Part shown: positions 1-64,000 of the stretch, piece by piece
Numbering within the stretch: the first letter of the stretch is position 1
Layout of the letters: each line of letters begins with the position of its first letter
Origin: an uncultured Clostridium sp.
GTDB lineage: Bacteria; Bacillota; Clostridia; TANB77; CAG-508
NCBI GenBank assembly: GCA_930990555.1
Contig: CAKNPW010000001.1
Span: 35,007-99,006, forward strand
Reading direction: 5' to 3'
Length of the DNA: 64,000 nucleotides
Program-made: the position numbers and the translations under genes
The notes under the pieces: model-generated
The model's input: the letters and a program-made list of their open reading frames with translations, nothing else
Told to the model about the DNA's origin: nothing
Database searches by the model: none

Positions 1-1803
1 GAACCCATCTTTTGCAAGTAATTCTTCATGAGTTCCTTGCTCTACAATATCACCATGATTCATAACTAATATTAAATCTGCATTTTTAATTGTAGATAAT
101 CTATGTGCAATAATGAAACTTGTTCTACCCTTCATTAAATTATCCATTGCTGATTGAATTTGTTGTTCTGTTCTAGTATCTATAGAACTTGTAGCTTCAT
201 CTAAAATTAATATTTTAGGATCTGCTAAAATAACTCTCGCAATAGTTAATAATTGTTTTTGTCCTGCAGAAACATTACTTGTTTCCTCATTTAAAATAGA
301 TTTATAACCTTTTGGTAATGTCTTAATAAAGTGGTGAACATGTGCAGCTTTAGCAGCTTCTATAACTTCACTATCTGTTGCATCTGGTCTACCATATTTT
401 ATATTATCTTCTACAGTTCCACTAAATAGCCATGTATCTTGTAAAACCATTCCAAACATTTTTCTTAATTCAGATCTCTTGAAATCCTTAATATTATGAC
501 CATCAACAGAAATTGAACCTGAATTTACATCATAAAATCTCATTAGTAATTTAACCATAGTTGTCTTACCTGCACCGGTAGGTCCAACAATAGCAATCTT
601 TTGGCCATCTTTAACATTTGCGCAAAAGTCATTAATAATTGTCTTATCTGGATTATATCCAAAATTAACATGGTCAAATACAACATTACCTTTTAATTTA
701 CTTGAATCTATATTTCCCTTTGCTGTTTCTACTTCTTCTGGTTCCTCTAAAAACTCAAAAACTCTTTCTGCTGCTGCAATCATAGCTTGTAATGTAGCAG
801 AAATCTGTGCAATTTGTGTTATAGGTTGAATAAATTGTCTGTTATATTGAATGAAACTTTGTATATCACCAACAGCAATCTTACCTTGAACTGTTAAATA
901 TCCACCTAAAATTGCAACTAAAACATACCCAACATTTCCAATAAAGTTTGTTACTGGATGTATTAAACCAGATAAAAATTGTGATTTCCATGCTGATTTA
1001 TATAATACATTATTTGCTTTCATAAAAGTATCAGTTACTTTTTCTTCACCATTAAATACTTTTACAATTGTATGACCACCATATACTTCTTCTACTTGAC
1101 CATTTACATGACCTAAATAATCTTGTTGGGCTTTAAAGTATTTTTGTGAATGTTTTACTATTGTAAAGCTTAAGAAAGCTGTTACTGGCAATATAATTAA
1201 TGAAACCACTGCCATAAGCCAGTTAATAGAAAACATCATTATCAAAATACCAATAATTGTACAAATAGATGTAATAATTTGTGTAACACTTTGGTTTAAG
1301 TTTTGGGATAGTGTATCTATATCGTTTGTAATTATAGATAAAACTTCACCGTGAGTTTTTTTGTCAAAATATTTCATTGGCAATTTATTAATTTTGTGTA
1401 CTAAATCATTACGCATTTTATATGTAATTTTTTGTGTTACTGTAGTCATTGTAAAACCTTGTACTAAAGAGAATAAAGCACTTAAAACATATAAACCTAA
1501 TAATGTAAGAAGTATTGTTCCTATTTTACCAAAGTCTATTCCTGATCCACCAGATAACTTATTCATTAATCCATTAAAAATCTCTGTTGTGGCATTACCT
1601 AAAATCTTTGGTCCAATAATTGAAAATATTGTACTTCCAACAGCAAATAAAATAACAATCATAATTGGTATTTTATATTTTGCCAAATAATTTTTTAATA
1701 GTTTTTTAGTAGTTCCTTTAAAATCTTTTGGTTTTTCTACTACTCTACCTGCGCCATGTCGCATACCTCCCATTGGAGGTCTTACATTTTTATTCTCTGC
1801 CAT
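1..1803 (-). CDS. ABC transporter, fused permease/ATP-binding subunit (5'-complete, 3' end runs off the window start)
   Basis: Reverse-complement translation gives Walker A, ABC signature (LSGGQKQR-type) and Walker B near the window start; the TMD region follows upstream. ATG at 1801-1803 overlaps the stop of the upstream partner, typical of heterodimeric ABC exporters. Confidence 0.8.
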   Translation of the reverse strand, partial: MAENKNVRPPMGGMRHGAGRVVEKPKDFKGTTKKLLKNYLAKYKIPIMIVILFAVGSTIFSIIGPKILGNATTEIFNGLMNKLSGGSGIDFGKIGTILLTLLGLYVLSALFSLVQGFTMTTVTQKITYKMRNDLVHKINKLPMKYFDKKTHGEVLSIITNDIDTLSQNLNQSVTQIITSICTIIGILIMMFSINWLMAVVSLIILPVTAFLSFTIVKHSQKYFKAQQDYLGHVNGQVEEVYGGHTIVKVFNGEEKVTDTFMKANNVLYKSAWKSQFLSGLIHPVTNFIGNVGYVLVAILGGYLTVQGKIAVGDIQSFIQYNRQFIQPITQIAQISATLQAMIAAAERVFEFLEEPEEVETAKGNIDSSKLKGNVVFDHVNFGYNPDKTIINDFCANVKDGQKIAIVGPTGAGKTTMVKLLMRFYDVNSGSISVDGHNIKDFKRSELRKMFGMVLQDTWLFSGTVEDNIKYGRPDATDSEVIEAAKAAHVHHFIKTLPKGYKSILNEETSNVSAGQKQLLTIARVILADPKILILDEATSSIDTRTEQQIQSAMDNLMKGRTSFIIAHRLSTIKNADLILVMNHGDIVEQGTHEELLAKDGF

Positions 1804-4072
1804 TTTCCAATTCCTCCTTTGAAAGTTGTGATAAAGCTATTTGTTTATAAGTTTCACATGATTCTAATAATTCCTCATGTGTTCCTTTTCCTACAATTTT
1901 TCCTTCATCTAATACTATTATTTGATCTGCATTCATAATTGTACTAATTCTTTGTGCAACAATTATTACAGTCTTATCTTTAGTACGTTTTGCAAGTTCT
2001 TCTCTTAATATCTTATCTGTCTTCATATCTAATGCTGAGAAACTATCATCAAATACTAATATTTCTGGATTTATTGCAATAGCTCTAGCTATTGATAAAC
2101 GTTGTTTTTGGCCACCAGAAACATTACCTCCACCTTGTGATATTGGTTCTTGATATTTTTGTGGTTTTGTTTCGATGAATTCTTCGGCTTGGGCAATTTG
2201 TGCAGCCTCTACCATTTGCTCATCTGTTATATTTTCATTACCATATTTTATGTTAGATTCTATTGTTCCAGAGAATAATATTCCTTTTTGTGGTACGAAT
2301 CCAATTCTCTTTCTTAATTCTTTTTGACTTACATCTTTTACATTTACTCCATCTACTAATAGCTCTCCACCAGTTACATCATAAAATCTTGGTATTAAAT
2401 TTACTATTGTAGATTTACCACTACCTGTACTTCCTATTAAAGCAGTGGTTTCACCAGGTTTTGCTGTAAATGAAATATCTGTTATAACTTCTGTATCTGC
2501 ATCTGGATAATGGAATGAAACATCCTTAAATTCAACATATCCTTTTTTATCTGCTTTAAATTGTTTTGTTTCTTCTTTATCTTTTATTTTAGGTTCTGTT
2601 TCTAATACTTCATTTATACGTTCTGCAGATACACTAGCACGTGGTAACATTATAGATACCATAGATATCATTAAGAATGCCATTACTATTTGCATTGTAT
2701 ATTGAATAAATGCCATTACATCTCCAACCTGCATTATTCCTTCATTTGCATTATGACCACCAATCCATACAATAAGTACTGTTATACAGTTCATAACAAG
2801 CATTAAAGCAGGCATCATTATACTCATTGCTCTATTTACAAAAACTTGTGTTTTCATTAAATCTGTATTGGCTCCATCAAATCTTTTTTCTTCTCTTTCT
2901 TCTGTATTAAAAGCACGAATTACTTGACTTCCTGTTAATATTTCACGTGATACTAAATTTAATTTATCAACTAATTTTTGTAATATTTTAAATCTAGGCA
3001 TTGCTATAATCATCAATGTAAGAACAATTATAAAAATACAAATTACAGCTAAACCGATTATCCAAGCCATAGATGCATCACTATTAAATAACACTCTTAT
3101 AAATCCACCTATTGCTATAATTGGTGCATATACAACAACTCTAAATAAAATTGTTAATAGCATTTGAATTTGTTGTATATCATTTGTTGTACGTGTAATT
3201 AAAGATGCTGTTGAAAATCCGTTAAACTCTTCTGTAGAAAAGCTTAATACTTTCTTGAATATTTTTTCTCTTAATGTTTTACCTAGTTTAGCAGCTACTC
3301 TTGAAGATAATAGCATTATTGAAATTGCGCTTATCATAGTGATAGATGCTATTCCTAACATTTGTAAGCCTGATATTAAAATATATGTATTTTGTATACT
3401 ATCTGTATCTGCTCCTAAATATTGATATTGTAATTTTACTTCTTGTATTGCAGCTTGTTCTACCATAGAATCTGATAAATTAGTAATCATTGTATCTATT
3501 GTATTTGGTAATTCTGCTTCTATTGTGTTTATAAAATCTGTTTTTTGCTCTGCTGGCATCATATTTATTATTTCTGCTAAAGACATATTTTCCATTACAG
3601 TTCTTTGTTCTTCTGGAATATTCTCTAACATATTGTTTTTAATTTGATTAGCTGTTTCTTCATTTGATACCATTTGTTTTACAAGCAATCCATTTATTAA
3701 ATTAATATTTAATTTTCCTTTTTCTATACTACTGATATCATTAATCTTGTATGTATTTCCATCTTCTGATAATGTATATGAATTTAATATTTCATCATCA
3801 TTTTCTACAAATCCAAGCATTAAATCCATATCTTCTTTACTTACTTCTTCTGGTGCTTCAAAACTAGACAACGCAAGTAAAGGTTTTGCTATAGTTTGAT
3901 TTAAACTTTCTTGTTCTTCTTTACTAATGTCTTTTAATTTATACACTTCTTGATTTGCAATTTCTGGATAATCTTTAACATCTTTTTCATAATCTTTACT
4001 ATCCTTAGAAATAATTTCATAATCATTTAATATTTTTTCATCATCATTTGTAAATTTTAAAAGACTATCCAT
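1790..4072 (-). CDS. ABC transporter, fused permease/ATP-binding subunit, with a large TM1-TM2 extracellular insert (main reading frame)
   Basis: 760-aa ORF. C-terminal NBD with GSTGSGKST Walker A, LSGGQKQR signature and ILVFDDSFSALD Walker B. Six-TM ABC exporter core. About 180 aa of acidic, non-TM sequence precede TM2. See fragment 4092-4256. Confidence 0.8.
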   Translation of the reverse strand: MDSLLKFTNDDEKILNDYEIISKDSKDYEKDVKDYPEIANQEVYKLKDISKEEQESLNQTIAKPLLALSSFEAPEEVSKEDMDLMLGFVENDDEILNSYTLSEDGNTYKINDISSIEKGKLNINLINGLLVKQMVSNEETANQIKNNMLENIPEEQRTVMENMSLAEIINMMPAEQKTDFINTIEAELPNTIDTMITNLSDSMVEQAAIQEVKLQYQYLGADTDSIQNTYILISGLQMLGIASITMISAISIMLLSSRVAAKLGKTLREKIFKKVLSFSTEEFNGFSTASLITRTTNDIQQIQMLLTILFRVVVYAPIIAIGGFIRVLFNSDASMAWIIGLAVICIFIIVLTLMIIAMPRFKILQKLVDKLNLVSREILTGSQVIRAFNTEEREEKRFDGANTDLMKTQVFVNRAMSIMMPALMLVMNCITVLIVWIGGHNANEGIMQVGDVMAFIQYTMQIVMAFLMISMVSIMLPRASVSAERINEVLETEPKIKDKEETKQFKADKKGYVEFKDVSFHYPDADTEVITDISFTAKPGETTALIGSTGSGKSTIVNLIPRFYDVTGGELLVDGVNVKDVSQKELRKRIGFVPQKGILFSGTIESNIKYGNENITDEQMVEAAQIAQAEEFIETKPQKYQEPISQGGGNVSGGQKQRLSIARAIAINPEILVFDDSFSALDMKTDKILREELAKRTKDKTVIIVAQRISTIMNADQIIVLDEGKIVGKGTHEELLESCETYKQIALSQLSKEELENGRE

Positions 4073-4091
4073 TTGGTTTTTAGCGATATAT

Positions 4092-4256
4092 TCAGGTGCA
4101 GAATTTTCTATTCCACCGTGCTTGAATACCTACATTTACAATTTTAGAAGTATATGTTGGTAATGCTAAATCTGTTGCAGCTTGAACACATAAAAGTATA
4201 ATAATAGCTATTACAGAAATAGCAGATTGTTTTAAGTTCTTTAATACTTTTAACAT
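4092..4256 (-). pseudogene. Detached 5' fragment (signal/TM1) of the ABC exporter 1790-4072; frameshift near 4113-4121
   Basis: ATG at 4254-4256 encodes MLKVLKNLKQSAISVIAIIILLCVQAATDLALPTYTSKIVNVGIQA, then hits TGA. Deleting one base in ccaccgtgc restores ...GGIENSAPEYIAKNQMDSLLKF, which continues in frame into ORF 1790-4072. Confidence 0.6.
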
Positions 4257-4284
4257 TGTTTATTCTCTCCTTTTTTGAAATTTT

Positions 4285-4326
4285 TGAACTTTAGGGACGG
4301 AGCTTAAAGTTCAAATTTTATGTAAA
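4285..4326. repeat. Family-B palindromic repeat, copy B1 (gaactttagggacggagcttaaagttc plus atttacataaaat flank)
   Basis: Stem GAACTTTA/TAAAGTTC with a GGGACGGAGC loop. Related copies at 5153, 10490, 49539 and 62509. Abuts the TetR stop codon. Confidence 0.7.
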
Positions 4327-4327
4327 T

Positions 4328-4942
4328 CTAATTTTCCTTTAAGATTCCTTTTTCTATAAATTTAATTTCTTTTAAAAAGTCTTCTCTAGCTTCTTTTAAA
4401 TCTTTATATTTTAATGAAGCCACTATTCTTCTTCTAGTAATAGCAAATAATATTTCTATTACTAGTTTGAATTCTTCTTCATCTTTTATGTTTAATATAT
4501 CTTTATTTTTTTTGTATAAATCTTGTAATGTTTTTTCTAATCTTTTATTCATTTCTTTTTTTCGTATTAACATTAAATTATCACTCGTTTTAATGTTTTC
4601 AAATATTTGTCTAAATAATTTACTATTCTTTCTTATTTTTCCGACTTCTATTAAATGATCATAAAGATAAATAAAAATTTTTATTATATTACCATTTTCA
4701 CGTTCTATAATTTTATTTAAATTTTTTTCCATATCTCCTATTTTTAACGACATGATATATTCAAATAAATCTTCCTTATCTTCAAAATATTGGTAAAAAC
4801 TGCCTCTTGCTATTTCTGCATCTTCAACAATATTTTTTATAGAAGTTTGTTCTATAGGTACTCTTGCAAATTCTTTATTTGCAGCTTTTAATATTTTTTG
4901 TTTCTTTTCTTCTGGCAAATTGAAGAATGTATTTGTTGGCAT
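4328..4942 (-). CDS. TetR/AcrR family transcriptional regulator
   Basis: 204 aa with an N-terminal HTH (IKNIVEDAEIARGSFYQYFEDKEDLF). Sits directly upstream of the ABC exporter pair on the same strand. Confidence 0.8.
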   Translation of the reverse strand: MPTNTFFNLPEEKKQKILKAANKEFARVPIEQTSIKNIVEDAEIARGSFYQYFEDKEDLFEYIMSLKIGDMEKNLNKIIERENGNIIKIFIYLYDHLIEVGKIRKNSKLFRQIFENIKTSDNLMLIRKKEMNKRLEKTLQDLYKKNKDILNIKDEEEFKLVIEILFAITRRRIVASLKYKDLKEAREDFLKEIKFIEKGILKEN

Positions 4943-5044
4943 TTTTTCCTCCTTCCATTTGTATTATATTCTTAATTTTTAAAATTTGTTTATAAAATTT
5001 AGTGTCGTTTTTAGTTTATTTTAGGTATTTTTTTAAGATATCAA

Positions 5045-5086
5045 AAGTGACACCGTATCATATATTATATATGACACAGTGTCATC
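5045..5086. promoter_or_regulatory. Putative TetR operator: perfect palindrome TGACACAGTGTCA (5072-5084) plus an upstream GTGACAC half-site (5047-5053)
   Basis: Seen directly in the intergenic region upstream of the tetR/ABC operon. Confidence 0.45.
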
Positions 5087-5152
5087 TGTCAATCTGATTT
5101 TTGTAAATTTTGTGTGAACAAATTTATGTTATAAATTGTTTAAGTGAATTTT

Positions 5153-5196
5153 TAATATTTACAAAATGAACTTTAAGCTCCGTCCCTAAAGTTCAC
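5153..5196. repeat. Family-B palindromic repeat, copy B2 (inverted relative to B1)
   Basis: atttacaaaatgaactttaagctccgtccctaaagttca; contains the TAA stop (5173-5175) of the Mur ligase gene. Confidence 0.7.
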
Positions 5197-6489
5197 CAAT
5201 TCCTGGAAGGTGTTTCCACGTTCTTCGAAATTTTTAAAAAATCCATAGCTTGCTGATGCTGGGGATAATAAGCATATCATATCTTTTTTGGTTACTTCTT
5301 TTGCTTTTTTTACTGCCTCTTCTAAATTATTTACTAAATAACAATGCTTATTATTTCCTTTTTCTTGTAATTCTTTATAAATCCTTTTTCCAGTATCTGG
5401 CATTAATATTAAGTTTTCTAATTTTTTATTTTGTAAAATAAAATCTTCTAAATTGGAATAATCTATTTTTCTATCCATTCCTCCTAGTATTAAAGTGTTT
5501 ACATTTTTTAATGCTTTTACTCCTTCTATTGTGGTTTCTCCTATTGTAGAAATTGAATCATCATAATATTTAACTCCATCTTTTGTAGTTACATATTCTA
5601 GCCTATGTGCCAAGCCTTTAAAATCCTTTAAGGCTGATTTAAATTCTTCATTTGATATTTTATATATATTACTACAAATATAGTACGAAATCGCAATATC
5701 AAAGAAATTATGCTCTCCTACTAAATTGGTTTCGTCCTCTAAAATTTGTATACTATTATTTTCTGTTATTATAGTTCTATTTTTTATATAATCATTAATG
5801 CAGATATTATTTTTTATTTTGCTGTGAATGTATTTCTTGCAAGTTTCTCCATAAATTAATATATCATCATATTTTTGAAATTTATTAATATTAAGTTTTG
5901 CATTAATATAGTTTTCAAATATTTTATAATGATCTAAATGATCTGGATATAAGTTCAAGATTACTGCTATATGTGGTGAATATCGTATAAATTCTAGTTG
6001 ATGACAACTAAGTTCAAACACTATTTTTGTATCTTCATTTATTTCGTTTATTGCATTAAAACAAGGAATTCCAATATTTCCTACTAATACAGTATTGGGA
6101 TAGTATTTTTTTAAGATAGTATAAGTAAGACTAGATGTTGTACTCTTTCCTTTAGTTCCAGTTATTCCTATTATCTGACTAGCTAATATTTTTATAAATT
6201 CTTCGGTTTGTGAGGTCAATTTATTAATATCTACCACAGTTGCATCTGCAACTATTCCTGGGCTTTTAAATATTAAATCATAGTCATTCAACTCTTCTGG
6301 TTTACTTATTTTTTTAGTTCCTTTTATTTCTGGTAGTTCCTTTCGGTCTAAAATTCCTAACTCATTGCATTTTATATTGTTGTTTTGAATAAATTGCAAT
6401 GTAGAAATTCCTTCTTTTCCTAATCCCCAAATTGCTATTTTTTTATTTTCTAAATCTTTTTTAAACATGTTTAATATTGTGCTTTTCAT
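5173..6489 (-). CDS. Mur ligase family protein, MurD-like (candidate MurD2, outside any dcw cluster)
   Basis: 438 aa. N-terminal Rossmann motif IAIWGLGKEGIS resembles MurD VxVxGLGxSG. Mur ligase central-domain P-loop GITGTKGKSTTSSL. Size equals E. coli MurD. Overlaps the upstream gene by 4 nt. Confidence 0.6.
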   Translation of the reverse strand: MKSTILNMFKKDLENKKIAIWGLGKEGISTLQFIQNNNIKCNELGILDRKELPEIKGTKKISKPEELNDYDLIFKSPGIVADATVVDINKLTSQTEEFIKILASQIIGITGTKGKSTTSSLTYTILKKYYPNTVLVGNIGIPCFNAINEINEDTKIVFELSCHQLEFIRYSPHIAVILNLYPDHLDHYKIFENYINAKLNINKFQKYDDILIYGETCKKYIHSKIKNNICINDYIKNRTIITENNSIQILEDETNLVGEHNFFDIAISYYICSNIYKISNEEFKSALKDFKGLAHRLEYVTTKDGVKYYDDSISTIGETTIEGVKALKNVNTLILGGMDRKIDYSNLEDFILQNKKLENLILMPDTGKRIYKELQEKGNNKHCYLVNNLEEAVKKAKEVTKKDMICLLSPASASYGFFKNFEERGNTFQELVNFRDGA

Positions 6490-7859
6490 ATTATCTCACT
6501 CTTCTTTAACATTTCTTTGTAATGTTCTGGTACATTGTTTTCTGGATTATAAAACTTGTTATATTTATTTTCTTGGTTTATATATTCTTTGTACTTATTT
6601 GTAGTTTTATAATATTTATACAATAAAGGTAGTTCTTCATTATTTGCTTCATATTTTTTTATTGTTTCACAAATTGCTATATTTACTTCATCTCTTGAAC
6701 CAACACATTCAAAAGGCTTATTTTTTTGTATTCCTGATAGCATTTCCATTGTAGCTTTTAAATTTTCTTTTTCTAATAAATCTTCTCCAAAAATATTTAT
6801 CATATCTTCTTTTTTCATAAATGGAGATAAAATTATATATACAAATAAACATTTTGGGCAGTTTCCACACCATTTGTTTTCTTTGCTTCCAGCATTACAA
6901 CTTTTGAAAATTTTATAAAATTTAGGTAATTTTGCAAAATGTTTTGCTATTTGATATTCGCTAATTGGTCTTAGTAAACTAAAATATTCTATTTCATCTA
7001 ATATATTTTCTTTTACATACTCATTAAAATCTTGTTCAAATTCATAGCTTTTTGAATATTGATGATTTACTTCTTCTGCATATATTGTAGACTCGTTTGC
7101 ACTTGCTTCATTTGATAATACTATGTATTTTTTCTTATTTAAATATGCAACAATTAATGCTGAAAAAGCTACAATTGATGAAAATGGTGTATGTCCATTT
7201 AAATATCCTTGTTTATTTAGTTCTAACATATTTTTATCTAAAGTTCTTTTTACATAACATCTTTGATTCTCATTATATCCTGCTGTTTTTACTGTTCCTT
7301 CTGTTGCACCTCTTGGATTTATTACATAGCACATATTATTTTTAAAATCATCTTTAATTACATCTAATGTAACTATAGAATCTTTTCCTCCACCGATTGG
7401 AACTAAAGCTCCAGTAAATTCTTCTGCTGTATTATTTGAATTGTCTTTTGTTAATTTGACTGTTCCTGCTATTATATTCATAAATTCATCTATATTTGTT
7501 TTTATTTCATTTTTATAAAAGAATTCGCCAAGTCCATAAAAATATAACTTTTTCCACCAATTAATCTGTTTTTGATTTAAATATATGTTTTTTATAGTTA
7601 CATGTGGCGAGCAAGTTATTTTCCAGTAACTTACAAGTTCTACCATTCCTAAATTGAAAACCATATTTTCTAATAGTTCTTTATTTTCATTTTCACTTAC
7701 AGAATCACTCATTTTAGGAATTGTCCATGTTGGATTAAATTTCGAAAGTCCTACTATTTCAAATTCATAACTTATTTTATATTCATTCTCATTTTCTTCT
7801 ATTTTATACCAGTTATATGAAAATTCTGGATATTTTTCTCTTAATTCAAAAAAATTCAT
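6486..7859 (-). CDS. PP-loop (N-type ATP pyrophosphatase) superfamily protein with QueC-like C-terminal Cys cluster and an N-terminal ~160-aa extension; candidate MurL-like partner
   Basis: 457 aa. PP-loop-like motif LVPIGGGKDSIVTL. C-terminal C-x9-CGNCPKC zinc-ribbon-like motif as in QueC. Translationally coupled to the Mur ligase gene. Confidence 0.45.
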   Translation of the reverse strand: MNFFELREKYPEFSYNWYKIEENENEYKISYEFEIVGLSKFNPTWTIPKMSDSVSENENKELLENMVFNLGMVELVSYWKITCSPHVTIKNIYLNQKQINWWKKLYFYGLGEFFYKNEIKTNIDEFMNIIAGTVKLTKDNSNNTAEEFTGALVPIGGGKDSIVTLDVIKDDFKNNMCYVINPRGATEGTVKTAGYNENQRCYVKRTLDKNMLELNKQGYLNGHTPFSSIVAFSALIVAYLNKKKYIVLSNEASANESTIYAEEVNHQYSKSYEFEQDFNEYVKENILDEIEYFSLLRPISEYQIAKHFAKLPKFYKIFKSCNAGSKENKWCGNCPKCLFVYIILSPFMKKEDMINIFGEDLLEKENLKATMEMLSGIQKNKPFECVGSRDEVNIAICETIKKYEANNEELPLLYKYYKTTNKYKEYINQENKYNKFYNPENNVPEHYKEMLKKSEII

Positions 7860-7872
7860 GTTTATCTCCTTT

Positions 7873-7910
7873 CGGATTTAAGAACGTTCCGGGATTTGGG
7901 GACGTTCCTT
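7873..7910. repeat. Family-A repeat, copy A1 (tandem ggatttaagaacgttcc and gggatttggggacgttcc)
   Basis: Core GGGATTTGGGGACGTTCC, shared with seven other loci in the window. Confidence 0.7.
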
Positions 7911-8044
7911 TTTTCCCTTTTTTCTACTATGCTATTATATTGTAATTACTTTGTAAAAGCAACTATAATTATACTATTTACTTCAAAGAAAAAAGGAAGA
8001 AAACTTTTACAAGTTCCTTCCCTTATTTTGAGGTATTTCCGTCC

Positions 8045-8251
8045 TTACTTTTTAAGTGCAACCAAAATTGCCGCTATGACAAATGTTAATACAAAGCAGG
8101 ACCAGCCTGAGGCCAGAGCCCATATTATTTTTAAGTCTCCCATTGCTGCTGTGACAACTGTTGGGCCAATAATTCCGCCAATTCCACAACCTATTGATGC
8201 GCCAAGTATTACTTCAAAGTTATCACTTATTCTCCGCCACATTCTTTTCAT
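8045..8251 (-). CDS. Small Gly-rich membrane protein (GlsB/YeaQ/YmgE-like, or bacteriocin-like)
   Basis: 68 aa, two hydrophobic helices with GxxxG repeats (GASIGCGIGGIIG). Strong RBS GGAGGT 8 nt upstream of the ATG. The overlapping 229-aa plus-strand ORF is low-complexity and judged spurious. Confidence 0.5.
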   Translation of the reverse strand: MKRMWRRISDNFEVILGASIGCGIGGIIGPTVVTAAMGDLKIIWALASGWSCFVLTFVIAAILVALKK

Positions 8252-8338
8252 AGTATTACCTCCTCAAAACTTTTATACTTTTATATCATACCATATATTG
8301 GTTATAATTTCAAATTTTGTTCGTCTTTTAAGGCTTCT

Positions 8339-9499
8339 CTACACCATTCTTATAAACTTATTTTTTCCAAACTGTAATATTGTTTCTTTCGGTTTTAGAC
8401 TAGTTGATATGTCTTCTATAATCTCACCATTAACCCTTACTCCTTTACCTACAATCATTCTTTTTGCTTCACTTTTAGAAGGGGCAAATCCGACTTTTAC
8501 AAGTAAATTACAAATATTTATTTCATCATTATTTTCCATTTTGAATTCTTTTATATCTTCTGGAATTCCACCTTTAGCTATTTGATTATATCTTTCTTCT
8601 GCCATTGCTATTTTATCTTCACCATGGTACATTCTAATAATTTCTTCTGCATATCTTTTATGAGCTTTTACTATATCTTCTTTAATTAAATTTTCTGCTT
8701 CTTTTAAATCCATATCTGTTGTTAGTCTAAAATATTCCATTAAAACCTCATCCGGAATCTTCATAGCCTTTTCATACATTACTTCTGGGCTTTCATCAAT
8801 TCCTATATAATTATCTAATGATTTACTCATTTTTTCTTTTCCATCTAAGCCAACTAATAATGGAAATGTTAAAACAACTTGTCTTTCTTGCCCATAATCT
8901 TTTTGAAGTTCTCTACCAACTAAAAGGTTAAAAGTTTGATCTGTTCCACCAATTTCTATATCTGCATTTAATGCTACAGAATCATATCCTTGCATTAATG
9001 GATACAAAAGTTCATGCATAGAAAGTGGTAAATTATTTTCATATCTATTTTTAAAATCATCTCTTTCTAAAATTCTTGCAACTGTGTATTTGCTTGTTAA
9101 TTCTATAATATCTTTAAAATTCATCTTAGAAAGCCATTCTGAATTATATGCAATTCTTGTTTTATCTTTATCTAATATTTTTGTAACTTGCTTTAAATAT
9201 GTTTCTCCAGCCTTTCTTGTTTGTTCGAATGTTAAGGCTGGTCTTGTTTTACTCTTACCTGATGGATCTCCAATCATTCCTGTAAAATCACCTATAACAA
9301 ATACCACTTCATGTCCCATATCTTGAAATGTCTTTAATGCTCTTAACACAACTGTATGACCTAAATGTAAGTCTGGTCTTGATGGGTCTGCTCCCAATTT
9401 TATTGTAAGTTTTCTTCCACTTTTTAATTTTTGTTCTAATTCTTCTTGTGAAAATATATCCACAGCTTTTCTTTTTATTTTTTCTAATCCATTATTCAT
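8339..9499 (-). CDS. tyrS: Tyrosine--tRNA ligase
   Basis: HIGH motif HLGH, KMSKS motif, C-terminal S4-like domain (RMIVGKGVRVNGE). Preceded by a Tyr-specific T-box leader. Confidence 0.85.
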   Translation of the reverse strand: MNNGLEKIKRKAVDIFSQEELEQKLKSGRKLTIKLGADPSRPDLHLGHTVVLRALKTFQDMGHEVVFVIGDFTGMIGDPSGKSKTRPALTFEQTRKAGETYLKQVTKILDKDKTRIAYNSEWLSKMNFKDIIELTSKYTVARILERDDFKNRYENNLPLSMHELLYPLMQGYDSVALNADIEIGGTDQTFNLLVGRELQKDYGQERQVVLTFPLLVGLDGKEKMSKSLDNYIGIDESPEVMYEKAMKIPDEVLMEYFRLTTDMDLKEAENLIKEDIVKAHKRYAEEIIRMYHGEDKIAMAEERYNQIAKGGIPEDIKEFKMENNDEINICNLLVKVGFAPSKSEAKRMIVGKGVRVNGEIIEDISTSLKPKETILQFGKNKFIRMV

Positions 9500-9595
9500 A
9501 TTAATATTCTCCTTACTATCATCTTAGTTTTTTGATTATATTATATGAATTTTCGTAGAAGAACCCATCGATTATTGTTTTCATTTTAAACGATT

Positions 9596-9850
9596 GGGTC
9601 ATAGCATCACCTCCTAAAAATTCAAAAAGACACATCTCCTTAAAGGACGACGTGTCGTGGTACCACCTTTATTTACAATTTAATAATTGCCTCATTTAAG
9701 CTTGTTCGTAGCTACACGTTAATTACTATAAGAAATGTAATTCGTAAATTTATATACTAGCAATTTCCACCATGTATTGCCTCTCTATAAGTTACTATAA
9801 ATTACTACTTGGTTTCTTTTTAAAACATAATTAAATTCAATTGTATTACT
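9596..9850 (-). promoter_or_regulatory. T-box riboswitch leader (Tyr specifier UAC) with intrinsic terminator
   Basis: On the minus strand: AGAGAG stem I motif followed by CAAUACAUGG (UAC codon plus A). T-box sequence AAAGGUGGUACCACG (rc of 9652-9668). Terminator GACACGUCGUCC...GAGAUGUGUC followed by UUUUUG. Confidence 0.8.
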
Positions 9851-9879
9851 ATTATACCTGCTGTTATCAATATTTGCAA
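9851..9879 (-). promoter_or_regulatory. Sigma-A type promoter for the tyrS leader (TTGCAA, 17 nt spacer, TATAAT)
   Basis: rc of 9874-9879 is TTGCAA; rc of 9851-9856 is TATAAT; spacer is 17 nt. Confidence 0.6.
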
Positions 9880-9907
9880 GTGTTATTTTATCATTTTATT
9901 TATATTA

Positions 9908-9960
9908 TAGGGATTTTAAGGAACGTCCCCAAATCCCGAGGGACGTCTCAAATCCCTATA
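9908..9960. repeat. Family-A repeat, copy A2 (double unit, inverted orientation)
   Basis: tagggattttaaggaacgtccccaaatcccgagggacgtctcaaatccctata. Confidence 0.7.
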
Positions 9961-9963
9961 TTT

Positions 9964-10398
9964 CTATAAGAACTTCTTTAGCTGTTCTACATTGTTTTCT
10001 TGGAATGTTACAAAATTATTTAATAGGTCTTTTACGTCTTTTGATGCTTGGTCTGCATCATTATTCATTAGTTTTCTTCCTTCTATTATTCCCATTGTTG
10101 TTCCTTCTATCATTATTTCTGCTATATGTGATGGGCTCTTGTCTGCCATCGTATTCATTTGTACTCCTGTCCATCCCATTATTGTATTCATAACGTTTTT
10201 GTCTTCTGGTATTTCTCCGTAGTTTTCGTATAATTTGTTTACTCTATCCATTACTTGTCCATATTGTGTATATTGAAAACTTAAGTTATCTTTTAATTTA
10301 TTATCATCTAGTTTCTCTGCAACAAAAGATATTGAATCCATTCCCATTTTTGTGGCTTTATGAATTTCTTTTAATATTTTTAAATTTTTCTCTTCCAT
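9964..10398 (-). CDS. Hypothetical helical protein (possibly a four-helix-bundle / coat-F-like family)
   Basis: 144-aa ORF with RBS and good codon-usage continuity; no recognisable catalytic motif. Confidence 0.5.
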   Translation of the reverse strand: MEEKNLKILKEIHKATKMGMDSISFVAEKLDDNKLKDNLSFQYTQYGQVMDRVNKLYENYGEIPEDKNVMNTIMGWTGVQMNTMADKSPSHIAEIMIEGTTMGIIEGRKLMNNDADQASKDVKDLLNNFVTFQENNVEQLKKFL

Positions 10399-10489
10399 AT
10401 TTTTACCTCCTTTGTTTATTGTTTCTATTTTTATTTGTTTTATACTTTATATTACCAATAAATATATTTAGAATACAAAATTTATTGTA

Positions 10490-10532
10490 ATTTACATAAC
10501 TTTTTAACTTTAAGCTCTGTTCCTAAAGTTCA
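10490..10532. repeat. Family-B palindromic repeat, copy B3
   Basis: atttacataactttttaactttaagctctgttcctaaagttca. Confidence 0.65.
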
Positions 10533-10569
10533 AAAAAACAAAAACAGTGGTTAAAATATTATCCACTGT
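10531..10569 (-). terminator. Rho-independent terminator downstream of gene 10585-11217
   Basis: Hairpin ACAGTGG(10544-10550)/CCACTGT(10563-10569), followed on the minus strand by a T-run. Confidence 0.6.
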
Positions 10570-10584
10570 CTTTGCCTTTTGGTC

Positions 10585-11217
10585 TTACGCAAAGAAATTC
10601 TCTTTGTTCGCGTTTCTTCTTACACGTAATCGCTGAAAGAATATTTTGGTTTTCTCATAATTATCTTTTGAACAATTATTTAACGAACGCCTCTCAATTT
10701 TTTCAAAAGTATCTTCATCGCAAATTCCCTCTGTTATAGCTTTCTTAAGAATAATATCAATGATAGATTTACTTAAGCCATACATTATTGCGATATCTCC
10801 TTTCGTTTTACTGGTTTCTTTCGCAAAATATTCCGCTATCTGCTTAATTTTTTCATCAGATAACTGGCATATTACAAACTCATCACGCTTCTTCCGAAGC
10901 GTTCGATAATGTGCAATTGTGCTCTCTGCACTTCCGTCAGGAGCAAACCTTCTTTGATTTTGAATGGATTTTCTCTCTATCTGATTTACCATATAATCAT
11001 TAATCAGATAGTGTGTTATTGCATAATCAATAAAATCCGTAACAGCCTTCTGATTTAGCTCATATTCCTTGGCTATTTCTGTTTTTGACTTGAAATTTGA
11101 ACTTATATAAGCTTCTGCAATTTCAATTGCAAACTCTCCAAAATCTCTTTCAGAGAGCTCTAACTTTAATTGTCTAAATGACCGTGGCATATTATACCTC
11201 CTTATTAATTCTTTCAA
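10585..11217 (-). CDS. Putative DNA-binding protein with two HTH-like segments
   Basis: 210 aa. Segments SKTEIAKEYELNQKAVTDFIDYAI and SKTKGDIAIMYGLSKSIIDIILKKAI resemble HTH/sigma region-4-like modules. Family not recognised. Confidence 0.35.
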   Translation of the reverse strand: MKELIRRYNMPRSFRQLKLELSERDFGEFAIEIAEAYISSNFKSKTEIAKEYELNQKAVTDFIDYAITHYLINDYMVNQIERKSIQNQRRFAPDGSAESTIAHYRTLRKKRDEFVICQLSDEKIKQIAEYFAKETSKTKGDIAIMYGLSKSIIDIILKKAITEGICDEDTFEKIERRSLNNCSKDNYEKTKIFFQRLRVRRNANKENFFA

Positions 11218-11282
11218 CTGTTTTCAATAGGTACTATTTTAACACATTTTATTAATTAAGTCTACATAATTTTAGCACTTTG

Positions 11283-11849
11283 TTATACATTCCTATTTAA
11301 TATGTACTTTCCCGTAAATTCATCTTTTAACATATCCATGCTGATTCTGTCATAATACTTTCCATCAATAAATTCACATTTTCTTCTTCGACCACATTCT
11401 TTAAATCCACATTTTTTATAGCATGCTATTGCTCTTTCATTAAATTCTACAACATCTAATTTTATATTATTTAAATTCAAATAATTAAATCCATAATCCA
11501 AAATTAAATTAATTGCCTCTGTTCCATACCCCTTTTCTCTTTCTTCTACATTACCTATAAATATACCTAAAGTTCCTCTTCTACTTAAGTGATCTATACT
11601 TTCCAATCCTACTGTTCCTATTAATTTATCTTCGGCTAATGTTACAATGTCTAACGTTGCTTCATCATCCATAGCTTTTGTCAGATATTCCTTCTCTTTT
11701 TCTAAAGTCATTATTTTTCCACTCATGCCTACATAATCTGTAGTTCTAAAATCATTCAACCATTCTGCATACTTTTCTGCATCTTCTATATTTTTAGGTG
11801 CCAGATAGATATTTTTTCCAATTAATTTTTTATAATACATATTCATCAC
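11283..11849 (-). CDS. GNAT family N-acetyltransferase (RimJ/RimL-like)
   Basis: 188 aa. Motifs GTVGLESIDHLSRRGTLGIFIG and GYGTEAINLILDYGF...AIACYKKCGF are typical GNAT motifs A/B. Confidence 0.75.
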   Translation of the reverse strand: MMNMYYKKLIGKNIYLAPKNIEDAEKYAEWLNDFRTTDYVGMSGKIMTLEKEKEYLTKAMDDEATLDIVTLAEDKLIGTVGLESIDHLSRRGTLGIFIGNVEEREKGYGTEAINLILDYGFNYLNLNNIKLDVVEFNERAIACYKKCGFKECGRRRKCEFIDGKYYDRISMDMLKDEFTGKYILNRNV

Positions 11850-12903
11850 CTCTTAATATTTTTAAATATTTTGTTGTAAATTTTGTTAATTCATCTAAAT
11901 ATTTCTTATTTTTTCCTTTTTCTATAATTTCATTCGCAACTTTATATGCCATTTCGTATTCTTCTTTGCGTACTTCTTTTCTATCATATGCACTTTTTAA
12001 TTCATCTTCATCTAATAAATGTATTCTTCCATCTGGTACTATTACTACATCTAAGTAAAGGTCATCTTCATATGGTATCCCATCATCTTCACCTATTTCT
12101 CTGGCAATATCAAAATACCATTCAGCTATATTGTCATTCTCATCAAACATTGTAGTAATGCAAAAATTTTTACCATCTGGATATATTTCTAGCCAGTTAT
12201 AATCATTTGCTAAAATACATCTTTTTTCTACATCAATTCGCCATTCTTTTCTAACTCTTTTTATTGTTAACAAAGATATATTCCCTTTAAATTCATCATT
12301 ATCTATTCTTAGATTTTTAAAATTACTTTCTAAAATATCCTTTGCCTTATTTCTACCATCAGCATATCTCTTTTTTAGAGTTATCCAATATCGTTGTACT
12401 ATTCTATTATCTTCAATAACTTCATTTTCTAATTTACCACCATTTTTTATAATTGTTCTGGCTGATGCTACATTGTTTTTATTACAAGTCATTAACACAT
12501 TTTCTATACCTAATTTTTTAGCTTCTTGAAGTGCTAATGAAATCATTTTAGTACTATATCCTTTATTTCTTTCGGAAGGCCTTATAGAATCTCCAATATG
12601 TCCTCCAAATTCAAATAAATATTCATTTAAAGCACATCTTATTTGAATTATTCCTATCAATCTTTTATCTCGTTTTCTAAAAGCTAAATATAATACTGAT
12701 GGCACTCTTCCTCTTGCTTTACTTTTTTCTTCAGAAAGATCGTCATTAATTTTTTGCATCCAAGTTTCAAATGTTTCTTCTCTTTCTAATCCTCCACCAC
12801 CAGGTATTTCATTTTCATTATTCTGTATAAATTCTTGTTTAAATTCTCCTATTTGTTCTTTATATTCTTTTGATGGAAATATTAATTCTAATTCATCTTT
12901 CAT
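11830..12903 (-). CDS. Fusion protein: N-terminal GNAT acetyltransferase domain plus C-terminal DUF402 (FomD/Ntdp-like nucleotide hydrolase) domain
   Basis: 357 aa. GNAT core (IGIIQIR...GGHIG...NKGYSTKMISLALQEAKKLG). C-terminal WYFDIA...DLYLDVVIVPDG...LDEDEL is characteristic of DUF402. Confidence 0.55.
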   Translation of the reverse strand: MKDELELIFPSKEYKEQIGEFKQEFIQNNENEIPGGGGLEREETFETWMQKINDDLSEEKSKARGRVPSVLYLAFRKRDKRLIGIIQIRCALNEYLFEFGGHIGDSIRPSERNKGYSTKMISLALQEAKKLGIENVLMTCNKNNVASARTIIKNGGKLENEVIEDNRIVQRYWITLKKRYADGRNKAKDILESNFKNLRIDNDEFKGNISLLTIKRVRKEWRIDVEKRCILANDYNWLEIYPDGKNFCITTMFDENDNIAEWYFDIAREIGEDDGIPYEDDLYLDVVIVPDGRIHLLDEDELKSAYDRKEVRKEEYEMAYKVANEIIEKGKNKKYLDELTKFTTKYLKILRGDEYVL

Positions 12904-12916
12904 TGTATATTTCCTC

Positions 12917-13480
12917 CTATAACTTAAATTTTTCCTGTATTATTTTTGCTGTTTCTTCTGCTGAAATATTTGTATTGTCTATCTTTATATAGTTCTCGTA
13001 TTTTACTTCTCCGTCATAAGAATTTAATCTATGCTTATCTACAGATTTTATTAATTCCTTTTCACTAAATTCTAAATCTCTTTTAGTAGGTTTATTTTTT
13101 AGTCTATTTTCAGTTTTATTCCTTTTTAGTCTTTCTTCTAATGATGTTTCTAGTTCGACCACATAAAATTCACCATTTTCTTTATCATATATATCCTTTA
13201 TTCGTTGTACCCAATCCCAATCTTCTTGTCTTTCGAAAGCCCACATTAATGTAAATATCATTCCTTTTAAATCACTTTTTGCAACCTCTTCGAAGATTGA
13301 AAATCTAAACAAATCTGTTAAACGTTCTCTTTGTTCTGACTTAAATTCGAAAAACTTTAATGGTAAATCTATCGTTTCGTGATTATGCATAAATTTTAAC
13401 CCTGTCAATTTTGCAAGCTCCTGTCCAACTGTCATTTTGCCTACAGCTTGTGGCCCACATATTAATACAAACTTAGCCAT
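12917..13480 (-). CDS. P-loop NTPase / small-molecule kinase-like protein (AAA_33/CPT-like)
   Basis: 187 aa, Walker A ICGPQAVGKMT at the N-terminus; size and layout match small-substrate kinases. Confidence 0.5.
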   Translation of the reverse strand: MAKFVLICGPQAVGKMTVGQELAKLTGLKFMHNHETIDLPLKFFEFKSEQRERLTDLFRFSIFEEVAKSDLKGMIFTLMWAFERQEDWDWVQRIKDIYDKENGEFYVVELETSLEERLKRNKTENRLKNKPTKRDLEFSEKELIKSVDKHRLNSYDGEVKYENYIKIDNTNISAEETAKIIQEKFKL

Positions 13481-13482
13481 AA

Positions 13483-13931
13483 CTATTCCCCCTTTATCTT
13501 TCTAATCATTTTATAGTGAGTTTTTGTTTCATCATAAACTTCAAATCCAGTTTTTTCATATAATTTCTTAGCCGGATTTTCTTTAAATACTTGTAATACA
13601 GTATCTACATTACTTTTTTGTCTGGTACAAGTAGTCAAAATATTCATCTCTATATTCTACAAATTTTATGATATTTTTTATCTACAAATAACATTGCAAC
13701 ATGAGAATAATCTCTTATACAGACCATTCCAACTATTTTGTCTTCTGCTTTTGCAACAAAAATCTTAAAATTATTTTTTAGTTGCGCTAAAATACTATCA
13801 TAATCAATAAACTTATAAAAATTAGTTACTCCTTCATCTGTATAATCTGGTACCTCAAATTCGTCAAAAACTCTTTTTACCAATTCTAACGTTTCCTTTA
13901 ACTCCTCTTCTTTCATCTCTTCATATCTCAT
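13483..13931 (-). pseudogene. GNAT acetyltransferase disrupted in motif A (two fragments, 13650-13931 and 13483-13647)
   Basis: N-terminal fragment ends ...MLFVDKKYHKICRI* where the R/QxxGxG/A CoA-binding motif should be. The next ATG opens a 54-aa ORF with the GNAT C-terminal motif VLQVFKENPAKKLYEKTGFEVYDE. Confidence 0.6.
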
Positions 13932-14237
13932 AATTTTTATCCCCTTTTATAAATATATCTCTATTTTAGAATATTATATCTTTTAATATATAAGAAAAAA
14001 AGCCTTACAAAGAAATCTTTAAGACTCCTTTGTAAGACTTGAATTATTTCTTATCTAATCTTACTTTAAGTGTAAGTAATTTTTTATTACTCTTTACCGC
14101 TCAAGTTTATACTCTTAGGTAAACTCTTAAAACATAGTTCTATTTTAGCACCTAATTTAAATTACGTCAACCAGTTCTTATGAATTTCTAATTTATTTTT
14201 TTTATCTATATGGTTAAGAAATTAAATTTAAACATCT

Positions 14238-14639
14238 TTATTTTTCAATTGGTTTCTCATTAAAAATAATCTTTTCTAAAAGTCTTGCAGCATCTCGTAC
14301 ACAATCATTACATTCTCTTAAGACTTTTCCGGTTCCTATTCCTTTTAATTCTTTACAAATAACTGTAGAATTTTGAGCTTTAAATTCCTGCATAATTTTT
14401 CTTATATCTTGATTCGTTTTTAGCCTCTGCTTATTCATCATTCCAAGAACAACACCTGCTCCAACTATTGCACCACAAGTTCCTTCTAGTGTTCCCATGC
14501 CAGTACCAAAAGCTTGGCATATATTAAACATAGTTTCTTCGTCAACACCTGCATAATCACAATAAGTACAAGCTACTGCTTGTGCACAATTATATCCCTT
14601 TTTCTTTTTATTAACTGCTTCTTCTATTCTTGACTCCAT
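14238..14639 (-). CDS. C_GCAxxG_C_C family protein (putative redox-active)
   Basis: 133 aa with CAQAVACTYCDY and GTCGAIVGAG motifs. Confidence 0.7.
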   Translation of the reverse strand: MESRIEEAVNKKKKGYNCAQAVACTYCDYAGVDEETMFNICQAFGTGMGTLEGTCGAIVGAGVVLGMMNKQRLKTNQDIRKIMQEFKAQNSTVICKELKGIGTGKVLRECNDCVRDAARLLEKIIFNEKPIEK

Positions 14640-14654
14640 ATTTTATCCTCCTTG

Positions 14655-15596
14655 CTAAATTTTTCTTAATTTTGCTACAAAAAAACCTTCTGTTTCTTTA
14701 TTAGGCAATATTTTTATTGCTTTTTCTAATCCTAAACTTGTACCAAGTTTATCTCCTGGTATTGCGTTCTTTATATTTAAATCTATATCCAGCATTTTTA
14801 AACTTAAATTCTCCAATGCCCATTTTAAAATATGTTCGTTTTCTTCCAAATTTAAAGTACATGTAGAATATACCATTATTCCACCTGGCTTTAAGGCATT
14901 ATACCCACTTTTTATAAGTTTTCTTTGTATTTTTGAAAGTTCTTTTACTGTTTTCATTGACCAATTTCGATATGTACCTGCTATTTCTGCAATAAATCTA
15001 CCTTCTCCACTACATGGTGTGTCTAACAAAACTCTGTCAAAGGTTTCTGGATATTTCTCTCCTAATTTTTCGCCATAGCCATTTATTACTTCTACATTTG
15101 TTGCTCCTAGATTGTTTAAATTAAATTTTAAACGTTCACATCTTATCTTGTCCAATTCATTTGCAATAATATGTCCTGTATTATTCATCATTGCAGAGAT
15201 TTGTGTTGTTTTACTTCCTGGAGCTGATGCCATATCCAATATTTGCTCATTTTCTTTTGCACCTAGCACTAGTGGTGGAATCATACTAGATAAACTTTGT
15301 AAATAAATATATCCCTTTTCGTAAATATCTAGCTTTTGAATATCTTTTTCAATTGCATTTTTTATTACTAAAGCATCATTTAAAAAATTCACTCTTTCAA
15401 ACTTAATATTTATTTTTCTAAAATATCTCATTAGGTCTTGAATATTGTACTTTAATGTATTTACACGCAAAGTAGTATTTCTTTTTCCTGCCATTCCAGC
15501 TAAAATTTTATCTGCAACTAATGGTGAATGTAAACTATATAATTCTTCTATAAAATCTCTTGGTAATCTCTTCTTTACCTCCATTACTGAAAGCAT
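14655..15596 (-). CDS. NOL1/NOP2/Sun family RNA m5C methyltransferase (RsmF/RsmB-like)
   Basis: SAM motif LDMASAPGSKT; catalytic DRVLLDTPCSGEG and YSTCTL motifs. Confidence 0.8.
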   Translation of the reverse strand: MLSVMEVKKRLPRDFIEELYSLHSPLVADKILAGMAGKRNTTLRVNTLKYNIQDLMRYFRKINIKFERVNFLNDALVIKNAIEKDIQKLDIYEKGYIYLQSLSSMIPPLVLGAKENEQILDMASAPGSKTTQISAMMNNTGHIIANELDKIRCERLKFNLNNLGATNVEVINGYGEKLGEKYPETFDRVLLDTPCSGEGRFIAEIAGTYRNWSMKTVKELSKIQRKLIKSGYNALKPGGIMVYSTCTLNLEENEHILKWALENLSLKMLDIDLNIKNAIPGDKLGTSLGLEKAIKILPNKETEGFFVAKLRKI

Positions 15597-15619
15597 TAAA
15601 TTTCTCTCCTTTTTCTATT

Positions 15620-16450
15620 TTAACTTTTATACAAATTTCTTAGTAAGTTTATTTCTTTTGCATATCCTGTTAAATCATTTGGTGTTTCTAAATAAAATGG
15701 CAAATCTCTTAACACAGGGTGATTTATAATTTTTTCAAAATTTGTAATAGCTATTGTACCTTCTCCTATTTTTTGATGTCTATCTTTATGACTTCCTAAT
15801 TCATTCATACTATCATTTAAATGTATTGCTTTTAAATATTTTAATCCTATAATTTTATCAAATTCATTTAATACTTTATCAATATCACTTACATCATATC
15901 CTGCATCATTTATATGGCAAGTATCAAGACAAACTCCTAATTTTTCTTTTAAACTTACTTTATCTATTATTGTTTTTATTTCTTCAAAACTTCTTCCTAT
16001 CTCTGTTCCTTTACCTGCCATTGTCTCTAACAACACTGTAGTAGATTGTTTTTTTGTAAGTACTTCATTTAAAGCTTTAACAATATATTCTATACCTTGT
16101 TCTACTCCTTGTCCCACATGACTTCCTGGATGAAAATTGTACATATTCCCTGGAAGATATTCCATTCTTTCTAAGTCCTCTTTCATCATATTTTTAGCAA
16201 ATTCACGAATATCTTCTTTGTCTGAACATAAATTCATTGTATATGGCGCATGTGCTAATATTTTAGAAAAATTATTTTTCTTCATAAGTTCTAATAAATT
16301 ATTTATATCTTCTATGTTTAATTCTTTTATTTTTCCTCCCCTAGGATTTCTTGTAAAAAACTGAAACGTATTAGCATCAATTTTTAGTGCTTCCTTCCCC
16401 ATATTTTCATATCCTTTAGATATTGATAAATGACAACCTATATTTAACAT
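15620..16450 (-). CDS. nfo: Endonuclease IV
   Basis: TIM-barrel AP endonuclease motifs (HAPY, LETMAG, CLDTCH, HLND). Internal ATG at 16450 has GGAGGA 7 nt upstream, so it is preferred over the ORF-track start at 16465. Confidence 0.8.
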
Positions 16451-16662
16451 TCTTCCTCCTAGCATTAATTTTTATTAATAATTATGTGCCATTATTATAC
16501 AAAAATTTATTTAATTTTGCAAAAAACTTGTATTATGCGAAATATGCTTATATAATGACATTGTAGCAAAACGGTTGATTAGCATATAAAGGATAGTTTC
16601 CTTTTGCTGGTCTTGTAGTTTTAGAAGGGAGGCAGTTCTTAATTTATTAAGAACTAAATGTT

Positions 16663-17424
16663 ATGAAAATTTCTAACTCACCACCTAAAGAAATTGCTGT
16701 ATCTAAGAATGGTTTTAAAGTTTATTCCCGGTATGGAATTAAGCTCGATAAACATGTTACATTAGATATGGTAAAAGAAGTTATTGAAGGCTCATATTTG
16801 TATCAGGATATGGAGCGAATCTCTTCACTCATCCCATATGAACTTTCTGGCAAAGGACATAAGAGAAGACTAATAGTAGCTCTTATAAAATATAAAGATT
16901 CCTACGAAGTTTCAAAAGCTTTCTGGAAACGGAATCTCAAATTTATAGGGCATACCAATAATTTATACCCTGTATATTTCTCAAGGGATTTCTACTGCAA
17001 TATTGATCTTTCTTTTTTAAGAAAAGTTGTTAGGCAGGTAAATTTGGAATCAAAAATTGAAAAATGTCAGGTAAAATCAAAATCAGTTATTGGTTATGTT
17101 GACTTTGCCCCTTTGTCGTTTTACCAAGACATAGATGACCTTATGAAGGTCATTCGCCATGGCGAAAAGCATCCAGTTTATATGGCATTTTCTTCACCAC
17201 AAGAAATCCGTTGTCTTTCTATAGACTTTGAAAGAAAGTCAGATGTAAATGGCATATTTTATATTATTACTAATATAAGATTTACCGGATTAGAGACTAT
17301 GCCACGCCCTTGGGAATTAGATCCTGGAGATGACTTGTATTTACCAGCAATGAAGTTTTGGCAAAAACATGCATATTGTTTTATGCCTAAAAAAATTCGA
17401 AAGAATATAACTATAACTTCTTAA
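16663..17424 (+). CDS. Hypothetical protein, GC-elevated, opposite strand to its neighbours
   Basis: 253-aa ORF with visibly higher GC than its flanks, followed by a strong bidirectional terminator. No recognised motif. Confidence 0.5.
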   Translation: MKISNSPPKEIAVSKNGFKVYSRYGIKLDKHVTLDMVKEVIEGSYLYQDMERISSLIPYELSGKGHKRRLIVALIKYKDSYEVSKAFWKRNLKFIGHTNNLYPVYFSRDFYCNIDLSFLRKVVRQVNLESKIEKCQVKSKSVIGYVDFAPLSFYQDIDDLMKVIRHGEKHPVYMAFSSPQEIRCLSIDFERKSDVNGIFYIITNIRFTGLETMPRPWELDPGDDLYLPAMKFWQKHAYCFMPKKIRKNITITS

Positions 17425-17442
17425 ATTTTTCAAACCAAACGA

Positions 17443-17481
17443 TAATAAGCGTACTGATTTTAATAATCAGTACGCTTATTA
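17443..17481. terminator. Bidirectional intrinsic terminator between convergent genes
   Basis: Perfect 15-bp stem ATAAGCGTACTGATT/AATCAGTACGCTTAT, T-rich on both sides. Confidence 0.7.
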
Positions 17482-17487
17482 TTGTTT

Positions 17488-18549
17488 TTACCTTTCTTCT
17501 TCACTTTTAATTTGAGTTTTATAATGTACATATCTTCCATATATATTATTTAGTTGTTCATATTCTTCTTGTGGGGCATTTCTTTTTTGCATTAACTTTA
17601 ATATTTCTTGATAATCAGATATAAAAGATGTTTCTCCACTACCTATTACATATTCATAATTTGAAGCAAATCTTTCACTTTGTATAATATCTAAAATTTC
17701 TGGCATTGTTTTTCCTTCTGTTGGTATTTTTTTAGGAGGAATAGCCGAATTTTTACTTCTAATATATAAGCTTATTCTTTCTGGATCCATACCTTCTAAA
17801 CATTCGGTAACAGCTAAATAAGATTCATCATGTCTATGTAAATCTGTTAATTTAGTATCTCCTTTACCATTATATACAAATATTGCAGTTTCATATCTTT
17901 GATGTATAGCTAGAGCACTTACTAAATCCCCGACAGCCATAACATGTAAATCTAATTGGTAACCATGTTCTTCTAATTCTTTTTCATCTACTCCTATTAA
18001 ACCTTGTTGTAATGAAGGTGCCACTTCTATTAAAATATTATATCCTTTTTCCATTGCATAGTTTCTAATATTAGCAGCATGATCATATGAATCTATTCCT
18101 GTTAAAGCCCCAAAATGCGTTCTGTCTTTTTCTCTAATTTCGTCTGCATCAGATCTATACTTTTTATATAAATCTGGATTTATAACAACATATACTTGAT
18201 TTTGTGGATTTATTAATTCTCTTAAACTAGTTTTTCCCGCACCTGTTTGAGATACTAATACAGCTGCAATCGGATTTTTTGAAGGTTCTTGCCTTGCAGA
18301 AAATGTAATAGTCATAGCTTTAAACAAAGTCAACAAATATTCTTTGTCTGTTTGTCTTGTTTCTAGCATTTGTTTCGCTAACGAATTACTAATATTGTCT
18401 GATATGTAAGGATTCACCCTTCTTTTAGCAAATTTTAATATTTCTTGTGGTGTATCTGGTAATTCATTTATAAAGTCTGGATTTAATTCGTGTAATAATT
18501 CATTTAATGTTTCTTCTGAAATCTCTCTTGTTTCATTATAGTCAATCAT
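17488..18549 (-). CDS. Zeta-toxin-like P-loop kinase (copy 2)
   Basis: 353 aa, Walker A VSQTGAGKTS, shared RHDESY motif with its paralog. Preceded by a translationally coupled small helical protein. Confidence 0.5.
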   Translation of the reverse strand: MIDYNETREISEETLNELLHELNPDFINELPDTPQEILKFAKRRVNPYISDNISNSLAKQMLETRQTDKEYLLTLFKAMTITFSARQEPSKNPIAAVLVSQTGAGKTSLRELINPQNQVYVVINPDLYKKYRSDADEIREKDRTHFGALTGIDSYDHAANIRNYAMEKGYNILIEVAPSLQQGLIGVDEKELEEHGYQLDLHVMAVGDLVSALAIHQRYETAIFVYNGKGDTKLTDLHRHDESYLAVTECLEGMDPERISLYIRSKNSAIPPKKIPTEGKTMPEILDIIQSERFASNYEYVIGSGETSFISDYQEILKLMQKRNAPQEEYEQLNNIYGRYVHYKTQIKSEEER

Positions 18550-18758
18550 ATTATTTCTTTCTTCTTTCCTTTTAATACTCTTTTTATAATATTTGAATTA
18601 CCTTTACAAATTTCAACTTTAATTTTTTGTAATACTTCTATTTTTTGCTTTAGTAATTTATTAGCTTTTTGACTCTTATTTACTGCATACTCATTCATAA
18701 CTGTTGCCAGTTCATTTTCTATAATTTCTATAGCAAGCTCTATATATTCTTCCCTCAT
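18546..18758 (-). CDS. Small helical protein, putative epsilon-like antitoxin (copy 2)
   Basis: 70 aa. Overlaps both neighbours by 4 nt (ATGA). Confidence 0.4.
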   Translation of the reverse strand: MREEYIELAIEIIENELATVMNEYAVNKSQKANKLLKQKIEVLQKIKVEICKGNSNIIKRVLKGKKKEII

Positions 18759-19759
18759 TGAATGCTCCTCCTATAAATTTCCTTAAGTTGCTCAAATTGT
18801 TCCTTTGGTGCCTTTCTAGCTTCCATTTGTTTATATACTAATTCATATCTTTCTTTAAATTCTTTTTTTGTATTGTCATTATCTTCATCTCTAACAACTT
18901 TAAGGGTCTCTATTATATCACAAAATCTCTCAGAAGGAAATACTTGTGTTGGATTATATTCATTTGCCAAATTTCCACGTATATATACATTAATACTACT
19001 TATTCTTTTATCATTCATTATTTCTTCAACGTTTGGTATTAATGCTTCATATGATTCATCATGTCTTCCTACAGATGTTAATTTAGCAGTTTTTAATCCA
19101 TGTATTATTTGTAGCTCATATCTTTCATGTACTGATAATAAGCTATTTAACTTACCAACAGCTAAGATATAAACAGAAATTTTATAATTATTTTTTACAA
19201 GTTCTTCTGCATCAACTCCTAATAATCCTTTGTTTTGGGATGGAGCTGATTCTTTTATAATATTATATTTATTTGCTATTGCATATTCGTATATATTATC
19301 CGCATGGTCATACGCATCTGGTCCAGTTAAAAATGGATATAATACTTGATACTCATTTGCAATATCTTTTGCATCATACCTAAAGTGTTTATATTTATCT
19401 GAATCAACAAAAATATAATTTTCGTCTTCTCTTAAAAGTTTTGCAGTTAAATTGCTTTTTCCACTACCTGTTTGTGCTGCAACTATTTTTATTTGAGGAT
19501 TTTCTACTCTCTTTTTATTATAAAAAGTAATTGCCATAACAAAGAAAAAGGTTCTTAAATATTCTTCATCACTTAATAATTTTTCTTTCATTAATTTTTT
19601 GGTAGGTTCATCTACATTTTTAGAAAATTGAACTTCTTTAATTCTAGTTGCATATTTTAATAAATTTTCTGGTTTATCTGGCAACATTTCTATTATTTGG
19701 TTAGGTATTTGCTTTATTATTTTATCGTATACTTCTTTTAAAATTTCTCTTCTTTCCAT
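18755..19759 (-). CDS. Zeta-toxin-like P-loop kinase (copy 1)
   Basis: 334 aa, Walker A AAQTGSGKSN; paralog of 17488-18549. Confidence 0.5.
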   Translation of the reverse strand: MERREILKEVYDKIIKQIPNQIIEMLPDKPENLLKYATRIKEVQFSKNVDEPTKKLMKEKLLSDEEYLRTFFFVMAITFYNKKRVENPQIKIVAAQTGSGKSNLTAKLLREDENYIFVDSDKYKHFRYDAKDIANEYQVLYPFLTGPDAYDHADNIYEYAIANKYNIIKESAPSQNKGLLGVDAEELVKNNYKISVYILAVGKLNSLLSVHERYELQIIHGLKTAKLTSVGRHDESYEALIPNVEEIMNDKRISSINVYIRGNLANEYNPTQVFPSERFCDIIETLKVVRDEDNDNTKKEFKERYELVYKQMEARKAPKEQFEQLKEIYRRSIQ

Positions 19760-19760
19760 A

Positions 19761-19943
19761 TTAAAACTCCTTATTTAATATCTTTTTGACACTTTCTCTA
19801 TTTCCTTTATATGCACTTTCTTGAAGTGCTATTAACTTATTAAGTTTTATTTCGTCTTCTTTAGTTTTTAAATTAAACATAGCATTTGCAATTTCTGCCA
19901 TTATTATCTCTAACGAAACTTCTAGTTCTACATGTTCTTGCAT
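19761..19943 (-). CDS. Small helical protein, putative epsilon-like antitoxin (copy 1)
   Basis: 60 aa. Its stop is 1 nt from the start of the kinase gene. Confidence 0.4.
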   Translation of the reverse strand: MQEHVELEVSLEIIMAEIANAMFNLKTKEDEIKLNKLIALQESAYKGNRESVKKILNKEF

Positions 19944-19999
19944 TTTACAGCCTCCTTTTTATATACTTTACTATTTAAAATAGAATTTTCAATTGACAT

Positions 20000-20506
20000 C
20001 TAAATACTAAAAGATGATGCTTTCGGAGGAGTTTTACCTTTTATTACATTGTGATAATAATCATAAGTTAAGACAGGTTTATCACTTATAATTTTTGCCT
20101 CTTCTGCCTCCAATACAAATACAGTATGTGTGCCACAATCTATTTCATTTATTATGTTTGCTTCTATATATGATGAAGTTGCTTTGGTAATTATCGGAAT
20201 ATTATTCTTTCCCATTATATGCTCTGTTCCATCCAATTTATCAAAGTCCTTACTACTTCTAAATCCAAATTTTCCGATTAATAACATATCTGCATCTTGT
20301 GATAACACAGATATATTCACTTTTTTAGCTTGCTTCATTGTTATATTCGTATTGTTCTCTTTATTAACTGTTACTAATAATTTTGGTTTTTTCTCTGCTG
20401 TGGCTTGTACAACAGTATTTACAACACATCCTGCAAAATGCTCTTCATATTTTGTAGTAATAATATATAGTCCATATGATAATTTAAAAAATGCTTCTTT
20501 TTGCAT
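20000..20506 (-). CDS. Flavin reductase-like domain protein (flavoredoxin family)
   Basis: LSYGLYIITT...GCVVNTV N-terminal signature of the Flavin_Reduct fold. Confidence 0.65.
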   Translation of the reverse strand: MQKEAFFKLSYGLYIITTKYEEHFAGCVVNTVVQATAEKKPKLLVTVNKENNTNITMKQAKKVNISVLSQDADMLLIGKFGFRSSKDFDKLDGTEHIMGKNNIPIITKATSSYIEANIINEIDCGTHTVFVLEAEEAKIISDKPVLTYDYYHNVIKGKTPPKASSFSI

Positions 20507-20533
20507 TACTCTCTTCCTCCTTCGAGATTTTTT

Positions 20534-20575
20534 GGTTCTCCTCGGGATTTGGGGACGTTCCTCAAAATCCCTATT
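20534..20575. repeat. Family-A repeat, copy A3
   Basis: cgggatttggggacgttcctcaaaatccctat. Confidence 0.7.
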
Positions 20576-20581
20576 ATATTT

Positions 20582-20887
20582 TTATTTAACCCTTGTATAT
20601 TCTTTGACATCTAGCTTTGCAGATAAAATATTTATCTTTTCAGCGTTTTTTATTATTGCTTCCTTATCACTTTTTGCTAAATGTTTTATCTGATACTCTA
20701 ATTTAGAAGCCAGTTTTCTATCATCACTACTCCAAACTGCCTCTAATTTTTTAGCTTTATGCCTTTTGGTATATTTAGCACATTTTTCTCCTTGGGTAAA
20801 ATGTTCATCCATTCTTCTTTCCAAATCAGTAGTAATCCCTGTATAAATTGAATCATCTTTACATCTTAACATATATGTATAATACAT
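20582..20887 (-). CDS. GIY-YIG nuclease family protein (YhbQ/UPF0213-like)
   Basis: MYYTYMLRCKDDSIYTGITTDLERRMDEH matches the GIY-YIG core. The start is 1 nt from the stop of the AAA+ gene. Confidence 0.75.
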   Translation of the reverse strand: MYYTYMLRCKDDSIYTGITTDLERRMDEHFTQGEKCAKYTKRHKAKKLEAVWSSDDRKLASKLEYQIKHLAKSDKEAIIKNAEKINILSAKLDVKEYTRVK

Positions 20888-20888
20888 T

Positions 20889-23345
20889 TTAAAAACCTAT
20901 CCTTCTTGCTTCATTTTTTGCTGTTAATTTTTCTGCATCTATATCATCTTCTGTTATAATCATTAAATTATCGTCATCATCAATATTTTCTACATTTCTA
21001 GAATGTTCAATTAAAATATCTTGATATATTTGATTTATATATCTTGCATTTCCAAAATCTTCAACTTTTTTTGATGTTTCAATTATACTTTCTACTTTTT
21101 TTAGTGCTTCATTTGTAATTTTTAAGTTGTTTTTCTCTACTAATTGTTTAAAAATATCTATTAATTCTTGACTTGTATAATCATCAAACTTTATCGTATA
21201 TCCTATTCTAGATTTTAATCCAGGATTATATTTGATAAATTTTTCCATCTGCTTTTCATATCCTGCGAATATAACTATTAAATTATCTTTTTGATCTTCT
21301 AATACTTTCAATATTGTTGTCATACAATCACTTGCAAAAGAAGCATTAGAACCACTATCTACAATAGAATATGCTTCATCAATAAATAATACTCCACCAA
21401 AAGCTGATTTCAATACATTATATGTCTTACCTGCTGTTTGTCCAACATATTCTGCAATAAGATCTTTTGCTGATACTTCTACAAGTTTATTTTTCTTAGT
21501 GTAACCTAAATTATACAGGATATCACTAAAAAGCCTTGCCACAGTTGTTTTACCTGTACCTGGATTTCCTGTGAATACCATATGAAGATTAAATTTAGAA
21601 ATATCAATATTTGCTCGTTTATTAAATTTTAATAAACTTACTAAATTATTAATTTGTTTTTTTATTTTGCCAAGACCAATCATTTCATTTAATTCTGATA
21701 AAATTTGAGGTAAATCTCTTGTATTATATAGATTAGGTATATCTTCTAACTCTAAAGTTCTATTCTTATTCTCATCAAATGTACTATTTTCATTTAATAT
21801 TATCTTATTAAATAACACTTTAGCATATTCTGTATTTTTAAGTTCACTACTTCCATAGCTTAATTTTATATAATTATATATCTTCTCTTTTATTTCAGCA
21901 GTTAATTGCTCTGTTAAGCTTAATCTTTCTATAACTATATTATAAACCTCATCTATATCTAATTCATCTATGTTTAATTCTATATTAAATAGATTCTCTG
22001 ATAAAATCGGATGTTTATCTAATATGCCTTTTATTACCTCTTTATTTCCATAAATCATTGTTACTATTCTAGAATTATTTTTTAATATTTTTTCTGCTAG
22101 TAAATTTAAAATAATATTTTGATCTTTATCTGATGCATAAATTATATTTTGAAAATCCATAATCCTTATTATTCCATATTTGTATGTAGTTTTTCCAGTA
22201 CTATAATCAACATACATTTTATTTATTAAATTTTTGTCAGATATTATCTCGTTCATTGAATATTCATAATATTTTGTACTTTCTTTTAAATATACAAAAT
22301 ACCACATATATTCACCAATTAACTCTGAAATATTTGTAGCCATCTCCCTATCTTCTGTATACATTACAATATTAATAGGAACAAAAGGTGTCGCTGTTGT
22401 ATAATTATAATTTAAAACATAATTAAATAATCTTTTTATCTTATTTTTAGTTTCTTTATTACAAGATAACTTTTCCACTTTATTTAAATATATTCTGTTA
22501 AAATACTTCCCTCTATTTGTTATCTTATCTTTATTTCTTCTTGACAAATATCTTTCTAGTTGTTTTATAACATCTACTTTTTTTACTTCAATTAGATATG
22601 TATAATATGCAGCCAATTTATATACATATTCATAACTTTGGTCTGTATTATCATCTATATTTTTTTCGAATTCTTCTATATCAAATGCTAGCTCATTATC
22701 ATAATTTCCTAAATAATATTCATGTATTTTATTTATATAATATGTGCTATTTTCCAAATTAATTATGTTTAATACATTAAATTTAGCTTGTTTAGTTACT
22801 TCATTGTATTCTTTTAATTTGATAAATTCATTTTTTAATAATATTTCAACAAACATTAAAGTTACTGTGTCTATTTTATCAAATTTTATATCTATTGAAT
22901 TATATAAAATTGGAGTTTTACCCTCATTTAAAAATATATTTAACAACTTCTTTGCATCTATTACAACTTTGTCTCTTTTTTGTGCACTTAATATTTCATA
23001 CAAAAAATTTCTTACTAAGTATTTTATACAATATTGTAGCCCACATTTTTCACATTTTAGTTTCTTTTCTCCTATTTTGTCTATAAATACATTTCTTGCA
23101 ATGTTTAAATTTATTCTATAGTTACAATTCATTAGAAATTCCAAATAATTATAATCTGATGGAATACAGCTTTTAATAATTGCATATTTTATTTGATTAT
23201 TATTTGCTTCTGCTTCTGTCTGTTGATACATTTCTACTAAATTGAATTTTAAATACATTAACATGATCTTTAAAGTAGGTTTGTCTATGTTTTTATATAA
23301 CTCAAATTCTTTACTATTTGCCAATTTTTCTAAATATTCGTCCAT
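20889..23345 (-). CDS. AAA+ ATPase of the CbbX/SpoVK/EccA-like clade with a ~570-aa unknown N-terminal domain
   Basis: 818 aa. C-terminal FTGNPGTGKTTVARL Walker A, DEAY Walker B, GNAR motif. N-terminus contains CEKCGLQYC. No TM segments. Confidence 0.7.
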   Translation of the reverse strand: MDEYLEKLANSKEFELYKNIDKPTLKIMLMYLKFNLVEMYQQTEAEANNNQIKYAIIKSCIPSDYNYLEFLMNCNYRINLNIARNVFIDKIGEKKLKCEKCGLQYCIKYLVRNFLYEILSAQKRDKVVIDAKKLLNIFLNEGKTPILYNSIDIKFDKIDTVTLMFVEILLKNEFIKLKEYNEVTKQAKFNVLNIINLENSTYYINKIHEYYLGNYDNELAFDIEEFEKNIDDNTDQSYEYVYKLAAYYTYLIEVKKVDVIKQLERYLSRRNKDKITNRGKYFNRIYLNKVEKLSCNKETKNKIKRLFNYVLNYNYTTATPFVPINIVMYTEDREMATNISELIGEYMWYFVYLKESTKYYEYSMNEIISDKNLINKMYVDYSTGKTTYKYGIIRIMDFQNIIYASDKDQNIILNLLAEKILKNNSRIVTMIYGNKEVIKGILDKHPILSENLFNIELNIDELDIDEVYNIVIERLSLTEQLTAEIKEKIYNYIKLSYGSSELKNTEYAKVLFNKIILNENSTFDENKNRTLELEDIPNLYNTRDLPQILSELNEMIGLGKIKKQINNLVSLLKFNKRANIDISKFNLHMVFTGNPGTGKTTVARLFSDILYNLGYTKKNKLVEVSAKDLIAEYVGQTAGKTYNVLKSAFGGVLFIDEAYSIVDSGSNASFASDCMTTILKVLEDQKDNLIVIFAGYEKQMEKFIKYNPGLKSRIGYTIKFDDYTSQELIDIFKQLVEKNNLKITNEALKKVESIIETSKKVEDFGNARYINQIYQDILIEHSRNVENIDDDDNLMIITEDDIDAEKLTAKNEARRIGF

Positions 23346-23505
23346 AAAATCACTCCTTAACTTTAAGATATATTTAAGAATTTATAATGTCAATATTTTT
23401 TTAATTTTTTTTAGTTTTGTATGGACTTTTTTTACGTTTTTGTGTATGATAATATCATATAAAATAGATAATATAAACAAGGGACATTTTAGGAGGGTTA
23501 AACAT

Positions 23506-23799
23506 ATGATAAAAAGAATTTTATTAATAATGCCAATAATAATTTTAAGTTTATTTTTCGTAAATATTGCACCTGCTTTTGCAGTAGATGATATAGACAT
23601 GAATCTTACATCAAATGAAACATCTAATACTGTAGCTACAGCATCTACTTATCAGCCAACTACACCTGGAACTTATACTTCTACTTCTACATCTTCTAGC
23701 AGTATAGATATTTCTAATATTTTAAATATTTTATTAATTGTAATTGGAATATTACTTATTTTATTAAGTATTGCTATATTAATTAGATTAAAACATTAA
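23506..23799 (+). CDS. Small secreted/tail-anchored protein (signal peptide, Thr/Ser-rich linker, C-terminal TM)
   Basis: RBS AGGAGGG 8 nt before ATG 23506. MIKRILLIMPIIILSLFFVNIAPAFA signal sequence. C-terminal ILLIVIGILLILLSIAILIRLKH. The ORF-track entry 23242-23799 is an in-frame upstream extension. Confidence 0.55.
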   Translation: MIKRILLIMPIIILSLFFVNIAPAFAVDDIDMNLTSNETSNTVATASTYQPTTPGTYTSTSTSSSSIDISNILNILLIVIGILLILLSIAILIRLKH

Positions 23800-23958
23800 T
23801 TTTATTACCAATCTTTAGCTAGATTGGTTTATTTTTTTTGCATATTTTTAATTAAATTTCTAAAAATAATATTGAGGTATTTTTATTATTTGTGATTTTA
23901 ATTAAACTTATGTTTATTATTACAAATGAAATCCTCAAACTTTAGCAGGAGGTAAATC

Positions 23959-24393
23959 ATGGCTAATATAGCTAAAAAGATTTCTTTTATTATATTTTCT
24001 TCTGTAATAGTATTTTTTATAACTGGTAATTCTTTTGCTAATAATGACATGCTTCATAAAGCAGCAGAATCTACCAAAAATGGTGTTGGGCATACAGAAA
24101 ATGTTATGCAGGATGCATCAAATGCTGTTCAAAATACTTCAAACTCAATAAAAGATATGTCTAGTAATGTTGTTACAAAAACTCAAGAGCAAACAAAAGA
24201 TTTTGTAAATGGCGTTGGTAACGTTGCTACAGATATGAAAGATGGTGTATATAACGCCACTAGAACTGCTGGGACAGCAACCACTTCAGCTTTTTCTAAT
24301 GGCACAGTTTGGTCTTGGATAATAGTTATAGCTGTTGTATTAGGAATTGCATTTCTTATATGGTATTTAGTTAAAAGAAATCATAATGAATAA
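23959..24393 (+). CDS. Small secreted/tail-anchored protein (signal peptide, polar region, C-terminal TM)
   Basis: RBS GGAGG upstream. N-terminal signal peptide, C-terminal WSWIIVIAVVLGIAFLIWYLVKR. Same architecture as 23506-23799. Confidence 0.55.
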   Translation: MANIAKKISFIIFSSVIVFFITGNSFANNDMLHKAAESTKNGVGHTENVMQDASNAVQNTSNSIKDMSSNVVTKTQEQTKDFVNGVGNVATDMKDGVYNATRTAGTATTSAFSNGTVWSWIIVIAVVLGIAFLIWYLVKRNHNE

Positions 24394-24410
24394 TTTTCAC
24401 ACAAGCGATA

Positions 24411-24450
24411 AGCTGTTACTATTTTGTAACAGCTTAATCTTTACTTTTTA
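24411..24450 (+). terminator. Intrinsic terminator
   Basis: AGCTGTTAC-TATTTT-GTAACAGCT hairpin followed by a T-rich tract. Confidence 0.6.
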
Positions 24451-24560
24451 TATATTCATGTTATAATACAATTATTAATGTTTTTATAAATAGCAATGTA
24501 TTAAATTATCATTTTTATACGTATTATAATCTATATATATTTATTAAGAGGAGTAATTTT

Positions 24561-25016
24561 ATGAGTACAAAATTAATTGCAAAAAATCCTACAGCCAGGC
24601 ATAATTATGAAATTTTAGATACTTACGAAACTGGAATTGTTCTTTCAGGTACAGAAATTAAATCTATAAGATTAGGTAAAGTAAATCTAAAAGATAGCTA
24701 TGCTAGCATTTCCAATGGTGAGTGTTATGTATATAATTTACATATTAGTCCTTATGAGCATGGAAATATATATAATAAAGATCCTTTAAGACCCAAAAAA
24801 TTATTATTGCATAAAAAAGAAATTTTAAAATTATATGGTTTATTAAAACAAAAAGGATATGCTTTAATCCCTTTAAATATTTATTTTAAAGGAAGTTTTG
24901 TAAAATTAGAACTTGGTTTAGGTAAAGGTAAAAAATTATATGATAAAAGAGAAGATTTAAAAAAGAAAGATGCTAAAAAACAAATTATGAAAAATTTACG
25001 CGAAAAAAATTTATAA
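24561..25016 (+). CDS. smpB: SsrA-binding protein
   Basis: 151 aa. The N-terminal region [30 protein letters not shown] and the basic C-terminal tail both match SmpB. Confidence 0.85.
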
Positions 25017-25026
25017 TATTTTTTAA

Positions 25027-25060
25027 AAGACATTACCTAATGGCAATGTCTTTTATTGTT
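25027..25060 (+). terminator. Intrinsic terminator after smpB
   Basis: AAGACATT-ACCTAATGGCA-ATGTCTT hairpin followed by TTTT. Confidence 0.6.
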
Positions 25061-25074
25061 ATTTTTTACTAGAG

Positions 25075-25239
25075 TTATTTGTTGTTTTTGTAACTTACAC
25101 ACATTGTTTCTTTTTCGTTTCCTGTATTTACATTTGTGTTTGGCATAATATTTATAGCCTTTAGTTTACATTCTTGTACTGTTATATCATTGTATTTACA
25201 ACTTCCAACTGAGCAATGAATTTTTTGATTACTTTCCAT
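25075..25239 (-). CDS. DUF1540-like small Cys-rich protein (not in the ORF track)
   Basis: 54 aa, MESNQKIHCSVGSCKYNDITVQECKLKAINI..., RBS GGGAGG upstream. The C-x-V-x-x-C-x-Y-N...C pattern matches DUF1540. Confidence 0.45.
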   Translation of the reverse strand: MESNQKIHCSVGSCKYNDITVQECKLKAINIMPNTNVNTGNEKETMCVSYKNNK

Positions 25240-25368
25240 ATCATTCTACCTCCCTAGTTTTATTATTTACGTTTAAATTCTTTTTATTCTTTTCTATTTT
25301 TTATCCTTGTAACTTCTGCAGATTTTTTTCATATATTATAATAAAAAATTTAAAAGGAGTTTAATTTT

Positions 25369-26049
25369 ATGGATTATGAAATAATGATGAATAATAATTT
25401 AAAAATTGGTATGGAAGCTCCAGATTTTGATGCTGTTTCTACAATGGGAGACATTTCTCTTTCTAATTATAAAGGTAAATGGGTAGTATTTTTCTCACAC
25501 CCAGGCGATTTTACACCTGTGTGTACAACCGAGATAATTGGTTTTGCTAAAGCTGATACATATTTTAAAAAAATCAATACAGAGCTTATTGGAATAAGTG
25601 TTGATGGTTTAAATTCTCATCTTGCTTGGCTTTATGATATTTATTTAAAAACAGGTCTTGTTGTAAATTTTCCTATAATTGCAGATCAAAATGGAGTTAT
25701 CGCCAGAAAATATGGAATGATTTCTAATGATGTAAGTTCTACAGAAACTGTTAGAAATGTATTTATTATTGATGATAAAGGAATTATAAGAAGCATTTTT
25801 GTCTATCCTATGAATATAGGTAGATATATTCCAGAAATATTAAGAACTGTAACAGCATTACAATATGCTGATAAGAATAATTGTATGACACCTGCCAACT
25901 GGGTTCCAGGAAATCCTATGATTGTTCCACCTCCTAAAACATTTAATGCTTTACGTGAAAGGAATGAAAATATTAATAAAAATAAAAATGGTATGTCTTG
26001 GTATTTAAGTTTTAAAGATGTTAATAATACTCCAAAATTGGATAAATAG
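25369..26049 (+). CDS. Peroxiredoxin (AhpC/TSA family, Prx6-like)
   Basis: Peroxidatic cysteine motif GDFTPVCTTE; thioredoxin fold length. Confidence 0.8.
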   Translation: MDYEIMMNNNLKIGMEAPDFDAVSTMGDISLSNYKGKWVVFFSHPGDFTPVCTTEIIGFAKADTYFKKINTELIGISVDGLNSHLAWLYDIYLKTGLVVNFPIIADQNGVIARKYGMISNDVSSTETVRNVFIIDDKGIIRSIFVYPMNIGRYIPEILRTVTALQYADKNNCMTPANWVPGNPMIVPPPKTFNALRERNENINKNKNGMSWYLSFKDVNNTPKLDK

Positions 26050-26078
26050 GGATTTAGGGACGTTCCTTTTTTCCCTAT
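26047..26078. repeat. Family-A repeat, copy A4 (contains the peroxiredoxin TAG stop)
   Basis: tagggatttagggacgttccttttttccctat. Confidence 0.7.
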
Positions 26079-26159
26079 TTTTTCTTACATTCTTCTAAAA
26101 AAGCCTTAAAAATATTGTTCATATTTGCATCTTTTTTTAAGATAAATTTACTTGTTTAA

Positions 26160-26471
26160 TTATATTAAAATATTTACAATATCACAAATATTTATATTAT
26201 ATTCTTTATTAATTTGAATTTTCTTTTTAATATAGTCAATATTTGTTACTTTCCCTTTAATTTTGCTATACTTTCCATTTTTATAAAATGTTATTTTAAC
26301 ATAACTTTCATTTTCAAGCTGATTAAATTTATTGTTTAGCTCATTTAAGGTATCTTCTGATAAATCTCTTTTTTCTTCGTATTCTATTTCTTTTTCTCTT
26401 AGTGCTTCTTGCAACCCCTTTAATGCATCAAATGGAAGAAATTGTTTTGCTCTTGTTACTTTATTCACCAC
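26160..26471 (-). CDS. YolD-like protein
   Basis: 103 aa, directly downstream of and overlapping the Y-family polymerase gene, as for B. subtilis yolD/yqjX. Confidence 0.55.
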   Translation of the reverse strand: MVNKVTRAKQFLPFDALKGLQEALREKEIEYEEKRDLSEDTLNELNNKFNQLENESYVKITFYKNGKYSKIKGKVTNIDYIKKKIQINKEYNINICDIVNILI

Positions 26472-27729
26472 TATTATGACCTCCTATTAATTTATTCCTC
26501 ATTATTGTTGTTGCACCATCTTCTAAATCCATTCCTCTTATTATTGCATTTTTGCCCATTTTATTTTTTATACTACACATTGCAAGTTCTAGTTTTCTTT
26601 CTTCATCTATTTTTTTCTGGTCTGTAAATAAACTTAATTGTACACTTTCTGCTTCAATTACATTTGCAAAATTTACACCTATTCTTCTAATTGGAATATC
26701 TTTATCTGTAGTTTTATCATATATTTCTAAAAAAGCTTTTAAAAGTTCTGAATATATATTAGTACAATTCGTTAATTTTCTAGTTCCTCCAGTCGCTTTT
26801 ATAGTGTTTTTTGAATAGCCTATATAAAGCCCAACAGTATCTGTTACTAAATTATTTTCTATGAGGCGCAAACTTCCTAGCTCCACCATTTCTTTTAATA
26901 CTAGTCTTGCTTTTATAAATGAATAATCTTCAAATAAGACTTGACTATTAGTTATAGAATTTGTTTTAGGTTTATATGCTTTTATATCTGCAATAGTACA
27001 ACTTTCTTTGCCCCAAGAATGGTCTATTAAATATTCTGCATTTACCCCAAATTCTTTATACAATCTTTTTTGTTCTGCATGTGCAATATCATACATATCT
27101 AAAATTCCCATTTTAGTTAATCTTCTTTCTATTCCTTTTCCTATTTGCCAAAAATCCGAAAGTGGTTTATGATGCCATAATTCTTTTTTATATTTTTCTT
27201 CATCTAAATATCCTATGTTATTTGGATTGTGCTTTGCTGTAATATCAAGTGCAATTTTAGCTAGATACATATTTGTTCCAATTCCGGCTGTAGCTGTTAT
27301 TCCATAATTTTTAAATATATCTTTTATTATCTTTTTTGCAAGTTCCATTGGATTTAATTTATATAACCTTAGATATTTAGTAACATCCATAAAAGCTTCA
27401 TCTATTGAGTATACATGTATATCTTCTTTTGAAAAATATTTTAGGTAAATAGCATATATATTTGCTGAATATTCTATATATTTCTTCATTCTTGGGGTTG
27501 CTACTATATATTTTATCGTTGGAGGAATTTCGAAAATTCTACATCTATTTTTTACTCCTAACATTTTCATTTTTGGAGATATTGCTAAACAAATTGTTCC
27601 TTTGCCTCTAGTAGGATCTGCTACTACCAAATTTGTATTAAATGGGTCTAAACCTCTTTCTACACACTCGACAGAAGCATAAAATGTTTTTAAATCTATA
27701 CATAAGTAATATTTCTGCATCATTTTCAC
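26461..27729 (-). CDS. Y-family translesion DNA polymerase (UmuC/YqjW/UvrX-like)
   Basis: N-terminal YLCIDLKTFYASVE motif (compare IDMDAFYASVE), SIDEAF catalytic motif, length 422 aa. Confidence 0.75.
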   Translation of the reverse strand: MKMMQKYYLCIDLKTFYASVECVERGLDPFNTNLVVADPTRGKGTICLAISPKMKMLGVKNRCRIFEIPPTIKYIVATPRMKKYIEYSANIYAIYLKYFSKEDIHVYSIDEAFMDVTKYLRLYKLNPMELAKKIIKDIFKNYGITATAGIGTNMYLAKIALDITAKHNPNNIGYLDEEKYKKELWHHKPLSDFWQIGKGIERRLTKMGILDMYDIAHAEQKRLYKEFGVNAEYLIDHSWGKESCTIADIKAYKPKTNSITNSQVLFEDYSFIKARLVLKEMVELGSLRLIENNLVTDTVGLYIGYSKNTIKATGGTRKLTNCTNIYSELLKAFLEIYDKTTDKDIPIRRIGVNFANVIEAESVQLSLFTDQKKIDEERKLELAMCSIKNKMGKNAIIRGMDLEDGATTIMRNKLIGGHNSGE

Positions 27730-27874
27730 ACTCCAAATTATAAGTATAAACTTATTATAGCATCATTTTTATCTGTTGTAAACGTTTGTTCGTATTTTGT
27801 GATTAAGAAATATTTACCATATTTGTTATAATTTGGTAATTAATATATTATCTATTTTTCATATGCAACAAAAA

Positions 27875-27936
27875 ATAGGGATTTAAGGAACGTCCCCAAA
27901 TCCCTATTCTATAGGAGTGTTCCCAAATCCCTACAT
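27875..27936. repeat. Family-A repeat, copy A5 (double unit)
   Basis: tagggatttaaggaacgtccccaaatccctattctataggagtgttcccaaatccctacat. Confidence 0.7.
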
Positions 27937-27947
27937 TACTATTCAAT

Positions 27948-28877
27948 TTATGCTTTATTGCTTGATCCAAATACATCTCTTATTTTATGAGCAACTGTTT
28001 CTTCTATTAAATCTCTTCCTTTACCCATATATTTTCTTGGGTCAAATACACTTGGACTTTCTACAAATGTTTCTCTTATTCCAGCTGTCATAGCTAATCT
28101 TAAGTCTGTATCTACATTTATTTTAGATACTCCAGATACACTTGCTTCATGTAATATTTCATCTGGAACTCCTTTGGCTCCTGGTAAGTCTGCTCCATAT
28201 TTATTGCAAATTTCTACTAATTCAGGAATAACTGTTGAAGCACCATGTAATACTATTGGTGTGTTTGGTATTTTTTCTTTAATTTTTGCTAAAATATCAA
28301 ATCTTAATTTTGCTTCACCTTTAAATTTATATGCTCCATGGCTTGTTCCAATTGCTATTGCTAAAGAATCGCATCCTGTTCTTTCTACAAATTCTTTTGC
28401 TTCGTCTGGATCTGTATACATAGCATCTTCTGCTGAAACATTAACATCATCTTCTATTCCTGCAAGCTTTCCAAGTTCAGCTTCTACTACTACACCATGT
28501 GCGTGTGCATAGTCTACAACTTCTTTTGTTAACTTTATATTTGTTTCAAAATCATATTTTGAACCATCAAACATAACTGATGTGTAACCGTTATCTACAC
28601 ACATTTTACATGTTTCAAAATCTGGACCATGGTCTAAATGTAATGCAACTGGAATATCATGTTCTTCTAAACCTGCTTCTATCATCTTCTTTAAATATGG
28701 TACTCTTGCATATTTTATAGCACTTGATGAAGTTTGTAATATGACTGGTGAATTTTCTTTAGCTGCTGCATCCATTATTGCTTGTACAAACTCCATATTA
28801 TTAATATTAAATGCACCTATTGCAAATTTCTCCTTCATAGATTTTTCAAACATATCCTTTGTTGTTACAAATGGCAT
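27948..28877 (-). CDS. fba: Fructose-bisphosphate aldolase, class II
   Basis: 309 aa. VILQTSSSAIKYA and ALHLDHG motifs match the FbaA type. Confidence 0.85.
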   Translation of the reverse strand: MPFVTTKDMFEKSMKEKFAIGAFNINNMEFVQAIMDAAAKENSPVILQTSSSAIKYARVPYLKKMIEAGLEEHDIPVALHLDHGPDFETCKMCVDNGYTSVMFDGSKYDFETNIKLTKEVVDYAHAHGVVVEAELGKLAGIEDDVNVSAEDAMYTDPDEAKEFVERTGCDSLAIAIGTSHGAYKFKGEAKLRFDILAKIKEKIPNTPIVLHGASTVIPELVEICNKYGADLPGAKGVPDEILHEASVSGVSKINVDTDLRLAMTAGIRETFVESPSVFDPRKYMGKGRDLIEETVAHKIRDVFGSSNKA

Positions 28878-28957
28878 AAAAAATCACCTTCCTTAAATTC
28901 ATTTTCTCCCTTATTTTATTTCTTATTCTTTAGAATGTCAAATAAAAAATTATATGA

Positions 28958-29407
28958 TTAATTTCTTTTCTTATATTTTATTTTATTAAAAAAACTTAGT
29001 ATAAAATTTTTAAGTTTAGTATGCCAATTCTGTTCTTCTTTAATTAGTGCTTTATTTTCGCTTGGTTTAATACTAGTAGTTTTCTTAAATATTTTTTCAG
29101 GATTGTATTTTTGTTTTAAGCTTTCTTTTTTTATATCGTTCTCTTTGTATATTGTAATAAGTTCCTGTTGCTCTTCTGATGTAGTCCAATACTTTAAATT
29201 CAAATATGAAATAAAAGCTAATGTATTTTTTGAAATTTGTGATGATATATTTTTAGCTGGATTTATATTAGCATTATAATCAGGAATTCTTTCTTTTTTT
29301 ATGTATTCATAAACATTATTAGGTAATTTTTCTATATATTCATTACCAAGTAAATTTAAAAAACTATATACTTCATTATACATTATATTAAAATTATCTA
29401 CCATCAA
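28958..29407 (-). CDS. Hypothetical protein
   Basis: 149-aa ORF overlapping the upstream ORF by 14 nt. Confidence 0.45.
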   Translation of the reverse strand: MMVDNFNIMYNEVYSFLNLLGNEYIEKLPNNVYEYIKKERIPDYNANINPAKNISSQISKNTLAFISYLNLKYWTTSEEQQELITIYKENDIKKESLKQKYNPEKIFKKTTSIKPSENKALIKEEQNWHTKLKNFILSFFNKIKYKKRN

Positions 29408-30392
29408 ATTCTTCCCCTATTTTTTTTACTTTATCTTGAATCTTTGTTTTAATTTTTTGAACTATTTTTTTTATTTCTGAAAAGCCTAATTGTTTCTTTG
29501 ATTCTTCTATTACTTCTGCCAACAACTTTTTAGAATTACTTTGATCTTTTTTATTTATACTATGTTTTGCATCTATATATCTTGAATTTTCTACATATTT
29601 AGCCATAGTATTGTCATTGGCATCAACTGTTATATATCCTTTTATATATTTAGGATTTAACCATAAACCATCTTTTTTTATAATAATATCATCTTTTTCT
29701 TCTTGTAAATCTTTTTTAGGTATTGCAATAATAGATATATCAACAAATTGATTTCCCATATAGTTTTTATAATTTCCACCAGTAGCAATCATTTGCATTA
29801 GCATACCTACATGATTTTCTGAAAATGTTATATTTTCTTCTAATTTCGAATAAATATCTGTATATTGGCTAGAATCTACGCCAGAAGATATATGACCTGT
29901 TAACATTAAGCCTGTTTCATTTATGCGTTCACCTACACCTTTTCCTCCTGTCCTATGTATTCCAATGGCTAATGTATCATCATTACATAAATCTAAAATT
30001 TGGCACATAATATCAGACTGTTGTGCTACATTTTCTTTTCTATTTAATTCTACTAATTGACAAATATCAAAAGCATTTATTTTTCCAGCTTTATATAATG
30101 GTTCTAATTTTTTCCCAAAGCGTTCACCATACACACTGCTTAAATATCGTAACCCTTCATCTTCAATTAGTTTCATATAACACTTTTTTTCTTCATCAAA
30201 ATGATATAATTCTAAAAAACCATCAAACGCATTTTCTAGAAAACTTTCTTGTAATTTATTTTTATTTATAAAGTCTAGAAATGAATCTATATCGCCATTT
30301 TTATATGCCATACGAAATGCTGGTACCAATTGACCAGTTTCAGCAACAATATCTTCAATATATTTTGGGCTTTTTAGTTCTTGTTTTTTCAT
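29394..30392 (-). CDS. Hypothetical protein (no recognised domain; IHRTGGKG...TGHISSGVDSS region)
   Basis: 332-aa ORF with a plausible promoter region upstream. Confidence 0.5.
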   Translation of the reverse strand: MKKQELKSPKYIEDIVAETGQLVPAFRMAYKNGDIDSFLDFINKNKLQESFLENAFDGFLELYHFDEEKKCYMKLIEDEGLRYLSSVYGERFGKKLEPLYKAGKINAFDICQLVELNRKENVAQQSDIMCQILDLCNDDTLAIGIHRTGGKGVGERINETGLMLTGHISSGVDSSQYTDIYSKLEENITFSENHVGMLMQMIATGGNYKNYMGNQFVDISIIAIPKKDLQEEKDDIIIKKDGLWLNPKYIKGYITVDANDNTMAKYVENSRYIDAKHSINKKDQSNSKKLLAEVIEESKKQLGFSEIKKIVQKIKTKIQDKVKKIGEEFDGR

Positions 30393-30529
30393 TACTTCTC
30401 CTTTGCAACTTATGTTATAATAATTCTATAACATATTTAACTTTTATTTTTACTTTTTATTATAATTTTACACTAATTTTTTTATTTATGCAAAAGTTTT
30501 TAATACATATAATATAATTAAATTTATTA

Positions 30530-30567
30530 GACTAAAAGCGCTATTCATTCTGATAGTGCTTTTAGTC
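30530..30567. terminator. Strong hairpin overlapping the 3' end of the Spo0E-like gene
   Basis: GACTAAAAGCGCTAT ... ATAGTGCTTTTAGTC. Confidence 0.5.
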
Positions 30568-30720
30568 TTTATTACCTGTCGCCATAATTTCCTTCATTGC
30601 GATATTTATGTATTTGTCTAACTTTTGGCTTTGTTTGACTATTTCATTATAGTCTTCATTGTCTAAAATCATTTGTTCAAGTTTCGCTCTATGCTTTTTT
30701 ATTGCTAAAGTAACATCCAT
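30562..30720 (-). CDS. Spo0E-like sporulation regulatory protein (not in the ORF track)
   Basis: 52 aa, MDVTLAIKKHRAKLEQMILDNEDYNEIVKQSQKLDKYINIAMKEIMATGNKD. Helical hairpin pattern as in Spo0E/YnzD/YisI. Confidence 0.5.
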   Translation of the reverse strand: MDVTLAIKKHRAKLEQMILDNEDYNEIVKQSQKLDKYINIAMKEIMATGNKD

Positions 30721-30820
30721 ATCGCATCCCTCCTATATACAAATTATAGCATATAGTGTCGATATTTTTTGTCGAAACTTGTCGCCAAATTAAATTTTTT
30801 TTATTTTTTTCATGTTTAAG

Positions 30821-32296
30821 TTAATTTTTTTCAAATAGTGAAATTATAAATGTATCTCCACTAAATGGATGATAGTATTTTTCCTTATCTTTTATAACTG
30901 TAGTTCCGTCCATTTCGTTTATATAATCATACATATTAGTGTCTCCTGCATCTATTACCCAAATTCTACCTGTGTAATTTTCTATCTCTTCTAAATTGTT
31001 CACAACCTTCATTTGTGGTGCAAATGCTCCATATGCTTTTTCTACAGTCCAATTGTCTTTATTGTAAAAATATTGTTTATTCTCGTCAAAATTTATTGCA
31101 ACAGAACTACTAGGTCCAATTGTTGTATAAACAAATATATCTTCTGGTTCAACTTCTGCTTGAATGTCCTCCATAGGCTTGCTATTTTCTTCTGAATATG
31201 ATTTATTCCATAAAGTAATCCCATTCCATATTGTTAATCCAATTAAACCAATGATAACTATTATTTTTATTAGTCGACTTTTTTCAACAGATAATATATA
31301 TGCAAAAGCAAATATAAATAATCCCAACATTGGTAACATATATCTTGGTATAAATACTGCTCTTATAAATGATATTAATAGTGTTACAAGTATTACAAGA
31401 CCACAAGTTGTTAATGCTATTGTAACTGGTCTTATTTTTTTCTTATCTTCTAGATATAATTTATGTACTCTTAAAATCATATACACTACTATAAATAATC
31501 CAAATATAGCAGGCAATCCAGAATTTATACTATCTAAGAAGAAAAATTCTATAATTTGAGTTATAATATCTGGATAATTTACGCTAATCCAAAATCCTCC
31601 AGCAACTCTTGTTGATTGTAATAAAAATATTACTGCCCCTGGTAAGTAGCAAATAATTTGTATTGCACCATATATGAACCATCTTTTTAAAAGTTCTTTC
31701 TTTTCTCTTACAATAAAAAATAGTAGTAAGATATTTATAATTCCTATAGTAAATAATGCAAAATAATGTGTATATGCACTACATATGCTTGCTATTGCAA
31801 ATATTATCCAGTCCTTTTTATTATTATTTTTATATGCTAAATATGCGTATACTGCTGTAATTGTTACAAATAACATGCTTAGGCTGTACATTCTTATTTG
31901 TGAACCATAATGCATTGTAACAGGCAATAACAATAATATTAAATTAAAATAAAAACTTACTTTATCACCAAATTCTTTTCGTATTTTTACAAATGAAAAT
32001 ATTGCTAACAAAACAATAGGAATTACAGAAAATATTCTTAGTGCTATAACACTAGTTCCACAAATTAAAGAATATATCTTTAATAATATGTAATATAAAA
32101 TAGGATGTACATCATTTATTGTTGAAATAAATAAGTTTCCCCAAGGTTGTCTTGCAATTCCTACTGAATATGCTTCATCAAACCATAAGCTATTATTAAA
32201 ACATAGTAAAAGAGGGGCTATTGCTATTAACACAATAAGCCCTATATTTATTTTATTTAAATGTTTCTCTATAAAATTTTTCATTGTCTTCTCCAA
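30821..32296 (-). CDS. GT-C fold membrane glycosyltransferase (ArnT/PMT-like, GT39/83-like)
   Basis: 491 aa, about 11 TM segments, FDEAYS motif in the first extracytoplasmic loop, C-terminal soluble domain. Confidence 0.55.
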   Translation of the reverse strand: MEKTMKNFIEKHLNKINIGLIVLIAIAPLLLCFNNSLWFDEAYSVGIARQPWGNLFISTINDVHPILYYILLKIYSLICGTSVIALRIFSVIPIVLLAIFSFVKIRKEFGDKVSFYFNLILLLLPVTMHYGSQIRMYSLSMLFVTITAVYAYLAYKNNNKKDWIIFAIASICSAYTHYFALFTIGIINILLLFFIVREKKELLKRWFIYGAIQIICYLPGAVIFLLQSTRVAGGFWISVNYPDIITQIIEFFFLDSINSGLPAIFGLFIVVYMILRVHKLYLEDKKKIRPVTIALTTCGLVILVTLLISFIRAVFIPRYMLPMLGLFIFAFAYILSVEKSRLIKIIVIIGLIGLTIWNGITLWNKSYSEENSKPMEDIQAEVEPEDIFVYTTIGPSSSVAINFDENKQYFYNKDNWTVEKAYGAFAPQMKVVNNLEEIENYTGRIWVIDAGDTNMYDYINEMDGTTVIKDKEKYYHPFSGDTFIISLFEKN

Positions 32297-32297
32297 T

Positions 32298-33317
32298 CTA
32301 TTCTACATTAGTTTCAACTTGTATATTAGAACCATCACTTGTAACAAGTATATTTCCGTCTTCATCTGTTCTGTATACTTTTGCACCTATAGAATTTAGT
32401 TTGTCTATTGTTTCTTGATTTGGTAGATTATATGAATTATCTTTTCCTACTTGTATAATTGCGATAGATGGCATTACTTGATATATAAAGCTCTGTGTAG
32501 AAGATGTTTTTGACCCATGATGTCCCACTTTTAAAACATCAGCTGGTTGCCAATTTCTAGCTTCTTCCACTTCTGCCTCTGCATCGCCCATAAACAAGAA
32601 ACTATTTCCGCCATATGTCATTCTAATAACAATAGAAGACAAATTCAAATTATCTTCCGTATCTTGTGTATCAGTTGCCATTATAGTACAATTTGCATCT
32701 GTTAAAGTGAATGTATTACCAACAACTGGTGTTGTAATTTGTAAGTTCTTATTTGTTATACTATTTAATACATCTTCAAATGTCTTAGTTGTAGTTTGCA
32801 TTTTAGGCATGTAAATTGTGCCTATATCGAAATTGTCTATTACATCATCTAATCCACCAATATGATCTTCATGTGGATGAGTTCCAATTAGATAATCAAT
32901 TCTAGTAATTCCTTTATTTTTTAAGAAATTTACTACATTTTCTCCCTCTTCGTTTGTTCCAGCATCAATTAACATTGTTTTATCTTTGTCCATAACTAAA
33001 ATACTGTCTGCTTGTCCAACATCCAAATAATAAACTCTAAGATTTCCATTTGTTACTGCTTCGGTTTCTATTGTATTTGTTTGTTTTATTTCATTTACTA
33101 CAATATCATTCTGGATTTGATTTCCTAATGCATTTCGTATAAAACTATCATAATCATGTGTTTCCCAATAAGATTTTCCTAATAGTAGTAAAACAATAAA
33201 AATTATAAGAGATACTAATCTACTAAGCCATGTTCTTATCTTATAACCTTTTGTCTTTCTTCCTAATTTAGATTTTTCCCAAAGGCTAAGATTTTCTTTA
33301 TCGTTCTTTTTTTCCAT
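32298..33317 (-). CDS. MBL-fold metallo-hydrolase, ComEC C-terminal-domain-like, membrane-anchored
   Basis: N-terminal TM. YYLDVGQADSILV, HPHEDHIGG and VGHHGS motifs. Confidence 0.7.
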   Translation of the reverse strand: MEKKNDKENLSLWEKSKLGRKTKGYKIRTWLSRLVSLIIFIVLLLLGKSYWETHDYDSFIRNALGNQIQNDIVVNEIKQTNTIETEAVTNGNLRVYYLDVGQADSILVMDKDKTMLIDAGTNEEGENVVNFLKNKGITRIDYLIGTHPHEDHIGGLDDVIDNFDIGTIYMPKMQTTTKTFEDVLNSITNKNLQITTPVVGNTFTLTDANCTIMATDTQDTEDNLNLSSIVIRMTYGGNSFLFMGDAEAEVEEARNWQPADVLKVGHHGSKTSSTQSFIYQVMPSIAIIQVGKDNSYNLPNQETIDKLNSIGAKVYRTDEDGNILVTSDGSNIQVETNVE

Positions 33318-33344
33318 AATATTTACTCCATTCTTTCTTTTGTT

Positions 33345-33659
33345 TTATTTCCATAACTTATTCATTTTATCTTTTATTCTATTTTCTACTTTTATCTGTT
33401 CTTCTAAATCTATTTCATATTTATCATTATTAAGTTTTAAAATCGTTCCTTCTTTTACCTCTTGTGGTAACTCATCTTTATTAACATTAAACATTTCTCC
33501 TGTATCTCTATTTTCTAAAACTGCTATATTACCTTCAAACCTATCAACTGTAAATTTATTTTCCATCTCTTCTAATTTATTTGTAAGCTCCCTCTGAAAT
33601 TGTTCTATGTCAATTTCATTTTGCCCCCTACTAATATTATTTAATAGGTCTATATTCAA
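33345..33659 (-). CDS. DUF3006 family protein
   Basis: 104 aa. FTVDRFEGNIAVLE...LPQEVKEGTIL pattern. DUF3006 genes commonly sit next to ComEC-like MBL hydrolases. Confidence 0.5.
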   Translation of the reverse strand: MNIDLLNNISRGQNEIDIEQFQRELTNKLEEMENKFTVDRFEGNIAVLENRDTGEMFNVNKDELPQEVKEGTILKLNNDKYEIDLEEQIKVENRIKDKMNKLWK

Positions 33660-33686
33660 ATAAATTTTCCTCCTTTTAATTAATTA

Positions 33687-35270
33687 TTATTTTCCTTTCA
33701 TTTGTTCTTTTATATAATTTACTTCTTCTTCCATATCTAATCTTACAAATAAAGGTTCACCTTTTTCTATTACTTTTGTATTATTAGGTATTTTATCGTA
33801 TTTATATAAACTATCCCAAGTTTGTAAATTTTCATCTGTTAATCCTAATTGTTTAAATATATTATTGGAAGTATTTCCCATAAATGGACTTATTAATATT
33901 GCAATTTTTCTTAAGTTTTCACATAAATGATACATTACTGATTTTAATTTCTCTTGTTTTTCTTCTTTAGCAAGTAACCATGGTTCTGTTTCATCTATAT
34001 ATTTATTAGTTCTAGAAATTAAATTCCAAATTTCTTCCAATGCATCACATAAATGTAAATTTTCCATTTTTTCTTCTACAACTTTTATTTTAGAAATAGC
34101 ATATTCTTCTAATTCTTTATCTGGATCATTTACTTGTCCATTATATTCTGAGAGCTCCCCACCAAAATATTTATTTACCATTCCTATTGTTCTATTTAAT
34201 AAATTTCCTAAATCATTACATAAGTCATAATTAAATCTTTCTACAAAACCTTCTGGTGAAAATACAGCATCTTGTCCATATGGAAATTCTCTTAATAAGA
34301 AATATTTTGTAGCATCTAAACCATATCTATCTACTAACATTTCTGGGTATACTACATTTCCTTTAGATTTTGACATCTTTCCATCTTTCATTGTTATAAA
34401 TCCATGTGCATATATTTTTTTAGGAAGTGGTAAATCTAGTGCCATTAAGAATATTGGCCAATATATTCCATGAAATCTTATTATATCTTTTCCAACAACT
34501 TGTAAATCTGCTGGCCAGTATTTTTTAAATAAAGTATCATCATCTGATTCATACCCTAATGCTGTAATATAGTTTGTTAATGCATCAAGCCATACATAAA
34601 CAACATGTTTTGGATCACTTTTAACTTGAACTCCCCAATCAAATGTAGAACGAGTTACGCATAAATCTTCTAATCCTGGTTTTATGAAATTATTAAATAA
34701 TTCATTTTTTCTGTATTCTGGTTCTATAAAATGAGGATTTTCTTCATAAAATTTGATTAATCTATCAGCATATTTCTTCATATTAAAAAAATATGCTTCT
34801 TCCTTCATTTTTCTTACATCTCTACCACAATCTGGGCATTTTCCATCTACTAATTGTGTTTCTGTAAAATATGTTTCACATGGTACACAATACCATCCTT
34901 CGTATTCACCTTTGTAGATGTCTCCTTGTTTTAAAAGTCTTTCGAATATTTCCTCTACAACTTTTGTATGACGTTCATCTGTTGTTCTTATAAAATCGTC
35001 ATATTCTATATTCATTTTTTTCCATAAGCCTTTAGCATATTCTGCCATTCCATCTACATATTCTTGTGGAGTTTTATTTTGCTCTTGTGCAAGTGTTCCA
35101 ATCTTTTGACCATGTTCATCTAGTCCTGTTAAAAAATAGGTATCATATCCACGTTTTTCTTTATATTTTTTCATTGTATTTGCAAATATAGTTGTATAAG
35201 TGTTACCAATATGAAATTTACCACTTGGGTAATAAATTGGTGTTGTTACGTAATATGTTTTTTTATCCAT
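33687..35270 (-). CDS. metG: Methionine--tRNA ligase (short form, no C-terminal tRNA-binding domain)
   Basis: HIGN (HIGH) motif, KMSKSKGN motif, zinc knuckle CVPCETYF...CPDCG. Confidence 0.85.
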
Positions 35271-35296
35271 CTACATCATCTTCCTTCTATTTATTT

Positions 35297-36661
35297 TTAG
35301 CTTAATCTTTGTTCTATCAATTCTGCTATAGATTTAGCTTTTTCTGTTATGTACTCTTGATCTGTTCCTTCTATCATAACTCTTACTAGTGGCTCTGTTC
35401 CAGATGCTCTTATTAATACTCTTCCGTTTCCTTCAAATTCTTTTTCTACTGTTTCTATAGTATTTCTGATAACTGCATCTTTATCAAAATCATATTTTTT
35501 TTCATTAGAAACTTTAGCACCAACTAGTACTTGAGGATAAATCTTTATTATTTCTTCTAGTTTACTTGCCTTTTCTGCTTTTTCTAGCATTATAGATATA
35601 AACATTAATGATGTTAAAATTCCATCTCCTGTAGGATTATAATCTAAGAATATAATATGTCCAGATTGTTCTCCTCCTAAGTTGTATCCGCCTTTTTTCA
35701 TTTCTTCTAATACATATCTATCTCCTACTTTTGTTCTAATAAAGTTAAGTTTGTTTTCTTTAGCATATATATCTAATCCTAAATTACTCATAACTGTTGC
35801 AACTAATGTATCTTTCTTTAATGTTCCTTTTTCTTTCATGTAACTAGAAACTATTGCCAATATTTTGTCACCGTCTATTACTTCTCCTTTTTCATCAACT
35901 AATAGACATCTATCTCCATCACCATCATAAGCAATACCTAAATCATAATCATTTTCTACAACATATTTTTGAAGCATTTCTAAGTGTGTTGAACCACAGT
36001 CTTTATTAATATTTATTCCATTTGGTGTATTATTTATAATTTTATGGTTTATTTTTAATTTAGAAAAAACTTTTTCTGCAACTTCATATGTTGCACCATT
36101 CGCTGTGTCTATTACTACTTTAAAATCATCTCTATTATATTTTTCTATGATTTCTTCAAAGTTCTTTCTAAAGAAATATACATATTCATCTACTAATTCT
36201 TCAGCATTTTCTGATATTCCAATTTTATCATTACAAGCTGTAAGTTCTTCTAATTTTCCAGAATCCATAACTTCTTCTATTTCTTCTTCTATGTCATCTG
36301 GTATTTTAGTTCCTTCATTACTAAAGTATTTTACCCCATTAAACTCATAAGTATTATGAGAAGCAGAAATTACAACACTTGCATCAGCCTTTAATTTTTT
36401 TGTTAAGTACGCTACTGCTGGTGTTGGCAAAACACCTAATTGTTTTACATTTGCTCCATAACTTAAAAATCCTGCTGTCATTGCACTCTCTATTAAAGTT
36501 CCTGAAATTCTAGTATCTCTGCCTATTAAAATTGTTGGACTATGGTCGGAATGTTTAGCCAAAACATATGCGCCTGCCTTTGCAACTTTATATACTAACT
36601 CTGGTGTTAGTTCTGTGTTTGCAATTCTTCTAATTCCATCTGTTCCAAAATATTTTCTCAT
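35297..36661 (-). CDS. glmM: Phosphoglucosamine mutase
   Basis: FGTDGIRR N-terminus; active-site ISASHNTYEFNGVKYF. Confidence 0.85.
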   Translation of the reverse strand: MRKYFGTDGIRRIANTELTPELVYKVAKAGAYVLAKHSDHSPTILIGRDTRISGTLIESAMTAGFLSYGANVKQLGVLPTPAVAYLTKKLKADASVVISASHNTYEFNGVKYFSNEGTKIPDDIEEEIEEVMDSGKLEELTACNDKIGISENAEELVDEYVYFFRKNFEEIIEKYNRDDFKVVIDTANGATYEVAEKVFSKLKINHKIINNTPNGININKDCGSTHLEMLQKYVVENDYDLGIAYDGDGDRCLLVDEKGEVIDGDKILAIVSSYMKEKGTLKKDTLVATVMSNLGLDIYAKENKLNFIRTKVGDRYVLEEMKKGGYNLGGEQSGHIIFLDYNPTGDGILTSLMFISIMLEKAEKASKLEEIIKIYPQVLVGAKVSNEKKYDFDKDAVIRNTIETVEKEFEGNGRVLIRASGTEPLVRVMIEGTDQEYITEKAKSIAELIEQRLS

Positions 36662-36683
36662 TTTATCTTCCTCCTACAATTCA

Positions 36684-36720
36684 TATAGGGATTTTGGGGA
36701 CGTTCCTTAAAATCCCTATA
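36684..36720. repeat. Family-A repeat, copy A6 (perfect 12-bp-stem hairpin)
   Basis: tatagggattttggggacgttccttaaaatccctata, about 20 nt upstream of the glmM start. Confidence 0.75.
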
Positions 36721-36780
36721 AATTTTATTTAATCTATAATAGATATAATAGAAAAAACCGCTTTAAATTCTTACTTTTGC

Positions 36781-36816
36781 GTAGGGAAAAGAAACACCGT
36801 CCCCAAATCCCTACAT
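36781..36816. repeat. Family-A repeat, copy A7 (contains the argS stop codon)
   Basis: gtagggaaaagaaacaccgtccccaaatccctacat. Confidence 0.65.
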
Positions 36817-38517
36817 TCTATCTGGCATTTCTATACCTAATAAACCTGTACCTATTTTTAATACATTTCCAACCATATATGTTAAACATAATCTTGCATT
36901 TTTTATTTTTTCATCATCTACAATTATCTTATTATCATTGTAAAAACTACTATATAATTTAGCAATATCAATTAAATAACGTGATAAAATTGATGGTTCA
37001 TTTTTATCTACAGCTTGTTTTAAAATTTCTTCAAACATATAAATTTGTTTTACTAGTTCTATTCCATGTTCTTCTAATTCTGAAATATCAACTATTTTTT
37101 TATTCATTTTATACTTTTCTTTTTCTAATATACTTTTAGTTCTTACATACATATATTGAATATATGGACCTGTTTCCCCTTGAAAATTAAGCATAATGTC
37201 CCAATCAAAAACTTCGTCTTTAATAATATTATTAGATAGATCATTAAATATTACGGCTCCAATACCAACTTTTTTAACAATATCGTCTTTTCCTTCTATA
37301 TTCGGATTCTTTTCTTCTATTATTGCTTTTGCTCTTGTTACTGCTTCTTTTAAAATATCTTCTAATTTTATTAAAGTTCCATCCCTGGTAGACATTTTAC
37401 CAGTTTTTAACCTTACCATTCCATATGGTACATGAATTAAACCATTTGTATATTTTTCGTCCAAATCAAGGAATTTTGCGACTTCAAATACTTGTTTAAA
37501 ATGTAGATTTTGTTCGTATGCAACTACATAAATACATTTGTCAAAATCATATGTTCTTGCTCTATACAAAATAGCTGCTAAATCACGAGTTGCATATGTA
37601 GTGGAACCATTTGATTTTGTCACCATTAGTGGTGGCATATTTTTATATTCTAAGTCTACTATTTCTGCTCCTTGTGATTCTACTAATTTATTATTTTTTC
37701 TTAAAATATCTACTACTTCTTGCATTTTGTCTGAATAAAAAGATTCTCCATTATTTGAATCAAAGTGCACATTAAGAATGTCATATATTCTTTGGAATTC
37801 TCTTAAGCTTAAATCTTTAAATTTTTGCCATATTTTCGTACAATATTCGTCTCCATCTTCTAATTTTTTAAAATTATTTCTACAATCATCTAATACAGAT
37901 TCGTCTTCTTTACATAGTTCATTAATTCTTACATATATTTCTGTAAGTTTATCGATTGGATTTTCTTCTAAATTGTATTCATTTCCAAACCTTTTATAAC
38001 CTTCTATTAATTTACCAAATTGTGTACCCCAATCGCCTAAATGATTTATTCCAATAGTATTATACCCAAGAAACTTATATATATTATACAAAGCTCTTCC
38101 TATTACAGTTGTTCTTAAATGACCAACGTGAAATGGTTTTGCAATATTAGGTGAAGAATATTCTACTATTATGTTTTTACCGTTTCCTAGATTTGATGAA
38201 CCATATTTTTCTTTTTTACTTTCCATCTCATCTAATACATTTTCTATTAGCATTTCATTATTTATAAATATATTTAGAAAACCGTTTACTGCTTCTATTT
38301 TAGAAATATATTCATTTGGCATATCTATTTTTTCTTTTATTTCATTTGCAATTATTACTGGAGATTTTTTCATTTCTTTTGCAAGTTTAAAGCATGGAAG
38401 TGCATAATCTCCCATTTTAGTATCTTTTGGTATTTCTATAAATTCTTTTATATCTTCTTTTGTAAGATCCAATTTTTTACTAATTTCTTCTGCAATTTTG
38501 TCTTTAAAATCTATCAT
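36811..38517 (-). CDS. argS: Arginine--tRNA ligase
   Basis: 568 aa. HIGH-region PFHVGHLR, anticodon-binding C-terminus, typical length. Confidence 0.85.
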   Translation of the reverse strand: MIDFKDKIAEEISKKLDLTKEDIKEFIEIPKDTKMGDYALPCFKLAKEMKKSPVIIANEIKEKIDMPNEYISKIEAVNGFLNIFINNEMLIENVLDEMESKKEKYGSSNLGNGKNIIVEYSSPNIAKPFHVGHLRTTVIGRALYNIYKFLGYNTIGINHLGDWGTQFGKLIEGYKRFGNEYNLEENPIDKLTEIYVRINELCKEDESVLDDCRNNFKKLEDGDEYCTKIWQKFKDLSLREFQRIYDILNVHFDSNNGESFYSDKMQEVVDILRKNNKLVESQGAEIVDLEYKNMPPLMVTKSNGSTTYATRDLAAILYRARTYDFDKCIYVVAYEQNLHFKQVFEVAKFLDLDEKYTNGLIHVPYGMVRLKTGKMSTRDGTLIKLEDILKEAVTRAKAIIEEKNPNIEGKDDIVKKVGIGAVIFNDLSNNIIKDEVFDWDIMLNFQGETGPYIQYMYVRTKSILEKEKYKMNKKIVDISELEEHGIELVKQIYMFEEILKQAVDKNEPSILSRYLIDIAKLYSSFYNDNKIIVDDEKIKNARLCLTYMVGNVLKIGTGLLGIEMPDRM

Positions 38518-38585
38518 AAAATTCTCCTTATCCTATCCTATTTTCCGTGATTATTATATACTAAATATATGTATATTGCAACAAA

Positions 38586-38615
38586 AAAGCAGTAGATATT
38601 GTTTACTGCTTTTAA
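38586..38615 (-). terminator. Intrinsic terminator downstream of the plsC-like gene
   Basis: AGCAGTA/TACTGCT stem with A/T runs on both sides. Confidence 0.5.
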
Positions 38616-39305
38616 TTAAATAATTTCTGCTTTTTTAACACATGTTTCGGCTTTTTCCAAAACTTCTTTCATTTTATTATATGCTTCATGTTTTAATTTT
38701 TCTATTCTTTCTAGTTTGTTATCTACAGACAAATCTGGATAAATTGGTTCTAAAACAACATGAGTTATCAAAGGTTTTGACTTTATATATTTATATATGC
38801 CTTGTGGCTTACGAGTAAGTATTACACTTGGAATAACTGGTACATTACTTTCTACTGCCATTGCAAATGCACCTTTTTTAAACTCTAACAATTCTTGATC
38901 ATATAAACGTAATTCACCTTCTGGATATATATGAACAGTTTCACCTTCATTTAATAAATTTGCAATATTTTCATAAAATTTCTTTTTTTCTTCTACTTTT
39001 GTTGGTATTGGAATTCCTCTAAGTAATTTAACCAAAGCTCCAATCACAGGTATTTCGCAATTTGATTCTAATGTTATAAAATACGAATAATCTGGAAAAT
39101 TAATAATTCCATTCATTATACAATCCAAATAATGTATATGATTAGAAATTGTTATCTTTCCGCCGGGAACCTTTCTTATATTTTCTTTACCTATTACTTT
39201 ATAATTAAAGAATACTTTATCTACTATAATCACAATTGGTACTGCAACAATATAATAAAATATATTTGCAAAAAAGTTAAATATTTTATCTCTTAATATT
39301 TTCAC
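38616..39305 (-). CDS. plsC: 1-acyl-sn-glycerol-3-phosphate acyltransferase family protein
   Basis: HxxxxD motif (NHIHYLD) and PEGELR motif. Confidence 0.7.
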   Translation of the reverse strand: MKILRDKIFNFFANIFYYIVAVPIVIIVDKVFFNYKVIGKENIRKVPGGKITISNHIHYLDCIMNGIINFPDYSYFITLESNCEIPVIGALVKLLRGIPIPTKVEEKKKFYENIANLLNEGETVHIYPEGELRLYDQELLEFKKGAFAMAVESNVPVIPSVILTRKPQGIYKYIKSKPLITHVVLEPIYPDLSVDNKLERIEKLKHEAYNKMKEVLEKAETCVKKAEII

Positions 39306-39904
39306 TATTCCACTCCTTTATATAAATTATTTTTTTCAATATAAAAATAAACCTTTTTATTAAGCATTTTAGATAAAATTTCGCTATCTTTATTTTGAAT
39401 AGCTCTTCTTACCTCTGTTGAACTATAGTTATACAAGTTATTTGCGTTAAATTCAAATATTTTATTTTTATTTTTTTCTAATAATTTATTTTCAGCTATT
39501 ATATTATCTAGTTTTCTTCCTCTTTGGATAGCAATAATATTATTTTTTAAACATTTATCTGAATTTTTCCAACTTGGTAATTTTTCTAAATTATCTCCTC
39601 CTAGAATAAAATAGTTTTCGGATGAAGAAAACTTTTTATTTATTAATTCAAAAGCATCTACAGTCAATAACTTTTTTTTAGAATTTAATTCTATATCTAA
39701 AACATCTATTTTATCATTCTTTATACTTTTAAGCATATCAAATCTTTTCTTTTCATCTATTAAACCTGCTTTGTTATAATAATTACCAACTGGTACAAAA
39801 TATACTTTATCTAAATTAAATTTTTCTGATATATTCTCTGCTAATCTTTCGTGAGCTATAGTTGGAGGATTAAAGCTTCCTCCAAAAAAGCCATATTTTT
39901 TCAT
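39305..39904 (-). CDS. nadD: Nicotinate-nucleotide adenylyltransferase
   Basis: GGSFNPPTIAH (HxGH-type nucleotidyltransferase motif), 199 aa. Confidence 0.8.
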   Translation of the reverse strand: MKKYGFFGGSFNPPTIAHERLAENISEKFNLDKVYFVPVGNYYNKAGLIDEKKRFDMLKSIKNDKIDVLDIELNSKKKLLTVDAFELINKKFSSSENYFILGGDNLEKLPSWKNSDKCLKNNIIAIQRGRKLDNIIAENKLLEKNKNKIFEFNANNLYNYSSTEVRRAIQNKDSEILSKMLNKKVYFYIEKNNLYKGVE

Positions 39905-39936
39905 TTAATATTGCATCCTTTCATTTTTAATATCTA

Positions 39937-40746
39937 TTATCCTATAAATATTGTTAAGAATATTGCTAAAATTAAATATATAATTAATGTAAATTTATAT
40001 AAAACTATTATTGCTAAATATTCATTTATAAATGCTTCTGGAAAGTAATACCATAAAGTTTTAGAACCTTCACCTGTGGCTTTTATATGAAATTTTGAAG
40101 AATAAATTTTAGCTCTTAGTATATGAAAATTATTACTTACAAAAGCTATATTTTTATTTATTTTTAATTCTTTTAGTTTTTCATTAGAAAACTTAAAGTT
40201 CTCTAATGTATTTTTAGATTTATCTTCTTTTATAATGTTTTTTGGCGGTATATTATGAGTAATTAAATATTTTTCCATTGCCTCTGCTTCAGTTATTGTT
40301 TCTTGTCTTACCTTTCCACCAGATACAATTATTTTGGGTTTGATTTTCTGTTTATTATATAGGTTTATTGCTAAATTTAATCTTTTTGTTAATGCTTTTG
40401 TTAATTGATTTCCATATACCAAATATCCACCTAAAACAACAATAGCATTATAGTTTTTTCTTTTAATTTTAAAGTTAACTGCTATGCTTGATATACAGAA
40501 TATAATAAATGTTGTTGAAAAATATATTGATATATATCTTATAAAGCTCATTATTTTATTATCAAATATACGCGGAATTATAGTAATGATAAGAACCATA
40601 ACTCCTAATGCAAATATTAAATATTTCCTTTTGAATATTTTTCTTTTCCTTACTATATCTGTTAGCATGCCTGATATACCACTATATATTAATAAAATTC
40701 CTATTACCAAAAATATATTTAAAAATATATTTTCCATAAGCATCAC
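39937..40746 (-). CDS. DUF218 (YdcF/ElyC/SanA-like) membrane protein
   Basis: N-terminal TM helices, then IVVLGG...IIVSGG DUF218 core. Confidence 0.6.
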   Translation of the reverse strand: MMLMENIFLNIFLVIGILLIYSGISGMLTDIVRKRKIFKRKYLIFALGVMVLIITIIPRIFDNKIMSFIRYISIYFSTTFIIFCISSIAVNFKIKRKNYNAIVVLGGYLVYGNQLTKALTKRLNLAINLYNKQKIKPKIIVSGGKVRQETITEAEAMEKYLITHNIPPKNIIKEDKSKNTLENFKFSNEKLKELKINKNIAFVSNNFHILRAKIYSSKFHIKATGEGSKTLWYYFPEAFINEYLAIIVLYKFTLIIYLILAIFLTIFIG

Positions 40747-40752
40747 CTAATT

Positions 40753-43092
40753 CTATTCACTTGCTTTTTCTAAATCTTGGCTTAAATTATTAATTAAATA
40801 TTTAAGTCCTGTAACTACAATATATGCCAAAATTAGAGCTGATACTAATATAATTATTCCCTGCTCACTTATACCACTTAAATGTAATAAATTTTTAAAT
40901 AAAATTACTGCAAAGAAGAAACCAATTGCGGTAGTTGTACACAAGAATGTACTTATTCTATTAAATGGCCTACAAGCTTCTATTACTGCAAAAATACTTA
41001 CTCCACCAATAATTAAGTACATTAGTGTTTCTGCCTCTTCTATGCCTAAGCCTAAACCTTCTCTAGAGAATGTTAATAAAACAATACTAATAATTATTGT
41101 TAGTGCATATGGTAATGCATTTTTTATTACTGTTCTTAAGAAAGTTCCTTGTAATGGTTTTGAATTTTCTAAGAATGATAAGAAGAATGATGTATAACCT
41201 TCTATTACTAAATCTATTAATGTTATTTGTATTGGTATGAATGGAAATGCTGTATTTGTTACTATATTAAATAATGATAATAACATTGAATATATTGTTT
41301 TAATAAAGAATATTCTAGCAACATTTGTTATGTTGTTTACAACTCTTCTTCCTTCCATTAATACATCTTTAAGCACACTAAAATCTGAATTTAATAATAC
41401 AATTTGTGAAACTTGTCTTGCAACATCTGAAGCTTCTGGTAATGTTATACTACAATCAGCTTGTTTTAATGCAACTACATCATTAACTCCGTCTCCAGTC
41501 ATAGCTACTGAATGACCTTTTTCTTGAAGTGCTTTTACTATTAAACTTTTTTGATGTGGTAAAACCCTAGCAAAAACACTATATTTATCTACTAATTCTG
41601 GAATTTCATCATCTGAACTTATAGTTGATAGATCTATATATGAATCATAAGATTCTAATCCTGCTTTTCTTGCAATACTTGAAACTGTTAATGGATTATC
41701 TCCAGAAATTATTTTTATATCTACAGATTGTGTTTTAAAGAAACCTAACATTTCTTTTGCATTTTTTCTTAACGGATCATCTAATGTAATTGCTGCAACA
41801 ATCTCTAGTTTTGGTAAATTTTCATCACTTACAAGTTCTTTAGAATAACCCACAAATAACATTCTTTTTCCTGCTTTTTGTGCTGATACTATTTCTTCTG
41901 GCATTTCCATATCACTTTTTTCTATTAAACGTTCTGGTGCTCCTAGTACTATAGAGCCCACTTTATCGAAGCTTATTGAACTCCATTTTCTTTCTGAAGA
42001 AAATGCCATTCTATCTGCTACTTCGAATTTATCTTCTCCTTTGTAATAATCTTTAAGAGCCATAAATGTAGCATTGTTATCAGTCATTTCATTTACAAAT
42101 GCTGTCATCATAGTTTGCATATTATGTGGCATACATTTTTCGTTATATATTTTTACTTCATCGACTTTCATTTTACCTTCTGTAATTGTTCCTGTTTTGT
42201 CTAAACATAATGTATCTATATGTGCTAATGTTTCTACACTATATAAATCTTGAACTAATACTCTCTTTTTAGCAAGTTTTATTACACCTGTTGCTAATGA
42301 TATTGTTATAAGAAGCATAAGTCCTTTTGGAAGCATTCCTAACAATGCTGCTGCAGTAGAAACAACTGAATTTGTTATATCTACATTTCTAAAGAAGTAT
42401 GCTTGTACAAATAAAATGATTCCTACTGGAATTATTACAAAACTTGTAAAATTTGTAACTCTTTTCATTGAATTTACAAGTTCTGATTCCGCTCTCTTGT
42501 ATTTTTTAGTTTCACTTGTAATTTGTGCTGCAAAGTTATCTTTTCCTACTTTTTCTACTTTTGAATAACATTTTCCACTAACTACATAACTTCCTGATAG
42601 TAATTTATCCCCTTTTTGTTTTAATATTGTGTCTGATTCCCCTGTAAGTAAAGATTCGTTAACTTCAACTTCTCCATCAATTACTTCCGAATCTGCACAT
42701 ATTTGTTTTCCTGCTTCTAGAATTATTACATCATCTAATACAATTTCATCTATGTTAATTTCTTTTTCTCTTCCATTTCTTACAACTGTAGCTTTTGATA
42801 CTTTTAATACAGATAGTTTTTGTACTAAGTTTCTAGCATGAATTTCTTGTACGATTCCAATTATGATATTTACTATAATAATTAACATATACGCTAAGTT
42901 TGTATATGCCTTTACTGCTATTAATGCTATTGCTATTAATAGATTAAATAAGTTAAATAATGTACATACATTATCTCTAATTATCTCCCAATTGCTTCTG
43001 GTTTTATCGTCTTCTACTTTATTTATTTTTCCTTCTGCTATTCTTTCTTGTATTTGCTCTTCTGTTAAGCCTTTTAATTCTTCCTTGTCCAA
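40753..43092 (-). CDS. P-type cation-transporting ATPase (P2-type, Ca2+/Mg2+-like)
   Basis: DKTGTIT phosphorylation motif, TGES actuator motif, MTGDGVND hinge, about 10 TM segments. Confidence 0.8.
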   Translation of the reverse strand: MDKEELKGLTEEQIQERIAEGKINKVEDDKTRSNWEIIRDNVCTLFNLFNLLIAIALIAVKAYTNLAYMLIIIVNIIIGIVQEIHARNLVQKLSVLKVSKATVVRNGREKEINIDEIVLDDVIILEAGKQICADSEVIDGEVEVNESLLTGESDTILKQKGDKLLSGSYVVSGKCYSKVEKVGKDNFAAQITSETKKYKRAESELVNSMKRVTNFTSFVIIPVGIILFVQAYFFRNVDITNSVVSTAAALLGMLPKGLMLLITISLATGVIKLAKKRVLVQDLYSVETLAHIDTLCLDKTGTITEGKMKVDEVKIYNEKCMPHNMQTMMTAFVNEMTDNNATFMALKDYYKGEDKFEVADRMAFSSERKWSSISFDKVGSIVLGAPERLIEKSDMEMPEEIVSAQKAGKRMLFVGYSKELVSDENLPKLEIVAAITLDDPLRKNAKEMLGFFKTQSVDIKIISGDNPLTVSSIARKAGLESYDSYIDLSTISSDDEIPELVDKYSVFARVLPHQKSLIVKALQEKGHSVAMTGDGVNDVVALKQADCSITLPEASDVARQVSQIVLLNSDFSVLKDVLMEGRRVVNNITNVARIFFIKTIYSMLLSLFNIVTNTAFPFIPIQITLIDLVIEGYTSFFLSFLENSKPLQGTFLRTVIKNALPYALTIIISIVLLTFSREGLGLGIEEAETLMYLIIGGVSIFAVIEACRPFNRISTFLCTTTAIGFFFAVILFKNLLHLSGISEQGIIILVSALILAYIVVTGLKYLINNLSQDLEKASE

Positions 43093-43213
43093 AATTTACA
43101 CTCCTTTTCTTTCGAATTTTTCTGTATTTTATCACACACTTTAATATATTACTATATTATTTGATAAAAAACAAATAGTTTAATAAAAAAGAATTTTTTT
43201 TATTTAATTTGTC

Positions 43214-43249
43214 AAAAAAATAGACACTTTTTTGTGTCTATTTTTTGTT
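43214..43249. terminator. Hairpin terminator on the leader-distal side of the CRISPR array
   Basis: AAATAGACAC-TTTTTT-GTGTCTATTT. Confidence 0.55.
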
Positions 43250-43258
43250 GATAATTTA

Positions 43259-43566
43259 CTTTTTATTCTCTAGCGAGTAATGTAAAACAAAGCTAACAAC
43301 AGCAACAATGTAGTCACAGACGTAGAAGAGTTTCAAACCTCTAATGAGTAATGTAAAACATTTTAAGTCTACTTCTAATAGTGGCATTTAACAAGTTTCA
43401 AACCTCTAACGAGTAATGTAAAACAAATGAAGGTAAAGAAGTACAACAAGGAAATGACGAAGAAACGTTTCAAACCTCTATTGAGTAATGTAAAACAAAT
43501 AGCTTTATTTGTCGGAAAATTTGCAGACTTTAAAGGGGTTCAAGCCTCTAATGAGTAATGTAAAAC
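43259..43566 (-). CRISPR. Orphan CRISPR array: 5 repeats of 30 nt (consensus GTTTCAAACCTCTAATGAGTAATGTAAAAC on the plus strand) and 4 spacers of 41, 35, 42 and 40 nt
   Basis: Repeats at 43259-43288 (degenerate, 23/30), 43330-43359, 43395-43424, 43467-43496 and 43537-43566 (2 mismatches). The rc repeat GTTTTACATTACTCATTAGAGGTTTGAAAC has the classic GTTTT...GAAAC ends. An AT-rich candidate leader lies at 43567-43800. No cas genes in the window. Confidence 0.75.
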
Positions 43567-43816
43567 TATATAAATATATACAATATATAGCATTAAAAAT
43601 AAAAAAAATCAATAAAAAAGTAAAAAAAGATGAAAAAAGTACGTCGACGTCAAAAAGTCAAATCGCTGAAACATGCTATAAATAAAGATTTTTTAAATAT
43701 TTAAAAATAACGTAGATATCGACGTGCTTTTTTATTAAATTATTACTTTTTTACATTCAAAAACGCTATCAAAAAATATTCTTTGATAGCGTATCTATAT
43801 AAAATAAAAGGGGAAT

Positions 43817-44374
43817 TTAACGTATTTCACTTGCTAGTACTGACATTTCATAATCTAGCTTTCTCATTACTTTTGCGGCTTTCAATAACTTTTTAGAAGT
43901 CGCTTTGGTAACATTATTATTTTTATATTTCAACTCATGTTCTAAACTAGCCCAAAAGTCCATAGCCATTGTTCTTATCTGGATTTCAGCTTTTACATAT
44001 ACCTTACCCATATCAGTCTCTACAGGTACTTCTACAATTAAATGTAAACTTGAATATCCACTTTTTTTAGGGGATTGAATATAATCTTTTTCGTTCAATA
44101 TTCGTATTTTGGGATTTTCCATTAATAATTCTCTTACTATATAAACATTTTCCTGAAAAGGGCAAATAATTCTAATTCCTGCAATATCATTTACCTTTTC
44201 TATAAGTTCATTATAGTTTAAATCATATTTTTTCTTCTTCATTTTATTTATAATACTTTTGGGACTTTTTATTCTGTATTTAACATGATCTATAAGATTT
44301 ACTTCCTTGTACTTCACCTCCATATCTTCTATAATTTTTTTGATTTCTTCTATGCTAAGTGAGTATATTGACAT
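43817..44374 (-). CDS. Small alarmone synthetase (RelQ/RelP-type GTP pyrophosphokinase)
   Basis: RelA/SpoT synthetase-domain motifs DIAGIRIICPF, YSSLHLIV, EIQIRTMAMDFWA; 185 aa. Confidence 0.75.
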   Translation of the reverse strand: MSIYSLSIEEIKKIIEDMEVKYKEVNLIDHVKYRIKSPKSIINKMKKKKYDLNYNELIEKVNDIAGIRIICPFQENVYIVRELLMENPKIRILNEKDYIQSPKKSGYSSLHLIVEVPVETDMGKVYVKAEIQIRTMAMDFWASLEHELKYKNNNVTKATSKKLLKAAKVMRKLDYEMSVLASEIR

Positions 44375-44562
44375 TAATTTTTCATAAATGTCACTCTTTA
44401 CTGTTAATTTTTCATTTTGTAATACTTCCTTTTTTGAATTGATAATATTATTTTCTAATTTATCGTCACTCCTTTCTTTCTTAGTATGTGTATATTCTAC
44501 CTATAAATTATTTCCAAATTATTCCCGAATTGTGTTTTATTTGTAAATTAATTTAACATAGA

Positions 44563-44590
44563 AAAAAGCCTTAAATATTAAGGCTTTCTT
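44563..44590 (-). terminator. Intrinsic terminator downstream of 44654-45196
   Basis: AAAGCCTTA-AATA-TTAAGGCTTT. Confidence 0.55.
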
Positions 44591-44653
44591 GAATTTATTA
44601 AAACAATTTTAACGCAAAACTTATAAATTTTTGTTTAAAATAACTTTATTTAA

Positions 44654-45196
44654 TTAAAAATTTTTTAACTTTCTTATAAAAATAAGACTTTCTATTATAT
44701 CTATTATTGCATATGCAATCATTAATGAACCAATTAATGTTATAATTGCTCCGCTATTTAGTATAATATATATACCAAATATAATCATTAAAATTGCAAG
44801 CACTAAACAGAATATCCATATAGATGAATTAAATTTTTTTAAATTAAAAGATAAATATAATCGTGTAATACCACTATATATAATCCATGCTCCAACTATT
44901 ATTCTTAATATTGCACCTATTGCATCTGTATAAATAATAGCAATTATTCCTGCAATACTTGCAATTAATCCACATAGCAAATCAAAATTAAAGTGTTCTC
45001 CTCTACCTCTTCCTTTAACGTAATTTACTAGTCTAGCAACACCTATTAATAGAAATAACAATCCTATTAAACAAGAAATTACTTTTACTGCTCCTTCGTG
45101 AAAAACACATAATATTACTCCAAATAGTCCAAAAATTATTGATACCAATATATTAGACATACCAGATTTTTTTAACAAATCTTTTATTTGGTCCAT
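44654..45196 (-). CDS. DUF308/HdeD-like membrane protein
   Basis: 180 aa. Repeated GxxxxxG-containing TM helices. Downstream of the Asp23-family gene, as in amaP/asp23 operons. Confidence 0.5.
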   Translation of the reverse strand: MDQIKDLLKKSGMSNILVSIIFGLFGVILCVFHEGAVKVISCLIGLLFLLIGVARLVNYVKGRGRGEHFNFDLLCGLIASIAGIIAIIYTDAIGAILRIIVGAWIIYSGITRLYLSFNLKKFNSSIWIFCLVLAILMIIFGIYIILNSGAIITLIGSLMIAYAIIDIIESLIFIRKLKNF

Positions 45197-45200
45197 AATA

Positions 45201-45584
45201 TTATTCCTCCATATTATCTATTTTTTCATCTCCATCATCATCTACTTTTACACCTTGTACATTTACAACAACTTTTTCTACTTTATTTCCTGTCATATTT
45301 TCTACTTCTTCTTTAACCTTAGCTTGAATATTTTTTGCAACTTCTCTTATGTTTACTCCATATCTTACAATAATGTTTATTTCTATTTTTACATTATCTC
45401 CATCTGCTTCTACCTTTATACCTCTTGACATTTGTTTTTTGCCACTTATTGCTTTTAAGCCTTCTGTAAAACCTCCAGCCATTTTTGCAACACCATCAAT
45501 TTTAGAAACAGCCATACCAGCTATTGTTGCAACAACCTCATTTGCTACATTAATTTCTTGTTCTAAATTTTTTTCTTCGTCCAT
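45201..45584 (-). CDS. Asp23/Gls24 family envelope stress protein
   Basis: 127 aa, EVVATIAGMAVSKIDGV core of the Asp23 family. Confidence 0.75.
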   Translation of the reverse strand: MDEEKNLEQEINVANEVVATIAGMAVSKIDGVAKMAGGFTEGLKAISGKKQMSRGIKVEADGDNVKIEINIIVRYGVNIREVAKNIQAKVKEEVENMTGNKVEKVVVNVQGVKVDDDGDEKIDNMEE

Positions 45585-45793
45585 AAGAATTACCTCCTAT
45601 ATAAATATTATTTTCATATAAATTATTTCCATTATGTCTATTTATATAATAACTTAATTAAATTTATTTGTCAATCTGACCAAAATAGCATTTTTCTGCA
45701 TATATATATTTACATAAAAATACACCTTTTAAATGTTAATATTTTCTAACATTTGAAGGTGTATTTAAATTTACTTTTATTTTCTATTTCTAA

Positions 45794-45850
45794 ATAAGGA
45801 TTTCAAGGAACGTCCCCAAATCCCTAAGGAATGTCCACATATCCTTAAAT
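45794..45850. repeat. Family-A repeat, copy A8 (double unit, abuts the ABC gene stop)
   Basis: taaggatttcaaggaacgtccccaaatccctaaggaatgtccacatatccttaaat. Confidence 0.65.
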
Positions 45851-45852
45851 TC

Positions 45853-47745
45853 TTATTCTATTTCAATTGCTCCTGTGTATAGTCCATAGTACATTCCTTT
45901 TTTAGCTAATAATTCGTCGTGATTTCCTCTTTCTATAATGTTTCCATGGTCTAATACCATTATTAAGTCAGAGTTTTTAATTGTAGATAGTCTATGTGCT
46001 ATAACAAAAACTGTTCTTCCTTTCATAAGTTTATCCATACCATCTTGAACAATCTTTTCTGTTCTTGTATCTATACTTGATGTTGCTTCATCTAGTATTA
46101 ATACTGGTGGATTGTATAATGCTGCTCTTGCTATTGCTAAAAGCTGTCTTTGTCCTTGTGATAATCCTTCTCCATCACCAGAAATCATTGTATCATATGC
46201 ATGTGGTAAATGTCTTATAAATCTATCTGCATTTGCTAATTTTGCTGCTGCAACTACTTCTTCGTCTGTTGCATCCATTTTACCATATTTAATGTTATCC
46301 TTAATTGTTCCTGTAAATAGATGTGTGTCTTGTAAAACCATTCCTAAAGATCTTCTTAAATCGTCTTTTTTCATTTTTTGAATATTAATTCCATCATATC
46401 TAATTTTACCTTCTTGTATATCATAAAAACGATTTATTAAGTTAGTTATTGTTGTTTTTCCTGCTCCTGTAGGTCCTACAAAAGAAACCTTCTGTCCTTC
46501 TTTTGCTTCTAGACTTATATCATGTAAAATTACTTTGTTAGGTACATATCCAAATGTAACATCCTCAAATTCTACATTACCACATAATTTTGTATATGTA
46601 ACTGTTCCATCTCCATGTGGATGTTTCCAAGCCCAAAGTCCTGTTCTTTCTTTTGACTCTACTAATTTGCCATCTTCTTCTTTGGCATTTACTAATGTTA
46701 CATAACCATTATCTTCTTCTGCTGGTTCATCAATTAATTTAAAGATTCTTTCAGCACCAGCTAAAGCCATTGTAACAAAGTTTAATTGTTGTGAAACTTG
46801 AGCAAGTGGGTTTGTAAATGCTTTTATATATTGTAAGAATGCTGCAATACTACCTATTGTTAATAGCCCATTAACAGCAAATATTCCTCCTACAACTGCA
46901 ACTAATACATAACCTAAGTTTCCTATATTCATAATACAAGGCATCAATGTATTTGCATAAGTATTAGCCTTTGTACTACTTTCAAATAAAGCTTCATTTA
47001 ATTTGTCAAATTTTTCTTTAGATCTATCTTCATAACAGAATACTTTAACAACTTTTTGACCATTCATCATTTCTTCTATATATCCGTCAACTTTACCAAT
47101 GTTTTCTTGTTGTCCTATAAAATACTTTGAACTATTTTTAGCAAAAAATCTTGAAACTATAGTCATAATAACTACCATTACTAATACAATTCCAGTTAAA
47201 TATAAATTTGTTGTAACCATTCCTATAAATACTGAAACCATAGAAACTATGGCAGAAAATACTTGTGGAATACTTTGACTTAATGCTTGCCTTAATGTAT
47301 CAACATCGTTTGTATAAGTACTCATTGTTTCACCATGACTATGGCTATCAAAATATCCTATTGGTAATTTTTGCATATGTTCGAACATTTCTTTTCTAAT
47401 TTTTCTTAAAGTCCCGTGTGTTATGTTAATCATTAATCTATTATATACATATGTACCAATAATACCAATAATGTAAATTAATCCCATCATTAATATTGCT
47501 TGTAATAATGATGCATAGTTTGGATTTTGATTTCCAATTAATGGTGTAATATATTCATCTATTAATGTTTGGATAAATTGTATTCCCACAACACTAGCTG
47601 CTGCGCTTATTATAATACTAATTAATACAACTACAAATTGACCTTTATAGTCGCTTAATGCATATTTTATTAATCTCATTAATGTATGTGCTCTTTTAGT
47701 CTTGTTTTTCATCGTCAGTATCATCTCCTCCCATTTGAGATTCAT
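45853..47745 (-). CDS. ABC transporter, fused permease/ATP-binding subunit (likely true start ATG at 47712)
   Basis: GPTGAGKTT Walker A, LSQGQRQ signature, ILILDEATSSID Walker B, six TM helices. The ORF-track start is probably an upstream extension overlapping the partner gene. Confidence 0.8.
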   Translation of the reverse strand: MNLKWEEMILTMKNKTKRAHTLMRLIKYALSDYKGQFVVVLISIIISAAASVVGIQFIQTLIDEYITPLIGNQNPNYASLLQAILMMGLIYIIGIIGTYVYNRLMINITHGTLRKIRKEMFEHMQKLPIGYFDSHSHGETMSTYTNDVDTLRQALSQSIPQVFSAIVSMVSVFIGMVTTNLYLTGIVLVMVVIMTIVSRFFAKNSSKYFIGQQENIGKVDGYIEEMMNGQKVVKVFCYEDRSKEKFDKLNEALFESSTKANTYANTLMPCIMNIGNLGYVLVAVVGGIFAVNGLLTIGSIAAFLQYIKAFTNPLAQVSQQLNFVTMALAGAERIFKLIDEPAEEDNGYVTLVNAKEEDGKLVESKERTGLWAWKHPHGDGTVTYTKLCGNVEFEDVTFGYVPNKVILHDISLEAKEGQKVSFVGPTGAGKTTITNLINRFYDIQEGKIRYDGINIQKMKKDDLRRSLGMVLQDTHLFTGTIKDNIKYGKMDATDEEVVAAAKLANADRFIRHLPHAYDTMISGDGEGLSQGQRQLLAIARAALYNPPVLILDEATSSIDTRTEKIVQDGMDKLMKGRTVFVIAHRLSTIKNSDLIMVLDHGNIIERGNHDELLAKKGMYYGLYTGAIEIE

Positions 47746-49447
47746 ATACTTCTTGGTATATTTTATTTGTTTTTAATAATTCATCTGATGTTCCTATTCC
47801 ATCTATTCTACCATTATCCATAACAATTATTTTATCTGCATCTATAATTGAACTTATTCTTTGAGCTATTATTATTTTTGTTGTATTAGGTATTTTTTCT
47901 CTAAATGCTTTTCTTATAAGTGCATCTGTTTTAGTATCTACAGCACTTGTAGAATCATCTAGAATTAATATTTTTGGTTTTTTTAGTAATGCTCTTGCTA
48001 TACAAATTCTTTGTTTTTGACCACCTGATACGTTAGTTCCACCTTGGTCCAATACTGTTTGATATTTATCTGGTAATTCTTGTATAAAACTATCTGCTTG
48101 AGCTAATTTGCATGCTTCTACTAACTCTTCATCTGTAGCTTTTTCATTACCCCATCTTAAGTTCTCTGCTATAGTTCCAGAGAATAATACATTTTTTTGT
48201 AAAACCATAGCAACTCCATTTCTTAAAGTCTCTAAGTCATAGTCTCTAACATCTACTCCTCCAACTTTTACGAAACCAGATTTTACATCATATAATCTTG
48301 GAATTAAATTAACTAAAGATGTTTTTGAACTACCTGTTCCTCCAATAATTCCGATTACTTCACCAGCATTAATTTTTAAATTAATATCCTCAAGTGGAAG
48401 CATCTCATTTGCTTTTGCATCATCATATTGGAAGTCTACATCTATAAATTCTATACTTCCATCTTTTATTTCTTTAATTGTTTTTTCTTTATTTTTGATA
48501 GTTGGTTCTTCTGTTAAAACTTCAACTATTCTTTCTGCTGATGATTCTGAAATAATTATCATAACTAATACCATAGAAAGCATCATTAAACTTGATAATA
48601 TTTGCCATGCATATGTAATTAAGCTTGATAATTGTCCTGTTTGCATTCCTCCTGTTACAATTGCCTTTGCTCCAAGCCATGACAATAATAAAATACAACC
48701 ATATATTGCAATTTGCATAAGTGGACTATTGAATATTACTATTTTCTCAGCCTTTTTAAATAATCTATATACTAAAGAATTAACGTCCCCGAATTTTTTC
48801 TCTTCGAAATCTTCTGTTGCAAAAGATTTAACAACTCTTATTGCATTCAAATTTTCTCCAACAACTCTGTTTAATTCATCATATTTTTTAAATACTTTTT
48901 CAAAATATGGATGTGCTTTTATAGAAATAAAAGCTAATAATATTGCAAGTGGTATCATAGTTACTACATATACTATTGATAGTTCCTTATTGATAGAAAA
49001 TGCCATAACTAATGCAAATACTATCATTACAGGACCTCTTACCAATGCTCTTATTATCATTTGAAAAGCCATTTGAACATTTGTAACATCTGTTGTTAGT
49101 CTTGTTACTAAACTGGATGTAGAAAATTTATCTATATTTGTAAAAGAATAATTTTGGATGTTATAAAACATTCCCTGTCTTAAATTTTTAGCAAATCCTG
49201 AAGATGCTACAGAAGCAAATCTTCCTGAAAGTACTCCAAATATTAAAGACATAATGGCTGAAATTACTAACATGATTCCTACTCTAACAATATAGTCTAA
49301 GTCATTATTTTGAATTCCTACGTCAATTATTCTTGCCATAAGGTATGGTATTACTACCTCCATTACAATTTCTAAAACTACCATAAATGGTGTTAGAATT
49401 GCATATTTTTTGTACTGCTTGATGTATTTTGCTAGTTCTTTTATCAT
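47696..49447 (-). CDS. ABC transporter, fused permease/ATP-binding subunit (heterodimer partner)
   Basis: GGTGSSKTS degenerate Walker A, VSGGQKQR signature, ILILDDSTSAVD. Confidence 0.8.
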   Translation of the reverse strand: MIKELAKYIKQYKKYAILTPFMVVLEIVMEVVIPYLMARIIDVGIQNNDLDYIVRVGIMLVISAIMSLIFGVLSGRFASVASSGFAKNLRQGMFYNIQNYSFTNIDKFSTSSLVTRLTTDVTNVQMAFQMIIRALVRGPVMIVFALVMAFSINKELSIVYVVTMIPLAILLAFISIKAHPYFEKVFKKYDELNRVVGENLNAIRVVKSFATEDFEEKKFGDVNSLVYRLFKKAEKIVIFNSPLMQIAIYGCILLLSWLGAKAIVTGGMQTGQLSSLITYAWQILSSLMMLSMVLVMIIISESSAERIVEVLTEEPTIKNKEKTIKEIKDGSIEFIDVDFQYDDAKANEMLPLEDINLKINAGEVIGIIGGTGSSKTSLVNLIPRLYDVKSGFVKVGGVDVRDYDLETLRNGVAMVLQKNVLFSGTIAENLRWGNEKATDEELVEACKLAQADSFIQELPDKYQTVLDQGGTNVSGGQKQRICIARALLKKPKILILDDSTSAVDTKTDALIRKAFREKIPNTTKIIIAQRISSIIDADKIIVMDNGRIDGIGTSDELLKTNKIYQEVYESQMGGDDTDDEKQD

Positions 49448-49538
49448 TTTTATTTCTCCTTTCTTTTTTTAGCACATTTGCTATTGTACCATAAAATATA
49501 ATTTATATCTAGCACAAATTTAAATTTTTTTAAATTTA

Positions 49539-49581
49539 TGAACTTTAGGAACAGAACTTAAAGTTCATATTTTATGTAAAA
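49539..49581. repeat. Family-B palindromic repeat, copy B4
   Basis: tgaactttaggaacagaacttaaagttcatattttatgtaaa. Confidence 0.7.
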
Positions 49582-49633
49582 TTTATTTAGTTATAATCTA
49601 TTTAATAATTTATTAATATATTTTTTTCTGCAA

Positions 49634-49662
49634 AGAAAAAAGCAGTGGTTAGCTCACTGCCT
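49634..49662 (-). terminator. Intrinsic terminator downstream of the VanY-like gene
   Basis: GCAGTG-GTTAGCTC-CACTGC followed by TTTTTTCTTTG on the minus strand. Confidence 0.6.
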
Positions 49663-49670
49663 TAAACTCC

Positions 49671-50483
49671 CTAATTATTTTTTAAATATTCTATATATTC
49701 TTCTAGACATAACCCTAAATCTTTCATTTCTTTTGCATATTCTGGTCCTACATACCTCCAATGCCAAGGCTCATATTTTATCTTTGTTATCTCTTCCTTA
49801 TCTGCTGGATATCTTAAAATGAACCCGTAATTTTCTGCATTTTCCATAAGCCATGTAAAAGCTTCTTCTTCTTCGAAAGCATAATTAACATCGTTAAAAT
49901 CTACTGCTAACCCTAAGTTATGCTCACTTTTATATGGTTCTCCAATAGATCTTGCAGTTAATGTTTCTGCTTCTTCCATAGTCTTCCCTTGTTCTAAATA
50001 CTCTTGTATGCTCTCCTCTATTAAATGCTTTTGTTTTTCTGGGTTTCTATATGTAGATTGTGCCCAAATATGATTTATTCCGACAGCATTCATATCTAAC
50101 ATCATTTGTACTAAGCTATCTATTGCCCTAGAATCAAATTGTCTAGCGTCATCAATATTGCTTAATGGTGGAATGTAATCTTTTGGCATTTCATTTTCAT
50201 AATTTACTAGCATTAAACGCCAATCACTCAGTTTTCTTAGGCTTTCTTCTGAAGTAATATGTTCTGTACTAATACTATTATCAATAATATTAGAGTCGAT
50301 AATCCCATTTAAAAGATTATTTTGTGTAACCATAGCATCAACTTCCTTACTTTCTCCTAGATGATTTAATATATACACTAATATTATACTAACTAACATG
50401 ATAATTGATACTACAATTCTATATACAAATATTATTTTATTACTTCTTTTTTGCTGTAATTCCTTATTTTCCACCATTCTCAC
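49671..50483 (-). CDS. D-alanyl-D-alanine carboxypeptidase, VanY/M15B family
   Basis: N-terminal TM anchor. LAS metallopeptidase motifs SEHNLGLAVD and EPWHWRYVG. Confidence 0.75.
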   Translation of the reverse strand: MRMVENKELQQKRSNKIIFVYRIVVSIIMLVSIILVYILNHLGESKEVDAMVTQNNLLNGIIDSNIIDNSISTEHITSEESLRKLSDWRLMLVNYENEMPKDYIPPLSNIDDARQFDSRAIDSLVQMMLDMNAVGINHIWAQSTYRNPEKQKHLIEESIQEYLEQGKTMEEAETLTARSIGEPYKSEHNLGLAVDFNDVNYAFEEEEAFTWLMENAENYGFILRYPADKEEITKIKYEPWHWRYVGPEYAKEMKDLGLCLEEYIEYLKNN

Positions 50484-50512
50484 CTAAAGTTATTTTTTAT
50501 TGGTTACCCAAT

Positions 50513-50549
50513 AACTGTGGATGCGATATCACAGATTTCGACCACAGTT
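50513..50549 (-). terminator. Hairpin immediately after the galE stop
   Basis: AACTGTGG ... CCACAGTT, an 8-bp stem with a 21-nt loop. Confidence 0.4.
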
Positions 50550-51544
50550 TAATTTATATAATTCCATGAATCAATACACATTTGTTTTAAATCTTTTTCA
50601 GCTGTCCAACCTAATTCATTTTTTGCTTTTGTAGGATCAGAATAGCAAGTATCTATATCTCCCGCTCTTCTAGGTGCTATTTTATATGGAACCTTCATTC
50701 CTGTGGCTTCTTCAAATGTTTTTACTATATCCAAAACACTATATCCTTTACCAGTTCCTAAATTATATATAAATAAGCCTTGTCCTTCCTTTTCTAATTT
50801 TTCTAATGCATTAATATGTCCTTTTGCTAAATCTACAACATGAATATAATCTCTTACTCCTGTTCCATCTGGAGTATCATAATCATTTCCAAAAATAGAT
50901 AATTCTTTTAATGTACCATTTGCAACTCTTACAATATATGGCATTAAATTATTTGGAATTCCTTGTGGCTCTTCTCCTATTAATCCACTTTCATGAGCTC
51001 CAATTGGATTAAAATATCTTAAAATCACTATATCCCAAGTACTATCTGATTTATAAACATCCTTTAATATTTGTTCTATAAATAATTTACTTGTTCCATA
51101 TGGATTTGTAGTCCCGCCTGTTTTACATTCTTCTGTAATAGGAACAACTTCTGGCTTTCCATATACAGTTGCAGAAGAGCTAAACACGAATTTTTTTACA
51201 TTATTCTCTCTCATAACATCTAATAATGTTAATGCTCCAGAAACATTATTTGTATAATATTCAATTGGTTTTTGAACAGATTCTCCAACAGCTTTAAACC
51301 CCGCAAAATTCATTACTGCTTCAATACTATTTTCTTTAAATACCTTGTCCAATTTTTCTCTATCAAGGTAATTTAGTTCATAGAATTTAAAATCTTTTCC
51401 TGTAATTTTTCTAATAGCATCTAAAACTTCTGGTTTGCTATTAGAAAAATTATCTATTATAACAACATCTCTACCTGCATTTAATAATTCTACTACTGTA
51501 TGGCTACCTATATAGCCTGCTCCACCTGTAACTAAAATTGACAT
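50549..51544 (-). CDS. galE: UDP-glucose 4-epimerase
   Basis: ILVTGGAGYIGSH Rossmann motif, YxxxK catalytic region, 331 aa. Confidence 0.85.
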   Translation of the reverse strand: MSILVTGGAGYIGSHTVVELLNAGRDVVIIDNFSNSKPEVLDAIRKITGKDFKFYELNYLDREKLDKVFKENSIEAVMNFAGFKAVGESVQKPIEYYTNNVSGALTLLDVMRENNVKKFVFSSSATVYGKPEVVPITEECKTGGTTNPYGTSKLFIEQILKDVYKSDSTWDIVILRYFNPIGAHESGLIGEEPQGIPNNLMPYIVRVANGTLKELSIFGNDYDTPDGTGVRDYIHVVDLAKGHINALEKLEKEGQGLFIYNLGTGKGYSVLDIVKTFEEATGMKVPYKIAPRRAGDIDTCYSDPTKAKNELGWTAEKDLKQMCIDSWNYIN

Positions 51545-51581
51545 ATTACTTCCTCCATTTCAATCTGATTACTAGATATTT

Positions 51582-52151
51582 TTATTTTTCATTATAAATA
51601 TCTTTGTAAATTTCATAATCTCTTAATATTTTTCTAACATAATTATTAGTCTCTCTAAAAGGTACATTTTCTATATCTGTTCCATCAGATGCAATAACAT
51701 CTTCTTGTATCCATTTATCAACATTACCACTTCCCGCATTATAGGCTGTTAATGCAATTGGAATATTTTTATATGTTTCATATAAACTAGAAAAATATTT
51801 TGTTCCAAGCATTATATTTATTTCTGGCTCTTTTAAATCCTCACTATCATATTCTATTCCTAACTTGTTGGCAGTATCTTCTGCTGTTGCATCCATAAGT
51901 TGCATCAAACCTACTGCATTACTTTTAGAAACAACTTTTGGTTTAAAGTTACTTTCAGCTTTAATTATTGCATATACTAGTAATGAATCTATATTATTTT
52001 CTTCAGCATATTTTTCTACATATTCTGAATATTTCTGCGGATAAATTTGTCTTATTATTATTTTATGTACTTCAAACACCCCAAATGCTAAATATATTAT
52101 AGCACATATAAATAGTAATATAACTATTATCTTTAGTAATTTATTTGTCAT
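51582..52151 (-). CDS. Lytic transglycosylase domain protein (SLT family), membrane-anchored
   Basis: N-terminal TM. AIIKAESNF...GLMQL catalytic ES/GLMQ motif. Confidence 0.75.
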   Translation of the reverse strand: MTNKLLKIIVILLFICAIIYLAFGVFEVHKIIIRQIYPQKYSEYVEKYAEENNIDSLLVYAIIKAESNFKPKVVSKSNAVGLMQLMDATAEDTANKLGIEYDSEDLKEPEINIMLGTKYFSSLYETYKNIPIALTAYNAGSGNVDKWIQEDVIASDGTDIENVPFRETNNYVRKILRDYEIYKDIYNEK

Positions 52152-52240
52152 TTTTTACCGTATGATATATTTATCATACTCTCCTTTCTTTTAGATTTAT
52201 TCGTATATACTCTGCTAATAACTTAAACTTTAACCATTAA

Positions 52241-54946
52241 TTATTTTAGGTCATACCAATTATATGCTTCTGAAACATCTGCTTTTAATGGTACTTTTAA
52301 TTTTATTGCATTTTCCATAGATGTCTTTAATAATTCTTTAACTTCTTCTTTTTCTTCTTCTTTTGCTTCTATTAAAAGTTCATCATGTATTTGCAATATC
52401 AATTTTGATTGCAATTTTTTTTCTTTTAATTTATTATATACATCTATCATCGCAATTTTCATTATATCTGCTGCTGTACCTTGTATTGGCGTATTCATAG
52501 CAGCTCTAGCACCAAATTGTCTAATATTAAAGTTTTTAGATTTTAGCTCTGGTATATATCTTCTCCTTTTAAATAAAGTTTCAACATACCCCTTTGCTTT
52601 CGCTTCTTCTACAATATCTGACATAAATTGTTTTATTCCACTATATTTTTCTAGATATTGATCAATATATTCTTTTGCTTTTTTCCTTGATACTCCAATT
52701 TGTTCTCCTAAACCAAAATCACTTATTCCATATACTATTCCAAAATTAACTGCTTTGGCATGAGTTCTTTGCTCTTTTGTAACCTCTTCTATTGGTACTT
52801 TAAATACACTTGCAGCAGCTTGCTTGTGTATATCTTCATTGTTATTAAAAGCTTGTATCATATGTTCATCATTTGAAATATGTGCAAGTACTCTTAACTC
52901 AATTTGTGAATAGTCTGCATCAATAAATAAATAACCTTCTTTAGGTTTAAATGCCTTCCTCAATTGCTTTCCAAGTTCTATTCTCGTTGGTATATTCTGA
53001 AGATTCGGTTCTGTAGAACTTATTCTACCAGTTGCAGTTATAGTTTGATGGAAATATGAATGTATTCTACCTGTTGCTGGATTTATATATGGCTTTAATC
53101 CTTCTACATAAGTTGAATTTAGTTTTGTTAAACTTCTATATTCTAATATTTTTTCTATTACTGGATGTTCTTTCTTTAATTTTTCTAACACATCCACATC
53201 TGTTGAATAACCTGTTTTAGTTTTCTTTATTACAGGTAATTCTAACTTTTCAAATAAAACCTCGCCTAACTGTTTTGTTGAATTTATATTAAATTCTGTT
53301 CCACTTAAACTATATATTTCTTGGGTTAATTGTTCTATATTTTGTTTTAATTTTACTCCAAATTCTTCTAATTCTTCTTTATCTATTTTTATCCCTTCAT
53401 ACTGCATTTCTGAAAGAACCTCTACTAAAGGCATCTCAATATTTTTAAACAAATCTGTTTCTTCTAATCTTTCTAATTCAACTGTAGTTTTTTCATATAA
53501 TTTTCTTATCAGATAACAATATAGTGTATTTATATTTTTATCATATTCATTATTATCTGTATTTTCTTCAAATAGATTTAGCTGTTCTTGTTTTTTTACT
53601 CCTAATGAGCTTAAATACTCGTTCATATCAAAATCTAAATATTGATATGCTACATCCTGCATTTTATATTTCATATTTGATGGGTCTAAATCATATACTG
53701 CCACTTCTGCATCATAAATTATATTATGTGGTAAAATTCCAAGTTGTTTTAATAGAATATAATCTTCTGATGTTTTATAACCATATTTTTTTATTTCACT
53801 ATTTTCAAAAATATCTTTTAATTCTTTGTTAGCTTCATTTTTAATTTTTACAAAATATGCTTTATTTTCTTCATTAATATAAAATGAAAATGTATCAAAC
53901 TCTTTTTTTATAATATATTCAGGCTTATGTACTTCTTTTGTAGAAAAATGATAAAATAATTCTTTGTATTTTAAAATTATCTCTTTTGCTTTATTTATAT
54001 TTATCTCTTCTATTTCATATTTTTCTGTAACTTTTTCTGGTTCAAAATCTTCTTCTGAAGCCAAATTAAATCTTTCTATATATCTGTTAAAATTTAATTC
54101 TTTAAATAATTTTAAAACTTCTTTTTTATCCCATTCTTCTACTTTAAAATCTTCTAAATTTTCCTCTATAGGGGCATTTACATTTATCGTTCCTAATTCT
54201 TTTGATAATAAGGCTAAATCTTTATTAGCTAGTATTCTTTCCCTCGTCTTGCCTTTAATATCTTCTGCTTGTCCTTCTTCTAGTAATTTATATAAATTAT
54301 CTATGTTTTTGTATTCTTGAATAAGTTTTAGAGCTGTTTTTTCGCCTATTCCTGGAACTCCTGGTATATTATCTGATGTATCTCCTTGAAGTCCTTTTAC
54401 TTCAATTAGTTGTTTTGGTTCTATATTGTAAATTTCTTCTACCTTAGCTTTATTAAAATCTTCAACCTCTGTTTTTCCCATTTTAGTTCTTGGTATTCTT
54501 ATTGTTACTTTATCTGTTGCAAGTTGAAATGTATCTCTATCTCCTGATAAGATTGTTACATCTAAGCCTTGCTTTTCGCCAAATACAGATAGTGTACCTA
54601 ATATGTCATCACCCTCATAGCCTTGTTTTTCGACAATATCTATATTCATGGCTTTTAAAATATCTTTTATTATAGGCATTTGACATGCTAATTCATCTGG
54701 CATACCTTTTCTATTTGCTTTATAGCCATCATACATCTCATGTCTTTTTGTAGGTCCTTTCATATCAAAAGCTACAACTAAATATTCTGGCTTAATATCT
54801 TCTAATATCTTAAACATTATAGCTAAAAAACCATAAACAGCATTTGTTGGTGTTCCATCTTTGGTTGCAAGCATTTTATTTCCCATGATCCCATAAAACG
54901 CTCTATTTAAAATGCTATTACCATCTATTAATACTAACTTTCCCAA
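52241..54946 (-). CDS. polA: DNA polymerase I
   Basis: 901 aa. 5'-nuclease N-terminus (LVLIDGNSILNRAFYG). Polymerase motifs A (DYSQIELR) and C (QIHDELLIE). Confidence 0.9.
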   Translation of the reverse strand: MGKLVLIDGNSILNRAFYGIMGNKMLATKDGTPTNAVYGFLAIMFKILEDIKPEYLVVAFDMKGPTKRHEMYDGYKANRKGMPDELACQMPIIKDILKAMNIDIVEKQGYEGDDILGTLSVFGEKQGLDVTILSGDRDTFQLATDKVTIRIPRTKMGKTEVEDFNKAKVEEIYNIEPKQLIEVKGLQGDTSDNIPGVPGIGEKTALKLIQEYKNIDNLYKLLEEGQAEDIKGKTRERILANKDLALLSKELGTINVNAPIEENLEDFKVEEWDKKEVLKLFKELNFNRYIERFNLASEEDFEPEKVTEKYEIEEININKAKEIILKYKELFYHFSTKEVHKPEYIIKKEFDTFSFYINEENKAYFVKIKNEANKELKDIFENSEIKKYGYKTSEDYILLKQLGILPHNIIYDAEVAVYDLDPSNMKYKMQDVAYQYLDFDMNEYLSSLGVKKQEQLNLFEENTDNNEYDKNINTLYCYLIRKLYEKTTVELERLEETDLFKNIEMPLVEVLSEMQYEGIKIDKEELEEFGVKLKQNIEQLTQEIYSLSGTEFNINSTKQLGEVLFEKLELPVIKKTKTGYSTDVDVLEKLKKEHPVIEKILEYRSLTKLNSTYVEGLKPYINPATGRIHSYFHQTITATGRISSTEPNLQNIPTRIELGKQLRKAFKPKEGYLFIDADYSQIELRVLAHISNDEHMIQAFNNNEDIHKQAAASVFKVPIEEVTKEQRTHAKAVNFGIVYGISDFGLGEQIGVSRKKAKEYIDQYLEKYSGIKQFMSDIVEEAKAKGYVETLFKRRRYIPELKSKNFNIRQFGARAAMNTPIQGTAADIMKIAMIDVYNKLKEKKLQSKLILQIHDELLIEAKEEEKEEVKELLKTSMENAIKLKVPLKADVSEAYNWYDLK

Positions 54947-54961
54947 AATAAACCTTCTTTC

Positions 54962-56461
54962 CTAATACATGTAACATTCTATTATTAATGTATTATTTAC
55001 AATTCCATAACCATTTTCGTTTTCTTGAACAAGATATTCTACTAATAATTCTTTAGTTAAATTTATTGTTTTTAAGCTTTTATTTGTATAAAAATTTATT
55101 AGTCCATCTGCAGACCAATCACATCTTAACGCATTATATGTTAAGACTGACTTTCTAGAAATATTTTCGAAGTATGTTTTACTATCTTGACCTTTTACCG
55201 TATAAAGTGCTATATTCTCTATTTCTATATTGTTTTTAGCCTCATAATCTTCTATATATTCTTCTATATTTTGTACTTCTTGTTCTTCATATTTATTAAC
55301 TAATTTATGTTGATATGTAATTATTATACAATTATATATACTGACAATTCCATAGATTACTAAAATTAATCCAAATATTTTTCTAAAAATTTCATCTTTA
55401 TTTTCCATTATTAGACAAAGTAATATAAAACCTAACATACTTCCAATAGAATAATGTAATCTACCTGTATAAAAACTTGATAATGTTCCTAATGAAACTA
55501 AAAAACCACATATTATACTCAAAATAATTATACATATGGATTTTATTGCTAGAAATTCCTTACTTTTCGTTTTAATATCATACACTAACGTACAAATTAA
55601 TATTAAACTTAAAAAAATATATAACAGATTTATTGGAAATAATCCAATATTTTCTTTTAAAATCGTAGTAAAATTGTTAAATATATATTTCATATTTGAA
55701 AATATATTAGTGATGCTACCTACTCTAGCTTGAACTTGTCCTGTTATGTTTCCAACAATATTTACTATCATCATGTTAATACATACAGCTATAAGTGCTA
55801 TAATACCTGCAAATAAGATATTTATTATTATCATTTTAATATTTGTTTTTATGTCTTTTTTAGTACCATTAAGTTCTACCTTATTTTTTAATAAGCTTAA
55901 AACAAAAGTTGTTATAATAAGGAAACCTGCTGTTCCTTGATATGCTATAACTCCTACAATTGCTAATAATATTGCCAAAATAATGTCTTTATTACTTTTT
56001 TTATTTACTATTAAATTTGCTGAATAAATAAATAATAATAAGCTTAATGCCATTACAATTGATTCTACAAAATACATATCTTCTATATACATAAAATTAA
56101 ATATAGTAAAAAATAAAGCAATTACTATAAATATTTCTTTCTTTAAACTTACTTCTTTATTTCTTAAAACTATATTTTTTAATTTTACAACGCATATACA
56201 AGATATTAGTAGTGCACCTAATAGTGTAGTTATTACATATACTTCTATTGGTATATTTAGCTTTGCAAATATCATAGTAATAATATACATTATAAGTCTA
56301 CCGTCTTTTAAGGACCAATTTGTAGCATATGTTTCATATCCCACATTCATAATATTATATGTATCTGTTGAATAATGCATAGTAATCCAATTAATATACA
56401 TTATAACTGCTAAAATAAATATTACAAAAAAGATTAACAAATCCTTTTGTCTTTTCTTCAT
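54962..56461 (-). CDS. Polytopic membrane protein, paralog 1 (unknown family, possibly an envelope glycan polymerase or transferase)
   Basis: 499 aa, about 12 TM helices, about 110-aa C-terminal soluble domain. Paralog of the upstream gene. Confidence 0.5.
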   Translation of the reverse strand: MKKRQKDLLIFFVIFILAVIMYINWITMHYSTDTYNIMNVGYETYATNWSLKDGRLIMYIITMIFAKLNIPIEVYVITTLLGALLISCICVVKLKNIVLRNKEVSLKKEIFIVIALFFTIFNFMYIEDMYFVESIVMALSLLLFIYSANLIVNKKSNKDIILAILLAIVGVIAYQGTAGFLIITTFVLSLLKNKVELNGTKKDIKTNIKMIIINILFAGIIALIAVCINMMIVNIVGNITGQVQARVGSITNIFSNMKYIFNNFTTILKENIGLFPINLLYIFLSLILICTLVYDIKTKSKEFLAIKSICIIILSIICGFLVSLGTLSSFYTGRLHYSIGSMLGFILLCLIMENKDEIFRKIFGLILVIYGIVSIYNCIIITYQHKLVNKYEEQEVQNIEEYIEDYEAKNNIEIENIALYTVKGQDSKTYFENISRKSVLTYNALRCDWSADGLINFYTNKSLKTINLTKELLVEYLVQENENGYGIVNNTLIIECYMY

Positions 56462-56476
56462 ATCATCACCTAAATT

Positions 56477-57985
56477 TTAAATATATGCTAAGAAGTATAG
56501 AATATCGTCCATTATTACAAAATTTCCTTCATATCCTAATTTTCTTTTTGCTGCATATTCATAAAATAACTCCCTATTTGGATATGCTTCTAAATAATTA
56601 TCTGCAAAATTTCTTCCAGTATAAAAATTAATTGTTCCTATTGCAGACCACGTACATGCAACACCATCATATGTAAGGACAGATTCATTTTTTATTTCAT
56701 CAAAATAACCATATTTTTTCATGTTTGATAATTTAAAATATCTAGCCTCTGTAACTTGAACATTATTTTCTCTTTCATATGTTTCTATGTATTCCTCTAA
56801 TCCTTCACACTGTTCTTTTTCTAACCCGTTTACTTGTTTATGTTGATATAGTAAAGATATTGTATTTACTATTGTTATAAGATTATAAGCAATTAATGTT
56901 GTTATAATTAAATATTTAATAATAGTCTCTTTTTCAAAAATACTTGTTTTACAAAATAAATAAACAAATATTACTCCTATTAAAGCACCCACAGGCACAT
57001 GAATTCTTCCTGTATCATAACTTGCAATACTAACAATGCACATTGCAAAAGTTATAAGAATAGTTAATACAAAAAGGAATATTATATTAAATACTACACC
57101 ATTTTCCTTTGTTTGAACTTCATAAATTCCAGCCATAAGTGTAATAATTAATACAAAAATCATCATTAAATAATTTGGAAACAATCCACAATTTGCAATA
57201 AACATTGTATTAAATACCATTGTTCCAAAGTTTCTTAAAACATAAATAAAATTTTCTAGTAAATTTTGTATTCCATTTAATCTTTTTTGCATAGTTCCTG
57301 CAATTTGAGTTGCAATATCAATCTGTATTAAATTAGCCAAAAAAGAAATTATTGTTATTAAAATTATTACTCCAAAATCTTTTAGTATTTCCTTTATATT
57401 TTTCCCATTTTTTGCAATAGAAAATACTACACCATATAATGCAAATAAGCCTATTGTACCTTGATAGCAAAAAGTTGCTATTATAGCCAATAATCCTGCC
57501 TTAAGTGCATATAATTTCTTTTTATATATAATTTGTTTTACTGCTAATATATAAAGTAGCACACTACATGCCATTACTGTTGCTTCTACAAAATATAAAT
57601 TTTCTACAAACATAAAGTTAAATATCGTACAATATGATATTAAAATCGCAATAACTTCCTGTAATTTTGTTTCTTTTTTGCAAAATTTCATTATCATATT
57701 TTTAAGAACTATAACTGCTATACATGATATTATTAAGCCTATAATTGTTAATGTAACTACATAAACTGTTATGGGAACATTTATTGTATTTGCAAGCATT
57801 CCTATTAAAAACATAAATATTCTTCCATCACTTAAAGAATTATTTATTGCATATTTTTCATATCCTATATTCATTATATTATATGTATCTGTTGCATAAT
57901 GCATTGATACATAATTCCAAAAAACAACCCCTGTTATTACAAATAAAATAAAAAATAGTATTAAATTTTTTGTTTTTGATTTCAT
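56477..57985 (-). CDS. Polytopic membrane protein, paralog 2
   Basis: 502 aa. Shares WNYVSMHYATDTYNIMNIGYEKYA-type N-terminus and C-terminal LTYxxxxCxWSAxGxINFYT motif with 54962-56461. Confidence 0.5.
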   Translation of the reverse strand: MKSKTKNLILFFILFVITGVVFWNYVSMHYATDTYNIMNIGYEKYAINNSLSDGRIFMFLIGMLANTINVPITVYVVTLTIIGLIISCIAVIVLKNMIMKFCKKETKLQEVIAILISYCTIFNFMFVENLYFVEATVMACSVLLYILAVKQIIYKKKLYALKAGLLAIIATFCYQGTIGLFALYGVVFSIAKNGKNIKEILKDFGVIILITIISFLANLIQIDIATQIAGTMQKRLNGIQNLLENFIYVLRNFGTMVFNTMFIANCGLFPNYLMMIFVLIITLMAGIYEVQTKENGVVFNIIFLFVLTILITFAMCIVSIASYDTGRIHVPVGALIGVIFVYLFCKTSIFEKETIIKYLIITTLIAYNLITIVNTISLLYQHKQVNGLEKEQCEGLEEYIETYERENNVQVTEARYFKLSNMKKYGYFDEIKNESVLTYDGVACTWSAIGTINFYTGRNFADNYLEAYPNRELFYEYAAKRKLGYEGNFVIMDDILYFLAYI

Positions 57986-58129
57986 GCCTTCTCCTTTATT
58001 CTTTTGTAATTTTTATATAAAATTTTTTCCTTACAATCATATAATTTTTTTATGAAATATTCAAGTGCTATTTATAATCTTTTTATATATGAAAAGAAAT
58101 GAAGGAAGGTTTCCCTTCCTTATGTTATT

Positions 58130-59686
58130 CTATCTAATCTTTTTAATACATAAATTTTCGATATTAACAACTTTAGTTGCTAAATCTTTATAAAAACCTG
58201 CCTCGTGAGAAACCAAGATAACAGTTCCCTTAAATTCTGTTAAAGCCTTTTGTAATTCTTCTTTTGTATCTGCATCTAAATGATTGGTAGGCTCATCCAA
58301 TATTAATAAATTACAAGGTTTTAGTATTAATTTGCATAACTTAACCTTTGCTTGTTCCCCACCACTTAGTGTAGAAATAGGTTGCATAACATGTTCTCTT
58401 TTTATTCCACAATCAGCTAAATGTTTTCTAACTTGTTTTTGTGTTAATTTAGGAAATTCTCTGAAAATTATATTAAGTGGTATATCTTCTGGATTTTCCC
58501 ATTTTAAATCTTGTTCATAATAGCCTATACTTTTAATAGTTTCTGAGAACTTAAAATTTCCAGAAATAGGTTTAATTTCTCCCATAATAGTTTTTAATAA
58601 CGTTGATTTTCCAATTCCATTAAATCCTGTTATAACTAATTTTTCTTCATTTTGCACATCAAATTTCATTTTTGGAAGTAATGGATAATAATATCCTACT
58701 TCTAAATCATTTACTTCTAATATTACTTGTGCAGTACTTTGTATACAATTAAAATGAAAATGAGGTTTACTAGTAAAAGACGGTTTTTCTATTTTTTCCA
58801 TCTTCTCTAATTTCTTTTCTCTACTTTTAGCCATCTGAGCAGTTGATGCCCTAACCTTATTTTTCGCAATGTAATCTTCTAGTCTTTTTATTTCTCTTTG
58901 TTGTGAATTATATTGTCTTATATAATCTTCCCTTAAAAATTCTTTTTGTTTTAAAAAACTAGAATATGTTCCTTTGTATTTTTTCATTTTATTAAATTCT
59001 ATATCACAAATACAAGTTGTAACTTTCTCTAAAAAATCAAAATCATGTGATACAATTATAAATGCACCTTTAAAACTTTGTAAATATTCAGCAAGCCACT
59101 CTACATGTTCTTTATCTAAAAAGTTAGTTGGTTCATCTAGTACCAAGACTTCTGGTTTTTGTAAAAGTAATTTTGCTAAAATTACTTTTGCTCTTTGCCC
59201 ACCACTTAAGTTTTTTAGGCAATTTTCCATTCCAAGGGCTGTTATTCCTAATCCACTTGCAACTTTTTGTATTGTGCTATCTATTGCATAAAAATTTCTT
59301 TCTTCTAATTCTTCCTGATATTTCGAAACTTTATTTAGTATAGTTTCATTATAATCTTCTGCCATTTTCTCATATAATTTATTTAATTCTTCTTCTAATT
59401 TATATAAGTCTTTAAATGCTGTTCTTAAATAATCAAAAATTGTTTGTTCCTCTTCTACTATTGCATATTGATCTAACTTTCCTATTGTAATACCATTTTG
59501 CCATCTTACAGTTCCTTTATCTGGTAAAATTTCTCCTAATAATATTTTTATTAGGGTACTTTTTCCTGCACCATTTTGACCTACAATTCCCATATGTTCA
59601 CCTTTATATAGTTCAAAAGAAGAATCTTTATATAATAATTTGTCTCCAAATGAATGTGTTAAATTTTCTACTTCTAATAGTGCCAT
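58130..59686 (-). CDS. ABC-F family ATPase (tandem NBDs, no TMD)
   Basis: Two Walker A motifs (GQNGAGKST, GFNGIGKST), two ABC signatures (LSGGQRAK, LSGGEQAK), inter-domain linker, 518 aa. Confidence 0.8.
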   Translation of the reverse strand: MALLEVENLTHSFGDKLLYKDSSFELYKGEHMGIVGQNGAGKSTLIKILLGEILPDKGTVRWQNGITIGKLDQYAIVEEEQTIFDYLRTAFKDLYKLEEELNKLYEKMAEDYNETILNKVSKYQEELEERNFYAIDSTIQKVASGLGITALGMENCLKNLSGGQRAKVILAKLLLQKPEVLVLDEPTNFLDKEHVEWLAEYLQSFKGAFIIVSHDFDFLEKVTTCICDIEFNKMKKYKGTYSSFLKQKEFLREDYIRQYNSQQREIKRLEDYIAKNKVRASTAQMAKSREKKLEKMEKIEKPSFTSKPHFHFNCIQSTAQVILEVNDLEVGYYYPLLPKMKFDVQNEEKLVITGFNGIGKSTLLKTIMGEIKPISGNFKFSETIKSIGYYEQDLKWENPEDIPLNIIFREFPKLTQKQVRKHLADCGIKREHVMQPISTLSGGEQAKVKLCKLILKPCNLLILDEPTNHLDADTKEELQKALTEFKGTVILVSHEAGFYKDLATKVVNIENLCIKKIR

Positions 59687-60011
59687 CTTTTCCTCCCCAA
59701 ATTTCGGTCAATATGTAATTTATATCTCTGTAAAAGCATTTCTACTCCATAACTAAAGTGGAGTATGTACATCTATAGGCTTATATTTTCTATCTGTATA
59801 TTGATAAATTACATAAAACCAATAATTACATATAGATTATACAAAGTTTTTTTAAGTTTATCAATTACTTAAATTATTTATTATCCTTTGTTTCACATTT
59901 TCTAAAATAAAAATATTGTTTTTATTTACAAAATATGGTATAATAAAAGTTGACCTATAAACATTTTTATCAAAGCAACGGGAAGAATTTTCCCTTTAAG
60001 GAGGTAATTTT

Positions 60012-60353
60012 ATGAAAAAAGCATTATTAATTTACAACGATTTTAATCGGGAAACTCAAAAAACGTTAAACGATATAACCGAGCTCTTGGTTAATACTTT
60101 AAGAAAATTAGGTATTGAAGATTGTACTGTTGATACCTGTCAAATGACATGTAGTAAAGAAAAATCTGAGGAATATGATATAGTAGCTGGATATCATATC
60201 AAAACCGATACCGAGCTATATTTAAGTGACAAATTCCCTGGTAGATATGTTCATTTTTTTGACAGTCATCACAAGTTTGCCTTTGCGAACGTTACAAAAC
60301 ATGAAGAAATGGGCGGTTATATGATGTACACGATTTCTCCAATTACCGTGTAA
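60012..60353 (+). CDS. Hypothetical protein (GC-elevated)
   Basis: 113 aa, good RBS AAGGAGG, extended -10 TGnTATAAT at 59931-59943, strong terminator downstream. Confidence 0.5.
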   Translation: MKKALLIYNDFNRETQKTLNDITELLVNTLRKLGIEDCTVDTCQMTCSKEKSEEYDIVAGYHIKTDTELYLSDKFPGRYVHFFDSHHKFAFANVTKHEEMGGYMMYTISPITV

Positions 60354-60366
60354 ATTAAAAACTTTT

Positions 60367-60417
60367 CCCCACAGAATCAATCTAATTGATTGACCCTGCG
60401 GGGTTTTTCTTGTTTTT
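60367..60417. terminator. Bidirectional terminator
   Basis: CCCCACAG ... CTGCGGGG stem followed by TTTTTCTTGTTTTT. Confidence 0.6.
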
Positions 60418-61468
60418 AATCTGATTGTCTACTAGTATGTAATAATTTTACTAAATCAATTAAATTATTACACTTTTTCCACGCCATCGAAATTTTATTT
60501 TTAAAATTAACATATATAATTGCAACTAGTAATGATGCTAAAAATATAATAATTTGAATTGAATTATTTAATACATTATTACCAGATACATATTTATTAA
60601 AAATATCTATAAATGCTAAATGTAATATATAAATATGTGTTGAATATTTTCTTCCTATAATTGCCAGTATATTTTCATCTCTTACTTGTTTTACTTGAAT
60701 TGCAAATAAAAATATAGCAATAGCTAAAAAAGTTGTACTAATATAAATATCTCCTATAGCGTCCATTTTTTTAATAGTTAATATATGTTCTTCTAATACT
60801 GTAGTTAGTACAAATATTGGTATTAAAATTGTTAACTTTTTTATTGAAAATTTTTTAATTAAATTTTCTTTATTTTTATATAGTAAATCTCCTATTAAAA
60901 AATATGGTAGACCTATAAATAAAAAGTTTCTCATATAAATTGGATCATAATCTTTGTTAAATAAGACTATTGCATATTCTCCAAATATAATATTTGTTAC
61001 CAATAATACTGGTATTAAAAAGTACATCTTTTTTCGTATGTTCAACTTATCTGCAATATATGTAATAATTAGAACATATAAAAGTGCATTTAAGTACCAT
61101 AAATGAAATGCAACTGGTGAACTATTAAAAATAAGAGATTTGAATATATCTTCTTTAGTAGGTAAATCTATCTTTCCATTTATCATTATTCCAAATATAA
61201 AATATAAACAGTTAGCTAATATTATAAGTATTAATACCTTTTTTATCTGTTTTAATGGTGATTTTGAAGTTTTATAATAAAAATAACCTGTTATCATAAA
61301 AAATATTGGTACTGCAATTCTACACAAAGGCGTTATAATATCACCAAGATTATCTTTATATGAAATATGAATACATATAACTAAAAATGCACATATTACT
61401 TTTAATACGTCTAAATTATTTAGTCTTTTACCTTTTCTTTCTTCCAATTCTATACCTCGTTTACTCAT
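60416..61468 (-). CDS. Acyltransferase family 3 (membrane O-acyltransferase, OatA-like core)
   Basis: 350 aa, about 10 TM segments, conserved N-terminal LKxICAFLVICIH region of the acyltransferase_3 family. Confidence 0.65.
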   Translation of the reverse strand: MSKRGIELEERKGKRLNNLDVLKVICAFLVICIHISYKDNLGDIITPLCRIAVPIFFMITGYFYYKTSKSPLKQIKKVLILIILANCLYFIFGIMINGKIDLPTKEDIFKSLIFNSSPVAFHLWYLNALLYVLIITYIADKLNIRKKMYFLIPVLLVTNIIFGEYAIVLFNKDYDPIYMRNFLFIGLPYFLIGDLLYKNKENLIKKFSIKKLTILIPIFVLTTVLEEHILTIKKMDAIGDIYISTTFLAIAIFLFAIQVKQVRDENILAIIGRKYSTHIYILHLAFIDIFNKYVSGNNVLNNSIQIIIFLASLLVAIIYVNFKNKISMAWKKCNNLIDLVKLLHTSRQSD

Positions 61469-61596
61469 TTGTACTTTAATATATCATTTATTCTATATTC
61501 TTTAAACTATAAGCTTATAGTTTATATTCTAAACTCAAAAAACTATATACTCATTTGTATATAGTTTATATATTATTATATTATTTGGTACATCTT

Positions 61597-62499
61597 TTAT
61601 AAGCTAACCCATTCTTCTGCCCATTCATTTGGTATCTTTAAATTTCCTTTTCCACAACCCATATCAATTTTAGGTTTATTTCTACCATGGTAATCGCTAC
61701 CACCACTTTTAAAATACTTTCTTTTGTTACATAAATCTATTAGATATTTAATCTGTTCTTCTGCAAATATACTATGCATACATTCAATCCCATCAATGTC
61801 ATACTTTTCTAGAATATCATCTATTAATTTGTACTTATCTTTTGCCCATTTGTATATAAACAAATGTGGTAAAAAAACTAACCCGCCACATTCTTTAATA
61901 ACTTTAACAGCCTCTTCTGTAGTTGGATAATCTGGTGTTTTATCAATATACAATGGATAGTTTTCGTCTCCACAATATTTCTTAGAAAACACATCAAATT
62001 CACTCCATAAATCTTCTGGTAATTTAGCTTGATTTTCTGGATGTTTTTTTATTTCATTATATATTGTTACACTGCCCCAATCATTTTTCGGATTCCATTC
62101 TATTTCTTCCTTTTGGCTCATAATAAGACCCATTTTTAATGCTTTTTCGTATTGAATATTAAAATACTTTGTTTGTAATTTTTCTCTCGATTTATCTTTA
62201 TAGAATTCTTTTGTCCATTCCTTCATTTTATTCGTATTTATTTGATAACCTAATACTTCAATTAAATTTTTTCCATAACTACATTTTATCTCGATTCCTG
62301 GAATTATTTTACCATGATAATATTCTTTTATATCTATTTTTTCTAATTCTTCATATCCATTACAATTATCATGGTCTGTGATTGAAATATAGTCTAAGTT
62401 CTTTTCTTCAGCTTTTTTTAATAAGTCTATTACAGAATCAGTTCCGTCTGAATTAGTAGAATGCATATGTAAATCAATCATCTCTATCTTCTCCTTCAA
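61597..62499 (-). CDS. PHP domain phosphoesterase
   Basis: IDLHMHSTNSDG and ITDHD motifs, plus metal ligands along the 300 aa. Confidence 0.75.
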   Translation of the reverse strand: MKEKIEMIDLHMHSTNSDGTDSVIDLLKKAEEKNLDYISITDHDNCNGYEELEKIDIKEYYHGKIIPGIEIKCSYGKNLIEVLGYQINTNKMKEWTKEFYKDKSREKLQTKYFNIQYEKALKMGLIMSQKEEIEWNPKNDWGSVTIYNEIKKHPENQAKLPEDLWSEFDVFSKKYCGDENYPLYIDKTPDYPTTEEAVKVIKECGGLVFLPHLFIYKWAKDKYKLIDDILEKYDIDGIECMHSIFAEEQIKYLIDLCNKRKYFKSGGSDYHGRNKPKIDMGCGKGNLKIPNEWAEEWVSL

Positions 62500-62508
62500 T
62501 TTCTTTTT

Positions 62509-62538
62509 GAACTTTAAGCCCCATCCCTAAAGTTCATC
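62509..62538. repeat. Family-B palindromic repeat, copy B5 (core only; contains the stop of the upstream gene)
   Basis: tgaactttaagccccatccctaaagttcat. Confidence 0.6.
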
Positions 62539-63222
62539 TTTCTCTTTTTTCCAAAACATCCATCTTTTATGTTTTATCTTTTTATATTTTTCTTTATCAG
62601 GATAGTAAATATATTCTCCAGTTTCTGCATCTACTAAACATCTTAAAAGTGGAAAATCTTCATAAACTAAATCACCATCCCAATCTGTTACTTCATCATA
62701 TTTTCTATCATAATCACTTCCAGCTGTATCACCACCTAGAACTTGTATTTGCCAATACTTTTTATTATTTAATTCTATTAGATCTATTTTAGTTTTTTTA
62801 AAGCCAAGATATGTATAACGATATTTTTTTGCTCTACAAAAATCAGATTTAAGATTAATATTTCTAGTTGCTATTTCATATGCAGTTCCTTTTGATATCG
62901 GAAAACCATAATTTTCATCAGCATCTTCTCCCCAGTAAAAATCTCCATCTTCCACATAATCGTCTATATCTTCTTCATCGTCCCTATCTCCAAAAAATAG
63001 GCAATAAACTTGATATGTAGCACTATTTTTAAAACGATCTTTTATTTTATCTTTCAAACTTTTCTTTGGTTCTTCAGTGTCTTCTTCTAACTCATCTTCT
63101 ACATCGTCTAAATTATATATATCTTTATAAAATGAATTTTCTATATCCTCTTGTGTAATATTGCCCAGATTTAATATAGAATCATTTTTACGTTTATTTT
63201 CCATCTTTATTCTCACTTTCAT
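62527..63222 (-). CDS. Hypothetical acidic protein
   Basis: 231-aa ORF, D/E/Y-rich, no recognised motif. Confidence 0.45.
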   Translation of the reverse strand: MKVRIKMENKRKNDSILNLGNITQEDIENSFYKDIYNLDDVEDELEEDTEEPKKSLKDKIKDRFKNSATYQVYCLFFGDRDDEEDIDDYVEDGDFYWGEDADENYGFPISKGTAYEIATRNINLKSDFCRAKKYRYTYLGFKKTKIDLIELNNKKYWQIQVLGGDTAGSDYDRKYDEVTDWDGDLVYEDFPLLRCLVDAETGEYIYYPDKEKYKKIKHKRWMFWKKEKDEL

Positions 63223-63982
63223 TATTTTTATTTGTTGAATATAACTCTTCTAACTCTTTAAATTCTTCGTAAAGTTCAGAATTCTTTTCAATCTCTTCCC
63301 ATTCTTTTTTATATTTTTTCATATTTTCTTCATGATTTTTATATGTTTTAGAAAAATTATTATATATATCTTCCATATAATTTAGTTCTTCTATATATGT
63401 TGTTTTAGGCATAGAACTACTTACATTCCATGTTTTAAAGATTTCATAATAATAAGGATATGCTTCTTTTACTAAACTTCTTAATTTATAGAAATCATCT
63501 GTATCATATTTTACATTAACAAAATCTAACATTTCTTTAAATAGTTTTACAAATTTTTCTTTTTCTAAATTATATAAATCTTCATACGTTTCTCCTTCTT
63601 TTAACTCAAAATCCCTATAAAAATTTGCAAAATGCTTATAATCTCCAGCTGGATAATTTAATTCGTAGTATAAATCCTCTAAACACATAATATTTTCTAC
63701 TTCGTCTGTAGCTATTACCTCTTCATAATCTGCTTCTACTTCTCTATCTATTGAGCCATATTTTACCTGGTTTAAAGTTTCCATTAAACTATCATGATAA
63801 TAGTGGTAACAAGTATTTATTTCTTCTATCCATTTTTCAAAATTCCAATTCTCATCATATTTTTTATTTTTATATTCCATCATTTCTTTAAAAACAGATA
63901 TCAATTTTTGTATTTTTTCGTCTTTTAATTTTTCGTAGCCTTTTTCTTTTAGTTCTTCTTCAATTTCTTCATATTGATTCAA
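63194..63982 (-). CDS. Hypothetical acidic protein (E/K/Y-rich)
   Basis: 262-aa ORF overlapping the downstream ORF. The start may lie at or beyond 63982. Confidence 0.4.
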   Translation of the reverse strand: MNQYEEIEEELKEKGYEKLKDEKIQKLISVFKEMMEYKNKKYDENWNFEKWIEEINTCYHYYHDSLMETLNQVKYGSIDREVEADYEEVIATDEVENIMCLEDLYYELNYPAGDYKHFANFYRDFELKEGETYEDLYNLEKEKFVKLFKEMLDFVNVKYDTDDFYKLRSLVKEAYPYYYEIFKTWNVSSSMPKTTYIEELNYMEDIYNNFSKTYKNHEENMKKYKKEWEEIEKNSELYEEFKELEELYSTNKNNESENKDGK

Positions 63983-64000
63983 TTCACTTACTATTCGGTT

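Follow-up and report, generated by a model that had tools for sequence, protein, structure and literature searches.

The two genes encoded on the minus strand at positions 5173–7859 of the window (the whole 64,000-nucleotide stretch of DNA that we analyzed, from a Clostridium-like gut bacterium) can be read as a translationally coupled murL-murD2 operon that most likely provides, by a two-step route, the D-glutamate (D-Glu) of the peptidoglycan stem peptide. The MurD2/MurL pathway is known from Xanthomonas and has been reviewed (PMC8788868; PMC5808125). The initial annotation had suggested such a pair, and this reading gained support from the match of the upstream protein to the MurL family and of the downstream protein to the MurD family, the replacement of two MurD residues (Lys319 by Ile and Lys348 by Arg, E. 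coli numbering) and the gene order in X. sacchari.

According to the ORF list, the murL-type gene (6486–7859, minus strand) starts with ATG and codes for 457 amino acids, and the murD-type ligase gene (5173–6489, minus strand) also starts with ATG and codes for 438. The junction sequence of the two genes (...ATAATATGAAAAGC) contains the 4-nt stop/start overlap described previously, an ATGA (6486–6489, minus strand) formed by the ATG of the ligase (6489–6487) and the TGA of the upstream gene (6488–6486) and consistent with translational coupling. The same ATGA overlap is present in the closest relatives (L005, L007, L008, and L088). Also read from the sequence are a ribosome-binding site (AGGAG; 7866–7870, minus strand) upstream of murL and a candidate promoter of the pair (TTGCTT-17-TATAAT; 7934–7962, minus strand) in a block conserved in the same four relatives. 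The −35 element of the candidate promoter is weak and the site was not listed by the promoter scan. Rfam searches of the 64-kb window at gathering thresholds returned no match. As far as the window goes, the ligase gene does lie off-cluster, for tblastn searches that used MurI and 13 dcw proteins of E. coli as queries recovered only this murD. The same queries found no murI or second murD in the window or in the related loci, a result that covers about 20 kb per genome and says nothing on whole genomes.

The adjacency of murL and murD is not a chance juxtaposition because the order recurs in related genomes: murL is directly followed by murD in 73 of 80 loci, where the genes are never more than 97 nt apart (median gap, −4). 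Furthermore, all eight fusion proteins tested, from Bacteroidales and Lachnospirales, join MurL and MurD in either order (MurL-MurD or MurD-MurL). Both genes are under purifying selection, with dN/dS values of 0.10–0.14. In the Erysipelotrichaceae, a mraZ-rsmH-ftsL-pbp-mraY block lacks a murD downstream of mraY, and murL-murD is located 3–8 kb beyond it. Some MurL-bearing Lachnospiraceae carry genes for a Dat-like aminotransferase and a D-Glu cyclase adjoining murL.

The upstream protein matched the NCBIfam profile for MurL (NF041275) over nearly its whole length (E = 1.7e-77, 260.8 bits; residues 14–407 versus profile positions 11–401 of 447), and its precomputed Pfam domains are MurL_N (PF26299) and MurL_epimerase_C (PF26298). 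These matches establish the MurL-type family that had been proposed as plausible for the ligase partner. The score is far below the 700-bit equivalog cut-off of NF041275, which X. sacchari MurL passes with 836.5 bits; the profile was built and named for Xanthomonadales only, and therefore the cut-off tests lineage as much as function. A local Pfam-A search with the same protein returned only sub-threshold QueC and DUF6395 matches, and a sequence search of the PDB retrieved no relative. Alignment columns shared by the window protein and the annotated MurL of X. sacchari include the motifs GGGKDS, NGHxP, SNExSA, NHQxSK, SCN...WCxxCxKC, and KPFECVG.

The AF2 model of the MurL homolog (pLDDT 90.1) has structural matches indicating a QueC-like fold, with QatC and Cap9 among the top matches. 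The protein has the Rossmann-like fold and SGGxDS-type PP-loop of the PP-loop ATP pyrophosphatase superfamily. The two motifs originally recognized by eye are both present. The PP-loop, GGGKDS (residues 156–161; 7377–7394, minus strand), is invariant in 41 homologs and, except for K159, also in a broader alignment with X. sacchari MurL among its members. The four-cysteine ribbon (C321-x9-C331-x2-C334-x2-C337; 6849–6899, minus strand), in which all four cysteines are invariant, is a putative zinc site of the QueC type, as suggested by the QueC-like fold. Alignments also identified a KPFECVG motif (residues 381–387; 6699–6719, minus strand) that is invariant across the Firmicutes, the Bacteroidales fusions, X. 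sacchari MurL, and a Pseudonocardia homolog; its invariant Cys385 is a candidate catalytic base. The initial annotation had also described an N-terminal extension of about 160 residues as unexplained. The extension exists (about 150 residues precede the PP-loop), but it has an explanation: it is the MurL_N domain (residues 1–138; 7446–7859, minus strand), which has an RNase H-like alpha/beta fold and is also present in Xanthomonas MurL.

The downstream protein is a MurD ligase by its match to TIGR01087 (294.3 bits; cut-off, 212) and by its best PDB relatives, all of which are MurD; the FolC, CapB, and cyanophycin synthetase assignments considered previously did not apply. TIGR01087 cannot separate MurD from MurD2, as X. 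sacchari MurD2 scores about the same (298 bits). The GLGKEG motif noted earlier is at residues 22–27, and alignment to E. coli MurD located the ATP-binding P-loop, GTKGKST (residues 111–117; 6139–6159, minus strand), whose lysine is the equivalent of E. coli K115. The ligase also keeps the equivalents of E157, H183, K198, T321, S415, and F422, and its catalytic and UDP-MurNAc-L-Ala-binding residues are intact.

Substrate specificity was assessed from residues described for the X. oryzae MurD2, the enzyme that was assayed; the X. sacchari MurD2 in our comparisons is an ortholog. The alignment places Ile313 of a DSIST motif (residues 311–315; 5545–5559, minus strand) at the position of E. coli Lys319. 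Isoleucine occupies this position in all 72 MurL-linked MurDs of Firmicutes and in X. sacchari MurD2, whereas the three canonical MurDs compared (E. coli, S. agalactiae, and T. maritima) retain the lysine. In E. coli MurD, the K319T replacement leads to acceptance of L-Glu (PMC8788868). We infer from these alignments that the loss of Lys319 is family-defining for MurD2, a criterion of our own rather than a published one. Similarly, Arg340 (codon 5470–5472, minus strand) aligns with E. coli K348 and with R358 of X. oryzae MurD2, whose role has been described (PMC8788868). The arginine is common to the window MurD, X. sacchari MurD2, and all 72 linked MurDs. Canonical Gram-positive MurDs can likewise have arginine at K348, as S. 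agalactiae MurD does, and an aromatic residue at L416. A third position sets the window enzyme apart: Asp183 (codon 5941–5943, minus strand; LYPDHL) aligns with E. coli D182 and with the specificity-determining Glu197 of X. oryzae MurD2 (PMC8788868). X. sacchari MurD2 has glutamate at this position, as do 63 of the 72 linked MurDs; the remaining 9 have aspartate. The NJ tree of MurD proteins and the profile scores do not discriminate between a single origin and separate origins of X. sacchari MurD2 and the MurL-linked MurDs of Firmicutes. A profile built from the linked MurDs gives S. agalactiae MurD a higher score (295 bits) than X. sacchari MurD2 (244 bits) and therefore does not show a single MurD2 clade.

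The aspartate at position 183 is one reason to consider that the ligase is instead the ordinary D-Glu-adding MurD of the organism, which we regard as improbable. Canonical MurDs have aspartate at the E197 position, and the E197D replacement shifts X. oryzae MurD2 towards D-Glu (PMC8788868). Overall similarity is also higher with the MurD of S. agalactiae than with the MurD2 of X. sacchari, TIGR01087 is blind to the difference between MurD and MurD2, and the genes for a Dat-like enzyme and a D-Glu cyclase that neighbor murL in some Lachnospiraceae fit an ordinary MurD as well. However, MurL-linked clades with aspartate at this position (Pseudobutyrivibrio, L051, L074, and L077) keep the pairing with murL, and the replacement of Lys319 by isoleucine runs through every MurL-linked MurD and X. 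sacchari MurD2 but none of the three canonical enzymes. Furthermore, the tight operon coupling and the murL/murD fusions are more easily explained by an obligatory two-step channel than by a repair function.

The chemistry of the PP-loop partner raises other possibilities. QueC and related nitrile/amide synthetases, whose fold matches, use the same adenylation chemistry to produce amides and nitriles. The pair could then make a different product, with the QueC-like enzyme amidating the activated alpha-carboxylate to yield iso-glutamine (an alternative to MurT/GatD) or modifying some other peptide or cell-wall polymer. This is quite unlikely given that the match to MurL is full-length and keeps all the motifs shared with the Xanthomonas protein, that the ligase partner has the complete set of MurD substrate-binding and catalytic residues, and that the operon has no glutaminase or ammonia-donor gene. 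Even more remote is the idea that the upstream gene codes for an ordinary QueC, a tRNA-thiolation PP-loop enzyme, or a QueC-like defense protein (QatC or Cap9) that merely sits next to murD. Its basis is the presence of QatC and Cap9 among the top structural matches and a weak match to the Pfam QueC family (PF06508; E = 0.015, 15.3 bits versus a cut-off of 22, residues 273–338), which is not significant, unlike the match to MurL. The family and linkage results contradict it, as the extra N-terminal domain and the linkage and fusion to MurD are conserved and no queD, queE, queF, Qat, or CBASS genes are near murL. A defense system was specifically rejected since PADLOC found no match.

For the murL-murD2 operon, homology to the Xanthomonas enzymes suggests the following route. 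MurD2 would attach L-Glu, and the QueC-like PP-loop domain of MurL would then adenylate this terminal L-Glu at its alpha-carboxylate, converting ATP to AMP and PPi. We propose that adenylation of the carboxylate acidifies the alpha-proton of the residue, so that a conserved base could invert the center directly or via an oxazolone. The candidate base is Cys385 of the KPFECVG motif, possibly aided by His223, Lys270, or Tyr78/Lys80. The N-terminal RNase H-like domain is an integral part of MurL and probably helps bind the UDP-MurNAc-dipeptide. The chemistry of X. oryzae MurL has been shown, including its ATP-to-AMP stoichiometry (PMC8788868), and the adenylating fold of the window MurL fits this stoichiometry.

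The literature limits the MurD2/MurL pathway to a few proteobacterial and actinobacterial genera, Xanthomonas and Stenotrophomonas among them (PMC8788868; PMC5808125), and the reviews therefore present it as a narrow-spectrum antibiotic target. In our search of the literature, no paper dealt with MurL or MurD2 from Firmicutes or Bacteroidota, and most matches to "murl" were misspellings of MurI. By contrast with this reported distribution, the murL-murD pair is found across several hundred or more species-representative genomes, chiefly from Firmicutes of the gut and rumen, in 1168 clusters at 50% identity (E ≤ 1e-30), and as MurL/MurD fusion proteins in Bacteroidales. Carriers of the pair include the 1.62-Mb contig ERZ27273514:contig_1470 and the Claveliimonas bilis genome, which encodes BDZ78678.1. 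We tentatively propose that MurD2/MurL may be the main or only D-Glu route in a large share of the Clostridia, Erysipelotrichia, and Bacteroidales of gut and rumen, in places as one fused bifunctional enzyme, and that MurL may be a QueC-type PP-loop adenylating enzyme that epimerizes via an acyl-adenylate with the invariant Cys385 as the base. If so, inhibitors of this "pathogen-specific" pathway would also strike many commensals. In the NCBI annotation, the epimerase is "hypothetical" and the ligase is named as a D-glutamate ligase; metabolic reconstructions of these commensals therefore probably trace cell-wall D-Glu to the wrong source. For MurL, which the literature describes as having no known domains, the QueC-like fold offers a concrete, testable mechanism.

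Among known systems, QueC shares the fold of the window MurL, but the latter has an extra N-terminal domain of 138 amino acids and about 110 extra C-terminal residues, and substrate and outcome differ (epimerization by MurL; amide or nitrile formation by QueC). Gram-positive bacteria amidate the D-Glu of lipid II with MurT/GatD, in which a protein of the Mur-ligase fold also works with a second enzyme whose target is residue 2 of the stem peptide. GatD is a glutaminase, and MurT falls outside the MurD equivalogs; profile searches found the MurT and GatD domains absent from the window pair, which is likewise composed of a Mur-ligase-fold protein and a partner enzyme. The canonical MurDs of E. 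coli, S. agalactiae (3lk7), and T. maritima (4buc) belong to the same family as the window MurD, align with it over their full length, and have their ATP-, Mg-, and UDP-MurNAc-L-Ala-binding residues kept in it. The window enzyme differs from them in having isoleucine for Lys319, lying outside any dcw cluster, and being translationally coupled to murL.

The closest parallels are with the Xanthomonas enzymes. MurD2 and the window MurD have in common the MurD fold and catalytic residues, the arginine at the R358 position, and an aromatic side chain at F435; X. sacchari MurD2 also has the isoleucine at the K319 position and is encoded directly after murL. The window MurD differs in its aspartate at E197 and an alanine instead of proline at P433, and it is about 26% identical to MurD2, with no clearly closer relation to the X. 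sacchari enzyme than to a canonical MurD of Gram-positive bacteria. The window MurL has the MurL_N plus MurL_epimerase_C architecture and conserved motifs of Xanthomonas MurL, and the X. sacchari gene is also just upstream of, and overlaps, a murD-type gene. The two proteins are only ~27–33% identical, and the cysteine ribbon has an x9 spacer in the window MurL and x15 in that of X. sacchari. Biochemical evidence for MurL comes only from the enzymes of X. oryzae, Micromonospora, and Salinispora, and the host of the window pair, a low-GC Firmicute, belongs to a phylum outside the published distribution (PMC8788868). Homology predicts the MurL/MurD2 activity of the window pair and, with it, the function of the Firmicutes clade. 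The pair is a new member of a known system; domain databases already recognize it, and the literature we searched calls the pathway rare.

The partner gene (6486..7859, minus strand) codes for a protein of 457 aa with similarity to the epimerase MurL, which acts in Xanthomonas after the ligase MurD2 has added L-Glu. The initial annotation proposed such a pair here. A local Pfam search of the partner returned only sub-threshold QueC and DUF6395 matches, but its membership in the MurL family is supported by NF041275 (E=1.7e-77, 260.8 bits; residues 14–407 on profile positions 11–401 of 447) and by the precomputed Pfam domains PF26299 (MurL_N) and PF26298 (MurL_epimerase_C), which all listed homologs share. 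NF041275 is the NCBIfam model 'MurL_Xanthmoales', named for the UDP-N-acetyl-alpha-D-muramoyl-L-alanyl-L-glutamate epimerase. The partner's score is below the 700-bit equivalog cut-off of this lineage-specific model, on which the Xanthomonas sacchari ortholog reaches 836 bits and the Firmicutes homologs all score about 255–265. A homolog from Claveliimonas bilis (53% identical) carries the same epimerase name in UniRef and is hypothetical at NCBI.

We built an alignment of X. sacchari MurL, a Pseudonocardia homolog, proteins from Firmicutes and fusion proteins from Bacteroidales. Its invariant residues are Y78, K80, G109 and E112; G156–G158, D160 and S161 in the PP-loop; R205, G222-H223-x-P225, E251/S253/A254 and N265-H266-Q267/S269-K270; and S320-C321-N322, W330-C331/C334/K336-C337 and K381-PFECVG-387. 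The N-terminal extension, earlier regarded as unexplained, is instead an integral domain because it is also present in Xanthomonas MurL and carries the invariant Y78/K80/E112; it may contribute to substrate binding. An AlphaFold2 model of the partner (41-homolog alignment) was confident (pLDDT 90.1, pTM 0.90), and Foldseek ranked QatC and QueC at the top. Both belong to the PP-loop ATP pyrophosphatases, enzymes that adenylate an oxygen of their substrate. Such an adenylating fold agrees with what has been published on X. oryzae MurL, which uses one ATP, releases AMP and works unidirectionally (L to D) via a proposed alpha-carboxyl adenylate, and which was said to have no known conserved domains (PMC8788868; PMC5808125). 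The modeled QueC-like fold would give MurL a concrete mechanism, in which Cys385 is a candidate catalytic base and an oxazolone intermediate a possible route to epimerization.

The adjacent gene (5173..6489, minus strand; 438 aa) codes for the MurD-type ligase previously claimed: with 294 bits it clears the cut-off (212) of the murD equivalog model TIGR01087, and its strong PDB relatives are all MurD enzymes. The same model gives X. sacchari MurD2 298 bits and is therefore unable to separate MurD from MurD2. Numbered by the E. coli structure (one less than the translation index, verified with K115), K115, E157, H183, K198, T321, S415 and F422 are kept in the window ligase and in 72/72 full-length MurL-linked Firmicutes MurDs. 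The E. coli MurD positions K348, D182, K319 and L416 are implicated in Glu stereospecificity, and K319T makes the enzyme accept L-Glu (PMC8788868). The K319 position is Ile in the window ligase (I313), in all 72 linked MurDs and in X. sacchari MurD2 (I339) and Lys in the canonical MurDs of E. coli, Streptococcus agalactiae and Thermotoga maritima, making it the cleanest common marker. K348 (X. oryzae R358) is Arg in the window (R340), in 72/72 linked proteins and in X. sacchari (R367), and also in S. agalactiae. L416 (X. oryzae F435) is Tyr in the window and in most linked proteins, Phe in X. sacchari and T. maritima, and Trp in S. agalactiae. D182 (X. oryzae E197) is Glu in 63 of the 72 linked MurDs and in X. 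sacchari (E206), Asp in the other nine, E. coli and T. maritima, and Thr in S. agalactiae. The window has Asp183, a genuine caveat for what would be a MurD2 assignment. A neighbor-joining tree without support values made X. sacchari MurD2 the sister of a single clade that holds all the linked Firmicutes MurDs, but on a profile built from the linked MurDs S. agalactiae MurD reached 295 bits, more than the 244 bits of X. sacchari MurD2.

The gene junction reads ...ATAATATGAAAAGC, the ligase ATG and the upstream TGA overlapping as the tetranucleotide ATGA. This bears out the 4-nt overlap described in the initial annotation, whose motifs are all present too: GLGKEG (ligase residues 22–27), GGGKDS (partner 156–161) and C321-x9-C331-x2-C334-x2-C337. 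The ligase also lies away from a cell-wall cluster, as neither murI nor other division/cell-wall (dcw) genes could be detected within the 64-kb window. Upstream of murL is a ribosome-binding site (AGGAG), and a GC-rich hairpin (7882–7907) sits immediately upstream of this site in the murL 5' leader. The hairpin is terminator-like on the plus strand, where no gene is present, and four relatives (L005, L007, L008, L088) have related but rearranged leader hairpins around GGGATTT/AAATCCC. Between tyrS and murL is a hydrophobic 68-aa ORF (MKRMWRRISDNFEVILGASIGCGIGG...; 8045–8251, minus strand) with a strong ribosome-binding site; gene calls on identical contigs include it, and it has no Pfam match. 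A T-box leader upstream of tyrS (9640–9824, minus strand; 88.2 bits, E=3e-19) falls slightly short of the Rfam gathering threshold (93), which is why the window yielded no RNA family in the default Rfam scan. A promoter that matches the sigma-70 consensus perfectly (TTGACA-17-TATAAT; 5048–5092, minus strand) lies downstream of the ligase and upstream of tetR (4328–4942), where it starts a separate tetR/ABC-transporter unit; the palindrome containing it (17-bp arms) is probably the TetR operator of this exporter unit.

Elsewhere in the window, two ORFs (17488–18549 and 18755–19759, minus strand) are tandem paralogs; precomputed annotation gives the first a Zeta_toxin domain, the second resembles the first by eye, and no obvious epsilon antitoxin was seen. 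The target of zeta toxins is the peptidoglycan precursor UDP-GlcNAc, which they phosphorylate. Three polytopic membrane proteins, each of ~500 aa (54962–56461, 56477–57985 and 30821–32296, all minus strand; two are adjacent paralogs) resemble ArnT/PMT-type glycosyltransferases by eye and neighbor galE, a VanY-like carboxypeptidase and an SLT-domain gene.

Scanning one genome per GTDB species for MurL yielded at least 600 stretches, 586 of them confirmed. The best 80 of these at least 586 loci are from Clostridia (Lachnospiraceae, Oscillospiraceae, Ruminococcaceae) and Erysipelotrichaceae, including the cultured Fumia xinanensis, Lacrimispora sp., Mordavella massiliensis, Hominiventricola aquisgranensis and Pseudobutyrivibrio xylanivorans. 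A same-strand MurD gene follows murL in 73/80, with gaps of at most 97 nt (median -4, heuristic start calls); three of the remaining seven are incomplete contigs and four have a solo murL. In the closest relatives among the matches listed ('uncultured Clostridium sp.' MAGs at 82–89% identity, plus a metagenomic contig of 1.62 Mb), the gene order tyrS-murL-murD-tetR-ABC is preserved, as is the ATGA overlap, and dN/dS is 0.10–0.14 for murL and murD alike. Five Erysipelotrichaceae loci have no murD after their mraZ-rsmH-ftsL-pbp-mraY block and carry murL-murD 3–8 kb downstream, consistent with the linked MurD being the cell's MurD. Four high-GC Oscillospiraceae/Ruminococcus loci (L073, L078, L082, L084) have murL and no murD within 10 kb; MurL is at about 10001–11390 in L073, L082 and L084, followed in the latter two by a galE-like epimerase gene. 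Pseudonocardia plasmids (L092:4848-6248 of P. alni pPaSha1, NZ_CP010991.1 and NZ_CP011869.1) also carry solo MurL-like genes that have no Mur ligase in their vicinity. These reach 323 bits with the MurL model and retain its conserved motifs.

When representatives at 50% identity were searched exhaustively, 2729 clusters matched at E<=1e-3, and 1168 did so at E<=1e-30. Among the best 150, about 35 have a length of 800–1250 aa, and 8/8 of the long proteins tested are MurL and MurD fusions, in both orders (MurL-MurD or MurD-MurL), one of them with an added M20 peptidase. Their sources are MAGs of Bacteroidales/Bacteroidota and Lachnospirales, and NCBI names them as MurD only. Fusions of this kind include P0329 (L093:10001-13741), P0167, P0201, P0306 and P0209. 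Of the four fused MurD domains in the wider MurL alignment, three have DSIST, and the fourth, in P0306, has DSASH and Asp. In one Bacteroidales form the M20 peptidase is C-terminal, and a C69 dipeptidase gene follows.

In several Lachnospiraceae, D-Glu-handling genes adjoin murL-murD2 (L096:3003-8054, L015:9044-9856, L022:3249-4067, L038:9096-9902, L071:3770-9959 and L036:7489-8325). These neighbors include a class IV aminotransferase that resembles Dat (212 bits on TIGR01121, below cut-off), a D-Glu_cyclase (PF07286), PxpA/B/C 5-oxoprolinase subunits and, directly upstream of murL, a GLUCM-like_C gene. Hence, free D-Glu metabolism is present in some MurL-bearing genomes, where it may serve disposal or salvage of free D-Glu by organisms with no need of it for MurD. 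The literature defines use of the alternative pathway by a genome without murI, dat and a second murD.

The epimerase family is already recognized by Pfam, NCBIfam and UniRef, and the finding itself is the expected return of a family search. No paper found in our literature search mentioned MurD2/MurL in Firmicutes or Bacteroidota. The hosts listed in the papers searched are limited to Gamma- and Alphaproteobacteria and some rare actinobacteria, apart from 'low similarity' matches in cyanobacteria, one fungus and one amoeba (PMC8788868; PMC5808125). The wide distribution of MurL-MurD runs against the premise of a 'narrow-spectrum target'. The annotated murL-murD pair of X. sacchari (plasmid collection) has the same gene order as the window, with overlapping genes. 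Judged by sequence, the window pair appears to be the same system as the MurD2/MurL pathway (Feng et al., 2017), of which it would be a divergent Firmicutes member.

Follow-up and report, generated by a model that had tools for sequence, protein, structure and literature searches.

A probable REP-type family of short hairpin-forming elements and its RAYT-type transposase partner in uncultured gut Clostridia

Results

The short non-coding hairpin-forming DNA elements considered here, family A, are very likely a REP-type family of an uncultured low-GC clade of gut Clostridia, with a single-copy HUH/Y1 transposase of the RAYT (TnpA-REP) type as partner. This tyrosine transposase is the likely mobilising enzyme. 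Family A is a fresh example of an already known kind of element, not a novel kind.

Modules and window copies

The repeat unit is a module of about 20 nt, formed by a 5' arm GGGATTT and a conserved G-rich segment GGGGACGTTCC, rather than the 37-nt palindrome originally proposed. A module may stand on its own or join others head to tail, and two closures of the terminal one occur: AAATCCC, whose pairing with GGGATTT places GGGGACGTTCC in the loop of a hairpin, or the T-rich TTTTTTCCC (type T). The second half-site is absent from the type T copies, which make up about a third of the non-redundant set (57/190). Single copies are the most frequent (129), followed by doubles (53) and longer clusters (3), and 48 of the 53 doubles are head-to-tail modules. 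Spacing has its modes at 20-21 and at 35-36 nt. The apparent conservation of arm and loop in the fetched loci partly reflects how their blocks were retrieved, namely with the arm + loop 17-mer. The outer stem covaries weakly within the family (56% versus 44% in shuffles).

In the 64-kb window, which is the whole stretch of DNA analysed, GGGACGTTCC occurs 7 times versus 0.12 expected from shuffles, and TATAGGGATTTT with at most one mismatch occurs 7 times versus 1.2 expected. The density is about 1 locus per 8 kb, and a nhmmer profile of the family yielded no additional window copy at E<0.01. All eight loci reported by the sequence-only reading were recovered within a few bases of the positions given there (Table 1), in both orientations and with tandem double units at 7873, 9906, 27875 and 45794. 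The stop codons of the peroxiredoxin gene and argS indeed lie within TAGGGATTT and CCCTACAT, respectively, and the contacts described with the ABC gene and, at about 20 nt, with the glmM start are seen as well. The best copy has the 12-bp perfect DNA stem ascribed to it, with a loop of 13 and not 14 nt.

Table 1. Family A copies in the window, with strand of the G-rich loop and folding energy (z, z-score)
Copy	Coordinates	Strand	Structure	Context	Fold, kcal/mol
U1	7873..7923	+	degenerate module (CGGATTTAAGAACGTTCC), then full module GGGATTTGGGGACGTTCC with closing TTTTTTCCC and T-run (type T)	14 nt upstream of murL-like start at 7859; C-rich reading on that gene's sense strand	-16.9 (+) and -13.7 (-), as RNA
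U2	9906..9960	-	two modules, one common closing arm: TATAGGGATTT-GAGACGTCCCTC-GGGATTT-GGGGACGTTCC-TTAAAATCCCTATA	begins 3 nt past stop of DUF2383-like gene (9964-10398, - strand)	-27.7, z -4.2
U3	20534..20577	+	single hairpin unit CGGGATTTGGGGACGTTCCTCAAAATCCC; possible degenerate module on left	fills 75-nt gap from stop of 101-aa ORF (20582) to flavin reductase start (20506)
U4	26045..26080	+	type T: AATAGGGATTTAGGGACGTTCCTTTTTTCCCTATTTTTT	holds peroxiredoxin stop TAG 26047-26049; between convergent genes	-18.1, z -4.5
U5	27873..27938	-	two units, ATGTAGGGATTTGGGAACACTCCTATAG and AATAGGGATTTGGGGACGTTCCTTAAATCCCTATTTTTT	starts about 10 nt past fba stop (27948); T-run in sense direction	-28.4
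U6 (best copy)	36684..36720	+	TATAGGGATTTT-GGGGACGTTCCTT-AAAATCCCTATA; 12-bp perfect stem, 13-nt loop	22 nt upstream of glmM start (36661); C-rich on glmM sense strand	-22.3, z -5.7
U7	36781..36816	-	degenerate type T unit ATGTAGGGATTTGGGGACGGTGTTTCTTTTCCCTAC; profile E 0.1	holds argS stop TAG 36811-36813
U8	45792..45850	-	two units, ATTTAAGGATATGTGGACATTCCTT and AGGGATTTGGGGACGTTCCTTGAAATCCTTAT	starts 2 nt past ABC transporter stop (45853)

Stable hairpins can be folded from either strand of the copies. As RNA, the G-rich strand folds better by 2-8 kcal/mol in 8/8 window copies; that of U6 forms 17 bp, including G-U pairs, with a 3-nt loop.

Distribution and variation at orthologous sites

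The motif is more than a local duplication: the exact family A 17-mer has at least 108 matches in species-representative genomes, nearly all of them in about 26 uncultured gut MAGs of one Clostridia clade. Among the matches listed, UMGS1570 alone contributes about 29 family A blocks, and other phyla are represented by single matches only. One match was found among 2.9 M viral contigs. The family is spread genome-wide over several species. Almost all non-redundant copies (188/190) are intergenic; an element is present in 41% of the convergent gaps, in 17% of the tandem and in 11% of the divergent ones. Such a distribution is the classic one of REP elements (PMC3733652). The two orientations are equally frequent, the ratio relative to transcription in tandem gaps being 64:65.

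At orthologous sites of relatives with 85-95% identity the element is kept, but differs by whole modules and arm types. The U1 site differs by one 18-nt module in L014, L005 and L006. The U2 orthologues are single units, and in L005 and L006 the arm GGGAAAA replaces GGGATTT. In L027, the U4 orthologue has an additional 5' module and an altered prx C-terminus, while the U5 site lacks the first unit and contains another unit and an unrelated terminator hairpin. The L064 and L086 sites carry arrays of different build at U6 and are conserved yet variable at U7. The U8 site has two units in L037 and one type T unit in L030. The comparison for presence/absence polymorphism, suggested as a check by the sequence-only reading, shows gain or loss of modules at resident sites; none of the orthologous sites compared showed a transposition event, a cleavage site or a clean empty-versus-filled pair.

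The RAYT-type gene and its flanks

An associated RAYT/IS200-like transposase had been envisaged, and a RAYT-type Y1 gene with inverted flanking copies is present in related genomes sharing the repeat. In L078, positions 5960-6733 encode a 257-aa HUH/Y1 protein that matches Pfam Y1_Tnp (28.6 bits, cut-off 23) and NCBIfam REP_Tyr_transpos (68.6 bits, E 5e-19, under the curated cut-off of 80). It has the invariant HUH (H61, H63), and Y121 within YIHNNPVKA. The top PDB match of the protein profile is 4ER8, TnpA-REP. The AF2 model (pLDDT 88.7) has 4ER8_A as its top Foldseek match (E 1.3e-5, TM 0.67), followed by 2XM3, 2VJV and 2XMA. The C-terminal helical extension looks like an HTH.

The gene occupies the same site, holB-PSP1-ferredoxin-[RAYT]-2-oxoacid:ferredoxin oxidoreductase, in five lineages (L078, L117, L122, L127, L128). 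Inverted (C-rich) family A copies lie downstream of it in 5/5 lineages and clear G-rich modules upstream in 4/5, the upstream copy of L127 being backed by a permissive stem scan only. Since these loci are orthologous, the arrangement is partly one inherited event. In a sixth lineage, L210 (P0065), the gene is found at the same syntenic site with G-rich modules upstream, and no inverted copy was seen in the downstream flank. The RAYT gene of P0065 and contigs of the window share metagenome samples, but the flanking modules of P0065 have the loop GGGGACGGACC, so that a link between the two is at most putative. L041 may be a further case at the KOR genes: the start of an 8-kb block about 0.5 kb from them weakly matches the RAYT C-terminus (22 aa, E 0.019). 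No RAYT gene is present within the window or the approximately 15 kb fetched past its ends.

The flank survey covered 57 RAYT-like loci with enough flank, namely the five close lineages and 52 distant metagenomic homologues. At 28/57 loci the upstream flank holds a hairpin (6 bp or more) whose loop contains GGGAC; the inverted copy is found downstream at 25/57, and both at 20/57. The chance expectation is below about 2% by a rough estimate. The hairpins flanking the distant homologues have lineage-specific stems and the same GGGGAC loop.

Alternative explanations

Many copies begin a few nucleotides past a stop codon (median 16 nt), and convergent gaps are enriched in copies. Read in the G-rich direction, 35-51% of hairpin-type copies have a T-run after the 3' arm, versus 10% background. 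The copy at 36684-36720 was flagged as terminator-like by a scan, and U4 and U5 resemble good terminators for prx and fba. All this agrees with intrinsic transcription terminators or 3'-end mRNA stabilisers under selection, as opposed to a mobile or enzyme-linked repeat, but we consider such an origin improbable. A general terminator role is unlikely because half of the copies between tandem genes face the direction without T-runs; the T-run frequency in the C-rich direction is 4-12%, at or under background, and T-run presence does not depend on a gene ending upstream. Three window copies are located directly upstream of start codons. Moreover, the part best conserved between distant lineages is the loop, which a terminator has no need to conserve, and the inverted copies around the Y1 transposase gene would be left unexplained. 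Selected UTR hairpins acting at the RNA level, either as decoys or sites of a CsrA-kind GGA-binding protein or as modulators of an adjacent Shine-Dalgarno box, are quite improbable. The C-rich reading does show AAGGAACG or GAGGAACG in the loop, and the element often adjoins the Shine-Dalgarno box of the next gene (7873, 20534, 36684 and many other loci). However, orientation relative to transcription shows no preference, and the better RNA folding of the G-rich strand is expected of any such strand, given G-U pairing.

The dyad GGGATTT-N13-AAATCCC resembles an operator, and in some cases a start codon follows the copy after 14-25 nt. Nevertheless, a regulon formed by these loci, with the palindrome serving a dimeric DNA-binding regulator as operator, is very improbable: most copies lie past stop codons or between convergent genes, type T copies have no second half-site, modules form direct tandem arrays, the neighbours are unrelated housekeeping genes (tyrS, argS, glmM, fba, prx, ABC), and module number at the same site varies between close relatives. 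The conserved word of about 18 nt, found genome-wide in both orientations, recalls the DUS/USS pairs that occur in terminators of Neisseria and Pasteurellaceae. A large share of DUS/USS is located within genes, whereas family A is almost wholly intergenic and its word goes with a hairpin partner as well as with a Y1 transposase gene. It is extremely improbable that a naturally competent lineage accumulated the copies as uptake signals, paired in inverted orientation within terminators. The sequence-only reading had listed both REP/BIME-like and MITE-like repeats. Like MITEs, the copies are short and non-coding, have inverted symmetry and are dispersed between genes, but derivation from a DDE-type insertion sequence with terminal inverted repeats (TIRs) and target-site duplications, mobilised in trans, is highly doubtful. 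It is not favoured because the elements are too short (units of 20-60 nt versus typically 70-300 nt; PMC3733652), the dispersed copies have no transposase-type TIR pair, and the sole repeat-flanked transposase in the fetched loci is the Y1 enzyme; no DDE transposase adjoins copies among the 920 ORFs of these loci. The REP part of that earlier proposal is supported by the dispersal, the equal orientations, the Y1/RAYT partner and the module differences at orthologous sites.

Discussion

Proposed mechanism

By analogy with IS200/IS605 and with E. coli TnpA-REP, the RAYT-type enzyme would bind the hairpin that a family A element forms in single-stranded DNA, such as the lagging-strand template, and would cut and rejoin DNA beside it, so that copies would be seeded and reshaped in intergenic regions. 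The loop motif GGGGAC is the likely determinant of recognition or cleavage, because the loop sequence is conserved while the stems vary among lineages. Slippage or recombination between copies could make module number drift. Because the elements sit in transcribed gaps, stable hairpins would also be placed in 3' and 5' UTRs, where they may incidentally affect termination or mRNA decay.

Comparison with known systems

REP/BIME elements with RAYT (TnpA-REP) enzymes are known in E. coli, Pseudomonas and Stenotrophomonas (PMC3116915, PMC3337134, PMC5581495 and PMC3733652; PDB 4ER8). Like these, family A consists of short extragenic imperfect palindromes in high copy number, mostly after genes as well as between convergent or co-directional ones, in both orientations, as singles and clusters. 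As in REP/RAYT systems, the cognate single-copy HUH/Y1 gene lies between inverted copies, its position on the chromosome is conserved in a way that looks like vertical inheritance, and the predicted fold of its product is closest to 4ER8. On the other hand, a conserved 5' GTAG tag is lacking (5/165 copies), conservation is highest in the loop (GGGGAC...) rather than in the stem or a tail, and clusters are mainly head-to-tail, unlike REPIN doublets and alternating BIMEs. The host belongs to a low-GC Firmicute clade and is no proteobacterium, and the partner is about 100 aa longer and has a C-terminal helical domain.

The HUH/Y1 catalytic domain is shared with IS200/IS605 (IS608, ISDra2), and action of the enzyme on hairpins in single-stranded DNA would be a further likeness. 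However, in IS200/IS605 the transposase gene moves together with the ends of the element and is present in multiple copies, whereas the family A gene stays at one locus as a single copy and its hairpins are dispersed without it. The two flanks of the gene carry mutually inverted hairpins, as in REPtrons and unlike IS200/IS605.

The modular repeats of Firmicutes include BOX, RUP and SPRITE of Streptococcus pneumoniae, EFAR of enterococci and bcr1 of Bacillus cereus; they are 100-300 nt long, and their partners, where known, are DDE transposases or none. Family A resembles them as intergenic, structured repeats of transcribed regions in low-GC Gram-positives, and resembles BOX in its varying number of internal modules, but shares no sequence similarity with any of them. 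The list in PMC3733652 was among the sources for this comparison. None of the papers in the searchable literature contains the family A motif strings.

TIRYT/TIRtron systems, presented by Di Nocera et al. 2013 (PMC3733652), have been equated with TnpA-REP subclass 2.1, which carries a C-terminal HTH (Quentin et al. 2018, PMC6006769). The published TIRYT examples cited there come from Proteobacteria, Acidobacteria and others; the main text of PMC3733652 names neither Firmicutes nor Clostridium. According to PMC6006769, subclass 2.1 genes have no REP-like sequences beside them, whereas the repeats flanking the family A gene are clear, abundant hairpins (in the window, one locus per about 8 kb). 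As in TIRYT systems, the partner is a longer RAYT-like protein with an HTH-like C-terminal tail, similar to subclass 2.1 by its described features. The flanking inverted repeats share a G-rich motif, GGGGWSAS in the published cases of PMC3733652 and GGGGACGT, GGGGACAC or GGGACAG here, although the main family A module differs at position 7 (G for A). Moderately abundant dispersed copies in dimers or clusters likewise occur in some TIRYT hosts. Family A and its partner enzyme fit the REP/RAYT kind, and specifically the TIRYT kind.

Structure of the family A element

When all copies are turned so that the G-rich segment reads 5' to 3', family A consists of modules (C/A)GGGATTT[G/A]GGGACGTTCC(T) of about 20 nt; the repeat unit is thus shorter than the 37-nt palindrome proposed in the sequence-only reading. 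Counted over the window and the related genomes, the 185 clusters comprise 129 single modules, 53 doubles and three arrays of three or four modules. The doubles are mainly direct, head to tail (48 of 53, the other five being inverted). The start-to-start spacing has modes at 20-21 nt for bare modules and at 35-36 nt for full hairpin units. Of 190 copies, 108 have TTAAA(A)TCCC as the closing segment of the last module, and hence both arms and a hairpin with GGGGACGTTCC in the loop; another 57, called type T, have TTTTTTCCC in its place.

The window has a GC content of 27%, and its genes are nearly all on the minus strand. All eight loci claimed earlier exist there. The string GGGACGTTCC occurs seven times versus 0.12 expected, and a profile search found no further family A copies in the window at E<0.01. 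The best copy, U6, has a perfect stem of 12 bp closed by a loop of 13 nt, not 14 nt as previously counted. Both strands of all eight copies give stable folds, with energies from -9 to -28 kcal/mol and z values that are mostly -2 or lower. In RNA folding the G-rich strand is better by 2-8 kcal/mol, as expected from G-U pairs. Covariation within family A is weak: the value at the first outer stem position is 56% versus 44% in shuffles, with none further out, and pairing outside the 7-bp core is barely above that in shuffled controls. We make no claim of compensatory evolution inside the family.

All 20 canonical G-quadruplex motifs (four tracts of at least three G, loops of at most 12 nt) in approximately 0.9 Mb of clade DNA (clade loci L009-L116) are inside family A arrays. 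The window itself contains no four-tract motif.

Coordinates of the features (window positions unless a locus is named)
Feature	Position	Strand	Remark
Family A, U1	7873 (start)
Family A, U2	9906 (start)
Family A, U3	20534 (start)
Family A, U4	26045 (start)
Family A, U5	27873 (start)
Family A, U6	36684-36720		best copy
Family A, U7	36781 (start)
Family A, U8	45792 (start)
Peroxiredoxin stop codon TAG	26047-26049		inside a family A copy
argS stop codon	36811-36813		inside a family A copy
Family B	4281-4318		TGAACTTTA-GGGACGGAGC-TTAAAGTTCA
Family B	5160-5201		same form
Family B	10500-10537		same form
Family B	49535-49572		same form
Family B	62504-62541		same form
tyrS-murL gap	7924-8338		adjoins U1
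68-aa ORF in this gap	8045-8251	-
Leader upstream of tyrS	9500-9905		406 nt
Orthologue of the fba downstream region of UMGS1570	27730-27947
CRISPR-like mini-array	43270-43567
ABC exporter gene pair	1-4072		ABC_membrane + ABC_tran
ABC exporter gene pair	45853-49447		ABC_membrane + ABC_tran
RAYT gene in locus L078	5960-6733		257 aa

No Rfam families at gathering thresholds and no tRNA or tmRNA were found in the window. The tyrS leader is conserved in relatives and also has no Rfam match at gathering thresholds; in Firmicutes, a T-box leader is expected upstream of tyrS. The longest direct repeats of the window are the two paralogous ABC exporter gene pairs (61-70% identity). The mini-array contains four copies and one partial copy of GTTTCAAACCTCTAATGAGTAATGTAAAAC with unique spacers of 35-42 nt. 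It is situated between genes for a P-type ATPase and a RelA/SpoT-domain protein, and there are no cas genes near it in the window.

Distribution among genomes and intergenic regions

The scan with GGGATTTNGGGACGTTCC, one genome per species, produced at least 108 exact matches in genomes of the clade, and so the family goes beyond a local duplication, as the suggested genome-wide count was to establish. Among the matches listed, nearly all are in some 26 MAGs labelled uncultured Clostridium sp. or Clostridia bacterium, such as UMGS1570 (about 29 blocks), BRZ_CR_bin60, ERR7167062_bin.47, CAG:354, HGM13682 and UMGS1423, and those in other phyla are single and at chance expectation. Proteins of the window have identical matches on metagenome contigs as long as 156 kb, and therefore the organism is uncultured.

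Genes were called with a codon-usage-scored ORF caller, whose results for the window reproduce the database gene calls. Family A is intergenic in 188 of 190 non-redundant copies. With the G-rich strand as reference, 64 copies have tandem neighbours in the same direction, 65 have tandem neighbours in the other direction, 37 have convergent and 9 divergent neighbours. An element is present in 41% of the gaps between convergent genes, in 17% of tandem gaps and in 11% of divergent ones. Along the G-rich strand, the 5' end keeps close to gene boundaries, the median distance being 16 nt for stops and 44 nt for starts, and the 3' end is 78-112 nt from the next gene. The gene relations described earlier for the window copies are correct: two stop codons lie within copies, the stop of an ABC gene is 2 nt from a copy, and the distance to the glmM start, estimated at ~20 nt, is 22 nt. 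Another copy precedes a murL-like gene by 14 nt.

Several other kinds of elements were considered. Intrinsic terminators are GC-rich hairpins with a U-run after them in the transcribed direction, and this is true of some copies (U4, U5). A T-run is present 3' of the element in 35-51% of hairpin-type and 15-39% of type T copies versus a background of 10%. However, the 64:65 orientation in tandem gaps and the frequency of T-runs on the opposite strand, in the C-rich direction (4-12%), conflict with termination as a general role. Comparison of T-runs with gene context also rejected it as a general role: the excess is seen in every context, and therefore the T-run is a part of the element. MITEs are 70-300 nt long, with terminal inverted repeats like those of an insertion sequence and with target-site duplications, whereas the units considered here are 20-60 nt, and no insertion sequence with family A ends was found in the fetched loci. 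DNA uptake sequences would be expected in coding regions too, which does not agree with the intergenic position of nearly all copies. A phage origin was also rejected, IMG/VR containing a single family A match.

Variation at orthologous sites

Synteny with the window, at an identity of 85-95%, was found for UMGS1570, HGM13682, CAG:354 and two strain-level contigs. At comparable sites the element is present in all genomes and is differently built. Differences of one whole module were observed at U1, U2, U4, U5, U6 and U8. At U2, the window and L014 share the arm GGGATTT, and L005 and L006 have GGGAAAA there. The C-terminus of the peroxiredoxin varies between genomes because the element supplies the stop codon. 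An additional element upstream of the Asp23 gene was found in the relatives only. The differences between these genomes are whole-module differences at shared sites; no clean new insertion was seen among the compared syntenic relatives. Since the element is kept at every comparable site and its build is variable, the copies are long-term residents. They change by gain or loss of modules, and exchange between copies probably also contributes.

Two other differences were noted in the same regions. In the tyrS-murL gap, about 210 nt carrying the 68-aa ORF are replaced in L014, L005 and L006 by an unrelated shorter sequence with flanks about 95% identical; this is a strain-variable insert beside U1. 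Downstream of fba in UMGS1570 (L027), an unrelated classical terminator hairpin (AAAAGCAGTAGCATATAGCTACTGCTTTT) lies between family A-like modules; the window has the element alone there.

A RAYT-type gene bracketed by family A modules

The sequence-only reading proposed to look for an associated RAYT or IS200-like transposase. Such a gene is present in relatives, bracketed by inverted family A copies; none was found by tblastn in the window and fetched flanks. The candidate enzyme was identified by screening ORFs with elements on both sides. The L078 protein matches the Pfam family Y1_Tnp with 28.6 bits (cut-off 23) and the NCBIfam family of REP-associated tyrosine transposases with 68.6 bits (E 5e-19), which is under the cut-off of 80. 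Its homologues number 1622, and many of these come from contigs only about 1 kb long. Conserved among 22 aligned homologues are the two HUH histidines, Y121 within YIHNNPVKA, a YxxSS motif and the C-terminal GIGKNRI segment. A phmmer search against PDB sequences gave no match, and the best PDB sequence match of the profile was TnpA-REP of E. coli (4ER8). The latter is also the best structural match of the AF2 model (pLDDT 88.7; 4ER8_A, E 1.3e-5, TM 0.67), followed by the ISDra2 and IS608 transposases. The protein is longer than the solved E. coli chain (257 versus 165 aa), and the C-terminal ~110 residues (143-256) form helices in the model. In Pfam this region has sub-threshold HTH matches only (Sigma70_r4 with E 8.6e-4, HTH_19, HTH_23); the homologue P0116 has precomputed HTH_23 and Sigma70_r4 domains.

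The gene occupies one syntenic site, holB-PSP1-ferredoxin-[RAYT]-2-oxoacid:ferredoxin oxidoreductase (KOR) operon, in six lineages (L078, L117, L122, L127, L128, L210), the proteins being 51-100% identical to that of L078. Judging by this shared site, it appears to behave as a single-copy, vertically inherited gene. Family A modules bracket it in five of the six lineages (L078, L117, L122, L127, L128). On the coding strand, the upstream copies are in the G-rich orientation and the downstream ones are inverted, sometimes overlapping the stop codon of the gene. The upstream copy of L127 is visible only in a permissive stem scan, and for L210 modules were seen on the upstream side alone. In L041, an 8-kb block in which neighbour-gene tblastn located the KOR genes, the RAYT C-terminus is weakly matched at the block start, some 0.5 kb away from these genes. 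This may be a further case or a remnant, the gene being as if cut by the block edge. Additional ORFs are found beside the site, of 214 aa in L210 and 108 aa in L041. Of the seven homologues looked up, one, P0065, shares samples with the window contigs (ERZ1478582, GLEN20-1); its flanking loop differs.

Distant homologues and family B

A metagenome scan with the RAYT alignment yielded 80 distant relatives (25-55% identity, GC content 25-66%). In most loci with sufficient flanks, the best inter-flank inverted repeat is a hairpin with a lineage-specific stem and the loop GGGGACGGTTCT, GGGGACAG... or GGGACGG... Among 57 loci (52 distant relatives and five close lineages), a hairpin of at least 6 bp with a GGGAC-type loop was found upstream in 28, inverted downstream in 25, and on both sides in 20. 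At random positions this permissive stem search gives 10%, and the string GGGAC is in itself uncommon in a stretch of 350 nt.

Family A, with GGGGACGTTCC in its loop, fits this pattern of lineage-specific stems and GGGAC loops. So does family B (GAACTTTA-GGGACGGAGC-TAAAGTTC), the second palindrome of the window, which has the same architecture of an AT-rich stem and a GGGAC loop and occurs in the same MAGs (L004, L005, L014, L030, L031, L034, L051, L056, L083, L094, L099). Its loop resembles the repeats around a distant RAYT homologue (L133, GGGGACGGAGC), and family B may use the same or a sister enzyme.

Discussion

Family A is a repeat of modular hairpin build, spread over intergenic regions of the whole clade and turned over by modules, and in relatives it is physically associated with a RAYT-type gene. 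No family A strings were found in the searchable literature, the search giving only unrelated primers and eukaryotic sites. In comparison with published systems, family A appears to work like REP/RAYT systems and most resembles their TIRYT branch. By analogy, the enzyme would recognise the single-stranded hairpin through its GGGGAC loop and seed or reshape the copies.

A more far-reaching possibility, which we regard as rather doubtful, is that the HTH-bearing RAYT subclass (TIRYT, 2.1) uses a hairpin whose conserved determinant is the loop GGGGAC[GA]... and not the stem or a GTAG tail, and drives a high-copy REP system in this clade of Clostridia. One loop, and perhaps one enzyme, would then be common to two or more stem families, including A (GGGATTT/AAATCCC) and B (GAACTTTA/TAAAGTTC). 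If so, the recognition logic would differ from that of GTAG-REP/RAYT systems, and no abundant REP system would have been described in Firmicutes before.

To our knowledge, work on REP/RAYT systems has dealt almost exclusively with Proteobacteria. In the present case such a partnership is seen in uncultured gut Clostridia with small genomes and 27% GC, in an unusual build of direct modules, conserved loops and variable stems, and with an enzyme probably of the HTH-bearing branch, whose DNA partners have so far been poorly defined. This does not overturn the current understanding. In practice, the elements break assemblies, many RAYT homologues being on ~1 kb contigs, and provide neighbouring genes with stop codons and SD-like strings. 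By their whole-module variation between close relatives, they are useful as strain markers and may also modulate the housekeeping genes next to them.

Family A shares with REP/RAYT systems, whose palindromes measure about 20-40 nt, a short imperfect palindrome able to form a hairpin, many dispersed and nearly always extragenic copies favouring the 3' sides of genes (here eight loci in 64 kb), and an HUH/Y1 gene bracketed by inverted copies, here in five related lineages carrying the same repeat. However, it lacks the GTAG (or CGTC) tag at an unpaired end: GTAG adjoins the 5' arm of 5 copies out of 165, and CGTC is seen solely where the loop sequence GACG is read on the other strand, never as an end tag. 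The inverted doublets or alternating orientation of REPINs and BIMEs are not its build either. In contrast to classical REPs, the conserved motif of family A is in the loop, the modules are in direct arrays, and the host is a Firmicute.

RAYTs are typically single-copy and vertically inherited, and one group also occurs in Clostridia (Bertels et al. 2017, PMC5581495). The RAYT-like TIRYT genes are bracketed by inverted repeats sharing GGGGWSAS, and some species have moderately abundant dispersed copies as dimers or clusters (Di Nocera et al. 2013, PMC3733652). TIRYT corresponds to TnpA-REP subclass 2.1 with a C-terminal HTH, near whose genes a search is reported to have found no REP-like sequences (Quentin et al. 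2018, PMC6006769). The combination of a RAYT-like protein with a C-terminal HTH domain (Bac_DnaA_C, HTH_23 or HTH_28) is the feature of this branch. The motifs corresponding to GGGGWSAS at the distant homologues are GGGGACGG, GGGGACAG and GGGGTCAG. In family A, the main module GGGGACGT departs from GGGGWSAS at position 7, whereas the second modules GGGGACAC and GGGACAG fit it.

Follow-up and report, generated by a model that had tools for sequence, protein, structure and literature searches.

Two adjacent zeta/PezT-family kinase genes, each preceded by a gene for a small three-helix protein, form a predicted non-canonical module in an uncultured Clostridium

The closest described relatives of the locus reported here are the epsilon/zeta system of pSM19035 (Streptococcus pyogenes) and PezAT (S. 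pneumoniae). In zeta, UDP-GlcNAc (UNAG) is contacted by the GTxR loop (T118 and R120), which touches the UNAG phosphates, and by T121, T128 and E100, and the toxicity of PezT was abolished by the T118V exchange (PMC3062530). Epsilon antitoxins block the ATP site with residues at the N-terminal end of their first helix (PMC5923241). Most proteins with a Zeta_toxin domain are without a known partner or substrate (PMC10532202); PezT-Mtb retains the P-loop and the catalytic Asp but not the UNAG-binding residues, and no substrate is known for it (PMC10532202). A zeta-like kinase of Xanthomonas, AvrRxo1, is reported to phosphorylate NAD (PMC5491322).

The locus lies in a stretch of 64,000 nucleotides that was analysed as a whole (the window). 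The unit occurs in CAG-354-type Clostridia, gut commensals that are common yet uncultured. Four open reading frames, s1, K1, s2 and K2, form one minus-strand operon with coupled junctions and a terminator in common. The first, s1 (19943..19761, minus strand; 60 aa), was defined by its ORF and ribosome-binding site (RBS) and assigned as the small partner of K1 (19759..18755, minus strand; 334 aa), a zeta/PezT-family kinase by Pfam, PDB match and homolog model; s2 (18758..18546, minus strand; 70 aa), which shares an ATGA with K1 at its start and with K2 at its stop, was assigned as the small partner of K2 (18549..17488, minus strand; 353 aa), a zeta/PezT-family kinase and paralog of K1. This order of small ORF, kinase, small ORF, kinase on one strand with overlapping or abutting genes is exactly that given in a preliminary description of the DNA. 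The stop codon of s1 is separated from the K1 start by 1 nt (TAAtATG), and both the K1/s2 and the s2/K2 junction have a 4-nt ATGA overlap. GGAG-type RBSs are strong for s1 (GGAGG at 19951-19955, minus strand, within the leader), K1 and s2, and that of K2 is weaker and purine-rich. The operon ends at a bidirectional hairpin terminator after K2 (17437..17487; 23-nt arms, 96% complementary, 5-nt loop), common to the operon and a convergent 253-aa ORF. The short leader (19951..19992, minus strand) contains a weak sigma-70-like promoter candidate (TTGAAA-16-TAAAGT) and the palindrome CTATTTTAAATAG (19971-19983, minus strand). In a comparison of upstream regions neither element was kept in other species, the palindrome being absent even in 94–95%-identical relatives; across the loci compared no common palindrome or promoter and no conserved operator was found. 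These regions are often only 10–25 nt long: in many species s1 begins 10–25 nt past the stop codon of a neighbouring chromosomal gene.

Pfam PF06414 (Zeta_toxin) was matched by K1 with 85 bits (E 6e-24) and by K2 with 84.2 bits (E 1e-23) at a cut-off of 22.3, and by 120/120 homologs among the matches listed. In a PDB sequence search the best matches of both kinases were zeta and PezT (K1 against zeta 1gvn_B, E 9.5e-12). The fold was tested with an AlphaFold model of P0069, a ~60%-identical homolog that is a K1–s2 fusion, and not with the window K1 itself; stand-alone s2 rows were omitted from the alignment used for folding because MAFFT put them inside the kinase region. The model formed one confident unit (pLDDT 93.9, pTM 0.84), for which Foldseek returned zeta (3q8x_B and 1gvn_B, E ~4e-13, for 3q8x_B 4.4e-13; target TM 0.79) and PezT (2p5t chains, E 7.5e-11 to 1.4e-9), the next-best match being an unrelated kinase at E 3.4e-4. 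Profile, PDB matches and homolog-model fold thus agree with the initial view of both large proteins as zeta/PezT-like P-loop kinases, for which the Zeta_toxin HMM had been named as a check, and argue against a housekeeping nucleotide or sugar kinase family, the closest family being zeta/PezT.

K1 and K2 share 36% identity over their full length (E 9e-65). As had been noticed at the outset, both have a Walker A near residue 95 (K1 Q96-S102, QTGSGKS, 19454..19474, minus strand, K101 aligning with zeta K46; K2 S100-T107, SQTGAGKT, 18229..18252, minus strand, from sequence and alignment) and an RHDESY segment (K1 232–237, K2 239–244). In a residue map of 114 family members the equivalents of the Walker A lysine (zeta K46), the catalytic-base Asp (zeta D67) and R158 were each present in 114/114, and that of zeta E116 in 113/114, the sole exception being E-to-D; the second lid arginine (zeta R171) was lysine in all 114, a conservative change. 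The catalytic sets of K1 (K101, D121, E170 and R213, plus K226) and K2 (K106, D126, E175 and R218, plus K233) are intact, K226 and K233 standing at the R171 position. The dN/dS of K1 is 0.10–0.17; K2 is acidic (pI 5.1, charge −16.6) and evolves faster than its paralog. Family membership, fold and the intact catalytic set predict that K1 and K2 are active zeta/PezT-family kinases that use ATP to phosphorylate a small molecule. The architecture of K1 includes an N-terminal alpha/beta extension of ~60 aa and a C-terminal helical hairpin. Extensions of ~90 aa had been proposed for both kinases; relative to zeta/PezT they measure about 55–60 aa (Walker A lysine K101/K106 versus K46/K45). In the P0069 model the extension is a beta-alpha-alpha-alpha-beta-alpha subdomain with no helical bundle; since it has this alpha/beta fold and lies outside the small-protein HMM, which matched no kinase ORF, an EzeT-like cis-acting antitoxin was rejected by these tests.

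The loop E170-S-A-P-S174 of K1 (19238..19252, minus strand) stands for zeta E116-G-T-x-R120, and E175-V-A-P-S179 of K2 (18013..18027, minus strand) is the counterpart of the zeta GTxR loop by the residue map. Zeta T118 is replaced by alanine in 114/114 sequences and R120 by serine in 104/114, the T121 position is variable, the T128 position is D or N, and the E100 position carries D or E in 93/114, remaining acidic in K1-type sequences, and A in K2. The UNAG-contact residue set of the UDP-GlcNAc 3′-kinase subgroup (zeta, PezT, EzeT) was therefore not found in the family. Because the GTxR phosphate-contact loop became x-A-P-S, either the acceptor is not UDP-GlcNAc or UDP-GlcNAc is bound differently, and the substrate is therefore uncertain. 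Phosphorylation of a cell-wall precursor, one of the functions first suggested, is not simply transferable to these kinases, since T118, R120, T121 and T128 are retained in none or almost none of the 114. The metabolite that accepts the phosphate is probably a nucleotide-sugar or resembles a nucleotide.

Both small ORFs are real genes under purifying selection, as indicated by dN/dS values of 0.08–0.16 for s1 and 0.24–0.41 for s2; together with the 92 homologs found for s1, this answers the concern that they might be without homologs or coding signal. The s1 AlphaFold model (pLDDT 96.3) has predicted helices at 2–23, 28–45 and 49–56, of which the first, nearly invariant as MQEHVELEVSLEIIMAxIA, is the best-conserved part; the s2 part of the P0069 fusion model also has three helices. 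s2 is basic (pI 9.4, charge +4.5), with a conserved K-rich tail and GIL/EII at its end. Compared directly, s1 and s2 show only 30% identity (E 0.004), and they clearly belong to one family once homologs are included. None of the 92 s1 homologs was named or carried a Pfam domain, and the family comprises 73 clusters at 50% identity, with proteins of ~60–75 aa; s1 and s2 are thus members of one narrow, previously unnamed family of three-helix proteins. They had been called epsilon-like. Pfam gave nothing but noise at E≤1 for s1 and s2 (no Epsilon_antitox, no HTH), NCBIfam showed no epsilon/PezA likeness for either, 0/35 small-family members matched Epsilon_antitox or HTH_3, the small-family profile retrieved no PDB sequence match (the antitoxin chains of 1gvn and 2p5t included), and Foldseek of the s1 model, the structural comparison with epsilon/PezA that had been proposed, gave a best match of E = 1.4 and no known antitoxin fold. 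On these results s1 and s2 are not detectably related to epsilon/PezA, and that homology was set aside. No DNA-binding domain was found in the partners (Pfam; 35 family members for HTH_3), and autoregulation of the type II toxin–antitoxin (TA) kind, by a DNA-binding antitoxin acting on an operator, was not found.

In the window and in each of 46 examinable loci (one locus starts inside K1), every related kinase has a member of the small family encoded directly before it, and the small-family HMM gave no other matches in the ~0.5 Mb searched, loci and window together. The layout of a type II TA system, with the small partner gene upstream and translation coupled, recurs with each kinase throughout the loci examined; the partner itself is antitoxin-like in being small, all-helical and encoded by the upstream gene. 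Distance matrices of cognate pairs were correlated with r = 0.91 for K1–s1 and r = 0.93 for K2–s2, compared with 0.83–0.88 for cross pairs. Charges are opposite in s2 and K2 (+4.5 versus −16.6). In P0018, P0069 and P0075 the C-terminus of a K1-type kinase continues into s2 (layout s1-[K1s2]-K2), and these natural fusions show two different junctions; N-terminal s–K fusions numbered 0 among the 92 s1 homologs and 73 representative clusters. Taken together, the strict gene neighbourhood, the coupled translation, the co-varying distances and the fusions found in nature identify, at the sequence level, s1 as the obligate cognate partner of K1 and s2 as that of K2, and the early proposal of one small partner for each kinase holds in all loci examined.

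A species scan showed the tandem form in 19 distinct genome loci; across 18–19 tandem loci the branching of the K1 subtree is mirrored by that of the K2 subtree, which indicates vertical inheritance. As read from these sequences, the doubled arrangement is ancient and was co-inherited through speciation; it had been noted as unusual, and it is both unusual and stable in evolution. A third, inverted module was gained in one lineage (L001), s2–K2 was lost in another, and the chromosomal neighbours of the unit differ between species. Distant single modules adjoin carB/prfA or pheST, among others, and one subfamily is always followed by a gene for an MBL-fold hydrolase. No relatives of the module were found in phage records and viral contigs, plasmids yielded only canonical zeta toxins of about 25% identity, and no compositional anomaly, integrase, tRNA or tmRNA was found at or near the locus; this evidence speaks against a mobile-element origin. 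In the window the neighbours are ordinary chromosomal genes (Nfo, an RsmF-like methyltransferase, SmpB and a peroxiredoxin), with no recognisable defence genes. A functional tie to the downstream endonuclease IV was also rejected: the window gene is a true Nfo, the AP_endonuc_2 gene after K2 in L004 is a different, unnamed one, and other species have other neighbours. PADLOC-DB gave no match at E≤1 for s1, K1, s2, K2 or the neighbouring 253-aa ORF, and PHROGs gave a single weak match to a family of unknown function, so that assignment to a defence system was rejected. Addiction, another function first suggested, fits poorly in the form of a mobile cassette, given the vertical co-inheritance and the searches for phage or viral relatives, an operator and defence models, all of which were negative.

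The reading we prefer, on which our judgement is evenly balanced, is by analogy with the known systems: the locus would be a non-canonical zeta-type module that was doubled long ago and is fixed in the chromosome, with small proteins that restrain the kinases. Each small protein would bind its own kinase and keep it inactive, as in epsilon/zeta and PezAT, most likely by engaging the nucleotide site with its N-terminal helix, which is acidic and invariant. All four together may form a single K1-s1:s2-K2 complex that corresponds, in heteromeric form, to the zeta-epsilon2-zeta tetramer, and kinases set free would deplete or corrupt the acceptor metabolite and so arrest growth. Strictly vertical co-inheritance, invariant catalytic residues, placement 10–25 nt behind a neighbouring gene, and the lack of a conserved promoter or operator and of close plasmid, phage or viral relatives are not typical of a TA cassette and would suit a domesticated function just as well. 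Against the preferred reading also stand the missing likeness of the partners to any known antitoxin, by sequence or fold, and the negative PADLOC search.

Such a function is the substance of the leading alternative, to which we give tentative credence: K1 and K2 would be housekeeping or regulatory metabolite kinases of this Clostridia lineage (acting on a nucleotide or nucleotide-sugar, for example), s1 and s2 would serve them as subunits, structural or regulatory (as adaptors, activators or specificity factors), rather than as antitoxins, and no addiction or suicide function would be left. The mirrored phylogenies, the catalytic residues invariant in the 114, dN/dS values as low as those of core genes, the absence of a promoter or operator of its own before s1 in many species, the altered UNAG-contact loop, the company of distant single modules (carB/prfA, pheST, the MBL-fold hydrolase in one subfamily) and the negative viral, plasmid and defence searches are consistent with it, whereas the strictly upstream, translationally coupled small partner is the type II TA layout, neighbours change between species, and the gain of a third module and the loss of s2–K2 are dynamics typical of TA loci; moreover, the experimentally studied zeta-family relatives named in a review are all toxins (PMC10532202), and AvrRxo1 is a type III effector. 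A more specific proposal joins the hetero-complex to such domestication and seems doubtful to us: K1-s1:s2-K2 would be an obligate complex and a pseudo-symmetric descendant of zeta-epsilon2-zeta, kinase and small subunit alike having split into specialised paralogs, domesticated by one lineage of gut Clostridia as a regulated kinase pair with a non-UDP-GlcNAc substrate and a new x-A-P-S acceptor loop.

We consider it improbable that the locus is a canonical epsilon/zeta addiction module that was duplicated, with both kinases as UDP-GlcNAc 3′-kinases poisoning peptidoglycan synthesis and s1 and s2 as diverged epsilon antitoxins, which is the initial interpretation taken strictly. Family and fold, the conserved Walker A and catalytic-base Asp, three-helix partners encoded upstream and an E100 equivalent still acidic in K1-type sequences agree with it, but the T118, R120, T121 and T128 positions are altered as described, and T118V made PezT non-toxic (PMC3062530); the partners show no detectable Epsilon_antitox/PezA likeness by sequence profile or fold, and the locus is not plasmid-borne. 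Just as improbable is an abortive-infection or anti-phage module in which labile partners would be lost on phage infection and the freed kinases would kill or arrest the cell: the TA-like layout, relocation of the unit among chromosomal sites, the module accreted in L001 and the link drawn between TA systems in general and phage defence (PMC10532202) would suit it, but there are no PADLOC matches, no defence genes among the neighbours and no integrase, tRNA or tmRNA nearby, and inheritance is vertical and non-patchy among the loci sampled.

The small proteins constitute a new, well-delimited partner family, always directly upstream of a kinase and with an almost invariant first helix. A zeta clade with frozen catalytic machinery and a rewritten acceptor loop is a clean test case for substrate diversification. 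Two TA-like modules kept together through speciation, with natural fusions joining them, are rare, and the retained pair lets one test whether TA modules evolve into heteromeric, host-beneficial complexes. The domesticated hetero-complex, if true, would mean that a TA system had become a stable regulator, of metabolism or of the envelope, that is passed on vertically and has a new family of small-protein regulators.

Among the known systems, EzeT of E. coli, in which a single polypeptide joins a zeta toxin to an antitoxin domain acting in cis, resembles the partner–kinase fusions P0018, P0069 and P0075; its antitoxin domain is, however, N-terminal to its own toxin, whereas here s2, the partner upstream of K2, is joined to the C-terminus of K1. 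In ng_epsilon1/ng_zeta1 (Neisseria gonorrhoeae) and PezAT-Mtb (Rv0366c-Rv0367c), zeta-family kinases are likewise accompanied by a partner unrelated to epsilon/PezA, but ng_zeta1 has a permuted two-domain architecture and is only a distant fold match to the P0069 model (E 8e-3), the PezA-Mtb partner has an RHH fold, unlike s1 and s2, and neither has been described as forming conserved tandem pairs. AvrRxo1 is a precedent for a zeta-fold kinase with a nucleotide acceptor instead of UDP-GlcNAc (PMC5491322); it is a secreted type III effector and was absent from the top structural matches of the P0069 model. Nearest are epsilon/zeta and PezAT, with which the locus shares the kinase fold and family (PF06414), the Walker A, catalytic Asp, E116 and R158, and a small helical partner encoded immediately upstream and translationally coupled, and by analogy with zeta-epsilon2-zeta a four-chain complex is plausible. 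It differs from them in that x-A-P-S replaces the GTxR UNAG-phosphate loop and Lys replaces R171, in the additional ~60-aa N-terminal subdomain of K1 and K2, in partners of 60–75 aa that lack an HTH domain and are not detectably homologous to epsilon (90 aa) or PezA, in having neither an omega-type regulator nor a conserved operator, and in being chromosomal, vertically inherited and permanently doubled as two diverged paralogous pairs.

Reading of the ORFs at 17488-19943 returned four consecutive minus-strand genes, exactly as in the preliminary description, which had proposed two tandem epsilon/zeta-like modules: s1 (19943..19761, 60 aa), K1 (19759..18755, 334 aa), s2 (18758..18546, 70 aa) and K2 (18549..17488, 353 aa), the small partners s1 and s2 each preceding a kinase. 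A single base separates the s1 stop from the K1 start, ATGA overlaps are present at both the K1/s2 and the s2/K2 junction, and strong GGAG-type Shine-Dalgarno sequences precede s1, K1 and s2, that of K2 being weaker and purine-rich. The operon is closed by a hairpin with 23-nt arms (17437-17487), a bidirectional terminator that also serves a convergent 253-aa ORF (16663-17424, plus strand). Searches of Pfam, NCBIfam, PHROGs, PADLOC and the PDB gave no match for this ORF. At this site it was present in the window and the three closest relatives (L012-L014) only, and absent from the relative loci L015, L001 and L017, which makes it a lineage-specific insertion between K2 and nfo. Base composition was uniform (26-30% G+C), no tRNA or tmRNA gene lay within ~10 kb of the operon, and residual DNA self-similarity with a period of ~1.22 kb reflected motifs common to both modules. 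Upstream in the window lie genes for a flavin reductase, a GIY-YIG protein and a SpoVK/CbbX-like AAA+ protein, and downstream those for Nfo and an RsmF-like methyltransferase. The AAA+ protein (818 aa, 20889-23345, minus strand) carries a C-terminal SpoVK/CbbX/EccA-like AAA+ ATPase domain (residues ~540-806), its N-terminal ~540 aa matched no family, and its gene is followed in the same orientation by those for the GIY-YIG protein and then the flavin reductase, an arrangement syntenic in close relatives.

K1 and K2 are members of the zeta/PezT kinase family and are 36% identical to each other end to end (E 9e-65). Both matched Pfam Zeta_toxin (85 and 84 bits, respectively, threshold 22.3; E about 1e-24), PezT was the only match in NCBIfam (sub-threshold), the best solved structures by sequence were zeta 1gvn_B (E 9.5e-12 for K1) and PezT 2p5t_B, and annotation by database pipelines already calls both kinds of kinase 'zeta toxin family protein'. 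Structure comparison was performed with the AlphaFold model of P0069, a ~60%-identical K1 homolog (pLDDT 93.9, pTM 0.84), which matched zeta 3q8x_B (E 4.4e-13, target TM 0.79) and PezT (E 7.5e-11 to 1.4e-9); what came next, starting at E 3.4e-4, were unrelated kinases, first an unnamed one and then adenylate kinases, and ng_zeta1 was matched with E 8e-3. Sequence and fold thus place both proteins with zeta and PezT and not in a housekeeping kinase family, the alternative allowed for in the preliminary description. The extra N-terminal subdomain of the family measures ~60 aa, less than the ~90 aa estimated there.

For the assignment of residue roles, 114 family members were aligned with zeta and PezT and read according to PMC3062530, which assigns zeta residues to catalysis and UDP-GlcNAc (UNAG) binding. 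Walker A K46 (zeta numbering), the catalytic base D67 and the lid arginine R158 are kept in 114/114, E116 of the catalytic core in 113/114, and the lid arginine R171 is K in 114/114. T118 (UNAG beta-phosphate) is A in 114/114, R120 (UDP phosphates) is S in 104/114, T121 (near UNAG) is variable, T128 (uracil) is D or N, and E100 (ribose 2'-OH) is D/E in 93/114 and A in K2. In the loop where zeta has 'E-G-T-x-R', K1 has E-S-A-P-S and K2 has E-V-A-P-S. PezT toxicity is abolished by T118V (PMC3062530). Family-specific invariant residues include K124, R127, D129, T145, Y150, R232-H233 of 'RHDESY' and R261. K1 and K2 are paralogs within the zeta family whose catalytic residues are intact and whose acceptor loop is altered; as judged from this pattern, they are almost certainly active phosphotransferases, for which UDP-GlcNAc 3'-kinase activity cannot be assumed.

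A same-strand ORF of 60-75 aa was present directly upstream of each family kinase in 46/46 examinable fetched loci and in the window (one fetched locus begins inside K1). Aligned, these ORFs form one family (helix, variable linker, helix, 'Y-x-G-N', short helix), whose HMM, run against every ORF of at least 35 aa from the fetched DNA, matched only these small upstream ORFs; s1 and s2 are 30% identical (E 0.004). Residues 1-19 of s1 (MQEHVELEVSLEIIMAxIA) are nearly invariant, even with K1 down to ~58% identity, and dN/dS against relatives was 0.08-0.16 for s1, 0.24-0.41 for s2 and 0.10-0.17 for K1. In a set of 5.8 billion proteins s1 had 92 homologs and s2 had 5, none named and none with a Pfam domain, and a profile search of 1.84 billion representatives gave only 73 clusters, nearly all stand-alone and of 56-75 aa. 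Conserved homologs, upstream position and dN/dS bear out the small ORFs as real genes. AlphaFold predicted three helices in s1 (pLDDT 96.3) and in the s2 domain of a K1-s2 fusion. The proposed kinship with the antitoxins epsilon and PezA was not supported: Pfam, a profile search of the PDB and Foldseek returned no similarity to these or other antitoxins, and the best Foldseek match of the s1 model had E 1.4, with neither epsilon nor PezA among the top 50 listed. The small proteins are a new family and, by these searches, do not belong to the epsilon or PezA families.

Each kinase has an obligate small helical partner of this new family, and gene order and translational coupling of the two are invariant. 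Pairwise distance matrices from 18 tandem loci correlated best for cognate pairs (K1-s1, r = 0.91; K2-s2, r = 0.93), cross pairs giving r = 0.88 (K1-s2) and r = 0.83 (K2-s1); s2 is basic (+4.5) and K2 strongly acidic (-16.6). In three database proteins, with two different junctions, an s2-type domain is fused to the C-terminus of a K1-type kinase; the loci read s1-[K1-s2]-K2, and AlphaFold models the fusion confidently as one unit, with the last K1 helix continuing into s2 helix 1. The fusions argue that K1 and s2 sit in one complex, hence that all four proteins probably do. On one contig with a K1-s2 fusion (L046, 2097-3160, plus strand) K2 is split into ORFs of 71 and 268 aa, through either pseudogene formation or assembly error.

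Relatives were found only in MAGs of uncultured low-G+C gut Clostridia, the closest (93-95% identity) labelled Clostridium sp. CAG:354 and UMGS1570, and a species-level scan gave 19 distinct genome loci with tandem s1-K1-s2-K2. Neighbour joining with zeta and PezT as the root gave separate K1 and K2 clades with matching internal branching, and placed single-module subfamilies nearer to K1 than K2 is. From this tree it follows that the doubling is ancient and that both copies were inherited and retained together; K2 and s2 evolved faster than K1 and s1, by a factor of ~1.4. The unit is nevertheless not fixed in place: chromosomal neighbours vary between species; s2-K2 was lost in one lineage (L020, L029, L030), and a third, inverted module was gained between s1 and K1 in one lineage (L001). 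In this 80%-identical relative (L001 / L016, 4661-5754, minus strand) the third module consists of a 67-aa small-family member and a 292-aa Zeta_toxin protein (E 4.9e-31) with the loop E-G-T-L-N-S, nearer the canonical GTxR, and s1 lies ~1.4 kb from K1 because of the insertion, yet is intact. A ~41%-identical single-module subfamily (L010, 6942-7751, plus strand; also L035-L039) invariably has a gene for an MBL-fold hydrolase after the small gene and kinase, in L010 at a distance of 12 nt; all other neighbours differ. The hydrolase matches Pfam Lactamase_B and Anti-Pycsar_Apyc1, with a weak resemblance to RNase Z; the three genes may be a unit, and the enzyme may hint at a nucleotide-type substrate or at reversal of the kinase product.

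Comparison of s1 upstream regions across relatives gave no common conserved promoter or operator. In several species the preceding gene ends 10-25 nt before s1; in L019, L022, L023, L025, L027 and L041 the product of the gene at this distance ends in ...IPTNEELVIARDTKNLI, a putative acetate-kinase C-terminus, which suggests read-through transcription from a central-metabolism gene. A perfect palindrome, CTATTTTAAATAG (19971-19983, minus strand), lies between the -35-like and -10-like hexamers that precede s1; since relatives 94-95% identical in K1 do not keep it, it has probably arisen by chance in AT-rich sequence.

In epsilon/zeta and PezAT, the antitoxin blocks the ATP site with residues from the N-terminal end of its first helix (PMC5923241). 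By analogy, the small proteins would restrain the kinases via their invariant first helix, and all four proteins may come together as K1-s1:s2-K2; such toxin-antitoxin-like inhibition is given roughly an even chance. The main rival, domestication of the module into a non-toxic, regulated kinase complex, is fitted equally by vertical inheritance, by the frozen catalytic residues and by a module without its own promoter, and is considered possible but clearly less likely. A strict UNAG-kinase addiction module is improbable; K1 and K2 cannot be placed in the UNAG-kinase subgroup with confidence, because a defining feature was tested and is lacking in them. An abortive-infection module is just as doubtful. 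Neither phage genomes nor viral contigs yielded relatives of the module, plasmids carried only canonical zeta toxins (~25% identity), and PADLOC gave no match.

Many PezT/Zeta homologs have no known antitoxin, and non-canonical zeta systems exist (EzeT, ng_epsilon1/zeta1 and PezAT-Mtb; 2023 survey, PMC10532202); literature searches returned no description of this kinase clade, its partner family or the conserved tandem pair. Compared with epsilon/zeta and PezAT, the kinase family is the same, but the partner showed no kinship with epsilon or PezA by sequence profile or Foldseek; compared with the UNAG kinases, E-S-A-P-S (K1) and E-V-A-P-S (K2) stand where zeta has E-G-T-x-R.
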